Below are positions 1 through 64,000 of a stretch of DNA of 64,000 nucleotides, in pieces; the first letter of the stretch is position 1, and each line of letters begins with the position of its first letter. Source of the stretch: Octopus vulgaris (Eukaryota); assembly GCA_951406725.2 (NCBI GenBank), contig OX597827.1, forward strand, positions 7,068,001 through 7,132,000, in the 5' to 3' direction. The translations under genes and the position numbers were made by a program. The notes under the pieces were generated by a model. That model was not told the DNA's origin. It saw only the letters and a list, made by a program, of their open reading frames with translations, and ran no database searches.

Positions 1-524
1 ATTTGGGATTAGCATTATATAATGCAAGTTGTATCTGACTCAACTTATTCTTCACATGTATCTTTTATTTGGTATTTAAATTAAGGTATCTCAGAATTAC
101 ATTCAGAAGAATTCTAATAAATTTTCTCCAAGATTCAGAGAGCAATTAACTTACATAATTATTACACCCCTTGGAATCTGAAAAGCTTTAAATTTGATCA
201 AATTTCTCAGTATTCCATATATTTTGTTTAGTGGCATCCATTTGTTGGAGGTACAATTCCAACAGAAAGAAAGGGTAACCACAGATGATAAACTAAGGTG
301 AGAGAGTGAGAGTATGGTGACACTATGGAGGAGAAAATGCAGATGGGAAGGCAGTGCTAGAAGGAATAATGAATGAGAAACAGTATAGGTGGAGTACAAT
401 GAGAGAGGGTGGAATGACTGGGTAATATGAGACTGTTGTGGCAGTTATGTGTTTGTTCATAAGGGAGAGTTGATTAATTGGCTGTAATAAAAATTGTTGC
501 TGGCAAAGGAGTACTATGGAAACT

Positions 525-734
525 CTCTTTTACTCTTTTACTTGTTTCAGTCATTTGACTGCGGCCATGATGGAGCACCGCCTTTAATCGAGCAACTCGA
601 CCCCGGGACTTATTCTTTTGTAAGCCCAGTACTTATTCTATCGGTCTCTTCTGCCGAACCGCTAAGTGACGGGGATGTAAACACACCAGCATCGGTTGTC
701 AAGCAATGCTAGGGGGACAAACACAGACACACAA

Positions 735-769
<35 letters not shown>

Positions 770-946
770 CATACATATATACGACAGGCTTCTTTCAGTT
801 TCCATCTACCAAATCCACTCACAAGGCTTTGGTCGGCCCGAGGCTATAGTAGAAGACACTTTCCCAAGGTGCCACGCAGTGGGACTGAACCGGGAACCAT
901 GTGGTTGGTAAGCAAGCTACTTACCACACAGCCACTCCTGCGCCTA
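525..946 (-). mobile_element. tRNA-derived SINE, family A (GGCGCAGGAGTGGCTGTGTGG head, internal TA/TG microsatellite, GTAAAAGA tail)
   Basis: A-box/B-box-like head; near-identical copy at 58121-58518; many partial copies in the window. Confidence 0.85.
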
Positions 947-1233
947 TGTGAATAATGCGTCACTTTAAGAGAAGCTGTAGTGTCTATACATACATACATA
1001 GGGTCATCATTTATTAGTATGTATAATTGAGTAGCATGCAGCTGTACCATGCTTTGTTAATCATGGGCTGAATACACTTGGGAACATACATATATACATA
1101 CATACATACATATGTAGTATTCTTAATTACAACATGCAATAGATTCTGCGTGCTTAATACAATGAAATATTGAACTCTTTTATAGTTTTACATGCATAAT
1201 AAAGAGCACACATAAACACAAACATAGAGAAAC

Positions 1234-1289
<56 letters not shown>
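1234..1289. repeat. (TAGA)n microsatellite
   Basis: Direct reading. Confidence 0.95.
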
Positions 1290-2278
1290 CGACCATGTAA
1301 ATTGAATTTAACTCGTATCTGACAACGAATACACAAATGTTAAACAAAGTAATCAATATAAACAAAAATTAATGATACGAATAAAAACTAAATATAAAGC
1401 CCCTGAAAACACTTTTCTCATCTGAATCTAACAGAACTCATTAGATTTTGAGATTACTTTGAATATTAGTACATGCACAATTAGTGTTGAATCTTATGTT
1501 AATTGACTCCAAGTCAACCATGATCGACAATTGTTGATCCCTATACGACACAACGAAATGTCTCCTGCCCATTCGAATGACGAATAGAGTGGGATTTGAG
1601 TGAGGTATGGGTGTTATTTTCAATAATCACGTTATGGCTCTATCGTTGGGTCACTAAGAATAAACTCTCTTGCAATGTGAGGAAAATTAGCTGCTATTTC
1701 TAATAGTCCCAATAACCACATAATGGCTCGATCGTGGGTTCATTAGAAGTAATCTCCCTTGATGATGAATCTGCCTAAGCTATCATTTAAAATTAATAAC
1801 AACCTACTGGAAATAGACTGTGCTATATTTTAAAATGAAACGAAAAAAAATATAAAAAAAAAGAAAAAAAGAAAAATAAATCAACGTAATCTACATCTTG
1901 TAATAATCACGCTTATTATTAACTTATATTATTATATTATTAACTTATATTCTAACTAAATATGACTTGATTGAGAAATATTGTATAAAACAAATACAGT
2001 AAATATTTTGATGGATGTAATAGCTATATATATATTTTTTGAAATAATGGTAAATTGAATATGTTCTTTCAAAAAATTAATTTTAAATACTTCTTGAAAA
2101 TGTATTTCGAACACTTAACTAAAGATCACAAAAAAAAAAAAAAGAAAATTCTTATTCAGGAAGTACTAATCTGATATATACTGATGTAGTTTTACAAAGA
2201 TGGTTGGTAACAAGGAGAGATAAACAAATATTTAAAGAACCAATTTACTTATCAAAATAACTTTTAATAAGTACTTAC

Positions 2279-2560
2279 CAACAGTTGTAAGTTGTTTATA
2301 CAGTTGTTACTGTGTTATTACAGTGTTCTGATAACAAAGTTGTAGCAATAGTTCTGAGTAGTTTGGTATGTAATAGTTTTATATAGTTCTCTCAAGTTCG
2401 TTGTGTAGTATGTAATGTGTGTTGTAGCCAATGACAAGCTGTCTATTATTCCAGTGCAAGGAAACGGAAATACAGCCTCCAGTTCTTGCAGTAAATGATG
2501 GGCTGACTCACAAAATATTTCACTTAGACAAACTCTTATTTAGACACATACATATACATG
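2279..2560 (-). promoter_or_regulatory. Conserved promoter block and non-coding first exon of a sixth protocadherin (coding exon off the left edge)
   Basis: 68-bp core 2457-2524 nearly identical to five other copies; TGACTCA 2504-2510; Inr-like TCATTT near 2496; donor TTG|gtaagt at 2279. Confidence 0.7.
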
Positions 2561-3384
2561 TGTGTGGTGAGAAAGTACACAACTAAATGGTTGAAAATAG
2601 GTTTTAAAGCTATGAAATATAAAATATCATATTTTAAAAATATGTTAGATTTTAAATTTAAGAGAGAAAAATTATTTTCTAACTTCAGTCAAAGTTACAA
2701 AACTTTTTATCTGAACTTCCACTTTGGTTTTACAAAATTATTTGCTTGAGACATCCTTAGAAAATGTAATTAAATGATATTTTGATGTGTTGATTTCATA
2801 AGATAAGTATTGATCTCATTTGAAAATATGTAATTATGGCTCCAAATAATTATGTTGAATGATGATTAGAATAGGGGTAATTCTTATTGGTATTTCTAGT
2901 TGAGAACTAATACTTTTGAAAAGGAAATAAATCTTTGTAAATTTCACATTTGAAACCTAAAATAAATATCCATTAAAATTGAAGCTTCTTCATTAAAAGA
3001 AGATCTGAATTCATTTCTAATATATTCATATGTCATGCATTCAATTTTCTATATTTTTCATTTCTGTCCATTTATTTCATTATTTATTTTTTTTGTTTGT
3101 CTTGGAAACTCCCATTTCACTTATCAACAAATCAATATTGCATATCGTTTTAACATAATAAATTATTCTTGAAAATTTGGACACAGAGTTAAATCTTTTG
3201 TTTATTTTTACAACATATCAAAAATATTTCAAAGAAGGAAATTATCATTGCCATTTTTTAACTTAAATAGAAATGTTTCTATTTCAGATTGGTTATAATT
3301 TCCATACTTTATCTTATCGTCAATGATTCTAACATGAAAATGACCAGAGAGTATGAAGAATAGGTGTGTTATATATTTCTTGCA

Positions 3385-3388
<4 letters not shown>

Positions 3389-3450
<62 letters not shown>

Positions 3451-3470
3451 GTATATATATATATTTATGT
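3389..3470. repeat. (TA)n microsatellite
   Basis: Direct reading. Confidence 0.95.
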
Positions 3471-4085
3471 ATATTCAGTTACCTTCAGTAAATATATTCT
3501 GATGGCTTCCATAACACTTATGGTGCTAAGTTCCTCCAAGCAAATTTTAGTAGGTATCAGTTGGTAATTTGGAAGAATATTTCATTATTAATTATACTAG
3601 TAATTCCAAATAGTTTGGTAATACTGTCATATTTTCTATCGTTATTCTTTGATGTGAATGAATTGACTTCAGTTAAAGATTAAAGAAAGCAAAATAAAAA
3701 GTCCTAATTGGTGAAAATTTATCGTAAGTTTATAAGTTCAACAAATGTTAGGTCAACGTTATATAACTTTTGTAAAATATATTCCAAAATATATCTTGAT
3801 CAAATATTAACATTAAAGTACTTTATAATTACTTTTAAGGTTTTCATTAAAATATTTGCTGTAATATACAAACTCTACTTTTACATAAGGTAAAGTTATT
3901 ATTGGTAGTGTTACTAGTAAGAGTAAGTTAAATTATGTGATTATCGAAAGAAGACCCTGGAAAATGACGAGCTAAGTTATAATTTGAACTTAGTAAGAAG
4001 ACAAACATAAAATGGTGCAAGGTTTTTTGACAGGTATTGTTCTGGTTTGGCAACTTCCTACCATTAATTACTAAATATTTTAGCA

Positions 4086-4378
4086 TTAGATATGCGATAT
4101 CGATAGAGGAGGTACCTCAGGTATTGTTGTTACTTTAGGTACAGCTGGTAGAGGTGGTTTACAGATAGAAGTGAAGGCACTTGTCATTGGTACTGAAGAT
4201 GGTTGTTCACTTATATTGGATGTGGTCCCAGTTATAGTCAAAGGTATTTGGTCGAGGTGACTAGAATTGTTAACATTTGGTTGATAGCAATAATTGTTAT
4301 CTCCCCTTGATCTGTTGATAGTGTGTGGAAGTTGATTTCTCCTATTCCATGTGTGATCACTTTGGTAACGACACAGAT
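4086..4378 (-). CDS. PCDH: Protocadherin gene 1, terminal coding exon (DLCRYQSD...PMTSAFTSICKPPLPAVPK...SHI*)
   Basis: tttccag acceptor; phase-1 frame matches exon 2 and is open to TAA at 4086-4088; homologous exon in the other four units. Confidence 0.85.
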
Positions 4379-5060
4379 CTGGAAATATATCGATTTATAG
4401 TTTAGCTTTCATAAGATTTTTATGCACTATAAATCGAAGTAAAATTTCTTATGAAGGTTGTTAGTAATGAATAATCGAAGTATGAATAACGTCTACTACG
4501 AAGATATGATTTCGTTTCACATTCAAAATAAGAATAAATGTTCCAAGTGTCTGAAAAGAACGATATTCGGTAATAATATTTTATATATTTATAAATGAGT
4601 GTGCGTGTGTGTGCATAGCACTGCTGGAGCATGGTATAAACTACCTGCATCAGATGTTAGCTGTCTAGACATTACATCCTTCAAAATTTCCATACACCTT
4701 GCAATTCGCTAACAGTACACCCCACACCGTTTCATTGTTTTTTTAAAGAATTTCTCACTGTTCACTTCTTGTGCGTATTCTGTGTACTGTTCATGCTTTC
4801 TCTTACGAGTGGTACACTCTTTGATGAGTAGTAGTGCACCTAAGCACTGTATATATACAAGAAGTTCATTATATTATATTACACTTCTCTCTCTTCCTCT
4901 CTAACAAACATTCTTTCAAAAAGAAATCGATTATATTCAGACCTGGAGAGGTATGTGGTCTACAAGGTTTAAAATCTCCAGGTCACACTACATCTCATAA
5001 TGACACCCTCCATTTATATCAGTCTTTAAGGGTACCCCCATAACCACCACACACACAGAC

Positions 5061-5063
<3 letters not shown>

Positions 5064-5139
<76 letters not shown>

Positions 5140-5142
5140 GTA

Positions 5143-5175
<33 letters not shown>
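5064..5175. repeat. Compound (TG)n(TA)n(TATG)n microsatellite
   Basis: Direct reading. Confidence 0.95.
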
Positions 5176-5176
<1 letters not shown>

Positions 5177-5504
5177 GTGGTAGGGTTCTCCTTTACAAAA
5201 GTAAAATTAGTAATTTCCTTGCAAAGAAAATTATATAAATGGCATAAGCATTGGCATGGCTGTGTGGGTAAGAATTTCACTTGTCAATCCAATGGCTTCT
5301 AATTTAATCTCACTGCATGGAACCCAGGGTAAGTGCCTTATAACACAGCCCTAGACTGACAAAAGCTTTGTGAATGTTGAATGGAAACTGCCGAAAAAAA
5401 AAGATTGTGTGCATGTGTTTGGGGTGAGTACTTATGTGGCCTTGACTTGATGTCATGTGATAGTTGTCAACAACCATCAGAATCACACAAGCGATGTTGT
5501 GCTT

Positions 5505-5554
<50 letters not shown>

Positions 5555-5853
5555 AATTATTGTATGCAGTGCTCAGGTGCACCACAACTTGTCAAAAGTG
5601 TGTATAAAGCATATGTATTTCTAGTATTTCATTAAAAAAAGCATTTTAAGCCTTCTGGAAAGGATGTCTTTTTTGGACACAAATGACGATTAGTGACAGG
5701 ATGGACATCAGGCATAAAAAGCAGGTTTTGTTCAGCTCATACAACCATTGAAGCAGGAACATTAAAACTAATGATGATGGTAACTGACTGTATTAAAATA
5801 CATTTACAAATTATTAGAGTATATTGTAAAAATATTCAGTACCACTAACTTAC

Positions 5854-6004
5854 CTGGCAGTTCCTCATAATGTCCAGCACTACTGACACTCCAGCCATGA
5901 CCACTATCAGTGAGAGATGACAATGTTGACATCTCATTGAATTGGTCAAAACTGTTTAATTCTCTGTAACCCGGAGTCATACTCTCTTCTTTTGGTACAA
6001 ACAT
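5854..6004 (-). CDS. PCDH: Protocadherin gene 1, cytoplasmic exon 2 (MFVPKEE...TDSGHGWS...HYEELP)
   Basis: ttttag acceptor, G|gtaagt donor, 151 nt, phase 0 to phase 1; conserved in all five units; CM1-like DSGHG motif. Confidence 0.9.
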
Positions 6005-6291
6005 CTAAAATAGTAGAAAAAATCCAATGCATTCCATAATAATTCTAGTTTTGTGTGCATATTATTAGGTGTAACATCAAGTATAACCATTTATATAGAT
6101 CATATTAATTATCATGTTAGTTAGTATAAAATTTTAAACAGTAATCTAGAATCTTCATCTTTGAAATTAGAACTGATCAAATGTGATTAACCATATTCTT
6201 TTATATTCTGTGGAAGTACTCCTAAAGTTCTCAAGAAATTTCTTCAAATTTCATGCTACTACTGGAATTTAAAAAGTGAATATTATCTCAC

Positions 6292-8688
6292 CTGTTCATG
6301 TTGTCTTAATGTCCGATTATCCCATCTATCACTTGGCATGGTTCTGCAGTAAGTATCTTCCTTATAAACCTGTGATTCTTGAGATGGCTTCAGATTTCTC
6401 GACATTGTGTACGAAATGCCAGGTGGAACACAGGTAGGATCAAATATATATTTTGATTGTACGTTTAATGCAGGTGTAACCTTGTGGTACATATCAACAC
6501 TGTTGTTATAGTTGCTGTCTGTCTGCTTCAGTCTATGAACTATACAGATCGATATAGAGATCACTATGACAACTGATACGATCACAGCTGCTACAACAAT
6601 AACAATCATCACATTCAATTGGAGACCATTACTTGATTCTGTTGTTGTCTTCGAAGGGGTCTTAAATATCTTTGATGTGCTGTTACTAACTGTTAGAGTC
6701 AAAGACAAAGTTGTTGTCGATGACAGAACTGGACTGCCACTGTCTTTCACACCTAATTCCAGTTCATAGAATCCAGCATCATTTTGGTAAAGTGAGCGAG
6801 AGAAAGATAAGACACCAGAGTGATGGTTCATTTGAAATAAGTGTTTCTCATTACCTCTGAGTATTTCATATGTGAGGAAGGCATTGTGTTGACTGTCTCT
6901 GTCAGAGGCCCTAACAACTGTGATATCCTGGTCAGAGTGGGGATGGTAGTGGACATTAAGACTGAAAGGGTCAACATTAGGGAAACTGAAATAGGGAGCA
7001 TTGTCATTTAAATCCATAACCTCAACAACAACATTTGCTCTCTTCTCCAGTGATGGTGTTCCTTTATCTTTTACTAAAACCTTAAACTCATATAGGTTCT
7101 TTTCTTCTCTGTCTAGGGACTCAGTTGTGGAAATGAATCCCACATCAGATATCTGAAATGGTAGAATATCTTTTCCATTAGATAATAGAGAATAGGTTAA
7201 TTGCCCTCCATCTCCAATATCTGGGTCTGTGGCATTGACTTGTCCAACAGGGAAGTCTTTGTGTTCATTTTCATAGGTGAGAAACTTAAATATGTCCTGA
7301 CTAAACTGAGGTTGTACATCATTTATGTCAGTAACCAGCATAGAAAACTGTTTCTCTACTTTCAATGGAGGTAAACCATTATCTTGACATTTAATGGTGA
7401 AATTAAATCTTTTCTCACTCTCTCTATCTATTTCACTCTTGACAACAACTTTGTATTTCGTTTCAGACTCTGAGATTAGCTGAAGGTATCTGTTTTGTAA
7501 ATGACAGTTCACTTGTCCATTTACTCCATTGTCATTGTCGGTAACTTTGACATAAGCAACAAAACTGCCAATTTTAGATGCTTCTGAGATGACAGCTGTT
7601 TTTCCAGTTGACTTAATGACAAATCTGAAGTCAATGTTTGGTGGATTGTTAAGATGAGTGATTCCATTTATTAGAACAGTAACAGTTGAGGACATAGGTG
7701 GTTTACCATTATCTCTGGCTTCAATAAATAGCTCATAAATTTTACCAAAATTAAAGTCTTTCTTCAAAAATACTTCTCCTGTTGCTTCATCTAATTGAAA
7801 GTACTCTTTTACCATTTTGGGTGTTTTAGCATTATTGAAGACATAAGAAATTCTTCCATTTTCTCCTACATCTAAATCTGTAGCAGACAACCTTACAACA
7901 GGTTTGTTTACATCATGTTTATCATTTATAGTGACATTGTAAATATTCTGGGAGAATACAGGGTAGTTATCGTTTTTATCTTCTACAAATATTTTTATAT
8001 CCAGTACACCTTCCTTTGATGGAGATCCTTCATCTTTAGCAATTAACCGAATATTGTAAATGTCTTTTGTCTCACGGTCCAAGTTACCCTCCAAAATTAG
8101 TTGTAATAGATCTGTTCCATCTGGTTTTTTAGAAACAAACACCTGAAATGGTATATCCACTTTCTCTTTGAGTTGGTAAGTTAGCTTAGAATTCTGAATG
8201 CTAATATCATTATCAATGGCATTTGGAAGTGTTTCTTTTCTTCCTTTTGTCATACTTTCATCATATTTTAAATGAAATTCTTTGTTTGGGAAAATAGGAT
8301 AATTATCATTGACATCTTCTATCATAACTTTGATTTCTAATATCTTAATAACAGAATGGCCTTCTTGAAGTGCCATTTCTAATATCCTGAAACATTCCAC
8401 ATTATATTGACATAGAGATTCTGCATCCAATATGGCAGCTGTGTACAGTTTTCCTCCAGGTGTAACATTGAATAACTGAACATTTTCCTCAGTACTACCC
8501 TGGAGTACATTAAATGTCAGTTTGTTGTTATCATCTTGAGTCTGCATATTATCCAATAAGTGTGTATCAGTGACAATATCTCCAATATAGCTGTGTATAT
8601 CATTGTTCTCTTTTACATGGTAGATATGGTCCACACACAGACAGCTTTCAGCTATCAATAGCAAAGCCAATAATTTCATTGGAAACAT
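6292..8688 (-). CDS. PCDH: Protocadherin gene 1, large coding exon (signal peptide, EC1-EC6, TM, juxtamembrane); spliced product ~946 aa
   Basis: 801-aa ORF with cadherin motifs (DVNDNYP, LDRE, DKNDNYP, DINDVQP, DLNDNAP, AxDxD), EC1 C-x5-C (LCQYNVEC) and TM VMIVIVVAAVIVSVVIVISISICIV; acceptor ttttcag before 8695; donor CAG|gtgaga at 6292. Confidence 0.97.
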
Positions 8689-8984
8689 TTTTGAACTGAA
8701 AAAAAAAAAAAATTTGACTTGAAATTCATATTAAAAAATGTGAATATAATAAATATAATGTAGCTTTTAATTCCATGAATTCAATCTCTAGTTTTAATTT
8801 GGTTTATGATATACTTATCAGAGAGAAAAAGATGTGTGTTTCCTTGTTCCCCTTTTATGTGACTGGTCGGTATTTCAAGAGTAACATCAGTCAGACATCA
8901 GCAACAATAAACATAGAAGTGCTGACATCAATCAAATTATTTGATGGAATTTGATTAACTTGCCTGAAATGAAAGCATATATAT

Positions 8985-9141
8985 GTGCAGGAGTGGCTGT
9001 GTGATAAGCTTACTTCCCAACAACATGGTTCTGAGTTCAGTCCCACTGTGTGGCACCTTGGTCAAGTCTCTTCAGTTACAGTCTAACCAAACACTTGTGG
9101 AAGGTATTTGAATATTTGGTAGATGGAAACAGAAAGAGGTC

Positions 9142-9193
<52 letters not shown>

Positions 9194-9405
9194 ATGCATG
9201 CGTGTCTCTTTGTGCTTTTCTGCCAACACTGCTTGACAACTGGTGTTGTTTTGTGTAAAGTCTCTGAAACTTAGCAGTTTGGCAAAAGAGACCAATAGCA
9301 TAAATATCGATCTTAAAAACCATGTACTATAGTCGATTTCTTCATTTAAACCCTTCAAAGTGTTGCCCAAGCATGGTCACAGTCCAATGACTGAAGCAAG
9401 TTAAA
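8985..9405 (+). mobile_element. SINE family A, diverged, in intron 1 of gene 1
   Basis: gtgcaggagtggctgtgtg head, (GT)n centre, gcatggtcacagtccaatgactgaagcaag tail. Confidence 0.8.
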
Positions 9406-9569
9406 AAACAAAAAGTGGGGGATATGACAGAGAGAGGAGGAGAAGACAAATACAAAATACATACATAGCCATGTTATAATTAGTTACCATATACCTCTTA
9501 CAATATATTCTATACTATACCATTTTACACTTCTGACCTGATAAAACAATGGGAATACACACACATATA

Positions 9570-10082
9570 CCGTAAATCCTCGAGTATAGTCTGCCCTTGA
9601 GTATAATATGCAGAGCATTTTTAGGGGGCTGTACCTCTGAAAAACCTAAACTTTGTGTATAATACGGACCCCTTCTCTAACTTGAGTCAAGGAGGTCTAT
9701 ATAACGTCCTTGGTTTGTAAAAATGTATACGGTAACATCCTTTATTATTATTGTGTATATACCATAATGCAAACGTGTATCTATTTTGTGTATTTTGTTT
9801 GCAGAAATTAAAGAAATAACAGTAATAACGTTTAATAAATGCTGCTTACTGCAAGTTATGAATGATTCTTTTATGAATGATTCTTTTATGACTTCATTGC
9901 TTTCAGGCTTAGCTTAAGGTATTTTCACGCCCGACATCATAAAATGCATCTGAACAAACATTACTGGACAGCAATTGCTTAGAAAATAATTTTCAATTTT
10001 TAACTTCGTATATAGTACACACCAGGGATTTTGACCTTTAAATTTTGGGGAAAAAATGCAGATTATACTCGAGGATTTACAG
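9570..10082. mobile_element. Non-autonomous Tc1/mariner-superfamily MITE
   Basis: TIRs CCGTAAATCCTCGAGTATA / TATACTCGAGGATTTACAG with TA on both sides (9568-9569, 10083-10084); no ORF; seen only in unit 1. Confidence 0.85.
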
Positions 10083-11124
10083 TACTTTACTTTCAAAATA
10101 TGCTCAAAATAATGCTGATGTTTTTAATATGACAATTTTTTTTGTGAGTTTTCAGAGTGAGAAAATGTTGTACAGAATACCTTGTGGTATTCATTCCTGC
10201 TCTATGTAACCTTTGTTCAAATCTTGTAATGATCAACTTCAACATACATTTTTTCAGGGTCGTTAATTAAAGTACAATTTCAGCATTGGATTGATCCTTC
10301 TTCCCTATCTTTCTGACACTCTCTTGTCTCTGGGATAGATCCCTAATAAAAGGTTTCAAGATTACATCAAAAATTTCATATCTACACTTACAGTAGTTAT
10401 GCTGCATAACTCAATTCTCCAGCTACGTGCCTAGCAAGAACGAGTAGACCTTTGATTCAAGGCATTCAAGCTAAGAACATCATATTTTCTTATAGAAGAT
10501 TTGAAAAAATGCACTGTTACGTGACATTCCATTTCTAAAGGCTGCAGGATACGAATCGAGGGAGATTTAGCTGTTATCTCTAGCAGGTCAAGCAACATCG
10601 TTAAAAAATCCTCCCTCATTAGTGCGTTAAGAGTAACCTCCCTTGCTAATAACACTTCACAGTCGCTCATTCATAAAAGGAACCATTCTAAAGAAAATAG
10701 AAAACTGTATTTCACAATATAGAACAAAAACTTGATAAAAAAGGCAACTAATATAATCTACATCCTGTCATTATCATAATTATATCCAATCATTATTAGC
10801 TTCAACTATTATTATATAGACGATAAGACTGAGAATACTGAAGAAAGAAATATGTATTCAAAGAATTTAATTCTTATATAGCTGTTAAAATAACAATAAA
10901 CAGTTTTTCTATTATTTTGAAACGACCAGGCTTCATCATTTGTAGAAAATGTATTGGAAATAATTAAGTAAAAGACGTTTGAATATAACATTGTAATACA
11001 GGAAGTACTAATCTGACTTATACATTGATGTAGTATTTCCAGGATTGTAGGTTACTAGTAGACAGATGAACAAATATCTGAAGAACCAATTTACATAACA
11101 AAATAACTTTTAATAAATACTTAC

Positions 11125-11415
11125 CAACAGTTGTCAGTTGTTTATATTGTTGTTAATGAACTTTTTCAAAGTTCTGGCAACACAAAGTTTTAATAGTGGC
11201 AGTAGTTCTGAGTAGTTTGGTATGTAATAGTTTTATATAGTACTATCAAGCTGGTTGTGTAGTATGTAATGTGTGTTGTAGCCAATGACAAGCTGTCTTT
11301 TATTCCAATGCAAGGAAACGGAAATACAGCCTCCAGTTCTTGCAGTAAATGATGGGCTGACTCACAAAATATTTCACTGAGACACACTCATGTATAGATA
11401 CATACATATACATGT
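11125..11415 (-). promoter_or_regulatory. Promoter block and non-coding first exon of gene 1
   Basis: Core 11311-11378; donor TTG|gtaagt at 11125, ~2.4 kb above the coding-exon acceptor. Confidence 0.75.
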
Positions 11416-12544
11416 GTGTGTTGTTAGAAGGTACCCAACTAAATGGATGGAAATATTAATAAGGTTTTAAGTAATGAAATATAAAATTAAAGTATATTAA
11501 AAATATATAATATTTTAATTTCAATGCATAAAAGTTATTTTCTAACTTCAGTCAAAGTTGCAAAACTTTTCATCTCAGATTTCTCTTTGGTTTTACAAAA
11601 TTATCTGCTTGAGACAAACTTGATAAATTTTATTGAATAATATTTTTAAAAGTTAATTTCCTTAAAAATTGTTGAACTCATTTGAAAATACGAAATTATG
11701 GCTCCAAATAATTGTGTTGAATAATGATTAGAAAATGGGCACTTATTTCTAATGTTCCTTGTAGAGAAATAAAAAGTATGAAATGGAAAATGTGTCTATG
11801 GAATTTTCACATTTGAGACTTAACATAAATATCAATTAAAATTGAAGCCTATCCATTAAATTAAGTAACAAATGGAATTCCTTTCTGATATATATATAAA
11901 TATATATAATGGATCTAATTTTCTTTTTCTTTCTTTTTATTTTTCGCCACCTTTTTGGAAAGCTAATCAAGAATGCATATTTTTTATATTTCTTTGAAAT
12001 GGTAATCTAATGCTGAAAATTTAGGAACAGAGAAAAGTATTTTGTATACTTTGACTACATAACAAAAATACTTTTAAGGAGAAGAAATATTGCTTTTCCA
12101 GGGCTTAGATAAAACTGTTTCTTTTTAAGTTTAAGTTAACTATTGAAATTATGCAAGTTTCAATAGATTTTATAAGAAAATGTCCAGAAAGTACAATGGA
12201 GAATTGTGTTATATATTTTTGTATAGCTTCCCTATGCATATATATATCCAGATATCTTCAGTATATATAATGATAACTTCAATAACGTACATAGTTATAA
12301 GTTTCTCAGTAAAAACTTTGGTAGATATCAACTGGTAGTTTGTGAGAATATTTCATTCTTAACTGTACCAGTCATGCCAAATACTTTGGTAATTCTGTCA
12401 TATTTTCTGTTTGTAATTCCTTAGTATAAATGAATTTACTTCAATTAAAGATTAAATAAGAAAAAATTATCATAAATTTATAACTTTATGAAATGTTATG
12501 ATGATGTTAATATTAATATTAAATTCTTTATAATTACTTTTCAT

Positions 12545-12628
12545 CAACCCCAAAAGGATGAAAGGCAAAGTCGACCTCTGTGGAATTTGAAATCAGAACA
12601 TAAAGACAGATGAAATACCACTAAGAAA
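12545..12628 (-). mobile_element. SINE family C fragment (paralogous copies ~21733-21890, 30770-30855, 39742-39828)
   Basis: aaaggatgaaaggcaaagtcgacctc core; flanked by ttataatt(a/c)cttttcat direct repeat; absent at the homologous site near 3825. Confidence 0.7.
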
Positions 12629-12900
12629 TTATAATTCCTTTTCATACTTTCATTGAGATATTTGTAGTAATAGACAAGCTCTACTTTTATATAAGATAAA
12701 ATTGTTTTTGGTCTTGTCTCTAGTAAGAGGAAGTAAAATTATGTAAGCTGCTAAAGAAGACTGGCAAATAATTGGCAAAGTCTTCTGTGGTAGAATACGA
12801 TTTGAAATTAGTACACAAATATAAGATACGGTCAGGATTTTAGGCAGTCCTTGTTCTAGTTTCTGCTGCTACCTGTCATTGGTTTCTAAATAGTGCAGCA

Positions 12901-13223
12901 TTAGTTCTGTGGTGCTGATAGAGGTGGTACTTGAGGTATTGAAGGTACCTTTGGTAATGTTGTTACTTTAGGTACAGCTGGCAGAAGTGGTTTACAGTTT
13001 GAAATAAAGGCACTTGTCATTGGCACCGTAGGTGATTGTTCAGTTGTATTAGATGTGGTCCCAGCTGTAGTGAAAGGTATTTGGTCGAGATGATAAGAAG
13101 GGTTCTTGTCGACATTTGGTTGGTAGGGATAGCCATTGTTGTTATCTCCCCTTGATCTGTCGAGAGTGTGTTGAGGGTGATTCCTTCTATTCCATGTATG
13201 ATCACTTTGATAACGACATAGAT
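12901..13223 (-). CDS. PCDH: Protocadherin gene 2, terminal coding exon
   Basis: cttccag acceptor, 323 nt, phase-1 open frame DLCRYQSD...PMTSAFISNCKPLLPAVPK...PQN*. Confidence 0.85.
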
Positions 13224-13689
13224 CTGGAAGTATATCGATTTATTGGCTGTTTTTTTTTCAGGCATAATGAATAAAAACAAACTGTTTTAAACAGGTTTAT
13301 AGCAAGGAAAAATCAAAGCATTATATTTTAACAAAAATTAGTATATTTTAACAAAAAAAAAAGCTATGCCCCAGCTATTCTGTCTAGAGTGAACACCATG
13401 CTCTGTGATATCTTGGGATTCAAGGGTCCACAGCTATTTAATGTCTCGTCCAAACATCTCAGGGATCTTCATGGAGTGGAGTAGATGTTTTCAAGGAATA
13501 ACTTGACCTCTTGCTATCCACTGTCCCAGATGAAACTGTATTACAGCAGGAAACTCAGGAGAGAGCAAACAGTGTTGGACTCCTTCCATCACTAAAAGCA
13601 AATCATGTAAGATTGGCCATTGAAAACATGATTTCAGCCTTAGCACAGAATCGTATAAATAAATAAATAAATTCCCGTTCAGGTGCCAA

Positions 13690-14030
13690 TCCCACTGCGT
13701 GGCACCTTGGGCAAGATCTTCTATAGCCTCGGGCCAACCAAAGCCTTGTGAGTGGATTTGGTAGACAGAAACTGAAAAGAAGCCCATCGTATATATGTAT
13801 ATATATATGTGTATATGTGTGCGTGAGTGTTTGTGTGTCTGTATTTGTCCTCCCAACATCGCTTGACAACCAATGCTGGTGTGTTTACATCCCCATAACT
13901 TAGCGGTTTGGCAAAAGAGACTGATAGAATAAGTACTAGGCTTACAAAGAATAAATCCTGGGTTCGATTTGCTCGACTAAAGGTGGTGCTCCAGCATGGC
14001 CGCAGTCATATGACCGAAACAAGTAAAAGA
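13690..14030 (+). mobile_element. 5'-truncated SINE family A in the last intron of gene 2
   Basis: Matches 525-946 body; same position in units 3-5. Confidence 0.8.
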
Positions 14031-14562
14031 TTATATATGTACAAGCTATACAAAGACAAAATTTGCTTTCACTTTTATGGTGAAGGCTCTAGCATGGCCG
14101 TGTGATGAAGAATTTCACTTCTCAACCACATGATTATAGGTTTAGTCCTCTACTGCTGTCTCAGACAAGTCAAATTCTTTTGAACGATAATACAAACAGA
14201 TAAAAGGGTGGAATACAGTCAATTTTCTGATAGTATTTATCATTCAAAAGTAATAATTGTGTGTTTGTCTCCTGACGTTGATAGTTGTCAGCAAGCATTG
14301 GCATCACACATGCTGTAGCATTCATTTCTAAGTTTTCATGAAAGCATGTCCAGCAAATGGAAAAATATTACCTTGCTTGGAAACAGTTGGGGGCAGGTGA
14401 CAAGAAGGCAAAAACGGTCATGAAATATCTGCCTCAAAGAATTCTATTCAACCCATGTTAGTATTCCAAAGTGGATTCAAAAGGATGATGATGATGGTAA
14501 CTAAATATAGACCAACAGATTATCATACTATATTAAAGAAATATTCATTTTTTCTAACTTAC

Positions 14563-14713
14563 CTGGCAGTTCCTCATAGTGACCAGCACTGCCGACACTC
14601 CATCCATGACCCCTATCAGTGCGAGATGACAACGTTGACATCTCATTGAATTGGTCAGTACTGTTTAGTTCCCTGTAACCAGGAGACATACTTTCTTCTC
14701 TTGGAACAAACAT
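14563..14713 (-). CDS. PCDH: Protocadherin gene 2, cytoplasmic exon 2
   Basis: 151 nt, AG/GTAAGT boundaries, MFVPREE...TDRGHGWS...HYEELP. Confidence 0.9.
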
Positions 14714-15101
14714 CTAAATAGAAATATATAGATTCAATGTATCATCATAATGTTAAGGGAATTCCAAAAATATATATGCGTAGAGAAACATCCACCTGTC
14801 CTCCATATCTACATGCACACACATAAAAGTGCATCATAGTGTCCTCAATATTTCGAAATAGAAATACATAAAATGAAATAAGACAAAATATTGCAAGTAA
14901 TTTATGACCATATTTAGAAAGTTTTCCTTGTCAATAGGAGTTGCAGTCAAACAAGAAAGGATATAATTTGCAATAAGAGCTAGAAATAAAAGATCCATGA
15001 ATTTAAAGAAATCATATTTAATAAGAAATACCAGAACAAAATATTACTCTGCAAACAACTCGTGATCAACCATTCAAACAACTGGTAATTAACTGGCTTA
15101 C

Positions 15102-17495
15102 CTGTTGATGCGGTTCAGAGAAAGATGGGTTACCCCAGCTATCATATGATATAGTTCTGCAGTGAATATCTTCTCTGTCTACCATTGGTTGATGAGATTT
15201 CTTTACATTTCTCTCCATTGTGCACTGAACTCCAGGAGGAACACAAGTAGGATCAAATATATATTTTGATTGTACGTTTAATGCAGGTGTAACCTTGTGG
15301 TACATATCAACACTGTTGTTATGGTTGTTGTCTGTCTGCTTCAGCCTATGAACTATACAGATTGATATAGAGATCACTATGACAACTGATACGATCACAG
15401 CTGCTATAACAATAACAATCATCACATTCAATTGGAGACCATTACTTGATTCTGTTGTTGTCTTTGAAGGGGTCTTAAATATCTTTGATGTGCTGTTACT
15501 AACTGTTAGAGTCAAAGACAAAGTTGTTGTCGATGACAGAACTGGACTGCCACTGTCTTTCACACCTAATTCCAGTTCATAGTATCCAGCATCATTTTGG
15601 TAAAGTGAGCGAGAGAAAGATAAGACACCAGAGTGATGGTTCATTTGAAATAAGTGTTTCTCATTACCTCTGAGTATTTCATATGTGAGGAAGGCATTGT
15701 GTTGGCTGTCTCTGTCAGAGGCCCTAACAACTGTGATATCATGGTCAGAGTGGGGATGGTAGTGGACATTAAGACTGAAAGGGTCAACATTAGGGAAACT
15801 GAAATAGGGAGCATTATCATTTAAATCCATAACCTCAACAACAACATTTGCTCTCTTCTCCAGTGATGGTGTTCCTTTATCTTTTACTAAAACCTTAAAC
15901 TCATATAGGTTCTTTTCTTCTCTGTCTAGGGACTCAGTTGTGGAAATGAATCCCACATCAGATATCTGAAATGGTAGAATATCTTTTCCATTAGATAATA
16001 GAGAATAGGTTAATTGTCCTCCATCTCCAATATCTGGGTCTGTGGCATTGACATATCCAACAGGGAAGTCTTTGTGTTCATTTTCATAGGTGAGAAACTT
16101 AAATATGTCCTGACTAAACTGAGGTTGTACATCATTTATGTCAGTAACCAGCACAGAAAACTGTTTCTCTACTTTCAATGGAGGTAAACCATTATCTTGA
16201 CATTTAATGGTGAAATTAAAGCTCTTCTCACTCTCTCTATCTATTTCACTCTTGACAACAACTTTGTATTTCTTTCCAGATAATGAGATTAGCTGAAGGT
16301 ATCTATTTTGTAAATGACACTTCACTTGGCCATTTACTCCATTGTCATTGTCAATAACTTTGACATAAGCAACAAAACTGTGAATTTTAGTTCCTTCTGA
16401 GATGACAGCTGTGTTTCCAGTTGACTCTATAACAAATTTAAGATCAATGTTTGGTGGATTGTTGAAATAACTGATTCCATTAATAAGAACAGTGACAGGT
16501 GAAGACAATGAAGGGCTACCATTATCTCTGGCTTCAATAAATAGCTCATAAATTTTACCAAAATTAAAGTCTTTCTTCAAAAATAATTCTCCTGTTGCTT
16601 CATCTAATTGAAAGTACTCTTTTACCATTTTGGGTGTTTTAGCATTATTGAAGACATAAGAAATTCTTCCATTTTCTCCTACATCTAAATCTGTAGCAGA
16701 CAACCTTACAACAGGTTTGTTTACGTTATGTGTATCATTTATAGTGACATTGTAAATATTCTGGGAGAATACAGGGTAGTTATCGTTTTTATCTTCTACA
16801 AATATTTTTATATCCAATACACCTTCCTTTGACGGAGATCCTTCATCTTTAGCAATTAACTGAATATTGTAAGTGTCTTTTGTCTCACGGTCCAAGTTAC
16901 CTTCCAAAATTAGTTGTAATAGATCAGTTCCATCTGGTTTTTTAGAAACAAACAGCTGAAATGGTATATCCACTTTCTCTTTGAGTTGATAAGTTAGCTT
17001 AGAATTCTGAATGCTAATATCATTATCAATGGCATTTGGAAGTGTTTCTTTTCTTCCTTTTGTTGCACTTTCACCATATTTTAGAGGAAATTCTTTGTTT
17101 GGGAAACTAGGATAATTATCATTGACATCTTTTATCATAACTTTGATTTCTAATATCTTGAAGAAAGAATGGCCATGCTGAACAGCAATTTCTAACATCC
17201 TGAAACATTCCACATTATATTGACACAGAGATTCTGCATCCAATATGGCAGCTGTGTACAGCTGTCCTCCAGGTGTAACATTGAATAACTGAACACCATC
17301 AGTGCTACCCTGGAGTATTTTAAATGTCAGTTTGTCGCTGTTGTCTTGAGACTGTATATCATCCAGTAAGTGTGTATCAGTGACAATATCTCCAATAAAG
17401 CTGTGTATATCATTGTTCTCTTTCACATGGTAGGTATGATCCACGCACCAGCAGTTATGAACAAGGAACAACACCAACAATACACCTGGAAACAT
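15102..17495 (-). CDS. PCDH: Protocadherin gene 2, large coding exon; spliced product ~955 aa
   Basis: Six cadherin repeats plus TM; ATG at 17495 (ORF track starts at an upstream TTG); acceptor tttcag before 17502; donor CAG|gtaagc at 15102. Confidence 0.97.
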
Positions 17496-18098
17496 TTTCA
17501 ATCTGAAATAGAATTTTGTATTGATATTAATTATTCAAGTTTTAATACTACAGAGAAATTCTAATTAGAAATTTTGTTACATAAACTTAATGTTTACACT
17601 CATTTTGATTTGTAGATTTTTAAGAAATTTGAAAGTGTGTATAGAAATGTTCTCTTTTATTTGTTAGATATAATTGATGCATATTTAGTTGTTATACACC
17701 AAAACCAAGAAATAACCCATTGATATTGCAGAGGACAGGTGTAAATTGTTCTCTGTTTTTCTTTTCTATACGACTTTACCTATGATAAAACAAGAGGTAT
17801 TTCATCACCGTTGCCCTCTTGTTAACAGCTTTATCAATTTACTTATACAAACTTACATATTCTACACATGCTTGGTAACTCAGTTAAATAAATTATTGAA
17901 GCATTACCAATTTTTGCTGTATCTGCTATAATATACAACTGAGTTCAAGTTGGTGTTTGAACTGGCATTGCATGTGTGAACTAAACGAAAGTAAAACATG
18001 TGGTACAGCTGTGAACATGTGTCTTTGTTTATAAACCACATGTATGTCAAATTGGCTGCTGATGAAATTGTAATGATGACTAAAACCACAATCCAAGT

Positions 18099-18294
18099 GT
18101 GACTGCGTGTGTACCATTGGCGATTTTTTTTCCTCTGTCTTCCCTTCTCTGGATCTTTCCTTCTATGCTTCCGACGAAGAGCTCCGCTCGAAACGTTAAA
18201 CCCTCCTTCTTTCCTGAGCGTCCAATAAAACTATATTTGTTCCACGTCCTTGCGTTTTGGTGTTTTTTTGTGCTTTCGTGTTTGGATTAACTTT
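18099..18294 (+). mobile_element. 196-bp insertion with a degenerate minimal hammerhead-like motif (probable Penelope-like pLTR fragment)
   Basis: Absent at homologous empty sites (~27338, ~36312); contains CCGACGA-A-GAGC-tcc-GCTC-GAAA-CGT-TA at 18171-18198. Confidence 0.6.
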
Positions 18295-18857
18295 AATTTC
18301 TCTTATCTTTGCATTTGGTAAAGTAAACAAAGAGCTCTATCTAAAATTGTGAAGATACAGTGCTGGCTAAAATCTATAGATTTTTTTTTGGTGTTGTATA
18401 ATGTAGCATTAAATATATAAGATATAAATGATAATGCATGCACACACACACACACACACACATATATAGGAATGAGTTTGTGGGTATGTGTGGGTGTCTA
18501 TATGCACGTGCATGCACATCATGTAAAGTGTTGTGACCATATTGCCTTAATAAAGAAAATTATAAGCGTGGTATATCAAGAAATTAACCTGACACTGAAT
18601 TTATATAGAGAGCAGATTTAATATTTTTTTGTAATGTCTTCTTTCAGGTTGATATGGCTGTTTTGTCTGAGTTATATTCTTTCCTTTTTACAAGTTACAG
18701 TAATTGTATTGTAGTCAAGAATATTTCTTAGGCTATATTGATCCTGATATTTGAGCAACTTCACAAGACACAAAAAGTAGTCTGAGGTTCAAAAGGAAAT
18801 AAATGAAGTGGAACAAAATACCACCAACATACATATTGGTGTGAAATGGATGGATAG

Positions 18858-19162
18858 TGGAGGCACATGGCCTAGTGGTTAGAGCAGCGGACTTGCGGTT
18901 GAGGGATCATGGGTTCGAATCTCAGACCGGGCAATGAATGTGTTTATGAGCGGAACACCTAAGCTCCACGTGGTTCTGGCAGAAGGTAATGTCAAAACTT
19001 CTGCTGACTCTTTCACCACAGCTTCCTCTCACTCTTTCCTCCTGCATCTTGCAGCTTGCCTGCGGCGGACTGGCGTCCCATCCATGTCGGGAACCTATAT
19101 GCCAAGGAAACCAGGAAACCGGCCCTTATGAGCCAGGCATGGCTCGAGAAGGAGCAAAAAAA
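18858..19162 (+). mobile_element. tRNA-derived SINE, family B
   Basis: A-box tggcctagtggtt, B-box ggttcgaatctc, A-rich tail; copies at 27918, 36894 and 62401-63035. Confidence 0.85.
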
Positions 19163-20373
19163 TTTTTTTAATTAGTTCCAAGAGGCTGCTGAGTCTCCAT
19201 CGATCAAATTTTTTTAACAAGGCTATGGACAACACCCATCTATGACACAAGACTGTTGCCCATGTTTTCTGACTGTCTTATTCAACATATTTGACCAAGA
19301 ACCATGTTCGCCTGAAAAATAATTATTGATGACACAGCCATGTCCGAGTCCAATATATTGATCCCTGAGTGACTTCTCACTATGAAAATATCTTACCAAA
19401 CGATTCCCATTCCCCAGAATATCCATCATTCCATTGTTTCCCTATCTTCCCTACACCAATTCAGTCATAACTGAATACAGGAATGTCTCTGTGTGACATC
19501 CTTGGTGACAAAGTCTCATCTTTAAAATGACAATTTCATATACACTTGTTCTGAAGATATAATGCCATTGCATCAACTCTCCTGATATTACATATCTGAA
19601 CACAAATCTAAAAGAGACATTAAGAATGGCAACTAATTGATGTGTAACACCAGACAAACACTGACCAAATGAAAGGTAATCAACCTAAGAACTTCACGTT
19701 CTTTTAAAAGTATTCCATGCCAGCATGGAAAGTAGACGTTCAATGCTGCTGATGATTTCTTGAATACCATAAGATGCAGTATTTCTAATCTGAAGCGTGT
19801 GATTTTGGTAGATATCTGGCTGCTATTTCTAGCAAGTCCAAGAATTCATTAAGGGTATTAATTTATTAAGAGTAACCTCCCTTACTTTCAAAACTACTTC
19901 ATGGTCCAATTTCTCAGATGTTGAATTTAATAATCTTGTGAAAACAAGTTAGTCAAATATTTTACAATGTAAACTAAATACTTGATAAACTATTCAACTA
20001 ACATTACCTAAAACAATTCTCATCAATACATCCTGTCTATTACATCCAAATCTATCAACTAATCCTATGCTAGATGGTTAAACTGACAGTATTGTAAAAA
20101 AGAGAGAGAAAACAATATATATTTTTTTAAAGAATGTAAATATTAAAATAATTCTAAACTCTGTTTGTGTTTTGCTGAAACCTTTATCTCAAGTATTTAT
20201 TGAAGATATATATAAAATGTCTATAGAAAATGACATTGCTGTACAGGAAGTAATTAAGAATCTGATTTTGCTATGGGTGTAGTTTTAGCAAGATGGTAGT
20301 CAATGGGAAGTGAAATGACCAAACACCAACAGAAACAATTTATACAGCAGAATAACTTTTAATAAGTACTTAC

Positions 20374-20662
20374 CAACAGTTGTCAGTCGTTTATACACTT
20401 GTTACTGTATTGTTTCAGTGTTCTGGTAACAAAGTTATAGTACTAGCAGAAGTTCTGAGTAGTTTGGTATGTGACAGTGTTATGTAGTACTATCAAGTTG
20501 GTTGTGTAGTATGTAATGTGTGTTGTAGCCAATGACAAGCTGTCTATTATTCCAATGCAAGGAAACGGAAATACAGCCTCCAGTTCTTGCAGTAAATGAT
20601 GGGCTGACTCACAAAATATTTCACTTAGGCACACTAATGTATGGATACATACATATACATGT
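20374..20662 (-). promoter_or_regulatory. Promoter block and non-coding first exon of gene 2
   Basis: Core 20558-20625; donor at 20374. Confidence 0.75.
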
Positions 20663-22164
20663 GTGTGGTGAGAAGAAACCCAGATAAATGGATGGAAATA
20701 TTAATAAGGTTTAAAGCAATGAAAACTAAAAATATCATATTTTAAAAATATATTATATTTTAATTTTAATGCATAAAAGTTATTTTCTAACTTCAGTCAA
20801 AGTTGCAAAACTTTTTATCTTATATTTCCTTCTGGTTTTATAAAATTGTTTGCTTGAAACATCCTTAATAAATGTTATTAAATAATATTTTTAGAAGTTA
20901 ATTTCATTAAATAATTGATGAGCTCATTTGAAAATACGAAATTATGGCTCCAAATAATTGTGTTGAATAATGATTGCAATAAGGTTTGTTCTTACAAGTG
21001 TTCCTATTACAGAACTAATCCTTTTAAAATGGAAATAAAAGTTTGTAAATTTCACAATTGAAACTTAACATAAATATTTATTAAAATTGAAGCCTATCCA
21101 TTAAATGGAATTCCTTTCTGATATATATATATATATATATATATAATGTATCTAATTTTTTTTTGTTTGTTTCCTTTTTTTTTTGCCCACCTTTTTGGAA
21201 AGCTAATCAATAATGCTTATTTTTTATATTGCTATGAAATGGTAATCTAATGCTGTTAACTATTGAAATTATGCAATCTTCAAAAGATTTCATAAGAAAA
21301 TTTCTAGAAACTATAATGGAGAATTGTGTTATATATTTTTGTATGGCTTCCCTATGCATATACATCCAGATATCTTCAATATATATATATATATATATAT
21401 ATGCTAGTGGATGTTAAATGATGACGATAATGATATATATATCCTGATAGTTTCAGTAATATACATGGTTATAAGTTTCTCAGTAAAAACTTTGGTAGAT
21501 ATCAACTGGTAGTTTGTGAGAATATTTCGTTCTTAACTGTACCAGTCATTCAAAATATTTTGATAATTCTGTCATATATTCTTTTGATGATTTCGTGGTG
21601 TAAATATATTTACTTTGATTAAAGACTAAATAAGAAAAAAATTATCTATTTTGGTGAAAATTTATCATAAATTTATAACTTTAAGAAATTTTATGACAAT
21701 GTTATATAATCTCTTGATCAAATATTAATATTCTTTTCTGCTCTAGGCACAAGGCCCGAAATTTTGGGGGAGGGGGCCAGTCGATTAGATCGATCCCAGT
21801 CAATTTATCAACCCCAAAAGGATGAAAGGCAAAGTACACTTCAGTGGAATTTGAAATCAGAACGTCAAGACAGACGAATTGCTACAAAGCAATAACAATT
21901 ACTTTCCATACTTTCATTTAGATATTTGTAGCAATAGACAAGCTCTACTTTTATATAAGATTAAATCGTTTTTGGTATTGTCTCTAGTAAGAGGAAGTAA
22001 AATTATGTAAGCTGCTAAAGAAGACTGGCAAATAATTGGCAAAGTCCTCTGTGGTAGAATATGATTTGAAATTAGTAGACAAATATAAAATACGGTCAGG
22101 AATTTTAGGCAGTCCTTGTTCTAGTTCTGCTGCGACCTGTCATTGGTTTCTAAATAGTACAGCA

Positions 22165-22487
22165 TTAGTTTTGTGGTGTTGATAGAGGTGGTACCTGAGG
22201 TATTGAAGGTACCTTTGGTAATGTTGTTACTTTAGGTACAGCTGGCAGAAGTGGTTTACAGTTTGAAATAAAGGCACTTGTCATTGGCACCGTCGATGAT
22301 GGTTCAGTTGTATTAGATGTGGTCCCAGCTGTAGTCAAAGGTATTTGGTCGAGATGATAAGAAGGGTTCTTGTCAACATTTGGTTGGTAGGGATATCCGT
22401 TGTTGTTATCTCCCCTTGATCTGTCGAGAGTGTGTTGAGGGTGATTCCTTCTATTCCATGTATGATCACTTTGATAACGACATAGAT
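22165..22487 (-). CDS. PCDH: Protocadherin gene 3, terminal coding exon
   Basis: 323 nt, same acceptor, frame and stop position as gene 2. Confidence 0.85.
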
Positions 22488-22949
22488 CTGGAAGTATATC
22501 GATTTATTGGCTGTTTTTTTTTCAGGCATAATGAATAAAAACAAACTGTTTTAAACAGGTTTATAGCAAGGAAAAATCAAAGCATTATATTTTAACAAAA
22601 ATTAGTATATTTTAACAAAAAAAAAAGCTATGCCCCAGCTATTCTGTCTAGAGTGAACACCATGCTCTGTGATATCTTGGGATTCAAGGGTCCACAGCTA
22701 TTTAATGTCTCGTCCAAACATCTCAGGGATCTTCATGGAGTGGAGTAGATGTTTTCAAGGAATAACTTGACCTCTTGCTATCCACTGTCCCAGATGAAAC
22801 TGTATTACAGCAGGAAACTCAATAGAGAGCAACAGTGTTGGACTCTTTCCATCACTAAAAGCAAATCATGTAAGATTGGCCATTGAAAACATGATTTCCG
22901 CCTTAGCACAGAATCGTATAAATAAATAAATAAAGTCCCGTTCAGGTGC

Positions 22950-23273
22950 CAATCCCGCTGCATGACACCTTGGGCAAGTGTCTTCTATAGTCTCAGGCCA
23001 ACCAAAGCCTTGTGAGTGGATTTGGTAGACGGAAACTGAAAAGAAGCCCGTCATATATATGTATATGTATATATGTGTGTGTGTGTTTGTCCCCCCAACA
23101 TCGCTTGACAACCGATGCTGGTGTGTTTACATCCCCGTAACTTAGCGGTTCGGCAAAAGACACTGATAGAATAAGTACTAGGATTACAAAGAATAAATCC
23201 TGGGTTCGATTTGCTCGACTAAAGGCGGTGCTCCAGCGTGGCCACAGTCATATGACTGAAACAAGTAAAAGAG
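22950..23273 (+). mobile_element. 5'-truncated SINE family A in the last intron of gene 3
   Basis: Paralogous to 13690-14030. Confidence 0.8.
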
Positions 23274-23803
23274 TATATGTACAAGCTATACAAAGACAAA
23301 ATTTGCCTTCACTTTTATGGTGAAGGCTCTAGCATGGCCGTGTGATGAAGAATTTCACTTCTCAACCACATGATTATAGGTTTAGTCCTCTGCTGCTGTC
23401 TCAGACAAGTCAAATTCTTTTGAACGATAATACAAACAGATAAAAGGGTGGAATACAGTCAATTGTCTGATAGTATTTATCATTCAAAAGTAATAATTGT
23501 GTGTTTGTCTCCTGACTTTGATGGTTGTCAGCAAGCATTGGCATCACACATGCTGTAGAATTCATTTCTAAGTTTTCATGAAAGCATGTCCAGCAAATGG
23601 GAAAATATTACCTTGCTTGGAAACAGTTGGGGGCTGGTGACAAGAAGGCAAAAAACGGTCATGAAATATCTGCCTCAAAGAATTCTATTCAACCCATGTC
23701 AGTATTCCAAAGTGGATTAAAAAGGATGATGGTGATGGTAACTAAATATAGACCAACAGATTATCATACTATATTGAAGAAATATTCATTTTTTCTAACT
23801 TAC

Positions 23804-23954
23804 CTGGCAGTTCCTCATAGTGCCCAGCACTACCGACACTCCATCCATGACCCCTATCAGTGCGAGATGACAATGTTGACATCTCACTGAATTGGTCAGA
23901 ACTGTTTAGTTCTCTGTAACCAGGAGACATACTTTCTTCTCTTGGAACAAATAT
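23804..23954 (-). CDS. PCDH: Protocadherin gene 3, cytoplasmic exon 2
   Basis: 151 nt, AG/GTAAGT boundaries, IFVPREE...HYEELP open. Confidence 0.9.
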
Positions 23955-24334
23955 CTAAATACAAATATATAGATTCAATGTATCATCATAATGTTAAGGG
24001 CATTCCAAAAATATATATGCGTAGAAATACATCCACCTGTCCTCCGTATCTACATACAGACGCAAAAAAGTGCATCATAGTGTCCTCAATATTTCGAAAT
24101 AGAAATACATAAAATTGAAATAAGACAAAGTAAGTTATGACCATACTTAGAAAGTTTTCCTTGTCAATAGGAGTTGCAGTCAAACAAGGAAGGATATAAT
24201 TTGCAATAAGAGCTAGAAATAAAAGATCCATGAATTCAAAGAAATCATATTTAATAAGAAATACCAGAACAAAATATTACTCTGCAAACAACTAGTGATC
24301 AACTATTCGAACAACTGGTAATTAACTGCCTTAC

Positions 24335-26731
24335 CTGTTGATGTTGTTCAGTGAAAGATGGGTTACCCCAGCTATCATATGATATAGTTCTGCAGTGAAT
24401 ATCTTCTCTGTCTACCATTGGTTGATGAGATTTCTTCAGATTTCTCTCCAATGTGTACTGAACTCCAGGAGGAACACAAGTAGGATCAAATATATATTTC
24501 GGTTGGATGTTTAATGCAGGTGTAACCTTGTGGTACATATCAACACTGTTGTTATAGTTGCTGTCTGTCTGCTTCAGTCTATGAACTATACAGATTGATA
24601 TAGAGATCACCATGACAACTGATACGATCACAGCTGCTATAACAATAACAATCATCACATTCAATTGGAGACCATTACTTGATTCTGTTGTTGTCTTTGA
24701 AGGGGTCTTAAATATCTTTGATGTGCTGTTACTAACTGTTAGAGTCAAAGACAAAGTTGTTGTCGATGACAGAACTGGACTGCCACTGTCTTTCACACCT
24801 AATTCCAGTTCATAGAATCCAGCATCATTTTGGTAAAGTGAGCGAGAGAAAGATAAGACACCAGAGTGATGGTTCATTTGAAATAAGTGTTTCTCATTAC
24901 CTCTGAGTATTTCATATGTGAGGAAGGCATTGTGTTGACTGTCTCTGTCAGAGGCCCTAACAACTGTGATATCGTGGTCAGAGTGGGGATGGTAGTGGAC
25001 ATTAAGACTGAAAGGGTCAACATTAGGGAAACTGAAATAGGGAGCATTATCATTTAAATCCATAACCTCAACAACAACATTTGCTCTCTTCTCCAGCGAT
25101 GGTGTTCCTTTATCTTTTACTAAAACCTTAAACTCATACAGGTTCTTTTCTTCTCTGTCTAGGGACTCAGTTGTGGAAATGAATCCCACATCAGATATCT
25201 GAAATGGTAGAATATCTTTTCCATTAGATAATAGAGAATAGGTTAATTGTCCTCCATCTCCAATATCTGGGTCTGTGGCATTGACATATCCAACAGGGAA
25301 GTCTTTGTGTTCATTTTCATAGGTGAGAAACTTAAATATGTCCTGACTAAACTGAGGTTGTACATCATTTATGTCAGTGACCAACATAGAAAACTGTTTC
25401 TCTACTTTCAATGGAGGTAAACCATTATCCTGACATTTAATGGTAAAATTAAAGCTCTTCTCTCTCTCTCTATCTATTTCACTCTTGACAACAACTTTGT
25501 ATTTTTTTCCAGATAATGAGATTAACTGAAGATATCTGTTTTGTAAATGACATTTCACTTGTCCATTTACTCCACTGTCATTGTCAATAACATTGACAAA
25601 AGCAACAAAGCTGTGAATTTGTGTTCCTTCTGAGATGACAGCTGTGTTTCCAGTTGACTCTATAACAAATTTAAGATCAATGTTTGGTGGATTGTTGAAA
25701 TAACTGATTCCATTAATAAGAACAGTGACAAGTGAAGACAATGAAGGGCTACCATTATCTCTGGCTTCAATAAATAGCTCATAAATTTTACCAAAATTAA
25801 AGTCTTTCTTCAAAAATACTTCTCCTGTTGCTTCATCTAATTGAAAGTACTCTTTTACCATTTTGGGTGTTTTAGCATTATTGAAGACATAAGAAATTCT
25901 TCCATTTTCTCCTACATCTAAATCTGTAGCAGACAACCTTACAACAGGTTTGTTTACCTCGTGTGTATCATTTATAGTGACATTGTAAAAATTCTGGGAG
26001 AATACAGGGTAATTATCGTTTTTATCTTCTACAAATATTTTTATATCCAGTACACCTTCCTTTGGTGGAGATCCTTCATCTGTAGCAATTAACCGAATAT
26101 TGTAAATGTCTTTTGTCTCACGGTCTAAGTTACCTTCCAAAATTAGTTGTAATAGATCTGTTCCATCTGGTTTTTTAGAAACAAACAGCTGAAATGGTAT
26201 ATCCACTTTCTCTTTGAGTTGGTAAGTTAGCTTAGAATTCTGAATGCTAATATCATTATCAATGGCATTTGGAAGTGTTTCTTTTGTTCCTTTTAATGCA
26301 CTTTCATCATATTTTAAATGAAATTCTTTGTTTGGGAAAATTGGAGAATTATCATTGACATCTTCTATCATAACTTTGATTTCTAATAACTTGAAGAAAG
26401 AATGGCCATGCTGAACAGCAATTTCTAACATCCTGAAACATTCCACATTATATTGGCACAAAATTTCTGCATCCAATATGGCAGCTGTGTACAGTTTCCC
26501 TCCAGGTGTAACATTAAACAACTGAACACTTCCATCGGTATTACCCTGGAGTATTTTAAATGTCAGTTTGCTGCTCTCAACCTTAGACTGTATATTATCC
26601 AATAGGTGTGTATCAGTGACAATATCTCCAATAAAGCTGTGTATATCATTGTTCTCTTTCACATAGTAGGTATGATCCACACACCAGCAGTTATGAACAA
26701 GGAACAACACCAACAATACACCTGGAAACAT
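24335..26731 (-). CDS. PCDH: Protocadherin gene 3, large coding exon; spliced product ~956 aa
   Basis: Six cadherin repeats plus TM; ATG 26731; acceptor before 26738; donor CAG|gtaagg at 24335. Confidence 0.97.
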
Positions 26732-27917
26732 TTTCAATCTGAAATAGAATTTTGTATTGATATTAATTAATCAGGTTTTAATACTACAGAGAAATTCTAA
26801 CTAGAAATTTTACTACATGAACTTTATCTTTACATTCATTTTGGATTTGTAGATTTTTAAGAAACTTGAAAGTGTGTATAGAAATGTTCTCTTTAATTTT
26901 TTGGATATAATTGATGCATATTTAGTTGTTATACACCCAAACCAAGAAATAACCCATTGATATTGCAGAGGACAGGTGTAAATTGTTCTCTGGTTTATTT
27001 TTTCTCTACGACTTCACCTAATATAAAAGAAGAGGTATTTCATCACCATTGCCCTCTAAAGTTAACAGCTTTATCAATTTACTTATACAAACTTTCATAT
27101 TCTACACATGCTTGGTAACTCAGTTAAATAAATTATTGAAGCATTACCAATTTTTGCTGTATATGCAATAATATACAACTGAGTTCAAGTTGAAGTTTGA
27201 ACTGGCATTGCATGTCTGAACTAAATGAATGTAAACATGTGGGACAGCTGTGAACATGTGTCTTTGTTTATAAACCACATGTATGTCAAATTGGTTGCTG
27301 GTGAAATTGTAATGATGACTAAAACCACAATCCAAGTAATTTCTCTTATTTTTGCATTTGGTAAAGTAAACCAAGAGCTCTATCTAAAATTGTGAAGATA
27401 CAGTGCTGGCTAAAATCTATAGATTTTTTTTTTTGTGTTGTATACTTATAGAGTAGCATTAAATATTTAAGATATAAATGATAATGCATGCACACACACA
27501 CACACACATACATGTATAGGAATGAGTTTGTGGATATGTGTGTGTGTCTATATGCACATGCACATCATGTAAAGTGTTGTGACCATATTGCCTTAATAAA
27601 AAAAAATATAAGCGTGGTATATCAAGAAACTTAAGAAATTATTAACCTGACATTGATTTTATAGACAGAGCAGACTTATTATTTTTTTATTGTAATGTCT
27701 TCTTTCAGGTTGATATGGCTGTTTTGTCTGAGTTATATTCTTTCCTTTTTACAAGTTACAGTAATTGTATTGTAGTCAAGGATATTTCTTAGGCTATATT
27801 GATCCTGGTATTTGAGCAACTTCACAAGACACAAAAAGTAGTCCGAGGCTCAAAAGGAAATAAATGAAGTGGAACAAAATACCACCAACATACATATTGG
27901 GGTGAAATAGATGGATA

Positions 27918-28220
27918 GTGGAGGCACATGGCCTAGTGGTTAGAGCAGTGGACTTGCTGTTGAGGGATCGTGGGTTCGAATTTCCGACCGGGCGATGAGT
28001 GTGTTTATGAGCGGAACACCTAAGCTCCACGTGGCTCCAGCAGAAGGTAATGGCGAAACTTCTGCTGACTCTTTCGCTCACTCTTTCCTCCTGCATCTTG
28101 CAGCTCACCTGCGACGGACTGGCGTCCCGTCCAGGTGGGGAACCTATATGCCATGGAAACCAGGAAACCGGCCCTTATGAGCCAGGCATGGCTCAACAAG
28201 GAGTGAGCAAAAAAAAAAAG
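27918..28220 (+). mobile_element. SINE family B, intron 1 of gene 3
   Basis: Paralogous to 18858-19162. Confidence 0.85.
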
Positions 28221-29416
28221 TTCCAAGAGGCTGCTGAGTTTCCATTGATCAAATTTTTTTAACAAGGCTATGGACAACACCCATCTATGACACAAGACTG
28301 TTGCCCATGTTTTCTGACTGTCTTATTCAACATATTTGACCAAGAACCATGTTCGCCTGAAAATAATTATTGATCACACAGCCATGTCTGAGTCCAATAT
28401 GTTGATCACTGAGTTACTTCTCTCTATGAAAATATCTTACCAAACGATTCCCATTCCCCAGAATATCCATCATTCCATTATTTCCATATCTTCCCTACAC
28501 CAATTCAGTCATAACTGAATACAGGAATGTCTCTGTGTGACATCCTTGGTGACAAAGTCTCATCTTTAAAATGACAATTTCGTATACACTTGTTCTGAAG
28601 ATATCATGCCACTGTATCAACTCTCCTGATATTACATATCTGAACACGAATCTAAAAGAGACATTAAGAATGGCAACCAATTGATGTGTAACACCAGCCA
28701 ACCACTGACCAAATGAAAGGCACTCAAACTAAGAACTTTACGTTCTTTTAAAAGTATTCCATGCCAGCATGGAAAGTAGACGTTCAATGCTGATGATGAT
28801 TTCTTGAATACCATAAGATGCAGTATTTCTAATTGGAAGCGTGTGATTTTGATAGATATCTGGCTGCTATTTCTAGCAAGTCCAAGAATTCATTAAGGGT
28901 ATTAATTTATTAAGAGTAACCTCCCTTACTTTCAAAACTACTTCATGGTCCAATTTCTCAGATGTTGAATTTAATAATCTTGTGAAAACAAGTTAGTCAA
29001 ATATTTTACAATGTAAACTAAATACTTGATAAACTATTCAACTAACATTACCTAAAACAATTCTCATCAATACATCCCGCCTATTACATCCAAATCTCTC
29101 AACTTATCCTATGCTAGATGGTTAAACTGACAGTATTGTAAAAAAAGAGAGAAAACAATATATATTTTTTTAAAGAATGTAAATATTAAAATAATTCTAA
29201 ACTTTGTTTGTGTTTTGCTGAAAATTCCATCTCAAGTATTTATTGAAAATATATATAAAATGTCTTTAGAAAATGGCATTGCTGTACAGGAAGTAATTAA
29301 CAATCTGATTTTGCTATGGGTGTAGTTTTAGCAAAATGGTAGTTTATAGGAAGTGAAATGACCAAACATCAACAGAAACAATTTACACAGCAGAATGACT
29401 TTTAATAAATACTTAC

Positions 29417-29705
29417 CAACAGTTGTCAGTCGTTTATACAGTTGTTACTGTATTGTTTCAGTGTTCTGGTAACAAAGATATGGTACTAGCAGAAGTTCTG
29501 AGTAGTTTGGTATGTGACAGTGTTATGTAGTTCTATGGAGTTGGTTGTGTAGTATGTAATGTGTGTTGTAGCCAATGACAAGCTGTCTTTTATTCCAGTG
29601 CAAGGAAACGGAAATACAGCCTCCAGTTTTTGCAGTAAATGATGGGCTGACTCACAAAATATTTCACTAAAACACACTCATGTATAGATACATACATATA
29701 CATGT
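29417..29705 (-). promoter_or_regulatory. Promoter block and non-coding first exon of gene 3
   Basis: Core 29601-29668; donor at 29417. Confidence 0.75.
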
Positions 29706-31126
29706 GTGTGGTGAGAAGAAACCCAGATAAATGGATGGAAATATTAATAAGGTTTTAAGTAATGAAATATAAAATTAAAGTATATTAAAAATATATCATA
29801 TTTTAATTTTATGGTAGAAAAATTATTTTCTAACTTCAGTCAAAGTTGCAAAACTTTTTATCTTATATTTCCCTCTGGTTTTACAAAATTGTTTGCTTGA
29901 AACATCCTTAATAAATGTTATTAAATAATATTTTTAGAAGTTAATTTCATTAAATAATTGTTGAGCTCATTTGAAAATACGAAATTATGGCTCCAAATAA
30001 TTGTGTTGAATAATGATTGCAATATGGTTTGTTCTTACAAGTGTTCCTATTACAGAACTAATCCTTTTAAAATGGAAATAAAAATTTCTAAATTTCACAA
30101 TTGAAACTTAACATAAATATTTATTAAAATTGAAGCCTATCCATTAAATGTCATTACAAATGGAATTCCTTTCTGATATATATATATAAATATATAAAAT
30201 GTATCTAATTTTCTTTTATTTTTTTTGCCCACCTTTTTGGAAAGCTAATCAATAATGCTTATTTTTTATATTGCTATGAAATGGTAATCTAATGCTGTTA
30301 ACTATTGAAATTATGCAATCTTCAATAGTTTTTCTAAGAAAATTTCTAGAAACTATAATGGAGAATTGTGTTATATATTTTTGTATAGCTTTCCTATGCA
30401 TATACATCCAGATATCTTCAATATATATATATATGCTAGTGGATGTTAAATGATGACGATAATGATATATATATCCTGATAGTTTCAGTAATATACATGG
30501 TTATAAGTTTCTCAGTAAAAACTTTGGTAGATATCAACTGGTAGTTTGTGAGAATATTTCGTTCTTAACTGTACCAGTCATGCCAAATACTTTGGTAATT
30601 CTGTCATATTTTCTTTTGATGATTTCGTGGTGTAAATATATTTACTTTGATTAAAGACTAAATAAGAAAAAAATTATCTATTTTGGTGAAAATGTATCAT
30701 AAATTTATAACTTTAAGAAATATTATGATGATGTTAATATTAATATTAAATTCTTTATAATTACTTTTCATCAACCCCAAAAGGATGAAAGGCAAAGTCG
30801 ACCTCAGTGCAATTTGAAATCAGAACGTAAAGACAGACGAAATACCACTAAGAAATTATAATTCCTTTCCATACTTTCATTCAGGTATTTGTAGTAATAG
30901 ACAAGCTCTACTTTTATATAAGATAAAATCATTTTTGGTATTGTCTCTAGTAAGAGGAAGTAAAATTATGTAAGCTGCTAAAGAAGACTGGCAAATAATT
31001 GGCAAAGTCATCTGTGGTAGAATATGATTTGAAATTAGTACACAAATATAAAATATGGTCAGGATTTTAGGCAGTCCTTGTTCTATTTCTGCTGCTACCT
31101 GTCATTGGTTTCTAAATAGTGCAGCA

Positions 31127-31449
31127 TTAGTTTTGTGGTGTAGATAGAGGTGGTACTTGAGGTATTGAAGGTACCTTTGGTAATGTTGTTACTTTAGGTA
31201 CAGCTGGCAGAAGTGGTTTACAGTTTGAAATAAAGGCACTTGTCATTGGCACCGTAGGTGATTGTTCAGTTGTATTAGATGTGGTCCCAGCTGTAGTGAA
31301 AGGTATTTGGTCGAGATGATAAGAAGGGTTCTTGTCGACATTTGGTTGGTAGGGATAGCCATTGTTGTTATCTCCCCTTGATCTGTCGAGAGTGTGTTGA
31401 GGGTGATTCCTTCTATTCCATGTATGATCACTTTGATAACGACATAGAT
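31127..31449 (-). CDS. PCDH: Protocadherin gene 4, terminal coding exon
   Basis: 323 nt, homologous acceptor, frame and TAA. Confidence 0.85.
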
Positions 31450-31888
31450 CTGGAAGTATATCGATTTATTGGCTGTTTTTTTTTTCAGGCATAATGAATA
31501 AAAGCAAACGGTTTTAAACAGGTTTATAGCAAGGAAAAATCAAAGCATTATATTTTAACAAAAATTAGTATATTTTAACAAAAAAAAAGTTATGCCATGT
31601 ACTGTGATATCTTGGGATTCAAGGGTCCACAGCTATTTAATGTCTCGTCCAAACATCTCAGGGATCTTCATGGAGTGGAGTAGATGTTTTCAAGGAATAA
31701 CTTGACCTCTTGCTATCTACTGTCCCAGATGAAACTGTATTACAGCAGGAAACTCAATAGAGAGCAACAGTGTTGGACTCTTTCCATCACTAAAAGCAAA
31801 TCATGTAAAATTGGCCATTGAAAACATGATTTCAACTTTAGCACAGAATCGTATGAAAAATAAATAAATAAAGTCTCGTTCAGGTGCC

Positions 31889-32240
31889 AGTCCCACTGCG
31901 TGGCACCTTGGGCAAGTGTCTTCTACTATAGCCTCGGGCCGACCAAAGCCTTGTGAGTGGATTTGGTAGATGGAAACTGAAAAGAAGCCCATCATATATA
32001 TGTATATGTATATATATGTGTATATGTGTGTGTGAGTGTTTGTGTGTCTGTGTTTGTCCCCCCAACATCACTTGACAACCGATGCTGGTGTATTTACATC
32101 CCCGTAACTTAGCGGTTCGGCAAAAGACACTGATAGAATAAGTAGTAGGCTTACAAAGAATAACTCCTGGGTTCGATTTGCTTGACTAAAGGCGGTGCTC
32201 CAGCATGGCCACAGTCATATGACTGAAACAAGTAAAAGAG
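31889..32240 (+). mobile_element. 5'-truncated SINE family A in the last intron of gene 4
   Basis: Paralogous to 13690-14030. Confidence 0.8.
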
Positions 32241-32769
32241 TATATGTACAAGTTATACAAGACAAAATTTGCTTTCACTTTTATGGTAAAGGCTCTAGCA
32301 TGGCCGTGTGATGAAGAATTTCACTTCTCAACCACATGATTATAGGTTTAGTCCTCTACTGCTGTCTCAGACAAGTCAAATTCTTTTGAACGATAATACA
32401 AACAGATAAAAGGGTGGAATACAGACACTTTTCTGATAGTATTTATCATTCAAATGTAATAATTGTGTGTTTGTCTCCTGACATTGATAGTTGTCAGCAA
32501 GCATTGGCATCACACATGCTGTAGAATTCATTTCTAAGTTTTCATGAAAGCATGTCCAGCAAATGGGAAAATATTACCTTGCTTGGAAACAGTTGGGGGC
32601 TGGTGACAAAAAGGCAAAAAACGGTCATGAAATATCTGCCTCAAAGAATTTTATTCAACCCATGTTAGTATTCCAAAGTGGATTAAAAAGGATGATGATG
32701 ATGGTAACTAAATATAGACCAACAGATTATCATACTATATTGAAGAAATATTCATTTTTTCTAACTTAC

Positions 32770-32920
32770 CTGGCAGTTCCTCATAGTGTCCAGCACTGCC
32801 GACACTCCATCCATGACCCCTATCAGTGCGAGATGACAATGTTGACATCTCACTGAATTGGTCAGAACTGTTTAGTTCTCTGTAACCAGGAGACATACTT
32901 TCTTCTCTTGGAACAAATAT
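32770..32920 (-). CDS. PCDH: Protocadherin gene 4, cytoplasmic exon 2
   Basis: 151 nt, AG/GTAAGT boundaries, open frame. Confidence 0.9.
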
Positions 32921-33310
32921 CTAAATACAAATATATAGATTCAATGTATCATCATAATGTTAAGGGAATTCCAAAAATATATATGCGTAGAGAAACATCC
33001 ACCTGTCCTCCATATCTATATGCACACACATAAATTCTGCATCATAGTGTCCTCAATATTTCGAAATAGAAATACATAAAATTGAAATAAGATTAAATAT
33101 TGCAAGTAAGTTATGACAATACTTAGAAAGTTTTAGTTGTCAATAGGAGTTGCAGTCAAACAAGAAATAAAATAATTTGCAATAAGAGCTAGAAATAAAA
33201 GATCCATGAATTTAAAGAAATCATATTAAATAAGAAATACCAGAACAAAATATTACTCTGCAAACAACTCGTGATCAACCATTCAAACAACTGGTAATTA
33301 ACTGTCTTAC

Positions 33311-35707
33311 CTGTTGATGCGGTTCAGAGAAAGATGGGTTACCCCAGCTATCATAGGATATAGTTCTGCAGTGAATATCTTCTCTGTCTACCATTGGTTG
33401 TTGGGGTTTCTTCAGATTTCTCTCCATTGTGTACTGAACTCCAGGAGGAACACAAGTAGGATCAAATATATATTTTGATTGGGTGTTTAATGCAGGTGTA
33501 ACCTTGTGGTACATATCAACACTGTTGTTATAGTTGCTGTCTGTCTGCTTCAGTCTATGAACTATACAGATTGATATAGAGATCACTATGACAACTGATA
33601 CGATCACAGCTGCTACAACAATAACAATCATCACATTCAATTGGAGACCATTACTTGATTCTGTTGTTGTCTTTGAAGGGGTCTTAAATATCTTTGATGT
33701 GGTGTTACTAACTGTTAGAGTCAAAGACAAAGTTGTTGTCGATGACAGAACTGGACTGCCACTGTCTTTCACACCTAATTCCAGTTCATAGAATCCAGCA
33801 TCATTTTGGTAAAGTGAGCGAGAGAAAGATAAGACACCAGAGTGATGGTTCATTTGAAATAAGTGTTTCTCATTACCTCTGAGTATTTCATATGTGAGGA
33901 AGGCATTGTGTTGACTGTCTCTGTCAGAGGCCCTAACAACTGTGATATCATGGTCAGAGTGTGGATGGTAGTGGACATTAAGACTGAAAGGGTCAACATT
34001 AGGGAAACTGAAATAGGGAGCATTATCATTTATATCCATAACCTCAACAACAACATTTGCTCTCTTCTCCAGTGATGGTGTTCCTTTATCTTTTACTAAA
34101 ACCTTAAACTCATATAGGTTCTTTTCTTCTCTGTCTAGGGACTCAGTTGTGGAAATGAATCCCACATCAGATATCTGAAATGGTAGAATATCTTTTCCAT
34201 TAGATAACAGAGAATAGGTTAATTGTCCTCCATCTCCAATATCTGGGTCTGTGGCATTGACATATCCAACAGGGAAGTCTTTGTGTTCATTTTCATAGGT
34301 GAGAAACTTAAATATGTCCTGACTAAACTGAGGTTGTACATCATTTATGTCAGTGACCAGCACAGAAAACCGTTTCTCTACTTTCAATGGAGGTGAACCA
34401 TTATCTTGACATTTAATGGTGAAATTAAAGCTCTTCTCTCTCTCTCTATCTATTTCACTCTTGACAACAACTTTGTATTTTTTTCCAGATAATGAGATTA
34501 GCTGAAGATATTTATTGTGTAAATGACAGTTCACTTGTCCATTTACTCCATTGTCATTGTCAGTAACTTTGACATAAGCAACAAAACTGTGAATTTGAGT
34601 TCCTTCTGAGATGACAGCTGTGTTTCCAGTTGACTCTATAACAAATTTAAGATCAATGTTTGGTGGATTGTTGAAATAACTGATTCCATTAATAAGAACA
34701 GTGACAAGTGAAGACAATGAAGGGCTACCATTATCTCTGGCTTCAATAAATAGCTCATAAATTTTACCAAAATTAAAGTCTTTCTTCAAAAATACTTCTC
34801 CTGTTGCTTCATCTAATTGAAAGTACTCTTTTACCATTTTGGGTGTTTTAGCATTATTGAAGACATAAGAAATTCTTCCATTTTCTCCTACATCTAAATC
34901 TGTAGCAGACAACCTTACAACAGGTTTGTTTACCTCGTGTGTATCATTTATAGTGACATTGTAAAAATTCTGGGAGAATACAGGGTAGTTATCGTTTTTA
35001 TCTTCTACAAATATTTTTATATCCAGTACACCTTCCTTTGATGGAGATCCTTCATCTGTAGCGATTAACCGAATATTGTAAATGTCTTTTGTCTCACGGT
35101 CTAAGTTACCTTCCAAAATTAGTTGTAATAGATCAGTTCCATCTGGTTTTTTAGAAACAAACAATTGGAAAGGTATATCTATTTTCTCTTTGAGTTGGTA
35201 AGTTAGCTTAGAATTCTGAATGCTAATATCATTATCAATGGCATTTGGAAGTGTTTCTTTTCTTCCTTTTGTCATACTTTCATCATATTTTAAATGAAAT
35301 TCTTTGTTTGGGAAAATTGGAGAATTATCATTGACGTCTTCTATCATAACTTTGATTTCTAATAACTTGAAGAAAGAATGGCCATGCTGAACAGCAATTT
35401 CTAACATCCTGAAACATTCCACATTATATTGGCACAAAGATTCTGCATCCAATATGGCAGCTGTGTACAGTTTCCCTCCAGGTGTAACATTAAACAACTG
35501 AACACTTCCATCGGTATTACCCTGGAGTATTTTAAATGTCAGTTTGCTGCTCTCAACCTTAGACTGTATATCATCCAATAAGTGTGTATCAGTGATAATA
35601 TCTCCAATATAACTGTGTATATCATTGTTCTCTTTCACATGGTAGGTATGATCCACACACCAGCAGTTATGAACATGGAATAACACCAACAATACACCTG
35701 GAAACAT
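33311..35707 (-). CDS. PCDH: Protocadherin gene 4, large coding exon; spliced product ~956 aa
   Basis: Six cadherin repeats plus TM; ATG 35707; acceptor before 35714; donor CAG|gtaaga at 33311. Confidence 0.97.
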
Positions 35708-36893
35708 TTTCAATCTGAAATAGAATTTTGTATTGATATTAATTAATCAGGTTTTAATACTACAGAGAAATTCTAACTAGAAATTTTGGTACATGAACTT
35801 TATCTTTACATTCATTTTGGATTTGTAGATTTTTAAGAAACTTGAAAGTGTGTATAGAAATGTTCTCTTTAATTTTTTGGATATAATTGATGCATATTTA
35901 GTTGTTATACACCCAAACCAAGAAATAACCCATTGATATTGCAGAGGACAGGTGTAAATTGTTCTCTGGTTTATTTTTTCTATACGACTTCACCTAATAT
36001 AAAAGAAGAGGTATTTCATCACCATTGCCCTCTAAAGTTAACAGCTTTATCAATTTACTTATACAAACTTTCATATTCTACACATGCTTGGTAACTCAGT
36101 TAAATAAATTATTGAAGCATTACCAATTTTTGCTGTATATGCAATAATATACAACTGAGTTCAAGTTGAAGTTTGAACTGGCATTGCATGTCTGAACTAA
36201 ACGAAAGTAAACATGTGGGACAGCTGTGAACATGTGTCTTTGTTTATAAACCACATGTATGTCAAATTGGCTGCTGGTGAAATTGTAATGATGACTAAAA
36301 CCACAATCCAAGTAATTTCTCTTATTTTTGCATTTGGTAAAGTAAACCAAGAGCTCTATCTAAAATTGTGAAGATACAGTGCTGGCTAAAATCTATAGAT
36401 TTTTTTTTTTGTGTTGTATACTTATAGAGTAGCATTAAATATTTAAGATATAAATGATAATGCATGCACACACACACACACACATACATGTATAGGAATG
36501 AGTTTGTGGATATGTGTGTGTGTCTATATGCACATGCACATCATGTAAAGTGTTGTGACCATATTGCCTTAATAAAAAAAAATATAAGCGTGGTATATCA
36601 AGAAACTTAAGAAATTATTAACCTGACATTGATTTTATAGACAGAGCAGACTTATTATTCTTTTATTGTAATGTCTTCTTTCAGGTTGATATGGCTGTTT
36701 TGTCTGAGTTATATTCTTTCCTTTTTACAAGTTACAGTAATTGTATTGTAGTCAAGGATATTTCTTAGGCTATATTGATCCTGGTATTTGAGCAACTTCA
36801 CAAGACACAAAAAGTAGTCTGAGGCTCAAAAGGAAATAAATGAAGTGGAACAAAATACCACCAACATACATATTGGGGTGAAATAGATGGATA

Positions 36894-37196
36894 GTGGAGG
36901 CACATGGCCTAGTGGTTAGAGCAGTGGACTTGCTGTTGAGGGATCGTGGGTTCGAATTTCCGACCGGGCGATGAGTGTGTTTATGAGCGGAACACCTAAG
37001 CTCCACGTGGCTCCAGCAGAAGGTAATGGCGAAACTTCTGCTGACTCTTTCGCTCACTCTTTCCTCCTGCATCTTGCAGCTCACCTGCGACGGACTGGCG
37101 TCCCGTCCAGGTGGGGAACCTATATGCCATGGAAACCAGGAAACCGGCCCTTATGAGCCAGGCATGGCTCAACAAGGAGCGAGCAAAAAAAAAAAG
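36894..37196 (+). mobile_element. SINE family B, intron 1 of gene 4
   Basis: Near-identical to 27918-28220. Confidence 0.85.
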
Positions 37197-38392
37197 TTCC
37201 AAGAGGCTGCTGAGTTTCCATTGATCAAATTTTTTTAACAAGGCTATGGACAACATCCATCTATGACACAAGATTGTTGCCCATGTTTTCTGACTGTCTT
37301 ATTCAACATATTTGACCAAGAACCATGTTCGCCTGAAAATAATTATTGATCACACAGCCATGTCTGAGTCCAATATGTTGATCACTGAGTTACTTCTCTC
37401 TATGAAAATATCTTACCAAACGATTCCCATTCCCCAGAATATCCATCATTCCATTATTTCCATATCTTCCCTACACCAATTCAGTCATAACTGAATACAG
37501 GAATGTCTCTGTGTGACATCCTTGGTGACAAAGTCTCATCTTTAAAATGACAATTTCGTATACACTTGTTCTGAAGATATCATGCCACTGTATCAACTCT
37601 CCTGATATTACATATCTGAATACAAATCTAAAAGAGACATTAAGAATGGCAACCAATTGATGTGTAACACCAGACAAACACTGACCAAATGAAAGGCACT
37701 CAAACTAAGAACTTCACGTTCTTTTAAAAGTATTCTATGCCAGCATAGAAAGTAGCCGTTCAATGCTGATGATGATTTCTTGAATACCATAAGATGCAGT
37801 ATTTCTAATTGGAAGCGTGTGATTTTGATAGATATCTGGTTGCTATTTCTAGCAAGTCCAAGAATTCATTAAGGGTATTAATTTATTAAGAGTAACCTCC
37901 CTTACTTTCAAAACTACTTCATGGTCCAATTTCTCAGATGTTGAATTTAATAATCTTGTGAAAACAAGTTAGTCAAATATTTTACAATGTAAACTAAATA
38001 CTTGATAAACTATTCAACTAACATTACCTAAAACAATTCTCATCAATACATCCCGCCTATTACATCCAAATCTATCAACTTATCCTATGCTAGATGGTTA
38101 AACTGACAGTATTGTAAAAAAAGAGAGAAAACAATATATATTTTTTTAAAGAATGTAAATATTAAAATAATTCTAAACTTTGTTTGTGTTTTGCTGAAAA
38201 TTCCATCTCAAGTATTTATTGAAAATATATATAAAATGTCTTTAGAAAATGGCATTGCTGTACAGGAAGTAATTAACAATCTGATTTTGCTATGGGTGTA
38301 GTTTTAGCAAAATGGTAGTTTATAGGAAGTGAAATGACCAAACATCAACAGAAACAATTTACACAGCAGAATGACTTTTAATAAATACTTAC

Positions 38393-38681
38393 CAACAGTT
38401 GTCAGTCGTTTATACAGTTGTTACTGTATTGTTTCAGTGTTCTGGTAACAAAGATATGGTACTAGCAGAAGTTCTGAGTAGTTTGGTATGTGACAGTGTT
38501 ATGTAGTTCTATGGAGTTGGTTGTGTAGTATGTAATGTGTGTTGTAGCCAATGACAAGCTGTCTTTTATTCCAGTGCAAGGAAACGGAAATACAGCCTCC
38601 AGTTTTTGCAGTAAATGATGGGCTGACTCACAAAATATTTCACTAAAACACACTCATGTATAGATACATACATATACATGT
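38393..38681 (-). promoter_or_regulatory. Promoter block and non-coding first exon of gene 4
   Basis: Core 38577-38644; donor at 38393. Confidence 0.75.
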
Positions 38682-40101
38682 GTGTGGTGAGAAGAAACCC
38701 AGATAAATGGATGGAAATATTAATAAGGTTTTAAGTAATGAAATATAAAATTAAAGTATATTAAAAATATATCATATTTTAATTTTATGGTAGAAAAATT
38801 ATTTTCTAACTTCAGTCAGAGTTGCAAAACTTTTTATCTTATATTTCCCTCTGGTTTTACAAAATTGTTTGCTTGAAACATCCTTAATAAATGTTATTAA
38901 ATAATATTTTTAGAAGTTAATTTCATTAAATAATTGTTGAGCTCATTTGAAAATACGAAATTATGGCTCCAAATAATTGTGTTGAATAATGATTGCAATA
39001 TGGTTTGTTCTTACAAGTGTTCCTATTACAGAACTAATCCTTTTAAAATGGAAATAAAAATTTCTAAATTTCACAATTGAAACTTAACATAAATATTTAT
39101 TAAAATTGAAGCCTATCCATTAAATGTCATTACAAATGGAATTCCTTTCTGATATATATATAAATATATAAAATGTATCTAATTTTCTTTTATTTTTTTT
39201 GCCCACCTTTTTGGAAAGCTAATCAATAATGCTTATTTTTTATATTGCTATGAAATGGTAATCTAATGCTGTTAACTATTGAAATTATGCAATCTTCAAT
39301 AGTTTTTCTAAGAAAATTTCTAGAAACTATAATGGAGAATTGTGTTATATATTTTTGTATAGCTTTCCTATGCATATACATCCAGATATCTTCAATATAT
39401 ATATATATGCTAGTGGATGTTAAATGATGACGATAATGATATATATATCCTGATAGTTTCAGTAATATACATGGTTATAAGTTTCTCAGTAAAAACTTTG
39501 GTAGATATCAACTGGTAGTTTGTGAGAATATTTCGTTCTTAACTGTACCAGTCATGCCAAATACTTTGGTAATTCTGTCATATTTTCTTTTGATGATTTC
39601 GTGGTGTAAATATATTTACTTTGATTAAAGACTAAATAAGAAAAAAATTATCTATTTTGGTGAAAATGTATCATAAATTTATAACTTTAAGAAATATTAT
39701 GACGATGTTAATATTAATATTAAATTCTTTATAATTACTTTTCATCAACCCCAAAAGGATGAAAGGCAAAGTCGACCTCAGTGGAATTTGAAATCAGAAC
39801 GTAAAGACAGACGAAATACCACTAAGCAATTTGAATTCCTTTTCATACTTTCATTGAGATATTTGTAGTAATAGACAAGCTCTACTTTTATATAAGATAA
39901 AATCGTTTTTGGTATTGTCTCTAGTAAGAAGAAGTAAAATTATGTAAGCTGCTAAAGAAGACTGGCAAATAATTGGCAAAGTCTTCTGTGGTAGAATACG
40001 ATTTGAAATTAGTACACAAATATAAGATACGGTCAGGATTTTAGGCAGTCCTTGTTCTAGTTTCTGCTGCTACCTGTCATTGGTTTCTAAATAGTGCAGC
40101 A

Positions 40102-40424
40102 TTAGTTCTGTGGTGCTGATAGAGGTGGTACTTGAGGTATTGAAGGTACCTTTGGTAATGTTGTTACTTTAGGTACAGCTGGCAGAAGTGGTTTACAGTT
40201 TGAAATAAAGGCACTTGTCATTGGCACCGTCGATGATGGTTCAGTTGTATTAGATGTGGTCCCAGCTGTAGTCAAAGGTATTTGGTCGAGATGATAAGAA
40301 GGGTTCTTGTCAACATTTGGTTGGTAGGGATATCCATTGTTGTTATCTCCCCTTGATCTGTCGAGAGTGTGTTGAGGGTGGTTTCTTCTATTCCATGTAT
40401 GATCACTTTGATAACGACATAGAT
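40102..40424 (-). CDS. PCDH: Protocadherin gene 5, terminal coding exon
   Basis: 323 nt, homologous acceptor, frame and TAA. Confidence 0.85.
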
Positions 40425-40869
40425 CTGGAAGTATATCGATTTATTGGCTGTTTTTTTTTTCAGGCATAATGACAAAAAGCAAACGGTTTTAAACAGGTTT
40501 ATAGCAAGGAAAAATTAAAGCATTATATTTTAACAAAAAAAAAAGCTATGCCCCAGCTATCCTGTCTAGAGTGAGCGCCATGCTCTGTGATATCTTGGGA
40601 TTCAAGGGTCCACAGCTATTTAATGTCTCGTCCAAACATCTCAGGGATCTTCATGGAGTGGAGAAGATGTTTTCAAGGAATAACTTGACCTCTTGCTATC
40701 CACTGTCCCAGATGAAACTGTATTACAGCAGGAAACTCAGTAGAGAGCAAACAGTGTTGGACTCTTTCCATCACTAAAAGCAAATCATGTAAGATTGGCC
40801 ATTGTAAACATGATTTCAGCCTTAACACAGAATCGTATAAATAAATAAATAAATTCCCGTTCAGGTGCC

Positions 40870-41210
40870 AATCCCACTGCGTGGCACCTTGGGCAAAATC
40901 TTCTATAGCCTCGGGCCAACCAAAGCCTTGTGAGTGGATTTGGTAGACAGAAACTGAAAAGAAGCCCATCGTATATATGTATATATATGTGTATATGTGT
41001 GCGTGAGTGTTTGTGTGTCTGTGTTTGTCCTCCCAACATCGCTTGACAACCAATGCTGGTGTGTTTACATCCCTGTAACTTAGCGGTTCGGCAAAAGTGA
41101 CTGATAGAATAAGTACTAGGCTTACAAAGAATAAGTCCTGGGTTCGATTTGCTCGACTAGAGGCGGTGCTCTAGCATGGCCACAGTCATATGACTGAAAC
41201 AAGTAAAAGA
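40870..41210 (+). mobile_element. 5'-truncated SINE family A in the last intron of gene 5
   Basis: Paralogous to 13690-14030. Confidence 0.8.
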
Positions 41211-41741
41211 TTATATATGTACAAGCTATACAAAGACAAAATTTGCTTTCACTTTTATGGTAAAGACTCTAGCATGGCCGTGTGATGAAGAATTTCAATT
41301 CTCAACAACATGATTATAGGTTTAGTCCTCTACTGCTGTCTCAGACAAGTCAAATTCTTTTGAATGATAATACAAACAGATAAAAGGGTGGAATACAGTC
41401 AATTTTCTGATAGTATTTATCATTCAAAAGTAATAATTGTGTGTTTGTCTCCTGACATTGATAGTTGTCAGCAAGCATTGGCATCACACATGCTGTAGAA
41501 TTCATTTCTAAGTTTTCATGAAAGCATGTCCAGCAAATGGAAAAATATTACCTTGCTTGGAAACAGTTGGGTGCTGGTGACAAGAAGGCAAAAACGGTCA
41601 TGAAATATCTGCCTCAAAGAATTCTATTCAATCCATGTTAGTATTCCAAAGTGGATTAAAAAGGATGATGATGATGGTAACTAAATATAGACCAATAGAT
41701 TATCATACTATATTGAAGAAATATTTATTTTTCTAACTTAC

Positions 41742-41892
41742 CTGGCAGTTCCTCATAGTGACCAGCACTGCCGACACTCCATCCATGACCCCTATCAGTG
41801 CGAGATGACAATGTTGACATCTCACTGAATTGGTCAGAACTGTTTAGTTCTCTGTAACCAGGAGACATACTTTCTTCTCTTGGAACAAACAT
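41742..41892 (-). CDS. PCDH: Protocadherin gene 5, cytoplasmic exon 2
   Basis: 151 nt, AG/GTAAGT boundaries, open frame. Confidence 0.9.
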
Positions 41893-42281
41893 CTAAATAC
41901 AAATATATAGATTCAATGTATCATCATAATGTTAAGGGCATTCCAAAAATATATATGCGTAGAGAAACATCCACCTGTCCTCCATATCTACATACAGACG
42001 CAAAAAAGTGCATCATAGTGTCCTCAATATTTCGAAATAAAAATACATAAAATTGAAATAAGACAAAATATTGCAATTAAGTTATGACCATACTTAGAAA
42101 GTTTTAGTTGTCAATAGGAGTTGCAGTCAAACAAGAAATAATATAATTTGCAATAAGAGCTAGAAATAAAAGATCCATGAATTTAAAGAAATCATATTTA
42201 ATAAGAAATACCAGAACAAAATATTACTCTGCAAACAACTCGTGATCAAACATTCAAACAACTGGTAATTAACTGTCTTAC

Positions 42282-44678
42282 CTGTTGATGCGGTTCAGTG
42301 AAAGATGGGTTACCCCAGCTATCATATGATATAGTTCTGCAGTGAATATCTTCTCTGTCTACCATTGGTTGTTGGGATTTCTTCAGATTTCTCTCCATTG
42401 TGTACTGAACTCCAGGAGGAACACAAGTAGGATCAAATATATATTTTGATTGGATGTTTAATGCAGGTGTAACCTTGTGGTACATATCACCACTGTTGTT
42501 ATGGTTGTTGTTGTCTGTCTGCTTCAGCCTATGAACTATACAGATTGATATAGAGATCACCATGACAACTGATACGATCACAGCTGCTATAACAATAACA
42601 ATCATCACATTCAATTGGAGACCATTACTTGATTCTGTTGTTGTCTTTGAAGGGGTCTTAAATATCTTTGATGTGGTGTTACTAACTGTTAGAGTCAAAG
42701 ACAAAGTTGTTGTCGACGACAGAACTGGACTGCCACTGTCTTTCACACCTAATTCCAGTTCATAGAATCCAGCATCATTTTGGTAAAGTGAGCGAGAGAA
42801 AGATAAGACACCAGAGTGATGGTTCATTTGAAATAAGTGTTTCTCATTACCTCTGAGTATTTCATATGTGAGGAAGGCATTGTGTTGACTGTCTCTGTCA
42901 GAGGCCCTAACAACTGTGATATCATGGTCAGAGTGGGGATGGTAGTGGACATTAAGACTGAAAGGGTCAACATTAGGGAAACTGAAATAGGGAGCATTAT
43001 CATTTAAATCCATAACCTCAACAACAACATTTGCTCTCTTCTCCAGTGATGGTGTTCCTTTATCTTTTACTAAAACCTTAAACTCATACAGGTTCTTTTC
43101 TTCTCTGTCTAGGGACTCAGTTGTGGAAATGAATCCCACATCAGATATCTGAAATGGTAGAATATCTTTTCCATTAGATAAAAGAGAATAGGTTAATTGT
43201 CCTCCGTCTCCAATATCTGGGTCTGTGGCATTGACATATCCAACAGGGAAGTCTTTGTGTTCATTTTCATAGGTGAGAAACTTAAATATGTCCTGACTAA
43301 ACTGAGGTTGTACATCATTTATGTCAGTAACCAGCACAGAAAACCGTTTCTCTACTTTCAATGGAGGTAAACCATTATCTTGACATTTAATGGTGAAATT
43401 AAAGCTCTTCTCACTCTCCCTATCTATTTCACTCTTTACAACAACTTTGTATTTCTTTTCAGACTCTGAGATTAACTGAAGGTATTTATTTTGTAAATGG
43501 CACTTCACTTGTCCATTTACTCCATTGTCATTGTCGTTAACTTTGACATAAGCAACGAAGCTGTGAATTTTTGTTCCTTCTGAGATGACAGCTGCTTTTC
43601 CAGTTGACTTAATGACAAATCTAAAGTCAATGTTTGGTGGATTATTCAAGTGTGTGACACCATTTATTAGAACAGTAACAGTTGAGGACATAGGTGGTTT
43701 ACCATTATCTGTGGCTTTAACAAACACTTTATAGAATCTTCCAAACTGAAATTCTGTTGTTACAAATAGTTCTCCAGTTACTTTATTCAACCGAAAACAT
43801 TCTTTTATCTTATTAGGTGTTTTAGTACTAAAAGTATAAGAAATTCTTTGATTCTCTCCAATATCCGAATCTGTTGCAGACAATCTTAGAACAGGTATGT
43901 TTGTCTGGTGTATATCATTGATAGTGATGTTATAGATATTCTGGGAGAACACTGGGGAATTATCATTTTCATCTTGTACTGATATCATTATATCCAGTAC
44001 ACCTTCCTTTTGCGGAGATCCTCCATCTTTTGCAATCAACTGAATATTATAAATGTCTTTTTTCTCACAATCTAATGTACCTTTTAAAATTAGTTGTAAT
44101 AAATCATTCCCATCTGAATTATTAGATATAAACAATCGAAATGGAATATCTCCACTATCATAGAGTCGATAAATCAGTTTAGAATTTTGAATACTGACAT
44201 CATTATCAATGGCATTTGGAATAATCCTTTTTGAACCTATTAATAGACTTTCTGGTAAATTTATTTGAAATACCTTGTCTAAAAACATAGGATAATTATC
44301 ATTAACATCATCTATTACAACTTTGACTTCTAATATCTTGATAACAGAATGGCCTTCTTGAACTGCTACTTCCAAAATCCTGAAGCATTCCACATTATAT
44401 TGGCACAATGTTTCTGCATCCAATATGGCAGCGGTATACAAGTGTCCTCCAGGTGTAACATTAAATAACTGAACAGTTCCATCTGTACTATCCTGGATTA
44501 CATTAAATATTAGTCTGCTGCTATCACCCTGAGATGGTACAGTATTCAGCAGTTGTGTATCAGTGGCAATATCTCCAATATAGCTGTGTCTATCATTGTT
44601 CTCTTTCACATGGTAGGTATGATCCACACACCAGCAACTTCCAGAAAGAAACAACACCAACAATCCAACTGGACTCAT
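42282..44678 (-). CDS. PCDH: Protocadherin gene 5, large coding exon (divergent EC2-EC3); spliced product ~956 aa
   Basis: 810-aa ORF, six cadherin repeats plus TM; acceptor before 44685; donor CAG|gtaaga at 42282. Confidence 0.97.
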
Positions 44679-44904
44679 TTTCTATCTGAAATAGAGTTTT
44701 ATATCAATATTCATAATTCAAGATTTAATAAATGCAGAGAAAATATGACTGAAAATATCAGTCTATGATACAAGACTGTTGTATTCAACATATTGAACCA
44801 AGAAGCACAGTCATCTGAAATAATTTATTGATCACACAACATGACTGAGGGCAATATGTCAAAAGGTCAGTTTGTCATTGCTAAAGTATATTATCAAATA
44901 ATAA

Positions 44905-45537
44905 TCTTTATATATAAAAGTGAGGTTGTGTGCTGTCTGTCTCCTACGATTTAGATTCCTAACTACTCCCACATTTTGCGGTGCAGTTTAACAAAACCGG
45001 GTATCTTATAGTCGTGATTCATATCGAGCCCTTCTGGGTATTAGCGCGCGTCTACGATTTAAAAAAAAATTTACCATCAATTTTTCCCATTTTTAATGCA
45101 TTTTTGGCATATATAAGGGAAGTAACTCTCTAAAAATGTCTACGATGAGTCAACGTAGTATATATTTATATATAAAAGAGAGGTTGTGTGCTGTCTGTCT
45201 CCTACGATTTAGATTCCTAACTACTCCCACATTTTGCGGTGCAGTTTATCTTATTGTCGTCATTCATATCGAGCCCTTCTATGTATTAGCACACGTCTAC
45301 GATTTAAAAAAAAAATTACCATCATATTTTTCCCATTTTTAATGCATTTTTGGCATATATAAGGGAAGTAACTCTCTAAAAATTTATTATTAAATCTCAG
45401 AACGTAAAAAGCTACATTAACACCCCCCCCACTTTGTGGTTAGCCATGTTGAGATGGCTATTATACTTTACATCTCTAAAAATGCTTATATAGTTATTTC
45501 CCTTACAAACCCGAGCAACGCCGGGCAATACTGCTAG
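44905..45537 (+). mobile_element. Non-autonomous Helitron with internal tandem duplication, intron 1 of gene 5
   Basis: 5' TC, 3' CTAG, subterminal hairpin cccgagcaacgccggg, inserted between A and T with no TSD; head repeated from ~45161. Confidence 0.85.
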
Positions 45538-45824
45538 TGAATAATAATCGTATACAGTGCTCAGGTGCACTGCAACTCATAACAAAAAGTAACCAAAAGG
45601 GCATGAACAGTTCATAAAATAGGCACAGGAAAAGAACAGTGAATAAGTCTCCCCCACCAAAAAAGGACAAAAATCGGGAGAAGAAACGGAGATGGGGTGG
45701 GGCCATCAGGTGTACAGTTGGTGAATTTCAGGGAGCATGGACGATTCCCACCTCCCAGGATGCCAATTATTTCACTTTCTCTATCTCTTACACAATAACT
45801 GTCATTTTAAAATAGAGAAATACC

Positions 45825-46045
45825 TATTTCTTTACTACCCACAAGGGGCTAAACACAGAGGGGACAAACAAGGACAGACAAACGGATCAAGTCGATTATA
45901 TCGACCCCAGTGTGTAACTGGTACTTATTTAATCGACCCTGAAAGGATGAAAGGCAAAGTCGACCTCGGCGGAATTTGAACTCACAACGTAACGGCAGAC
46001 GAAATACCGCTAAGCATTTTGCCCGGTGTGCTAACGATTCTGCCA
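45825..46045 (-). mobile_element. tRNA-derived SINE, family C
   Basis: tggcagaatcgttagc A-box, gagttcaaattcc B-box; copies at 50533-50765, 50880-51080, 63112-63305. Confidence 0.85.
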
Positions 46046-46998
46046 TCATTGTCAGACATCGACTGGTGACAATATCTCATGTTTAAAACGACAATTTGAT
46101 ATATACCAGCCCTTGTATCAACTTCCCAATGTTACATATCTAAACTTCTCCCTGATATTACATTTCTAAACGTGGATCAAGCAGAGATATTAAGAGTTTC
46201 TTCTATTTTTTTGTAACACTACATCAGCACTGACCAAATATACTTGTGGTGCACCTGAGCACTGTATACAATAATTTCATTATTAAATTATAAATAGAAG
46301 TATTTTGAAAGGCAGTTAAGCGAAGAACTTATCGTTTTTTTTTAAAGTATCACATGCCAGAATAAAAGACGGACGTTAAATGATGATGATGATGGCGATT
46401 TCTTCCATACTCTAAGATGCTGTATTTCTTAACTGAAAGGTGTGAGTTGTGGGATATCTGGCTGCTATTTCTAGCAAGTCCAACAACTGCGTAGAACGTC
46501 GACGAATCTTTGGGAGTAATCTCCCTTGCTTTCAAAATTACATCGTGATTCAATTTCTTAAATGTAGAATCTGTCTGATGAAAACAGAATACTTCTTATT
46601 TTGCCATATAAAATAAAAACTTCATAAACCCTTATACAAATATAAAATAATACTGGTACTGTCAGTATATATCTATCAACAGTAACGGATATCATGGCTG
46701 TAGATGATTAGTCTGAGAATATTGTAAAAAAAGAGAAAATAATATATTTTTAAAGAATGTAAATGTTAAAATAATGTTGAATTGTATTTGTATTTTGTTG
46801 ATATTTCTGCCTTAAGTATTTTTTGAAAATATCTTATCAATAATTAACTGAAGGATTTAAAAAAAAATAATAACATTCTTGTACAGGAAGTAATAATGTT
46901 TCCTATTGATGTAGTTTTAAGATGGTGAGGGAGAGAGAAATGAACAAATGTCTAAAGAATCAAATTGTACATCAAAATAACTTTGAATAAATACTTGC

Positions 46999-47287
46999 CA
47001 ACAGTTGTTTATTGTTTATATAGTTGTTGCTGTGCTGTTTCAGGGTTTTGGTAACAAAGTTATATCAGTAGCAGAAGTTCTGAGTAGTTTGGTATGTGAC
47101 AGTGTTATGTAGTTCTATGGAGTTGGTTGTGTAGTATGTAATGTGTGTTGTAGCCAATGACAAGCTGTCTTTTATTCCAATGCAAGGAAACGGAAATACA
47201 GCCTCCAGTTCTTGCAGTAAATGATGGGCTGACTCACAAAATATTTCACTTAGACACACTAATGTATTGATACATACATATACATGT
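46999..47287 (-). promoter_or_regulatory. Promoter block and non-coding first exon of gene 5 (GC donor)
   Basis: Core 47183-47250; donor reads TTG|gcaagt at 46999. Confidence 0.7.
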
Positions 47288-48039
47288 GTGTGATGAGAAG
47301 ATTTAAAATTGAGTGGACAAAATCTATAGAATATTTGAATCAATGACAGACATAAATATCACTTTTAAAAATGTATCATAATTTAATTTCAAGGTAGAAA
47401 AAGGATTTTATGACTTTTGCAAAAGTTGTAAAACTTTTTGGTGAAAATTCCTTTAGCTTTCCCTACTGCATTTCCAAACTTCTCCATTTGAAATGTCTAC
47501 CATAAAAGTTATTAAAAAGATTATTTTAAGCTACTAATTACTTTATAAAATGGAAGAGTGCATTTAATAATGCGAAACTGTGGCTCTAAATAATTATATT
47601 GTATAATATGATATATGTTGTGAAGTATTCTTAATAGAAAACCAATAGATTTAAAATATAATTAAATCTTTTTTAATTTTTGAATGTGAAATCTTACACA
47701 AATATACATAAAAGTTGTAGCTGTTGAACTGAAAACAAGACTGAATGCTTTTCTAATGCATTCATATAATTGTATTTGTCTTTGTCAACTAATAAATGTT
47801 ATTTATTGTTCAATTATCAATTAACCAATAATACAATATTGTATGTGAATTAGGTGTTTTAAAGAGTATTTCATTGAAAATTCCTATAAGTTACTCCTGA
47901 TATTTTAATCAGTTTGTTATCTTTTCATTATTTCTTAAAGACTAAATGAGGAGAAAATATCAACTTTGAAGAAGAATTTACTTTAAATTAGTAACATTAA
48001 GAAATGCTATGAAAATGTTACATATTAATTGTCTGGAAA

Positions 48040-48570
48040 CCATTCAGTGACGTACAGCCAAGAGAATACCCTCCATCAGGTATTTGCCATATTCTGAATG
48101 CCTTACTTCCCTGGGCATGGATACATTGAAACTCCAACGTCTAGCAGCTGACTTGGCAGACACCCATAAAATTATCAACCATCTTACAAACAATAACTCT
48201 GAGTACCTTTTCAAACTCCACCTGTCTAACACCTGTGGACATGTTTACAAAGTCAGAAAACAGCACAGCTCCCATGACTTTAGGAAACATTTTTTGACGC
48301 TAAGAGTTGCTGAAGCATGGAACAAACTGCCGGCATCAGTTGTTAGTTGTCGGAGCACTGCATCCTTCAAAACTTCCATGCTTCCTGAGATTCGCCAACA
48401 CTACACCTGATTTTCTCCCCTCCATACACACGCAAGCATGTATCTGGCTCATACACAGTTCACTTTCCAGACATTTGCACATTAATGCATATGCTTTATA
48501 TGCACTTGCTGACAAGTTGTGGTGCACCTGAATACTGTATACAATAATTTCATTATTATTATTTCATTAT
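48040..48570 (+). mobile_element. 3' fragment of a CR1-clade LINE (ORF2 C-terminus, 3' UTR, (ATT)n tail)
   Basis: Translation ...RLAADL...GHVYKV...FLTLRVAEAWNKLPASVV...SFK matches the CR1 ORF2 C-terminal conserved region; ends gtggtgcacctga...ttcattattatt. Confidence 0.85.
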
Positions 48571-48798
48571 TACATAATACATGAATTATAAGATTTGTGT
48601 GGTATTATTCACGTTGTCATGTCTTTCATAACTCGTACTGTATGGAGCTGCCACTTCTCAAAGGAACACTTTGCCATTGGATTTTAAACTTCGTTTAAAG
48701 TCTCAAAATAAAAGCAATACTAAGAAGATACAATTGGAATAATCTGCTGTAGCTGCTTAGCGAAAAACAGATTAGGTGACACTAATATCAGTTGAATA

Positions 48799-49198
48799 TC
48801 TTTATATATAAAAGTGAGGTTGTGTGCTGTCTGTCTCCTACGATTTAGATTCCTAACTACTCCCACATTTTTCGGTAGGGTTTAACCAAAACCGGGTATC
48901 TTATAGTCGTGATTCATATCGAGCCCTTCTGGGTATTAGCGCGCGTCTACAATGAGTCTACGATTTAAAAAAAAATTTACCATCATTTTTTTCCATTTTA
49001 ATGCATTTTTCGCTATTATATAAGGGAAGTAACTCTCTAAAAATGTCTACGATGAGTCAATGATTTTAAAAAAAGTTTACCATCATTTTTTTTCCATTTT
49101 TAATGCATTTTTTTGCTATTTTTTGGCTATAACTCTCTAAAAATGCTTATATAGTTATTTCCCTTACAAACTCGAGCAACGCCGGGCGATACTGCTAG
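48799..49198 (+). mobile_element. Non-autonomous Helitron (same family as 44905-45537)
   Basis: a|TC...hairpin...CTAG|t, 400 bp. Confidence 0.85.
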
Positions 49199-49651
49199 TT
49201 TACTAATAAATGATTTATACCTTGTAATTAACCTTGCATACAGTGCCCATGTGTAACTTTAATGCATCCACATGTCCAAGTATTAATTTGTTGGAAGAGA
49301 TATTACAAATATTCTTGTAGATTCTCTTAAGTAAAAGTATTTTTCGTCTCCAATAAACACAAGTTCCTTTCTTTCGTTTATCTTGAAATCCATAGAATCT
49401 AAGGGAGGTAACTAATGATCAAACAATTTCTTTTGCTTTGTAAAAAGCGAAACCCATCTGAAACGAAACGAGTTTCTTTCCATAGATGGAGGTTGGAGTT
49501 TCATGGAAAACTGACGGCTATTCACAGACCACATAGAATTAAAATGCTTTCACGAGTATAATTTCAGTTTGGTCATTAGAACTGACGCGGGAGCAGATGT
49601 TCTGTAACAACAACTACAATATTTTCATTAATATCTTAATGTTCTATATTT

Positions 49652-49653
<2 letters not shown>

Positions 49654-49692
<39 letters not shown>

Positions 49693-49930
49693 CATTGTGT
49701 ACAGTGCTCAGGTGCACTACAACTCATCTAAAGTGTATATATAATCAGGTGTAGTTTTGGTGGATTTCGGAAAGCATGAGGACCTTAAAGGATGCTGTGT
49801 CATGGCAGTCAACAACTGACGCAGGCAACTCTGAGCGTGAAAAAATGTTTCCGAAAGTCATGGGAGCTGTGTTGTTTTCTGACTTTGTAGGCATGTCCAC
49901 GTGTGTTGGACACATGGAGATCAAAAATTC
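49654..49930 (-). mobile_element. CR1 3' fragment with (AAT)n tail
   Basis: Reverse complement aligns to 48220-48560. Confidence 0.75.
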
Positions 49931-50029
49931 TTTGAATTGTTTCAGTCATTTGAAGGTTTTATTTTGTTGATAATGGTGGTGGTGGTGGTGAGGTTATGAT
50001 GATGATGATGATATTGATGATGATGTAAC

Positions 50030-50335
50030 TGGTTAGTGTATTTAGCTCACGATTGTAAGGTCATGAGTTTGGTTCCCAGGGGCACAGTGGCACATTGTGC
50101 CCTTCAGCAAAACACGTTATTTAATGTTGTTCCAGTCTTCTTATCTAGCAAAACTGAGTAGAACTTGTATTTCAAAAGGTCGGCCTTGTCACATTCCGAA
50201 TCTCCTTGAGAACCATATTAAGTGTGTGTGTGTGTCAGTGGAGTACTCAGCCACTTGCATGTTAATTTCATGATCAGGCTGTTCCTTGGATTGGATCAAT
50301 TGGAACCCTCATAATTTATAACAACAAAATGCCAG
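50030..50335 (+). mobile_element. Degenerate SINE, family D
   Basis: Shares ccttgtcaca and gtggagt.ctcagccacttgca.gttaatt blocks with 62581-62924. Confidence 0.6.
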
Positions 50336-50532
50336 TATATATTTTATACTGCAGCTGTTTAAAATCTTAAACACAGCTTATGGACAGGCCCCATACACCT
50401 TAGAGGTCCAAGGTCTCTAGTTGGGAATCATAAATGTATAGGCTCCCATGTTGGGTTGTTGTTGAATACCTCTTATAAGTTCTGTTTTGAGCAGATCATT
50501 GATAAGGAAAAAGTTGTGTGAAGTAATATATT

Positions 50533-50765
50533 TATTTCTTTATTGCCCACAAGGGGCTAAACATAGAGGGGACAAACGAGGACAGACAAAGGGATTAAGT
50601 CGATTACATCGACCCCAGTGTGTAAACTGGTACTTATTTAATCGACCCCGAAAGGATGAAATGCAAAGCCGACCTCGGCGGAATTTGAACTTAGAATGTA
50701 ACGGCAGACGAAACACTGCTAAGCATTTCGCCAGTCATGCTAACATTTCTGCCAGCTCACCACCT
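50533..50765 (-). mobile_element. SINE family C
   Basis: Aligns to 45825-46045. Confidence 0.85.
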
Positions 50766-50879
50766 TACCCTACAAGTAATATATTTACTAGCTCTGATAA
50801 TGATGATGAAAGACAATTCAGTATAATATGGTTCTGTATAATATAGTTTTTGGCTGAATATCTCTTCTTCATTATCATA

Positions 50880-51080
50880 TTAGTTTCAAATTTTGGCACA
50901 AGGTCAGCAGTTTTGAGGGAGAGGTCAAGTTGCATATATTGATCCCCAGTATTCAACTGGTACTTATTTTATCAACCCCAAAACGATGAAAGGCAAAGAT
51001 GACCTCAGCAGAATTTGAAGTCAGAACGTAAAGACAGACAAAATGCTGCTAAGCCCAATATACCAACAATTCTGCCAGCT
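50880..51080 (-). mobile_element. SINE family C variant
   Basis: Shared core with a ggcacaagg tail variant also seen at ~21745. Confidence 0.7.
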
Positions 51081-51986
51081 TACTGCTCTGTATTTCATTA
51101 TCATATAAGCCATAGCCATTCCATCTTCTGTGTGAGATATGCAATCCTTAGACAAAACATCTACGAACAAGTTATCTTAAAATTAAGTGTGCAGGTGAAA
51201 ATGTGTGCCATATTATTTTAAGCTGTTAGAACTGTTTATTGAATGAGATTCCACAGCTATTTTCAATTTTTTGCTGGTTCATAAAGAGCTGCTTCATCTT
51301 CTGTTGTTGCTGTGACTGCTGCTGTCACTGTTGGTACCTCTACCATCATCGTTCTTGCTCAGTCCTCGCCTCTGGCAGATTTATCTTCAAAGCATTCCAG
51401 CTGTAACCGCCCTGTCTTCTTTTCTCAAAACAAAGTGTATCTAGGATTATATTTTCTGATGTGCCTCTCCTTTTTGTTAGGGTTAAGTGAGACATCAAGG
51501 ATATTTAGCTGTTATTTATAGCTGAACAACTGACCACCATAAAGACTCACTTGTTTTTTTTTTATGCTACTATTTAACCCTAGGTTAACTATTGTCAAAG
51601 ACATTTCAGTTATGACCATTCTATCTTTTTTTTATGTTCAGGAAATCTAAGACTACTTTGGCAGGAATAAGCAACTTCTTCACATAATGGCCAAATTTTG
51701 ACTTTTTTTCACTTTTGCCAATGGCCCACATGTATTATATTATATCATATATTATCAGCCAGGTACCCTTCTATTCCCAGAGGTCAGCATGCCAAGACTC
51801 TCCAGCTGTGTAGTACTGCATGCGTACTATCAGCCAGGCTATGGTTTACAATCCATTCTTTGAAGTTGTCAGTTTACAAATGCTTTTGACTGCCTCTTAA
51901 TTTCTTCTCCACCACACTTCCGGTCAGAATGGTCTTGGGCAGTGACATCATACATTGTCTAAGTTTTTACCCCATAGAGGACAATT

Positions 51987-52041
<55 letters not shown>

Positions 52042-52143
52042 TCAGGGTAAATACTTGATAGTTGTAAGCACCTGTATATACCATTTAGTGGTGTAGGTGA
52101 TAGAGTATATTTATCAAAATAAAAACATGATGCAAAGGATTTA

Positions 52144-52230
52144 GTGGTACATATATTTCAGGCCTTTATTAGATGGTTTATTACAATGCATAATTGATGT
52201 AAATGTGTGTCTGTAGCCTTCTTCAGCCGC
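52144..52230 (-). ncRNA. Mirror copy of the hammerhead motif in the left arm
   Basis: CUGAAGA at 52226-52220, GAAA at 52159-52156, U-AUAU-G-UA. Confidence 0.55.
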
Positions 52231-52419
52231 ATACAATTACTACCTCAAGGACATGTATTACATTATAAGTTTTACGTTGGGGATGCAAATCCTCATAGTC
52301 GCAGGATGGATGCTCTGATTTTGTTCTGGTGCCTCGCTCTGTCGTACGCGACTATGAGGATATGCATCCCCAATGTAAAACTTATGATGTAATACATGTC
52401 CCTGAGGTAGTAATTGTAT

Positions 52420-52506
52420 GCGGCTGAAGAAGGCTATAGACACACATTTACATCAATTATGCATTGTTATAAACCGTCTAATAAAGGCCTGAAACATATG
52501 TACCAC
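52420..52506 (+). ncRNA. Minimal type I hammerhead ribozyme motif
   Basis: CUGAAGA 52424-52430, stem II AGGCU/GGCCU extended by UAGAC/GUCUA, GAAA 52491-52494, C-AUAU-G, GUA cleavage triplet; stem I GCGG/CCAC with one mismatch. Confidence 0.65.
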
Positions 52507-52536
52507 TAAATCCTTTGCATCATGTTTTTATTTTGA

Positions 52537-52567
<31 letters not shown>

Positions 52568-53223
52568 GGACAACTGGCATATCATATTTTGCATATTAAA
52601 AATATTCTCATGTATCCATCCCTGGCAATGCAAATGTGACCACAAAGAAAACAAATTGGGGACAAAAGACTATTCAAACCACCAAGATCAACAGGCACCA
52701 AAAAAGGTTTTTCTTTGTCCTGTCAAAAAGTGATTGATCATCTCCCTTTGACCTACGACCTCAGCCATGTCAGCAGAAGTTCGAATGGACAGCAGCTGAC
52801 CTAGTTAGGTACAAAATCTACTGGAGCATGTCTATCTTTCTAGCTGTTTTGGTTCTTATAAATACCAGGATTTTAGCAGAGACCAAACACAGATTTCCCA
52901 TGATGCAACAGAGAGAGTCTCCACATGCAAGAGGAGAAAAGTTATTGGAAGCAATAACCAAAAGACTGCTAGTCTACTTTCCGAGCTGAATGAACGCACA
53001 CACAGACACATAACAAAACATATTCAGTTCTAACGCACCACTTCTACAAATGTGACCCTTTTTATTTATTTAACAACTTGTAGCAATTGGAAACATTTAT
53101 ATGTAGTGGTGAAGTATATATACTAACAACACAATTTAAATCCAGTTAGTCCTAAAGCATAATGTTCCTAAAGGTTAGCAATGGTCTTCCTTGGTCACGA
53201 GTGGACAGCTATCATATATATAT

Positions 53224-53527
53224 ATATGAAAGAAAAAGGTGTTCAGAATGCTGGATGGGTGTATATAAAAATATATAATTATTTACATATCACATATTAT
53301 TTCTTCAAATCACATATTTAAGCGCTTTCAACCACTACTGTAGTTTCATCAGAAAACTACAGTAGTAGTTGAAAGCGCTTAAATATGTAATTAAATATGT
53401 GATTTGAAGAAATAATATGTGATATGTAAATAATTATATATATATTTTTTTATATACAACCATCCAGCATTCTGAACACCTTTTTCTTTCATATGTATTA
53501 AATCTGTACATCACCCCCAATACTTCA

Positions 53528-53530
<3 letters not shown>
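53224..53530. mobile_element. Palindromic element 2 (~125-bp arms, 7-nt spacer, 36-nt tail), probable Penelope-like remnant
   Basis: Arms 53224-53346 / 53354-53494, tail 53495-53530, (TA)n flanks. Confidence 0.7.
53316..53356 (-). ncRNA. Minimal hammerhead ribozyme motif at the palindrome centre, stem I truncated
   Basis: UUUU-CUGAUGA-AACUAC-agua-GUGGUU-GAAA-GCGC-UU-AAAU; palindromic stem III AAGCGCUU. Confidence 0.6.
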
Positions 53531-53577
<47 letters not shown>

Positions 53578-53656
53578 AATATAATTATTTAACCACTTAT
53601 ATATATATATCATCATCATATATATATATATATATATAAATATATAAATATATGTA

Positions 53657-53694
<38 letters not shown>

Positions 53695-53907
53695 GTGTAT
53701 ATTCTGTAAATAATAATAATATTTTATAAACTTAAAGCTTATGGGCGATCACTGTGCATTGACTAACGAAAATAGTCTAACACTGGGGCATATTACTTCT
53801 TGATGGCACAGCTTCTCAAATCATCAAAGAAAATGCAAATACTTGTTTGTTTAAAAATCAACACTATGAAATTATAGTTCTTAAATCTACCAGGAAGTAG
53901 TGAGTGG

Positions 53908-53976
53908 GTATGTTGGTGTAATAGTAGCACACCTATTGTGAATATATAGAGGTGTGGGTTTGAGTCCCATGCATAT
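53908..53976 (+). pseudogene. Degenerate tRNA-like sequence (tRNA pseudogene or SINE head)
   Basis: A-box-like tggtgtaatagt, T-arm gtggg-tttgagt-cccat, partial acceptor pairing; anticodon arm does not fold canonically. Confidence 0.35.
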
Positions 53977-54297
53977 GGAAAACTCACTTTTTTCCATCGA
54001 GGGCTTCTATGCCCCAATATTAGACTGTCCATACAAGGTGATTGCTTATAAGCTTTTAGCTTCTAAAATAATATTATCATTTACAAAGTTGTCACTCATC
54101 ACAACCTCTCATGTATATATACAATGGTCTTTTACACATATTTTATCTACCACACTTGCTCACAAGGCATTGGTCAGCCTGGAGCTTCAGCAGAAGAAAC
54201 TTGCCCAAAGTGCCACACAAGGGGGCTGAGCCCAAAACTTAGTGGTTACAAAGCTAGCTTCTTAACCACACAGCCTATTATTTATTTTTTTCAGCTA

Positions 54298-54449
54298 TAC
54301 CGTTACTTAGCGGTTCGGCAAAAGAGACCGATGGAATAAGTACTGGGCTTACAAAAGAATAAGTCCCGGGGTCGAGTTGCTCGATTAAAGGCGGTGCTCC
54401 AGCATGGCCGCAGTCAAATGACTGAAACAAGTAAAAGAGTAAAAGAGTA
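54298..54449 (+). mobile_element. 3' part of SINE family A, abutting an inverted older copy at ~54140-54275
   Basis: acttagcggttcggcaaaagagaccgat...gtaaaagagtaaaagag. Confidence 0.8.
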
Positions 54450-54972
54450 ATACCCAATCAAAAACTATATCATTCAATATGTCCTTCCTTCTTTTGTGGT
54501 GTTAGGATGCAATCTGAAGGGTAATTGGTTACTATTTTTAACAGACCAAATAACCACATACTGTTGTCCTTGTTGTCTTGTTAAAATACTGATTACTGAA
54601 GGCACTTCTGATGTCATTCTAAAACTAATTTACATTTATCATAATGATGCTTACATTTCTACTTTTGTAACATTTCCATTAACAATTGGAATTCATTAAA
54701 ATTGTGAGATCAATTAGTCAATCAGTCAATGAGACCAACACATAAAAATAATCAATAACGCAAAAAGTTTTCGTTTTGTTGAAATACTTTTAATGAAAAA
54801 TTTCTGTGTAAATTAATACAAAGTGAATACATTGTTTTAAATACATATACAAAAAAAAAGAAAAAAAGAAACAAACAAAAAGCATGTTTACTTCTTCTGT
54901 TATTTAATCTCGTTTTCAGTTTTTTTAATGATCTGATACAATTTAACATTTAAAAAAATAAATATATGTACT

Positions 54973-54976
<4 letters not shown>

Positions 54977-55044
<68 letters not shown>

Positions 55045-55320
55045 CATACCATATACATACACACATATTTATTTATATGTAAATATATGTATATATAAAT
55101 ATATATATATGTACATATATATATATATATATATATAAATATATATATATGTACATATATATATATATATATATAAATATATATATATGTACATATATAT
55201 ATACATATATATATATAATGCACACATAAACATATATATACACATGCATATATATATATATACATACAATGACACATACATGTACGTATATATACACATT
55301 TACATGTATATATCTATATA
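54977..55320. repeat. (TA)n-rich tract with a higher-order ~38-bp unit
   Basis: tataaatatatatatatgtacatatat repeated three times in 55090-55200. Confidence 0.9.
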
Positions 55321-56277
55321 TTTCACAAAATGTTTTATAAAGATGGAAAAAAAAAAATTATCAATATGCAACATGTGTGTTTATTTTTGTAACTACTTCA
55401 AAAAAATAATATTCAGTATGGAATTTAATTTGGATTTCATTATATTTCATTAGTCTAACATATTAGACCATAAAATCACACGCACTCACATGTATACATG
55501 CACGTACACACACACACACACACACGCGCGCGCGCTCACTCACACACCAACATTTATTATGACATACTACTGGCTAAGGTTTGTACAATCAATAGGTTTT
55601 CATCTATAAGTGACATTGGTATGGATTAAGTTTGTCTCTATTTGACATCACATAAAAAATAGTTAAGTTTCGGAACAGACAATTAGAAAAATATCAAAAA
55701 TCTTTAACTATTCACAAATTATCATGTGGCAAGGTAATGTATGAAATATTTATCACATCGGGATAGTAGCTCACTACTAAGACCCAACAGTTAAAAAAAA
55801 GAAAAAAAACAAAACATGAAGAACATGGATCGCACCGTCCCTCATCCCACCCCATGGCGACAGGGCATCCATTAATAACCCAATTAATATGTTAGTACTA
55901 GTCTACTGAACTTCAGACTTGGTTAGTTGCTGATTTCTTTTGATCTGGCCCAATCTTTGAAGAATTAGAAGATGCATGTAATTGAATCAAAGCTAGTATA
56001 TTGCTGGTACTATATTATAAATCCTGGCAAGCCATTTTTGGCAAGATTTCAACACAAAAATCATACGTACAAAATGAAATACTGTTAGGGATTAAATTCA
56101 GCATTTTACTTTGTCTGATGTTCTTAAATTGGGTTTATAGTGTTTTCTGGGTTTTCCAAAATGCGGCTATTGGAATGGTCAAATTTCTGCAAATGGTTCT
56201 CATAAAATGGATCTGTGTCATCAAGTAAAACATCATTGTTTGATATTGTATTCTTTTGAGGTTTTTGTTGTTTAGCT

Positions 56278-56398
56278 CAAGGTTAATCATGATCAAGTGG
56301 ACCTATGATCAAATAGACCCAGGTTAATGATAATGAAGTAGGCCTATCATCAGGTAGACCTAGGCTAATAAGGATCAAATAAGACCTCTGATCAAAGA
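56278..56398. repeat. Degenerate ~41-bp tandem repeat, 3 copies
   Basis: aggttaat.atgatcaagt.gacctatgatcaa.tagacc recurs at 56280, 56321, 56362. Confidence 0.6.
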
Positions 56399-56918
56399 TG
56401 TTTAACCTTGACCTTAACATTTTTCGTTTATTAGAATTATTTTTCTAAGACTACATTATTCAGTATTATTTTTCTTCTTTCAGGATAATAGAGCAACACT
56501 TCCCAACCAGAGTTTCCCAGTACCTTAGGTTTCCACAAGAGGTCACTAGGGTCTCCTCAAGAATTCATGATAAATAATAAATAGGCTAATTATATATAAA
56601 TATATTTTTCATGTTTAATTCTTATATCATAAGTTTATTATACATGAACAGAATTCTCTAATGTAAGGAAACCCTGCCATCGGCAAGTAGTAAGGAGGCC
56701 CAATAAGAAAAATAAGTAACCTTAGTGAGGATTGATGAGGAATCTGGTCTAAACAGGGTCTTAGTTAAGACAAAATTTCTAAAGCCTTTGTCACATCTGA
56801 TAGATTTAAGCAACCACACTTTTTAAAGCCAACTTTATGATTTGTTTCATCCCTTATGAAATTTAATTTTATGAAAAAGAAATAAAATGATTAATATATA
56901 TACATTAATATTTATATA

Positions 56919-57181
56919 TTACGGAGATGTACTCGCATAGCAAGTGATTTGATCTGAGATCGTGTGCTGGAACGAAAACAATTGCAGCGTGGAAGGTGTC
57001 TGTAAGCCATTTAAGAAACATACAAAAGCCGTTCGATTCACTTCAACATTTAAATTTAATTTAAACAGGTCGCGGATTTTAGCGACGAAAATATTTTGAC
57101 AAATTAAACTTAAATGTTGAAGTGAATTGAATGGCTTTTGCGTGTTTCTTAAATGGCTTACAAACACCTTCCACGCTGCAA
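56919..57181. mobile_element. Palindromic element 3 (81-bp arms, 38-nt spacer, ~63-nt tail)
   Basis: Arms 56982-57062 / 57101-57181; direct repeat aatatttatata at 56907-56918 and 57181-57192; spacer has stem GTCGC/GCGAC-GAAA-ATAT-TT. Confidence 0.7.
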
Positions 57182-58120
57182 ATATTTATATAAGTATAAT
57201 GATAGGAAATGCAGCAATAAAATGTAAATTTTAGGAAGATTTGGCTACTATTTCTAGGAAATTGAGTGACTTTGTGAAGGTTCTTTTCTTGTTGACAAGC
57301 TGTAGGAAAAGATTTAAGACTGGAAATGTATGGTCCCTTTTGCAGACATGTTATCATGCTTGTCAAAGCTGTTTTAGCAGAACAAAATCAAATAATGGCA
57401 TAAAAGTTAATAAATCCTATTGGAAATGTCTGCCTGAAAGTTCAGTTAAATTATATTTCAGCAGAAATCGCACCTTGCTCATCTGATCAAAACAACTTTT
57501 AATCAAATGAAACTGCAATATAGTAAAAACGATCTCTTCTGCCAGTAACTTAAGGCTCCATGCTGGCATTAAAAGATTATAATCACTGCAGAATCTGACA
57601 GATTACAAAATTATCTTATGGTGAACTTTATCACCTATCAGATCATAAAGGTACCACTACTAGATTCATCGTTTGATTTTATCCAGGGCAAATTAACTTG
57701 GCAGATTGCTTGGCTCAACCCAAGTTGTTATATATATATATATAGGACCTCATATAGGAAAAGTTGAATGAATATTAAAAGCTAAAAAGAAACACTTGTT
57801 AAGTTTGTATTACTGCTAGGTGTGAACTGAGCTGTTGAGGATGTTGAGAGTTAAGTCTCTTTGTACGGATACAATACTGTGCTAGAAGTGTTACAGGGGA
57901 CAGAGAAATATGGAGAAAGAAAGAGAGGATGATAGAAAGAATAAGAAAAAGACAGGGAAAAATAAAAAGGGGATAAAGAAAAAGCGAGGTTGAGCTGGGA
58001 GACAAATATGGAGAAAGGAAGAGAGAAAGAGTGAGAGGGAGAAGTAGGTATGAATAAAAAGGGGCCGATAGAATTACAAATAAGGAGAGATGTAGACAGA
58101 TACATACAAAACACACACAT

Positions 58121-58518
58121 ACTCTTTTACTTGTTTCAGTCATTTGACTGCAGCCATGCTGGAGCACCGCCTTTAATCGAGCAACTCGACCCCGGGACTT
58201 ATTCTTTCTGTAAGCCCAGTACTTATTCTATCGGTCTCTTTTGCCGAACCGCTAAGTAATGGGGACGTAAACACACCAGCATCGGTTGTCAAGCAATGCT
58301 AGGGGGACAAACACAGACACGTATACACACATATATATATATATACATATATACGACGGGCTTCTTTCAGTTTCCGTCTACCAAATCCACTCACAAGGCA
58401 TTGGTTGGCCTGAGGCTATAGTAGAAGACACTTGCCCAAGGTGCCACGCAGTGGGACTGAACCCGGAACCATGTGTTTGGTAAGCAAGCTACTTACCACA
58501 CAGCCACTCCTGCGCCTA
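58121..58518 (-). mobile_element. Full-length SINE family A
   Basis: Near-identical to 525-946. Confidence 0.88.
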
Positions 58519-58902
58519 TACACATATATATGTTTATGCATGCATACTTGAAACCATCCATCCATCCAGTCATCTGTCCGTCTGGTTGTCTGTCTGTTCA
58601 TCCATTCATCCATCCATGACGTTGGTCCTTTTTCTCTTCATTTGCAAAAGATCTACACTTTCTTTTTATTTGTAATTAATCAAGAATCTGAAAAGCTTTA
58701 GTAAACATAAACTAACTTATATTTTAAGCTGCTGTTAGGAACCTGAACAATTATCACTTTCGCATGAAATAACAATGGAAAGTTTTCAGTTGAAATATAA
58801 ACACCTTTAAAATGAAGTATTGTATCTTAGAACCAGAGGTGGTCACGGACGAGTTGGTATCGAAAGGATTATAAATACAGTAATGATAGAGATGGTATTG
58901 TT

Positions 58903-58992
58903 GTTGATGATGATGATGATGATGATGACGACAATTATGGTGACGATAATGTTGATGACAACAATGATGATGGTGATGATGATGATCATGAA
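58903..58992. repeat. Degenerate (GAT)n microsatellite
   Basis: Direct reading. Confidence 0.85.
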
Positions 58993-59175
58993 GATCGCAG
59001 TGATGACTGCTTAAACATTAATCTATTTCAGAAAAACTTTTCTAAAGAGCTTAAAAGATACAGAGGATGATGGAACAGTCATAGATCAATTGTGCAAAGT
59101 GTTATAAAGATGAAGTATATTTTCTTTAGAACTATGCTAAATATAAAATGAATTCAAAACAACATGTCTGAATTA

Positions 59176-59426
59176 TTTCGCTTTTTGGATTTAGTTTGCA
59201 AGATTCTTTTATATGAGTTCGTGAGTTGAAGTATATTCTGTTATGTCTGGGGAGAGTCATTTTCTTTTTGTGCCTTATAATGTAACATACTCACAGGTAA
59301 AATTTCCACTTATTTCTTATTTTTATTTTTATTATTATTTTAAAAAAAGAAAAAAAAGAAGAAAAAGTGGAAATTTTACATTATAAGGCAGAAAAAGAAA
59401 ATGATTCTCCCCAGACACAACAGAAT
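59176..59426. mobile_element. Palindromic element 4 (~70-85-bp arms, ~60-nt tail)
   Basis: Arms ~59235-59320 / 59356-59426; perfect 12-bp direct repeat atgtctgaatta at 59164-59175 and 59425-59436. Confidence 0.7.
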
Positions 59427-59592
59427 GTCTGAATTAGATATAAATTCTTGTTCCCCCCCGCTTTTTGTTTTATAGAACTTGATTTTACAATTTCATATAT
59501 TTTAGTCATTATATGGATCTTGTAATTTTAAACTTGCAGCACATTATTTTGAATCAGTTTTGATAACACTCAACAGAACTTTCATATTTTAT

Positions 59593-59975
59593 CGTTTACT
59601 TGTTTCAGTCATTAGACTGTGGCCATGCTTGAAGAAGTTTTTGTCAAATGAATTGACCCTAGTACTTATTTTTTGTTAAGCCTAGTACTTATTCTATCAG
59701 CCTCTTTTGCCGAACTGCTAAGTTACGGCAACATTAACATGCCAATAGCAGTAGTCAAGCAGTGGAGTGAGGACAAACACAGACACAATAAAACATACAC
59801 ATACGCATATATATATATGATGTGCTTCTTTCAGTTTCCATCTACCAAATCCACCCACAAGGCTTTGGTCGGCCCAAGGCTATAGTAGAAGGCACTTGCT
59901 GAAGGTGCCACGAAGTGGGACTGAACCAGGAACCATGTGGTTGAGAAGCAAGCTTCTTACCACATAGCCGTGCCT
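59593..59975 (-). mobile_element. SINE family A, diverged
   Basis: Collinear with 58121-58518. Confidence 0.8.
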
Positions 59976-61022
59976 GTGCCAATGAAATAGCAAAAGGCAC
60001 TTTTCTGTTTTCCCAAGAATGTAATGATTTTGGTGCTGTAAGTGGTTGAGGTGGAGGGGGATAAGAAGAAGCATGAGAAATAAATTCAGATGTACTGAGG
60101 TACGGAACAAAAGGAAAGATTTCTTCATTTTTATCTGGGATTAAGAAATACTTTCGCTTCTCCATTTAAAACAAAAAACAAAAAAGGAAATCATTAAAAT
60201 TTAGTTTTTTATGAATCAATGTACATTTGGTAGACAACAATGAACATTTATTATATGATTTTATGAAGTGATATATCAATAAAATTATGAGGACGGATGA
60301 TCTAAGACACTTGGTAAAATTTTCTTTTGGAATTCTATGAAGATTATGTAATTGCTTTACACTATAAAATTCCATTCATGGCATTCATGGGAACAGCGAT
60401 ATGAGAAGAGGACTGTCTTTGAAATAAAGTGATATCATACAAAAGAACTCACCAAAATATTACTATATTTGTTGGCATAGGAGGAAGCCTTTGACTTATT
60501 CCAGCAATGTAACCTCATGGTCGACTATATTTTACATGATGGGTCATGAAAATTTTCTGGAGTCTACCATAAAAGTATTAAAAAAAAACCACAAAAAAAA
60601 AACTAAAAAAAAAGAAAAGAAAAACCCGCAAAAAATGCTGTTTTGGTGTGTTTTAGCTACCAACAAATAGAATACTTTGAGGAAGTGGAGTATATGTGTA
60701 CGTGGACATATGTTTATGACCACAAGTATGTGTGTGTTGACAAATGCATGTATGACTACAAGCATGTGAGTGTATGTGTATGTGTGTGTATGCAGACATA
60801 TGTATATATGACCACAAATGTGCATGTGCATGTGTGATATGCATATGTATGTGTGGGTGTGGGTCATGTATTTATCCAAGCATGTGTTTCGGTATCTGTT
60901 AACCTGTGCCCAAACATGCTTCGTTTTTCTCATGAGAAATCTTATTATAAAAATATATTAATCATTTTCATAACATTGTGATGATGATTCATACACATAT
61001 AAACATTTTGGTGTAAAGTGAC

Positions 61023-61100
61023 CTTTTGTGAAATATCCATTAGTGGAATATCCTTTTGTGGAATATCCTTATGGAATATCCTTTAGTATAAATATCCTCT
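61023..61100. repeat. Minisatellite, ~16-bp unit gtggaatatccttt, about 5 copies
   Basis: Direct reading. Confidence 0.7.
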
Positions 61101-61161
61101 TGCAGTTAACTCTTCATATCTCCATATTAGTAAATTGCTTTTTGGAAAAAAGCAAACTTAT

Positions 61162-61412
61162 TCATGTCTTTGGTATTGGTGGTAATGGTCTAGAATAACA
61201 ATTAAAACTGTTTTTCATTGGTAAATTCCAAGGTTTCTGTGACAAGGGAGGGTCTGTTGGATTAATTCTTCCAAGTTTCAAATCAATGATATCAGCGGTA
61301 GATTGATTGGTAGATTGATTATTTACAAACGAGCAGCCCTCAGAAGAAACGTTGTCATTTTTTGGGTGTAAAGGTGGGTTAGACAACTTAATGTCTGATT
61401 CATCTCGACAGC
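61162..61412 (-). CDS. Terminal coding exon of a more distantly related protocadherin whose other exons are not in the window
   Basis: ttttctcag acceptor, phase-1 open frame (G)CRDESDIKLSNPP...PWNLPMKNSFNCYSRPLPPIPKT*; CR start and PM..(S/A)F...PLP.(I/V)PK end align with the array's terminal exons. Confidence 0.7.
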
Positions 61413-61634
61413 CTGAGAAAATATAAAGAAATGAATGTAAGGATAGAAAGAATAAAAAAATGTCTCATTAACCCTACACAATCAAGCCAATCATATGCAT
61501 GTGATATGTACATATGACCCTATATGACCTGACACAGATGCATATGCATAGATAAATACAAGGCCTGCACCCACACATACATATGCATATCACACATAGA
61601 CTGGTTTAGATGGTATAGGGTTAATTCATATCAC

Positions 61635-61636
<2 letters not shown>

Positions 61637-61700
<64 letters not shown>

Positions 61701-61908
61701 TAATAATAATAATAATAATGATGAAATTATTGTATACAGTGCTCAGGTGCACCACAACTTGTCAGAAAGTGCGTATAGAGTATATGCAGTAATGTACAAA
61801 TGTCTGGAAAATGAACAGTGTATGAGTCAAATACATGCTTGTGTGTGTATGGAGGGGAGACAATCGGGTGTAGTGTTGGCGAATCTCAGGAAGCATGGAA
61901 GTTTTGAA
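61637..61908 (-). mobile_element. CR1 3' fragment with long (AAT)n tail (short tails also at ~5506-5615, 45540-45590, 46245-46285)
   Basis: FKTSMLPEIRQHYT frame shared with 48084-48410; gtgctcaggtgcaccacaac terminus. Confidence 0.8.
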
Positions 61909-62400
61909 CCAGCACAGATATTCTATGCATTTTATGTTAAAACTTGCCAGATCCAGCCTCTCACACTTACCCAATGAAAATAAACAATGCCATCATCGAA
62001 ATCTCGAAGCTACAAGATATTTCATGACTTATTCAATGCAATGAGAATAAGTAATCTTTATATTTGTTAGAGTAATCTGAATGCTAAAAAAACGTAAGTC
62101 ATTAATTTTTGATTTTGTCTTTTTTATTTATATATTTTAGTCTGCAGGAAAGACTATGTCCATAACACCTTCTCTCCATTCACCCTTTCTGAGATAGGTA
62201 GAAGAGAAAGAGAGAAAGAGAGGGAGAGAGAGAGAGGGAGAGAGAGAGAGAGGAGAGAGGAACTGACTCTCAGCCTGGAGATCTGGTCTGAGTGCTTGTA
62301 ACAGAGTGGGTTCTGCTAAAGACATTCTGATCGGGCAAACTTGTGATTGTAGACTGATTTGGCTGCTATTTCTGTTAGCAGAACTGAAAGAGTATTATGT

Positions 62401-63035
62401 TTGTTCCTTCTCAAGCCACGCCTGGCTCATAAGGGCTGGTTTCTCAGTTTGCTTGGATGGGACACTGGTCTGTCACAGGTGGGCTGCAAGATGCAGGAGG
62501 AAAGTGTGAGAGAAAGTTGTGGCGAAAGAGTCAGCAGAAGTTTGCCATTACCTTCTGCTGGAGTCATATGGAGCTTAGGTCGTAGGATCGCGGTTTCGAT
62601 TCCCAGACCGGGCATTGTGAGTGTTTATTGAGCGAAAACACCTAAAGCTTCCCGAGGCTCCTGCAGGGGGTGGTGGTGAACCCTGCTGTACTCTTTCACC
62701 ACAACTTTCTCTCACTCTTACTTCCTGTTTCTGTTGTACCTGTATTTCAAAGGGCCAGCCTTGTCACACTCTGTGTCATGCTGAATTTCCTCGAGAACTA
62801 CATTAAGGGTACACGTGTCTGTGGAGTGCTCAGCCACTTGCACGTTAATTCCACGAGCAAGCTGTTCCGTTGATCGTATCAGCTGGGATCCTCATTGTCG
62901 TAACTGACGGAGAGCTCCTACAAAATGGAGCTTAGGTATTTCGCTCATAAACACACATCACCTGGTCTGAGATTCAAACCTGCAATCCCTCGACCGTGTG
63001 TCCGCTGCTCTAACCACTAGGCCATGTGCCTCTAC
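62401..63035 (-). mobile_element. SINE family B interrupted by a nested SINE
   Basis: Head at 62938-63035 and body at 62401-62580 align to 18858-19162. Confidence 0.8.
62581..62924 (+). mobile_element. 5'-truncated SINE family D nested in the family B copy
   Basis: B-box ggtttcgattccc; 13-bp TSD atggagcttaggt at 62568-62580 and 62925-62937. Confidence 0.85.
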
Positions 63036-63111
63036 AACAGGGTGTTACCCATGTCTGTAACTGCTCGTGGTTACATTGGTACCTGATATAACTAGAGTGC
63101 ACTAAGATAGT

Positions 63112-63305
63112 ATGCTGGCAGAATCGTTACAGCGCTAGACAAAATGCTTTGTGGCATTTCTTCTTACTTTACAAGTGTCACTAGGATCGAGTTTGCCTCT
63201 CATAATTTGAGAGTCGATAAAAAAGTACCAGCTGAGCACTGGGGTCAAGGCAATCGATTTACTCCTCCCCCAAAATTGATGGCCTTCTGTCAAAATCTGA
63301 ACACC
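63112..63305 (+). mobile_element. SINE family C, diverged
   Basis: gctggcagaatcgtta head and gataaaaaagtaccag.tgagcactggggtc core. Confidence 0.65.
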
Positions 63306-63866
63306 AGTATAACTAGAGTGCTTAGTGCTTGCTTTCAAGTCATACTTGGCTGTAATGATATCATATCTTTCCAGTTATTTGCACAATATTTTATGTACTT
63401 TGTATTATTTCCTCAAATCATTGTAACATGAAAGAGAATGCAATAATGGGCAGGTAACTCATTGTTTGGAGTGCTAAACTGTCATAGACAAAAGATTCCC
63501 AAGGATTCCCCATTCACTTTGGTTTCTCTTGTTAAATCAAATCCTGTGTGTACAGTTAAAGCATTTCCGTAGACTCTGTTTGAATTTTTAGTCTTTTGGC
63601 AAATTTTCTACTGACTCCAGTCTCATATCTGGCATTGGTGAATATATTCCAGTCATTCTATTCCCACTGAATAAAGCAGGTAAGGGCAACCTTTCTCATG
63701 CAGCCCGCTGCCTGAGACTTGACCCATCATCAGGCAGGCTGCACAACCAAAAAATTTAAGGTAATTTTTCCTTATGCATGCTACCCAGAAAGTCCCATGA
63801 AAAAAAGAAACAAACAAAAAAGAAAAGAAACAAAAAAGACCCTTGGTATATGGCTACAGTCTAATG

Positions 63867-64000
63867 CAGTGCTTTTCAACCTTTTTACTGGAGCGGAACC
63901 CCAAGAAAACATTTCACTGGCTCGAGGAACCCCTGTGCAATAATTTAATTGTCTTATGCACACATATCTGCACAGGAGAATTAAAAATTACTGTCGATTT
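63867..64000. mobile_element. Left end of a probable hAT-type MITE running off the window
   Basis: Terminus CAGTGCTTTTCAACCTTTT..GCGGAACCCC resembles hAT/Charlie ends; partner TIR not visible. Confidence 0.5.

What the first reader, a model, noticed from the sequence alone, without database searches (positions are those of the whole stretch)
2279..47287. Near-invariant ~125-bp promoter/5'-exon element in front of every protocadherin: candidate invertebrate counterpart of the vertebrate clustered-Pcdh CSE
Seen: six copies (cores at 2457, 11311, 20558, 29601, 38577, 47183) of caaggaaacggaaatacagcctccagtt(c/t)ttgcagtaaatgatgggctgactcacaaaatatttcact differ at about one position in 68 bp. The adjoining ~57 bp is also nearly invariant, while flanks of the outer copies diverge clearly. 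It holds an AP-1/MARE-like GCTGACTCA, an Inr-like TCATTT, an ETS-like CGGAAA and a CCAAT, with a conserved splice donor ~180 bp downstream. Known: vertebrate clustered Pcdhs use a shared CTCF-bound CSE for stochastic promoter choice, and cephalopod arrays arose independently. I see no CTCF core here. Inference: a convergent, bZIP-centred shared promoter code that could support promoter choice or activity-dependent expression.
Basis: partly seen in the sequence, partly recalled or inferred. Interest (0 to 1): 0.8.

Follow-up and report, generated by a model that had tools for sequence, protein, structure and literature searches.

The report
Shared switch of octopus protocadherin genes
Tandem octopus protocadherin genes each carry a nearly identical 125-base non-coding block at their front end, which likely works as a shared on-switch kept by selection and gene conversion; it lacks the CTCF motif of the vertebrate promoter-choice element.

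Summary
Six copies of a 125-bp block are invariant at 122 of 125 columns, while the flanks of the older copies are 55-89% alike. The window is an Octopus vulgaris protocadherin sub-array of ~9-kb whole-gene duplicates on the minus strand. Each block ends 121-129 nt before a splice donor, followed by a 2.3-2.9-kb intron and the coding exon.

Identity alone proves little. The EC5-EC6 coding tract is as uniform, even at silent sites, and is homogenised within lineages, which points to gene conversion. Selection is still likely: gene models of a divergent paralogue in O. sinensis and an O. bimaculoides-type record accidentally translate the block and match 33 of 34 core codons.

RNA-type contigs run through the whole block and one stops at the donor, so the proposed start at 2496 is not supported as the only start. 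The block has no CTCF consensus or CGCT box, and the genes share no constant exon, so it is not a CSE.

Best reading: a shared AP-1/ETS/NF-Y-type promoter and first-exon module that likely co-regulates the sub-array. Promoter choice is untested. I found no description in nine literature searches.

The parts
2400..2524 (-). Conserved 125-bp block, copy 1 (its gene lies off the window's left edge)
11254..11378 (-). Conserved block, copy 2 (5' of gene g2)
20501..20625 (-). Conserved block, copy 3 (5' of g3)
29544..29668 (-). Conserved block, copy 4 (5' of g4). AP-1-type site starts at 29654, ETS/IRF-like pair at 29614, reverse CCAAT box at 29576
   Evidence: covered by RNA-type contigs
38520..38644 (-). 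Conserved block, copy 5 (5' of g5)
47126..47250 (-). Conserved block, copy 6 (5' of g6, first gene of the array; no protocadherin coding sequence between it and 61165)
29690..29710 (-). 21-bp invariant CA/TA-rich island just upstream of each block (also at 2546, 11400, 20647, 38666, 47272; only these six in the window)
29417..29543 (-). Rest of the untranslated first exon, up to the donor (first intron base 29416; homologues 2278, 11124, 20373, 38392, 46998). Holds a TATA-like word (canonical in 2 of 6 copies) 30 nt before an Inr-like A at 29499 (2355, 11209, 20456, 38475, 47081)
   Evidence: an RNA-type contig stops at 29417; three gene models splice this donor to the coding exon
29287..29294 (+). 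Perfect ETS-type 8-mer 114-129 nt into intron 1 in all six copies (6 of 8 occurrences in the window)
28915..28927 (+). 13-bp island ~490-530 nt into intron 1 in all six copies (6 of 6 occurrences in the window)
4086..8695 (-). Gene g2: exon 2 8695-6292 (ATG 8688), exon 3 6004-5854, exon 4 from 4378 to the stop ending at 4086
   Evidence: 99.9% to CAI9732434.1
12901..17502 (-). Gene g3: exon 2 17502-15102, exon 3 14713-14563, exon 4 13223-12901
22165..26738 (-). Gene g4: exon 2 26738-24335, exon 3 23954-23804, exon 4 22487-22165; Pfam cadherin repeats
31127..35714 (-). Gene g5: exon 2 35714-33311, exon 3 32920-32770, exon 4 31449-31127
40102..44685 (-). Gene g6: exon 2 44685-42282, exon 3 41892-41742, exon 4 40424-40102
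   Evidence: 99.9% to CAI9732435.1 and CAI9732436.1
6551..7410 (-). EC5-EC6-TM homogenised coding tract (g2 coordinates), the only other tract at 97.6% or more between units 2 and 6

Best explanation
The 125-bp block is a non-coding sequence copied with every gene of one octopus protocadherin sub-array, and it is likely a promoter-proximal transcription-factor module (AP-1-, ETS- and NF-Y-type sites) overlapping the untranslated first exon, which would switch the genes on together rather than pick one. Shown: its position, its near-invariance, the donor downstream and the absence of a CTCF consensus. Indicated by contigs only: that it is transcribed and spliced at that donor. Inferred: purifying selection keeps a ~110-bp core that starts at the AP-1 site; gene conversion between neighbours further evens out the copies; initiation is probably dispersed, with starts upstream of or at the block edge plus a possible TATA/Inr start 45 nt after it; identical modules would give the paralogues the same cell-type or activity input.
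For: (1) It is an island of identity: between the two oldest complete units only the block and the EC5-TM tract reach 97.6% in 125-bp windows, while introns sit at about 40-60%. (2) It is conserved across paralogues and species. The block's open frame is translated by accident in 3 of 331 fetched proteins (P0123 and P0130 of O. sinensis; P0133, 100% identical over 565 aa to an O. bimaculoides model). P0123 and P0133 match 33 of 34 core codons although EC2-3 of P0133 is only 54% identical to g4; P0130 matches 26 of 27. Simulation gives at most one change with P=0.11 at 5% and P=0.017 at 8% nucleotide divergence. The two orthologues share 40 of 41 block codons, 7 of the next 12, and 88% of their coding residues, and they share paralogue-specific variants absent from the window, which within-species conversion would not preserve. 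(3) Motif rarity in 5,000 dinucleotide shuffles: AP-1 P=0.026, NF-Y P=0.022, two ETS-like P=0.003, IRF-like P=0.005. Further 8- and 13-bp islands lie in intron 1 of all six copies. (4) No sense ATG from the block edge to the donor in 6 of 6 copies (expected 4.3-4.9, P=0.002-0.005 for the 4 copies tested; block alone P about 0.03; 0 of 63 control tiles), as expected of a 5' leader. (5) In run X2, contig 20 aligns over 29417-29668 and stops at the donor with 47 letters unlaid, whereas DNA contig X1-5 of similar divergence runs on to 29404; contig 21 covers 29527-29714. (6) Conversion nearby: copies 4 and 6 share a run of 14 polymorphic sites over 29589-29488 (P=0.0007, one of 10 pairs).
Against: No binding, chromatin or reporter data. 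Motif patterns are recalled consensus strings chosen after seeing the sequence, and the copies are one evolutionary sample. Within the window the block is not significantly more invariant than converted silent sites (P=0.12). The cross-species evidence is one paralogue seen through protein translation, so silent changes are invisible. The RNA evidence is contigs only: no strand, start or level, the 'RNA' label is the tool's guess, and I laid 4 of 24 listed runs. No exon 1 to exon 2 joint was among the 15 of 135 joints shown, X2 had no cover on the start of exon 2, and X16 held an intronic piece. Contigs extend 46 and 230 nt upstream of the block, where ATGs resume 13-25 nt from the edge, so read-through from the gene only ~1.5 kb upstream could explain the coverage.
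Confidence: 0.62

Rival explanations
1. Mainly a gene-conversion island: the block is uniform because it is repeatedly copied between neighbours, like EC5-EC6, and most of its bases are not under selection.
For: EC5-6 proteins are 99.2% alike among 12 O. vulgaris rows and 99.2% among 4 Argonauta rows but 82% between the two, while EC2-3 are 55-68% within species. Fourfold sites in that tract are 95-98% alike between window genes. Conversion runs touch the block, and variable sites in the block group the copies inconsistently.
Against: Orthologues in two species share block variants that the window copies lack, and the block frame is more conserved between them (40 of 41) than their protein (88%). 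The same upstream edge (29668) recurs in a divergent paralogue contig in DNA and RNA-type runs. The 8-13-bp intron islands are too short to be kept by conversion (inference).
Confidence: 0.15
2. An RNA-level element: the block is the 5' half of a long leader whose sequence is kept for translation control, localisation or splicing, not for transcription-factor binding.
For: RNA-type contigs cover it; 11 RNA-labelled runs of 5 studies hold 30-40% of the query words, as much as the DNA runs do; ATG depletion on the sense strand.
Against: No Rfam match. Folding is no better than shuffles (z from -0.62 to 0.48 for block folds; z=2.3 for 301 nt). One of 80 predicted pairs shows a two-sided change, and it lies outside the block. 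Double-stranded-type motifs occur in either orientation and also in the intron.
Confidence: 0.12
3. A functional CSE counterpart: identical promoters compete for a shared distal enhancer, or interfere through read-through, so that each neuron expresses a random subset.
For: Head-to-tail genes with identical 5' modules, variable EC1-4 and uniform EC5-6 resemble the vertebrate design. Read-through across octopus protocadherin genes is mentioned in the methods of 10.1101/2022.01.24.477459 (passages).
Against: No CTCF consensus or CGCT box, and only 1-2 CpG between the donor and 300 nt upstream of the block. No shared constant exon (PMC9068888 passages). Octopus promoters have scant methylation (PMC9476566 passages). 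Single-cell data describe protocadherins as ubiquitous or cell-type-enriched, though that study did not test stochastic choice.
Confidence: 0.1

Closest known systems
Vertebrate clustered-Pcdh conserved sequence element (CSE)
   Same: A conserved non-coding element at a fixed place in front of each member of a tandem protocadherin array (PMC7811963 and PMC4978886, passages).
   Different: The CSE has a CGCT box, binds CTCF and lies ~200 bp before the ATG. This block is 125 bp long, has no CTCF consensus or CGCT, sits 2.4-3.0 kb before the ATG across an intron, appears to be transcribed, and belongs to whole-gene duplicates.
Xenopus pcdh-gamma2 15-36 13-bp promoter motif
   Same: A sub-array-specific, uncharacterised shared motif in protocadherin promoters that lack the CSE (PMC4978886 passages).
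   Different: 13 bp against 125 bp; vertebrate variable-exon architecture; no sequence relation was tested.
Domain-restricted gene conversion in vertebrate clustered Pcdhs (for example zebrafish Pcdh2ab)
   Same: Lowest silent divergence in EC5/EC6 and highest in EC2/EC3 (PMC4978886 passages); the same pattern is seen here.
   Different: Independent origin in octopods. PMC9068888 proposes homogenisation by gene conversion in general, and the passages I saw do not resolve it by domain.
Chelicerate sDscam tandem 5' cassettes
   Same: An invertebrate array in which each repeat has its own promoter (PMC4835542 passages).
   Different: Those cassettes splice to shared exons; no occurrence of 'conserved sequence', 'CSE' or 'CTCF' was found in that text.
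Proximal promoter with AP-1, ETS and NF-Y sites ahead of TATA/Inr (recalled textbook layout)
   Same: CCAAT at -77 and a TATA-like word at -30 relative to an Inr-like A, at identical spacing in all six copies.
   Different: The TATA word is canonical in 2 of 6 copies only, and contigs show RNA upstream of that A.

Membership tests
Vertebrate Pcdh CSE | CTCF-binding site with a CGCT box | tested here: not met
   Best match to a recalled 14-nt consensus has 3-4 mismatches between the donor and 300 nt upstream of each block; CGCT count is 0 in 6 of 6. None of the 10 two-mismatch hits in the window lies in a block; 7 share a near-identical word, most of them inside one dispersed repeat. Binding itself was not tested.
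Vertebrate Pcdh CSE | About 200 bp upstream of the ATG of the variable exon | tested here: not met
   The block ends 121-129 nt before a donor, followed by a 2.3-2.9-kb intron.
Vertebrate Pcdh CSE | Present before nearly all members of all clusters | not testable with these tools
   No genome is held. Seen in six window copies and one further paralogue of the same sub-family.
Vertebrate Pcdh alpha/gamma clusters | Variable first exons spliced to shared constant exons | tested here: not met
   Each of the five complete units has its own exons 3 and 4 and its own stop.
Vertebrate Pcdh CSE | Methylation-sensitive looping to a distal enhancer and stochastic single-cell choice | not testable with these tools
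   No chromatin or single-cell data are available through the tools.
Dispersed repeat (SINE or other TE) | High copy number, unlinked to genes | tested here: not met
   A profile search finds six strong hits, all in register with the units; the next best has E=0.037. Depth in DNA runs is about twice the coding bin and far below the repeat bins (summed contig depth is not a copy number).
Structured RNA or pre-miRNA | Rfam match, unusually stable fold, covariation | tested here: not met
Coding exon or uORF | Start codon, open frame into the coding exon, excess of silent changes | tested here: not met
   One frame is open for 41 codons, but the block has no ATG, all three variable sites change the residue, and the frame hits a stop before the donor in 6 of 6 copies. 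Two searches with the peptide found no homologue among cluster representatives.
TATA/Inr promoter with upstream CCAAT box | TATA at about -30 and CCAAT at about -60 to -100 from a mapped start (spacing recalled) | tested here: inconclusive
   Spacing fits in 6 of 6 copies and the TATA word is canonical in 2 of 6. No start was mapped; contigs extend upstream.

The most novel reading that the evidence does not exclude
This sub-array is a CTCF-free, convergent neuronal barcode. A dozen or more genes carry interchangeable AP-1/ETS-driven promoters and conversion-homogenised EC5-EC6 domains (the cis-pairing domains in vertebrate clustered protocadherins) but diversified EC1-EC4. Neurons pick subsets by promoter competition or read-through interference, and the products pair freely in cis.
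Probability: 0.1. Interest if true: 0.82.

Novelty: new member of a known kind. Interest (0 to 1): 0.42.

Why it matters
How cephalopod protocadherin arrays are regulated is open, and I found no promoter element described for them in nine searches. This block gives a defined ~110-bp target for reporters, ATAC footprints and paralogue-resolved single-cell tests. It also warns that near-identity among these paralogues is partly gene conversion. The EC5-6 uniform, EC2-3 variable pattern mirrors vertebrate clusters and may be as interesting as the block itself.

Tried and rejected
Genome-wide search: no genome is held. Metagenome scan with a 24-mer: 0 hits, uninformative for an animal. Earlier scan findings: nothing in 4 look-ups. 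Rfam: 0 matches. Structured RNA or miRNA: rejected. Coding or uORF role: rejected; those two searches see only cluster representatives and missed even P0133, so they are weak. The block as an internal exon starting at its first AG: the acceptor is weak, contig X2-21 crosses the edge unspliced, and two fused gene models enter at different points, so I did not adopt it. The block as the 3' end of the upstream gene: AATAAA is present in only 4 of 6 copies, and copy 6 has no protocadherin coding sequence within ~14 kb upstream. Three coded organisms hold the query words, but the two DNA runs laid are ~94-97% alike to the window even in intron 1, so this is no test of deep conservation. Gaps in RNA cover and depth ratios were not used as evidence of level. 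The supplement of PMC6339937 (1 file) had no hit for the 24-mer, 'promoter' or 'UTR'. The 2015 genome paper is not held, and Wang and Ragsdale 2017 was not read; either, or bioRxiv supplements that I did not see, could mention the element.
Full report
Setting. The window holds five complete minus-strand protocadherin genes in ~9-kb tandem units. g6 and g2 are 99.9% identical to annotated Octopus vulgaris proteins. Each gene has a large exon 2 (signal peptide, cadherin repeats, TM), its own 50-codon exon 3 and its own exon 4 with a stop, so there is no shared constant exon, in line with PMC9068888 (passages). g6 is the first gene of the array; the last exon of an unrelated O. vulgaris protocadherin (P0117) lies at 61413-61165. 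Fetched O. vulgaris proteins add up to nine more units with the same EC5-6 (some may be isoforms), so the sub-array probably has a dozen or more genes (inference).

Observation. Six gap-free 125-bp copies are invariant at 122 of 125 columns, and flanks of pairs that involve the older copies are 55-89% alike. Copies 3-5 are recent duplicates. A profile search finds no seventh copy in the window. In two DNA runs the block's depth is near that of the coding exon and far below the dispersed repeats, so it is not a common repeat.

Gene conversion. Between units 2 and 6 only two tracts reach 97.6% in 125-bp windows: the block and ~860 bp of EC5-TM. In the coding tract, fourfold sites are 95-98% alike among all five genes, whereas in EC2-3 g6 shares only 61-74% with the others. 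EC5-6 proteins are 99.2% alike within O. vulgaris (12 rows), 99.3% within O. sinensis (15), 94% within O. bimaculoides (6) and 99.2% within Argonauta (4), but 82% between Octopus and Argonauta. EC2-3 are 55-68% within species, and their tree mixes the three Octopus species (five isoform or duplicate records were dropped first, and some duplicates remain). This is concerted evolution restricted by domain, as reported for vertebrate clusters (PMC4978886 passages). The block is not significantly more invariant than those silent sites (3 of 125 against 8 of 109, P=0.12). A conversion run between copies 4 and 6 covers its 3' part and ~55 nt beyond (P=0.0007; 2 of 10 pairs had P<0.001; copy 5 was left out as a near-duplicate of copy 4). 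Near-identity within the window therefore does not prove function.

Selection. One sense frame of the block happens to be open, and 3 of 331 fetched proteins contain its translation: O. sinensis XP_036355489.1 and XP_029644520.2, and P0133, identical over 565 aa to an O. bimaculoides model. They belong to a paralogue whose EC2-3 is 54% identical to g4. From the AP-1 site onward, 33 of 34 codons match in two of them and 26 of 27 in the third, which suggests a nucleotide divergence of a few per cent. The first 12 bp are less conserved. The two orthologues share 40 of 41 block codons, including variants absent from the window, against 7 of the next 12 and 88% in the protein. That pattern fits purifying selection better than within-species conversion, but it rests on one paralogue seen through translation. 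An ETS-type 8-mer and a 13-mer are also kept in intron 1 of all six copies.

Transcription. All three gene models run from the block through the conserved donor into the coding exon; their 5' entries disagree, so these are predictions. Of 24 runs listed, 19 hold 30-43% of 30 query words, 11 of them RNA-labelled from 5 studies. I laid four. Both RNA-labelled runs cover the block and lack most unique intron bins (15 and 19 of 30 bins covered, against 30 of 30 for the DNA runs). In X2, one contig stops exactly at the donor with 47 letters unlaid and continues 230 letters beyond the block's upstream edge; a DNA contig of similar divergence runs through the donor. A second contig crosses the upstream edge by 46 nt. 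Against this: contigs give no strand or start, no exon 1 to exon 2 joint was among the 15 of 135 shown, X2 lacks the start of exon 2, and X16 has an intronic piece. There is no sense ATG between block edge and donor in any copy (P=0.002-0.005; 0 of 63 control tiles; block alone P about 0.03). A second candidate start lies 45 nt after the block, with CCAAT at -77 and a TATA-like word at -30 (canonical in 2 of 6 copies).

What it is not. It has no Rfam match, no unusual fold and no covariation. It is not coding. It is not a CSE: no CTCF consensus or CGCT box, a different position, and no constant exons.

Mechanism. Most likely it is a shared promoter-proximal factor module: an AP-1-type site, paired ETS/IRF-like sites and a reverse NF-Y box, each rare in shuffles (consensus strings recalled and chosen afterwards). 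It was inherited through whole-gene duplication and is kept by selection and evened out by conversion. Identical modules would most simply co-regulate the genes. Published single-cell data describe octopus protocadherins as ubiquitous or cell-type-enriched (10.1101/2022.01.24.477459 passages; PMC9795677 passages). Experience-linked upregulation of three protocadherins is reported (PMC7465212 abstract), but it is not tied to these genes. Stochastic choice is not excluded but has no support here.

Literature seen. Passages of PMC6339937 (plus its one supplement), PMC9068888, PMC7811963, PMC4978886, PMC9795677, PMC4835542, PMC13218726, PMC10084454, PMC9476566 and 10.1101/2022.01.24.477459; the abstract of PMC7465212; listings of nine searches. 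None of these described a cephalopod protocadherin promoter element. The 2015 genome paper and Wang and Ragsdale 2017 were not seen.

Verdict. The block is a real, apparently undescribed, probably selected 5' regulatory module of one octopus protocadherin sub-array. It is an ordinary kind of thing in an interesting place. Interest 0.42.

Noticed in passing
window 6551-7410 and homologous tracts in g3-g6: EC5-EC6-TM is homogenised within lineages (99% within O. vulgaris and O. sinensis, 99% within Argonauta, 82% between) while EC2-3 are 55-68% alike. This mirrors vertebrate clustered Pcdhs, where the fifth and sixth domains mediate cis pairing (PMC10084454 passage).
   Followed up: yes
window 37627-37583 (homologues near 28651 and 19607): Annotated isoform CAI9732435.1 of g6 splices from a donor inside exon 4 to an exon in intron 1 of the next gene, skipping over block 5. 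This is a predicted read-through isoform; the homologous bin had no cover in the two RNA-labelled runs.
   Followed up: partly
window 46998: The exon 1 donor of the first gene is GC rather than GT.
   Followed up: no
window 61413-61165, minus strand: Last exon of another O. vulgaris protocadherin (P0117, 100% over 83 aa), about 14 kb upstream of the array.
   Followed up: partly
genes g2-g6: The units are mosaics: g6 has a divergent 5' half and shared 3' exons, g2 the reverse. g3-g5 have no match of 98% or more among the 331 fetched proteins.
   Followed up: partly
window about 30766-30852, 27918-28200 and 28800: High-copy dispersed repeats. The one at 30766-30852 is relatively far more abundant in the RNA-labelled runs than in the DNA runs, so it may be a transcribed SINE.
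   Followed up: no
window 531-947, 8981-9413, 13687-14033, 22950-23275, 31888-32242, 40869-41213, 54300-54447, 58113-58519, 59583-59984: A ~400-bp dispersed repeat family; several copies carry a two-mismatch CTCF-consensus-like word, roughly one per gene unit. Probably chance, but worth checking against CTCF data.
   Followed up: no
block position 80 (window 2445 and homologues): One of the three variable sites makes or breaks an AATAAA hexamer on the sense strand (present in 4 of 6 copies).
   Followed up: partly

What the first reader, a model, noticed from the sequence alone, without database searches (positions are those of the whole stretch)
6292..44678. Patchwork ectodomains: EC5-EC6-TM homogenised, EC1-EC4 shuffled among paralogues
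Seen: from about VTDINDVQP to the TM all five proteins are almost identical. Gene 1 shares EC2-EC3 with genes 2-4 but shares separate patches with gene 5 only: QEGHSVIKILE in EC1, NGKPPMSSTVTVLING.THLNNPPNIDFRFVIKSTGK at ~7600-7705 vs ~43595-43702, and ISESE in EC4. Gene 5 alone has a very different EC2-EC3 (~43710-44290). Known: in vertebrate clustered Pcdhs, EC1-4 make the trans interface, EC2-3 carry much of the specificity, EC5-6 make promiscuous cis dimers, and gene conversion homogenises part of the ectodomain. Inference: domain-scale gene conversion generates combinatorial recognition codes with the same partition, convergently.
Basis: partly seen in the sequence, partly recalled or inferred. 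Interest (0 to 1): 0.8.

Follow-up and report, generated by a model that had tools for sequence, protein, structure and literature searches.

The report
Octopus protocadherins homogenised except EC2-EC3
In a tandem array of octopus nerve-cell adhesion genes, the membrane-near domains are kept almost identical between copies while the middle pair of domains stays very different, which likely reflects copy-to-copy gene conversion that spares the probable recognition part, a pattern known from an independently evolved vertebrate array.

Summary
The window holds five complete Octopus vulgaris protocadherin genes. In detail: EC5-EC6 differ at 5-9 of 630 nt in all 10 pairs, silent sites included, even for gene 1, whose introns are unalignable to the others; gene 5's EC2-EC3 core differs at about 25%. 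Across the subfamily in three Octopus species and Argonauta, EC2-EC3 group by cross-species orthology while EC5-EC6 group by lineage (reciprocal AU rejection). In Argonauta EC1/4/5/6 are 95-99% identical around EC2-EC3 at 54-56%; ordinary orthologues are flat (85-91%). This is concerted evolution with a protected EC2-EC3 island, resembling mouse Pcdh-alpha, in an independently expanded family. Other octopod subfamilies repeat it; O. bimaculoides shows it weakly. The 'combinatorial shuffling' reading is only partly right: EC2 and EC3 mostly travel together, genes 1-4 share nearly the same EC2-EC3, and the gene 1/5 patches are partly states that genes 2-4 lost. Recognition and cis-dimer functions are untested. 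Conversion in cephalopod Pcdhs was already suggested; I found no domain-resolved description in seven library searches, but could not read Albertin 2015.

The parts
6292..8688 (-). Gene 1 large coding exon (signal peptide, EC1-EC6, TM, proximal tail); equals CAI9732434 residues 1-800; donor CAG|GTGAG at 6292/6291
15102..17495 (-). Gene 2 large coding exon; O. sinensis counterpart XP_036365121 (EC1-EC6 95-100%)
24335..26731 (-). Gene 3 large coding exon
33311..35707 (-). Gene 4 large coding exon; 97% to first unit of O. sinensis XP_029644520
42282..44678 (-). Gene 5 large coding exon; equals CAI9732435/436 residues 1-800; 5' flank to EC3 is its own lineage, 3' part is like genes 2-4
6685..7314 (-). 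EC5-EC6 homogenised tract in gene 1 (gene 5: 42681-43310); 5-9 of 630 nt differences in all pairs; near-identity continues through the TM to about 6472 / 42465
7708..8301 (-). Gene 1 EC2-EC3 core shared with genes 2-4 (17-19 of 594 nt; 7708-7911 0-1 of 204) although gene 1 flanks and introns are unalignable to theirs
43704..44294 (-). Gene 5 divergent EC2-EC3 core (143-148 of 591 nt vs g1-g4; dS about 0.64-0.71, omega about 0.33 over EC2-3)
7600..7707 (-). EC3 end/EC4 start patch shared by gene 1 and gene 5 (43596-43703), 8 of 108 nt; also in the O. sinensis counterpart of gene 1
8335..8373 (-). EC1 patch (QEGHSVIKILE region) shared by gene 1 and gene 5 (44328-44366), 2 of 39 nt
12135..43600 (-). 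About 3.5 recent 9-kb tandem units (93-95% identical overall) holding genes 2-4 and the 3' part of gene 5; likely products of unequal crossing over
5854..6004 (-). Gene 1 second coding exon (151 nt); copies at 14563-14713, 23804-23954, 32770-32920, 41742-41892; each gene has its own, so there is no shared constant exon
4089..4378 (-). Gene 1 third coding exon (approximate end); copies begin at about 13223, 22487, 31449, 40424
11254..11420 (-). 167-nt near-invariant non-coding core 2.4-3.0 kb upstream of each ATG, followed about 130 nt later by a conserved donor-like TTG|GTAAGT; copies 2400-2566, 20501-20667, 29544-29710, 38520-38686, 47126-47292; likely promoter and non-coding first exon

Best explanation
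This octopus protocadherin array has EC5-EC6-TM nearly identical in all copies, silent sites included, and EC2-EC3 kept as a divergent linked block, likely because repeated gene conversion and unequal crossing over homogenise the exon while selection likely removes exchanges that overwrite EC2-EC3, the probable binding-specificity module. Shown: EC5-EC6 follow lineage and EC2-EC3 follow cross-species orthology; gene 1 shares EC2-EC3 with genes 2-4, and gene 5 shares its whole 3' half with them. Inferred: the identical EC4-EC6 stretch serves as the crossover platform that duplicates genes and swaps 5' halves (promoter to EC3) onto other 3' halves, EC1 and EC4 receive short tracts, and new specificities come mainly from slow divergence of the EC2-EC3 block, only occasionally from recombination inside it. 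By homology to vertebrate Pcdhs (EC1:EC4 and EC2:EC3 antiparallel dimer in clustered and non-clustered forms) each EC2-EC3 type would be one recognition class, so genes 1-4 would bind alike or nearly so and gene 5 differently. The binding geometry is probably inherited; the conversion landscape is convergent.
For: Silent sites: EC5-6 dS 0.02-0.04 in all 10 pairs vs EC2-3 dS 0.64-0.71 for g5 pairs. g1 introns and 5' flank differ at about 50% in forced alignments, yet EC5-6 differ at 7-9 of 630 nt. Within-species median aa identity EC1/2/3/4/5/6: O. vulgaris 79/62/61/84/99/99 (13 units), O. sinensis 83/62/60/86/100/99 (13), Argonauta 95/56/54/96/99/99 (7), while O. vulgaris vs Argonauta EC5/EC6 is only 80/86. 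Control: 30 of 40 Argonauta representatives outside the subfamily had an octopus partner at >=78% in EC2-3 and are flat, 87/88/85/91/89/90. AU tests on 38 sequences: EC2-3 rejects an O. vulgaris+O. sinensis clade (dlnL 356, p 1e-92); EC5-6 rejects two cross-species orthogroups (dlnL 38, p 0.008). Among 101 other octopod Pcdh representatives 39 pairs have EC5-6 >=90% with EC2-3 <=75%, 1 pair the reverse (EC2-3 >=85%, EC5-6 <=80%). An island flanked on both sides by homogenised EC1 and EC4 (Argonauta; also group Ah0091/97/106 at 93/73/77/98/99/100) is not a simple 5'-3' gradient. Short-read contigs of three DNA runs collapse EC5-6 into long high-depth pieces with few differences. Mouse Pcdh-alpha 96/69/59/85/98/84 (PMC4978886 Table 1). 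Octopod and vertebrate units fall in separate clades, about 30% identical.
Against: No functional data; omega in EC2-3 is about 0.33, so no positive selection is shown. O. bimaculoides is only weakly homogenised: within-species EC5/EC6 92/93, no higher than against O. vulgaris 93/95, on partly fragmentary models. EC5-6 are also more conserved than EC2-3 across unrelated octopod Pcdhs (66-69/71-76 vs 54-56/51-53), so constraint contributes. The orthologue control was selected on EC2-3 identity, which favours flatness. The 39 pairs are not independent (about four groups), and one O. sinensis group is identical to the C-terminus and could share exons. EC2-3 is not fully protected: g1 shares it with g2-g4, 11 subfamily pairs show EC2/EC3 identities differing by >=15 points, and EC2 and EC3 each reject the other's own tree. 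The vertebrate pattern is not universal: lungfish, manta and coelacanth arrays that I measured were flat. DNA was available only for the five window genes; the family tests are on proteins.
Confidence: 0.62

Rival explanations
1. Neutral recombination landscape: EC4-EC6 is homogenised because it is the most alignable stretch and conversion is self-reinforcing, while EC2-EC3 passed a divergence barrier by drift; the pattern says nothing about a recognition code.
For: Background constraint makes EC5-6 more alignable; omega in EC2-3 about 0.33; whole 3' halves with introns are exchanged among g2-g5; g1-g4 share EC2-3 without apparent cost.
Against: Background identity of EC1 (50-54%) is no higher than EC2-3, yet EC1 is homogenised to 95% in Argonauta next to EC2 at 56%; the island falls on EC2-EC3 in several subfamilies and in mouse Pcdh-alpha; EC2-3 types persist as orthogroups across three Octopus species.
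Confidence: 0.22
2. One reading: conversion shuffles EC1, EC2-3 and EC4 patches among paralogues and is itself the main generator of combinatorial recognition codes.
For: EC1 and EC4 histories are uncoupled from EC2-3 (Mantel EC1~EC2 not significant in 4 of 4 species); O. vulgaris/O. sinensis counterparts often differ more in EC4 (85-93%, one 99%) than in EC3; significant tracts within EC1-EC4 in most pairs; some EC2/EC3 discordant pairs.
Against: EC1 and EC4 are the less variable domains and are nearly uniform in Argonauta (95, 96%); EC1~EC4 co-vary in only 1 of 4 species; EC2 and EC3 are linked; one unrooted topology fits EC1-EC4 in the five genes.
Confidence: 0.12
3. Recent whole-gene duplication plus purifying selection on EC5-EC6, without conversion.
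For: g2-g4 are recent 9-kb duplicates; EC5-6 omega is low, 0-0.39.
Against: Silent sites are homogenised; g1 introns are unalignable; EC5 differs by 20% between Octopus and Argonauta while 99% within each.
Confidence: 0.02
4. Assembly or polishing artefact producing mosaic or collapsed copies.
Against: The same domain pattern appears in gene models of four species; O. sinensis has counterparts of g1, g2 and g4 including the g1 mosaic; each copy has private differences in EC5-6; independent runs show EC5-6 collapse.
Confidence: 0.02

Closest known systems
Vertebrate clustered protocadherins (alpha, beta, gamma) with domain-biased gene conversion (Noonan et al. 2004, seen second-hand in PMC4978886)
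   Same: Tandem array, one large exon for six EC domains plus TM; lowest dS in EC5/EC6 and highest in EC2/EC3; Argonauta profile 95/56/54/96/99/99 resembles mouse alpha 96/69/59/85/98/84.
   Different: Separate clade at about 30% identity; every gene has its own tail exons, so no shared constant exons; whole-gene unequal crossovers including introns; a likely non-coding first exon 2.4-3 kb upstream; binding, cis dimers and stochastic promoter choice untested.
Coleoid cephalopod protocadherin superclusters (PMC9068888, PMC6339937, PMC9795677)
   Same: This is a sub-array of that expansion (O. vulgaris CAI9732423-436); these papers already name duplication and, in two of them, gene conversion as possible causes of similarity.
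   Different: The passages I read give no domain-resolved analysis; PMC9795677 has no occurrence of 'conversion' and dates expansions by paralogue distance.
Vertebrate non-clustered delta-protocadherins (Pcdh10, 17, 18, 19 structures)
   Same: Among the top solved six-domain relatives (Pcdh10 6vg4 E 1.5e-77, about equal to Pcdh-gamma-B4 6e6b); share the EC1-4 antiparallel trans dimer (PMC10084454).
   Different: They are dispersed genes reported not to form cis dimers; which cis behaviour the octopus proteins have is open.

Membership tests
Protocadherin (octopod clustered subfamily) | Signal peptide, six cadherin repeats, one TM, ectodomain in a single large exon | tested here: met
Protocadherin (octopod clustered subfamily) | Head-to-tail tandem whole-gene duplicates, homologous to annotated octopod Pcdhs | tested here: met
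Vertebrate clustered Pcdh alpha/beta/gamma | Phylogenetic nesting among vertebrate clustered Pcdhs | tested here: not met
   23 octopod + 2 clam units separate from 18 vertebrate units, SH-aLRT 100, midpoint root, no delta sequences included
Vertebrate clustered Pcdh alpha/gamma | Variable exons spliced to shared constant exons | tested here: not met
   each of the five genes has its own exons 2 and 3 with splice sites; transcripts not examined
Vertebrate clustered Pcdh conversion landscape | EC5/EC6 lowest and EC2/EC3 highest synonymous divergence among paralogues | tested here: met
   DNA, five genes; clear for g5 pairs, EC1/EC4 exceed EC2-3 among g1-g4; proteins, four species
Vertebrate clustered Pcdh | Positive selection in EC2-EC3 | tested here: inconclusive
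   pairwise omega 0.26-0.49; site models not run
Vertebrate clustered Pcdh | Strict homophilic EC1-EC4 trans binding with specificity in EC2-EC3 | not testable with these tools
   inferred from homology only (PMC7811963, PMC10084454)
Vertebrate clustered Pcdh | Promiscuous EC5-EC6 cis dimers | not testable with these tools
   open; see Tried and rejected
Vertebrate clustered Pcdh | Conserved promoter element with CTCF sites and stochastic promoter choice | tested here: inconclusive
   a 167-nt near-invariant upstream core exists in six copies; no CTCF motif scan or expression test was run
Concerted evolution by gene conversion | Paralogues within a lineage closer than orthologues between lineages over a bounded tract, silent sites included | tested here: met
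   weak in O. bimaculoides

The most novel reading that the evidence does not exclude
Octopods independently rebuilt the whole vertebrate neuronal-barcode logic from whole-gene duplicates: a conversion-proof EC2-EC3 block gives isoform-specific trans recognition, homogenised EC5-EC6 lets any two isoforms pair in cis, and near-identical 167-nt promoter cores give each copy an equal chance of expression.
Probability: 0.2. Interest if true: 0.88.

Novelty: new variant of a known kind. Interest (0 to 1): 0.62.

Why it matters
Whether cephalopod protocadherins act as a vertebrate-style identity code is open; the papers read make no functional claim or lean towards cell sorting. The sequence pattern points to EC2-EC3 as the part evolution keeps distinct, in arrays that expanded independently of vertebrates, and supplies natural chimeras for a direct test (genes 1-4 with near-same EC2-EC3 but different EC1/EC4; gene 4 vs gene 5 with the same EC5-tail but different EC2-EC3). 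It also implies that gene counts overstate the number of recognition classes, that whole-gene paralogue distances (such as the 8-14 Ma burst in PMC9795677) could be biased young where conversion acts, and that short reads from EC5-EC6 cannot be assigned to isoforms.

Tried and rejected
Whole genome not held, so no DNA for the rest of the cluster. Complex prediction of two EC5-EC6 copies of gene 5 gave no answer (score 0.00, alignment not used); it is not evidence either way. HMMER search of 50% representatives returned mostly long multi-cadherin proteins and no squid Pcdhs, so decapodiforms are untested; it did yield vertebrate arrays used (two bonefish proteins gave no full-length unit and were dropped). 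GC3 is lowest in EC2-EC3 (0.16-0.26) and higher in EC1, EC5, EC6 (0.28-0.38), the direction expected from biased conversion, but untested and possibly domain-specific. Cross-testing free domain trees is biased by arbitrary resolution of the EC5-6 star, so constrained tests were run instead. No Rfam match in the window. No earlier scan findings by place or words. Contig depth is not copy number and gaps in cover were not used. Rows dropped before the family counts: Ov434/435/436 (same as g1, g5), Ov429, Os4856, Os4520_5/6, Os5489u_1/2/4, Ob9025, Ob9033, ObH7U2, ObFTL5, Ob5616D as apparent duplicates of kept genes, and fragments Os5087, Ob7066_2; Ob7066_4 and ObFTE7 may still be one gene. Searches used the 36 of 48 units with EC2-EC6 cover plus 2 outgroups. 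Literature searches; Albertin 2015 not held.


Full report
What the window is. Five intact minus-strand reading frames of 801-810 aa encode six-domain protocadherins. Gene 5 matches Octopus vulgaris CAI9732435/436 and gene 1 CAI9732434 over 800 residues. Each gene has its own second and third coding exon with splice sites, so these are whole-gene duplicates without shared constant exons. Genes 2-4 sit in 9-kb units that are 93-95% identical.

The observation. EC5-EC6 differ at 5-9 of 630 nt in all 10 pairs; gene 5's EC2-EC3 core (43704-44294) differs at 143-148 of 591 nt from genes 1-4, which differ among themselves at 16-28 of 594. A permutation test of my own modelled on GENECONV found a significant tract in 10 of 10 pairs over the exon and at the floor value in 7 of 10 within EC1-EC4.

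It is conversion, not constraint or youth. dS in EC5-6 is 0.02-0.04 for every pair but 0.64-0.71 in EC2-3 for gene 5 pairs. Gene 1 is an old paralogue: its introns and 500 nt upstream of the ATG differ from the others at about half of positions in forced alignments, its tail exons at 10-14%, yet it is 1% from them in EC5-6 and 0-1 of 204 nt from genes 2-4 in the EC3 core. Gene 5 is the reverse case: upstream flank and EC1-EC3 are its own, but from about EC4 through both introns and tail exons it is mostly 95-99% like genes 2-4. Genes 3 and 4 are about 0-2.5% apart upstream but up to 9% downstream. I infer unequal crossovers within the identical EC4-EC6 stretch as well as shorter conversion tracts; direction and order cannot be fixed from this window.

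The family test. From I cut 48 non-redundant units (13 O. vulgaris, 13 O. sinensis, 15 O. bimaculoides, 7 Argonauta hians; dropped rows in Tried and rejected). Median within-species identity for EC1-EC6 is 79/62/61/84/99/99, 83/62/60/86/100/99, 77/61/59/82/92/93 and 95/56/54/96/99/99; O. vulgaris vs Argonauta EC5/EC6 is 80/86. EC2 and EC3 trees recover the same cross-species groups. On 38 sequences EC2-3 rejects an O. vulgaris+O. sinensis clade (dlnL 356, AU 1e-92), EC5-6 rejects two orthogroups (dlnL 38, AU 0.008), and EC1+EC4 rejects neither. Outside the subfamily, 30 of 40 Argonauta representatives with a close octopus partner are flat across domains, 87/88/85/91/89/90 (chosen on EC2-3). 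Among 101 other representatives 39 pairs have EC5-6 >=90% with EC2-3 <=75% and 1 pair the reverse; they fall in about four groups, one of which could share exons. Against: O. bimaculoides is weakly homogenised, and EC5-6 are somewhat more conserved than EC2-3 across all octopod Pcdhs.

Artefact check. O. sinensis models include counterparts of genes 1, 2 and 4; the gene 1 counterpart has the same EC2-EC3 and the same EC3/EC4 patch, though its EC1 and ISESE patches differ.

The topology ((g1,g5),g2,(g3,g4)) is not rejected in EC1, the EC2-3 core, the patch or EC4; it is rejected in EC5-TM and the distal tail. The gene 1/5 motifs recur in 4-7 of 48 units, while the gene 2-4 motifs are nearly confined to that clade, so the patches are partly retained states, although 7% divergence beside 25% still suggests an older exchange at the EC3/EC4 border. 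EC2 and EC3 distances correlate in all four species (r 0.54-0.69); EC1 with EC4 in one; EC1 with EC2 in none. Exchange inside EC2-3 does occur (11 discordant pairs; each domain rejects the other's free tree). Overall conversion erases differences around a mostly linked block rather than permuting four domains. Omega in EC2-3 is 0.26-0.49, with no sign of positive selection at this resolution.

Mechanism. Shown: bounded, lineage-specific homogenisation and a divergent EC2-EC3 island. From the literature: vertebrate clustered and non-clustered Pcdhs bind in trans by EC1:EC4 and EC2:EC3, only clustered ones dimerise in cis through EC5-6 (PMC10084454; PMC7811963), and EC2/EC3 escape conversion (PMC4978886). 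Inferred: the octopus EC2-EC3 block sets binding class and selection removes tracts that overwrite it; the island flanked by homogenised EC1 and EC4 in Argonauta argues against a plain gradient. A neutral divergence-barrier model remains the main rival. EC5-6 homogeneity needs no cis-dimer explanation.

Comparison. The octopod units form a clade apart from 18 lungfish, manta and coelacanth units at about 30% identity, so this works like, but is not, a vertebrate clustered Pcdh. Those vertebrate arrays were flat across domains, so the vertebrate partition is itself lineage-dependent. PMC9068888 and PMC6339937 mention conversion in cephalopod Pcdhs in one general sentence each; PMC9795677 does not; the bioRxiv atlas 10.1101/2022.01.24.477459 reports cell-type-enriched Pcdh expression. 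For all seven papers I saw term-search passages only (with Table 1 and the head of Table 2 of PMC4978886), no supplements. Albertin 2015 was not held; Noonan 2004 and Wang and Ragsdale 2017 are known to me only through citations. Seven searches showed no domain-resolved cephalopod analysis; the library lacks most subscription journals, so prior description is not excluded.

Side finding. A 167-nt non-coding core lies 2.4-3.0 kb upstream of each ATG, with a sixth copy at 2400-2566 for a gene presumably left of the window. Copies differ at 0-9 of 167 nt while the 450 nt upstream differ by 14-38% between lineages; a donor-like site follows and an acceptor-like AG lies just before each ATG. It is likely a promoter and first exon, kept alike by constraint or conversion.

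Verdict. Real, stronger at family scale than in the window, a new variant of a known kind; function untested. Interest 0.62.

Noticed in passing
window 2400-2566, 11254-11420, 20501-20667, 29544-29710, 38520-38686, 47126-47292 (-): Near-invariant 167-nt upstream core (0-9 differences) in flanks 14-38% diverged between lineages; contains TGAGTCA and ATTGG words (AP-1 and CCAAT labels recalled, not tested); followed by a conserved donor, GC instead of GT in the gene 5 copy. Candidate counterpart of the vertebrate Pcdh promoter element.
   Followed up: partly
window 7704-7911: The contig over the EC3 core has about 3.7 times the depth of a piece at the exon start in run X3 but about the same depth in X1; a weak hint of copy-number variation of genes 2-4 between animals (depth is not copy number).
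   Followed up: no
proteins P0090, P0100, P0108, P0112 (O. sinensis) and P0093, P0115, P0117, P0119 (Argonauta): A second subfamily near-identical from EC4 to the C-terminus with variable EC2-EC3; either long conversion tracts or variable exons on shared exons; DNA not available to decide.
   Followed up: partly
window 15102-35707: No O. vulgaris annotated protein above 97% identity to genes 2, 3 or 4 was among those retrieved, although their frames and splice sites are intact; they may be missing from the annotation.
   Followed up: no
gene 1 6295-6420 and subfamily tails: The distal part of exon 1's cytoplasmic segment diverges again (gene 1 vs others 37-41 of 126 nt) and does not track EC2 type, so recognition blocks and tails appear to be recombined.
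   Followed up: partly
window 528-947, 8980-9413, 13687-14040, 22950-23280, 31888-32247, 40869-41220, 58113-58520, 59583-59984: A dispersed repeat of about 400 nt in both orientations, probably a transposon fragment; no Pcdh match beyond 44.7 kb, so gene 5 is the last copy on that side within the window.
   Followed up: no

Follow-up and report, generated by a model that had tools for sequence, protein, structure and literature searches.

Published insertions of Penelope-like elements (PLEs) begin with an inverted, 5'-truncated copy, have a tail at just one of their ends and target-site duplications (TSDs) of 8-10 bp, and include the first 12 (with the tail 22) codons of the ORF. At AT-rich DNA, the element PAc cuts both strands and extends them, reverse transcription starting at two internal sites which delimit the tail. 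The four palindromes E1-E4 in the 64-kb stretch of octopus DNA analyzed here, hereafter the window, resemble the 5'-truncated insertion units of EN+ PLEs (Arkhipova et al. 2013, PMC3846280; Craig et al. 2021, PMC8557442; Frangieh et al. 2024, PMC11167929) in the head-to-head inverted copy, the one-sided tail, the flanking duplication, the AT-rich or (TA)n target, the ORF start in pLTR plus tail and the hammerhead upstream of the ends. They differ in that each of the two copies is a stump 80-200 nt long, that tails measure 59-69 nt as opposed to the published 30-40 nt, and that repeats are 12-15 bp long as opposed to the cited 8-10 bp. The arrangement has already been described for PLEs, of which the four are likely to be short, dead copies; as the insertion architecture is textbook, the cluster itself is ordinary. 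Among PLE families of the same genus, Naiad_Obim, Naiad_Ovul, Naiad_Omin and Hydra-1_Obim (PMC8557442) share the (TA)n targets of E1 and E2, and Naiad_Ovul was flagged for widely spaced half cores, reminiscent of the long spacer in E1. The Hydra-1_oBim hammerhead has a C3-G8 core and is unlike those of E1-E3. None of seven short DNA motifs from E1-E4 was found in the supplement of PMC8557442, where line breaks or strand can hide matches.

We consider it very probable that the four palindromes arose by separate insertions, all strongly 5'-truncated, from four different PLE families, one of which, the E3 family, carries a predicted hammerhead with a G3-C8 core that would likely cut slowly.

Anatomy of the four palindromes

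The sequence-only reading had described four inverted-repeat elements within 7.5 kb. All four were re-found (Table 1), with arms diverged by 4.6% (E1), 2.4% (E2), 7.4% (E3) and 8.4% (E4), and the palindromes are therefore not artefacts of chimeric reads. That they are unrelated in sequence also held true: neither among themselves nor elsewhere in the window did E1-E4 yield matches beyond AT-rich low-complexity sequence. A likeness between the E3 and E4 peptides proved not significant, as 52 of 300 shuffles reached the best score of the pair; the lowest count for any of the six peptide pairs was 14 of 300, and the description as unrelated is therefore kept.

One-sided tails comprise 69 nt in E1, 63 nt in E3 and 59 nt in E4, so that the earlier claim of a 36-75 nt tail applies to these three, but not to E2, where none can be delimited. 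Likewise, direct repeats of 12-15 bp, correctly noted before in three cases, flank E1 (15 bp), E3 (12 bp) and E4 (12 bp) at AT-rich sites, while E2 shows only (TA)n matches and no defined TSD. The repeats of E1 (51979/52568, one mismatch) lie outside the (TA)n tracts. An exact flush repeat of at least 10-12 bp was obtained in a fraction of 0.00025 of 20000 random placements. Judged by the orientation of motif or tail, E1-E4 are all head-to-head. The sequence-only reading had the tail extend the 3' end of the ribozyme-sense strand in three elements; in E1 the tail continues the minus-strand copy only, and the half-core of E3 resides on the tail-less copy. ARAGORN detected no tRNA.

Table 1 Positions of the parts of E1-E4 in the window
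Feature	Position	Strand	Remark
E1 inverted-repeat arms	52106-52302/52348-52544		
E1 left direct repeat	51979..51993	+	likely target duplication, into (TA)n 51990-52036
E1 tail, 69 nt	52037..52105	-	3' extension of minus-strand copy only
E1 tail-bearing arm	52106..52302	-	hammerhead copy ~52144-52230, one change disrupts the loop III palindrome
E1 centre spacer, 45 nt	52303..52347	.	
E1 tail-less inverted arm	52348..52544	+	type I hammerhead 52420-52506
E1 right direct repeat	52568..52582	+	1 mismatch, behind (TA)14 at 52540-52567
E2 inverted-repeat arms	53220-53346/53354-53498		
E2 left arm and 7-nt spacer	53220..53353	-	minimal hammerhead ~53316-53353
E2 inverted arm	53354..53498	+	starts at core position 9; 12-nt and 6-nt insertions relative to left arm
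E3 inverted-repeat arms	56976-57062/57101-57187		
E3 left direct repeat, 12 bp	56907..56918	+	flush with tailed end of family
E3 tail, 63 nt	56919..56981	-	other copies end at 56918, unlike flanks
E3 frame from ATG across arm end and tail	56919..57010	-	28/31 identical to XP_029654200.2
E3 tail-bearing arm	56982..57062	-	5' end 4 nt downstream of predicted cut site
E3 truncated hammerhead	57064..57103	+	core positions 6-9 onward
E3 tail-less inverted arm	57101..57181	+	other copies also end at 57181, unlike flanks
E3 right direct repeat, 12 bp	57181..57192	+	
E4 inverted-repeat arms	59235-59333/59344-59426		
E4 left direct repeat, 12 bp	59164..59175	+	
E4 tail, 59 nt	59176..59234	-	ATG-initiated frame 59260 to 59176 crosses tail
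E4 tail-bearing arm	59235..59333	-	window copy without hammerhead
E4 tail-less inverted arm	59344..59426	+	without 15-nt stretch of left arm
E4 right direct repeat, 12 bp	59425..59436	+	

Hammerhead motifs and the G3-C8 core of the E3 family

Two full minimal-hammerhead matches were found in the window, in E1 (+52424) and E2 (-53352), compared with an expectation of 0.04 per 64 kb from 100 shuffles, and the sole 3' half-core (expectation 0.05 per 64 kb) lies in E3 (+57087). All three reside inside the palindromes and point from the centre outward. The descriptor had been loosened after a stricter version gave no match, and the shuffle null is therefore somewhat flattering. The two full cores and one partial core of the sequence-only reading are thus recovered by our own descriptor, though none of the 57 Rfam matches at E<=5 was to a hammerhead family. 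In E1, C3 (52424) is part of a C3-G8 core, three of four pairs form in stem I, cleavage is predicted after 52502, and stem II, beginning with A-U, encloses about 50 nt in a long loop II. E2, with C3 at 53352, combines C3-G8 with a 6-bp stem II beginning with A-U and a palindromic GCGC; the 5' strand of its stem I retains one native base only, the rest of the apparent strand being the inverted copy. The window copy of E4 has no hammerhead. In the window copy of E3, core positions 6-9 with C at position 8 (57066) are followed by a bulged G, a 5-bp stem II starting with G-C, GAAA, a palindromic AUAU, UU and the 3' strand of stem I.

What is missing at E3 is supplied by other copies of the family, which provide the 5' strand of stem I and G3-U4-G5. 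In seven of the seven listed rows of loose ends upstream of 57064, 57080 and 57081, with 857 further rows in existence, the complement of the window's 3' stem I strand precedes G3-U4-G5 (contig set X5: 42, 7 and 98 contigs; X15: 30 and 69; X1: 3 and 7; agreement 0.69-0.85). The 7-bp stem I match alone has a chance probability of 1.2e-4. Contigs of the family accordingly read a complete minimal type I hammerhead with up to 7 bp in stem I, 5 bp in stem II and AUAU in the stem III region, in which G3-C8 replaces C3-G8: the canonical identity is lost and the Watson-Crick pair between positions 3 and 8 is kept. With the metazoan PLE minimal type I hammerheads (Cervera and de la Pena 2014, PMC4209133) the family shares a bulged base after A9, G10.1-C11.1, the 5-bp stem II, a palindromic segment for stem III and the UH site. 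E2 follows the same plan without the bulge and E1 differs by its loop II of about 50 nt; in neither is there the G10.1-C11.1 pair that PLE hammerheads typically have.

The 56 motifs in Fig. S3 of PMC4209133 comprise 53 with C3-G8, two with U3-A8, one with U3.G8 and none with G3-C8. Natural U3-A8 variants (Perreault et al. 2011, PMC3088659; Schistosoma Cercyon PLEs) likewise covary at the Watson-Crick pair, of which E3 would represent the G3-C8 reversal; in a PLE hammerhead, cleavage is restored in part by the double mutation C3G/G8C; and in the portion of the literature covered, G3-C8 was found in this engineered mutant only and in no natural hammerhead. New here, then, would be an abundant repeat family with a predicted hammerhead of swapped core. 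A natural G3-C8 hammerhead shared by two organisms would add to the core variants known from nature, and, if the reading is true, such cores would be invisible to CUGANGA-based searches and standard descriptors would miss whole PLE families.

The swapped motif might also be a hammerhead-derived protein-binding or structural element which no longer cuts, G3-C8 being tolerated because cleavage is dispensable. We regard this as possible, though not as the favoured reading; it would fit a PLE origin as well. PAc elements with a mutated hammerhead remain able to insert in vitro, RNA-seq reads ending at the PAc cut site were not seen, PLE minimal hammerheads cut poorly, and Naiads without canonical hammerheads still reach high copy number. 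On the other hand, both partners of the 3-8 pair changed together and all other core positions were kept, which suggests that, at least at the time of the swap, selection acted on an active fold. In the preferred reading, the predicted G3-C8 hammerhead would likely cut slowly, as a dimer or with the help of a protein. The E3 family would be a natural system in which to ask whether cutting is required of PLE hammerheads.

Abundance, ends and reading frame of the E3 family

The E3 family is very abundant in two organisms, with 13937 contigs in set X5 and 9446 in set X15. Summed depth over 56920-57169 amounts to 0.96-2.6 million in these sets, as compared to 49 (X5) and 9.4 (X15) on the single contig of the right flank; depth itself is no copy number, and our rough estimate puts the number of copies between the thousands and the tens of thousands (1.6e3-5e4). 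The check on arm copy number proposed in the sequence-only reading, made for E3 in X5, X15 and X1, thus points to abundance, though raw WGS run X21, which carries the same species label as X1, gave only two E3 reads from 1934 million letters. This scarcity is not predicted by high abundance, and we have no explanation for it. Two DNA-pattern matches, one in viral contigs and one in metagenomes, were isolated and short, in phage-like DNA without further likeness, and are attributed to chance; prokaryote genomes and an earlier scan of viral contigs gave none.

The family has two fixed 3' ends, 56918 and 57181, and at both the 12-bp repeat is flush with the end. Loose ends whose flanks are unlike one another were seen at 56918 in 42 contigs of X5 and 47 of X15 and at 57181 in 38 contigs of X15 (agreement 0.47 in each case). 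Past both inner ends, other copies read on non-palindromically, and opposite-strand joints occur at other positions, so that the mirror image is specific to the individual copy. Among the 15 of 49 joints listed, no empty allele was seen.

The E3 peptide is identical in 28 of 31 positions to residues 1-31 of Octopus sinensis XP_029654200.2. Its ATG precedes the tail-less end by 29 nt and the tail end by 92 nt; beyond the tail end the Octopus sinensis gene model continues. The sequence-only reading had taken the families to be non-coding; for E3 this is doubtful, the tail being the start of a longer frame in XP_029654200.2. Residues 32-222 may resemble PLE N-termini, and the longer ORF may encode a PLE polyprotein. 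Residues 32-222 could, however, come from elsewhere: the C-terminal part of the protein is a methyltransferase, and the gene model is therefore probably chimeric. The link to RT and GIY-YIG that had been envisaged was not reached for E3, as none of 563 candidates among proteins of 570-2000 aa matched residues 1-222 at E<=0.001. The same residues belong to no Pfam or NCBIfam family, the N-terminal part has no PDB match by sequence or fold (model pLDDT 47.8), and ESM Atlas searches gave best scores of 0.76 and 0.78 and no lead. Protein P0002 had no match in viral contigs.

Abundance without an RT-bearing relative would also be expected if the four were non-autonomous, SINE-like or retrozyme-like short elements, mobilised by PLEs and with no more than the pLTR module from the outset. 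Non-autonomous PLE derivatives have been described, and E1, E2 and E4 may be of this kind; the E1 and E4 peptides lack a true homologue: no candidate was found for E4, and the sole match of E1, P0001, was rejected as a tandem-repeat ORF whose score is a sum of weak repeats. We nevertheless find this improbable, since the E3 frame runs past the tail end in XP_029654200.2 and none of the 19 TRF rows for 47000-64000 reveals tandem hammerhead units of 170-400 nt; non-LTR retrozymes form tandem units with a canonical type I hammerhead. The insertion mechanism implied is the same as for truncated PLEs.

Proposed origin and genomic setting

In the preferred reading, that of truncated PLE insertions, each palindrome would combine two cDNAs, a short one that covers the pLTR end and its tail and another that lacks the tail, joined head-to-head within a staggered cut in AT-rich DNA. 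Both target strands may have primed reverse transcription, which would have begun at two internal sites of the RNA, as for anole PAc in vitro, and the flanking repeat would be the target duplication. The PLE ancestry assumed in the sequence-only reading is well supported for E3, to judge from family ends flush with the repeat, the copy-specific inversion, the hammerhead in copies and the ORF start. For E1 and E2 it is supported by motif and anatomy only, for E4 by anatomy only. Most likely, the stumps are inert passengers, and their only effect is likely to be the formation of ADAR-type hairpins if read through.

That the hairpins are instead selected and regulate or edit protocadherin transcripts seems very unlikely to us, and no tie between the elements and the protocadherins emerged. 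The protocadherin ORF closest to the cluster ends at a distance of 7.3 kb, such palindromes are absent from all five units of the array, and the arms have decayed by 2-8%. The earlier statement that elements were concentrated at the edge of a protocadherin array receives little backing: clustering over the whole window (P=0.006) becomes marginal (P=0.039-0.048, post hoc) on non-redundant sequence, tandem duplicates making up 40059 of 64000 bases. The potential for long dsRNA claimed in the event of transcription is real, with stable predicted hairpins of -94 to -329 kcal/mol. Four contig sets guessed to be RNA contain 0.83-0.84 of the sampled words of 55600-59560. Porath et al. 2017 reported exceptionally high dsRNA potential and hyper-editing for octopus, which was left out of their repeat analysis; head-to-head PLE stumps are a candidate source. 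That an active natural G3-C8 hammerhead exists in an abundant octopus PLE family and such stumps are a main source of the genome's high hairpin content and hyper-editing is a tentative and rather unlikely extension. A hint of editing in X1, where A>G at 56981 accounts for 47% of depth (0.1% in X5) and T>C at 57012 for 18% (0.7%), in a family-wide comparison of 17 positions with another sample, RNA by guess, was not accepted because C>T at 56988 also reaches 45% (8% in X5).

TIR DNA transposons and MITEs have inverted repeats at both termini and a fixed short TSD of 2-10 bp. Palindromic DNA transposons of MITE, foldback or Harbinger-like type with hammerhead matches by chance, which would be short and flanked by direct repeats as here and have a counterpart in the ~200 bp palindromic Harbinger repeats of frog, are the least credible source and for E3 largely refuted, since the inverted repeat stops short of the one-sided tailed end, TSDs measure 12, 12 and 15 bp, the E3 family is non-palindromic past the centre with variable inversion points, and three motif matches stand against ~0.05 expected.

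Palindrome anatomy and predicted hairpins

Self-BLAST of the window returned eight local inverted matches, four of which are the palindromic insertions E1 to E4 between 51979 and 59436; the rest comprise tracts rich in (TA) and a further two pairs, both weak, of 72-80%. No DNA similarity among the four elements was found by window self-BLAST and no significant peptide similarity by pairwise peptide comparison, in agreement with the sequence-only reading, which had described them as mutually unrelated. The flanking direct repeats of 12-15 bp that it had reported for three elements were also recovered, the E1 repeat lying outside the (TA)n tracts, while an exact flush repeat arose by chance at a frequency of 0.00025 in 20000 trials. 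No flanking direct repeat was found for E2. A one-sided tail had been claimed for all four, which holds for E1, E3 and E4 and fails for E2, where none is definable. The four palindromes are real. The divergence between arms speaks against chimeric assembly; provided that the arms of each element started out identical, it also favours four insertion events of different age.

Anatomy and predicted folding of the palindromic insertions
Element	Arms	Arm divergence	Flanking direct repeat	Tail	Predicted hairpin energy (kcal/mol)	Longest perfect paired run
E1	52106-52302 / 52348-52544	4.6%	15 bp, 1 mismatch	69 nt	-328.8	42 bp
E2	53220-53346 / 53354-53498	2.4%			-175.0	50 bp
E3	56976-57062 / 57101-57187; without flanking repeat 56982-57062 / 57101-57181	7.4%	12 bp	63 nt	-126.1	20 bp
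E4	59235-59333 / 59344-59426	8.4%	12 bp	59 nt	-93.6	15 bp

All four hairpins are predicted to be stable, and the long dsRNA potential proposed earlier is thus upheld as a predicted fold. Exceptional dsRNA potential and hyper-editing have been described for octopus by Porath et al. 2017, where octopus is omitted from the repeat analysis. To the left of E1 and of E2 (51976-52003 and 53200-53227), (TA)n is immediately preceded by a short stretch containing GC that is similar in the two flanks; it may reflect a common target preference or be another small repeat.

The E3 family in public sequencing runs

The stretch 56320-57819 was compared, at a likeness of 80, with the public sequencing runs X5, X15, X1 and X21. 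Matching contigs numbered 13937 in X5 (DNA by guess, organism A), 9446 in X15 (organism B) and 497 in X1 (RNA only by guess). In X5 and X15, summed depth over 56920-57169 amounted to 0.96-2.6 million, against 49 and 9.4, respectively, for a single contig of the right flank; summed depth is itself no copy number, for which the rough bounds are 1.6e3-5e4. X21, raw WGS with the species label of X1, counts against this abundance, as 1934 million letters contained only two matching reads versus thousands of contigs in the contig runs.

Among the rows listed, family copies stop at 56918, in 42 X5 contigs and 47 X15 contigs, and at 57181, in 38 X15 contigs, giving way to unlike, AT-rich flanks (agreement 0.47 at either end), and both ends coincide exactly with the 12-bp repeat. 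The copies run on past both inner ends, and the opposite-strand joints listed for other copies lie elsewhere (56978-57035, 56982-57179 and 56999-57147); the E3 palindrome was therefore built per insertion. Its right junction is confirmed by one X5 contig spanning 57160-57802 with one difference. On the left, coverage of the flank is interrupted in every run, and no empty allele occurs among the 15/49 joints listed. At 56280-56396 lies a tandem repeat with a 41-nt unit, present in 2.8 copies and decayed. A>G at 56981 and T>C at 57012 are much commoner in X1 than in the DNA contigs, a weak lead towards editing of E3 family transcripts, but C>T at 56988 behaves alike.

On the minus strand, an E3 frame running from 57010 to 56915 is identical at 28 of 31 positions to residues 1-31 of the Octopus sinensis gene model XP_029654200.2, which extends beyond the E3 tail end. 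Because residues 243-310 are a methyltransferase, the model is probably chimeric, with an E3-family ORF start (1 to ~222) joined to that domain, and its first part is possibly a retroelement-derived 5' exon. Residues 32-222 may resemble PLE N-termini. No RT-bearing relative was found among 563 candidates, PDB, fold and ESM Atlas searches were blank, and neither RT nor GIY-YIG could be linked to E3. The E3 ATG lies 56 nt past the predicted ribozyme cut; from it, 29 nt remain to the end that lacks the tail and 92 nt to the tailed one, a placement like that in rotifer Pen2a, whose pLTR holds 12 codons, or 22 with the tail (PMC3846280).

Hammerhead motifs and the G3-C8 core

Both strands of the 64 kb were scanned for hammerhead structures with all four Watson-Crick 3-8 pairs allowed, using a relaxed descriptor after a stricter one had matched nothing. 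Full matches were obtained at +52424 (E1) and -53352 (E2), the expectation per 64 kb being 0.04 with the canonical core and 0.23 when all four are counted, and one 3' half-core at +57087 (E3; 0.05 expected), so that the two full cores and one partial core noticed earlier are borne out. An Rfam search of the window gave no hammerhead family. Since all motifs in E1-E3 read from the centre outward, the arms are head-to-head. In the E1 motif, loop II is long, at about 50 nt, and stem I forms three of four pairs; precedents for long loops and for an A-U first pair exist among PLE hammerheads elsewhere (PMC8557442, in part). In E2 the longer copy begins one base ahead of C3 and the inverted copy at A9, and in E3 the tail-less copy begins at core position 6 and the tailed copy 4 nt past the predicted cut. 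Two of the four elements are therefore truncated at or within the ribozyme.

Other E3 copies supply the remainder of the core. Upstream of 57064, 57080 and 57081, all seven loose-end rows among those listed (42, 7 and 98 contigs in X5, 30 and 69 in X15, 3 and 7 in X1; agreement 0.69-0.85) carry the 3' stem I complement followed by G3-U4-G5. This upstream sequence pairs with window 57097-57103, the 3' stem I strand, and G3-U4-G5 joins window A6-A7-C8-A9; the chance of the 7-bp complement alone is 1.2e-4. At 57066, C is the majority letter, with T in one X5 contig (depth 203.5/706.8). The putative family motif comprises a stem I of at most 7 bp, G3-C8, a bulged G, G10.1-C11.1, a 5-bp stem II, GAAA, a palindromic AUAU and UU, and agrees with the PLE minimal-hammerhead consensus (PMC4209133) except for the reversed 3-8 pair.

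U3-A8 is on record as a natural 3-8 covariation (PMC3088659, in part), and in the hammerhead of PAc, an anole PLE, C3G/G8C partly restores cleavage (PMC11167929, in part). In the available portions of the sources, G3-C8 is absent from 56/56 motifs in Fig. S3 of Cervera (PMC4209133) and from 34/34 rows in File S2 of Craig (PMC8557442). A partial literature survey for a natural G3-C8 hammerhead gave lab-mutant passages or nothing, and an earlier report is possible; titles and abstract starts of the listed papers on octopus and hammerhead ribozymes held nothing on the E3 motif. At the level of sequence, only the G3-C8 hammerhead motif of the abundant E3 family is new.

Origin of the insertions and their locus

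The architecture of E1-E4 is ordinary and already on record for PLE insertions (PMC3846280 and PMC8557442). That all four are PLE stumps is the best explanation and probably correct, with confidence higher for E3 and lowest for E4: the PLE origin proposed earlier is favoured by anatomy, hammerheads, E3 family ends and ORF start, and the missing RT-bearing relative speaks against it. According to PMC11167929, both strands of AT-rich DNA are cleaved by the PAc protein, and reverse transcription begins at two internal RNA sites, the interval between which is the tail; the hammerhead requires protein and is dispensable for insertion. By analogy, each target strand would prime one cDNA, one starting at the distal RNA site and carrying the tail, the other starting at the proximal site and lacking it. 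Both would halt early and be joined head-to-head, fill-in would yield the 12-15 bp repeat, and (TA)n would expand at the E1 ends. A published alternative is inversion by self-priming on an antisense template (PMC3846280, in part).

Five minus-strand ORFs of 811-823 aa at 6283-44681 are presumably protocadherins, judged from their cadherin repeats. They form near-identical tandem units of ~9 kb; their C-terminal halves hardly differ, whereas the N-terminal parts vary more, which suggests recent duplication or conversion. Direct self-matches of at least 600 bp cover 40059 of the 64000 bases. A distance of 7.3 kb separates the PLE-like cluster from the last ORF, on the 5' side of that ORF, and window self-BLAST placed no E1-E4-type element in any array unit. 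Its supposed concentration at the array edge is backed by P=0.006 for four points falling within 7.5 kb when the whole window is counted, but weakens to 0.039-0.048, post hoc, in non-redundant sequence.

Other repeats occur nearby. A GC-richer 71-bp inverted repeat (62494-62727; 80% identity, 94-nt spacer) is unlike E1-E4 and gave no match in the hammerhead scan. A weak tRNA-like Rfam match (53907-53978; 25.7 bits, below threshold) falls within a 72% inverted pair at 53705-54085, possibly another tRNA-derived SINE. A dispersed SINE-like repeat with about ten matches in the window forms an 88-nt inverted pair of 99% complementarity, 3.7 kb apart (54354-54441 and 58120-58207).
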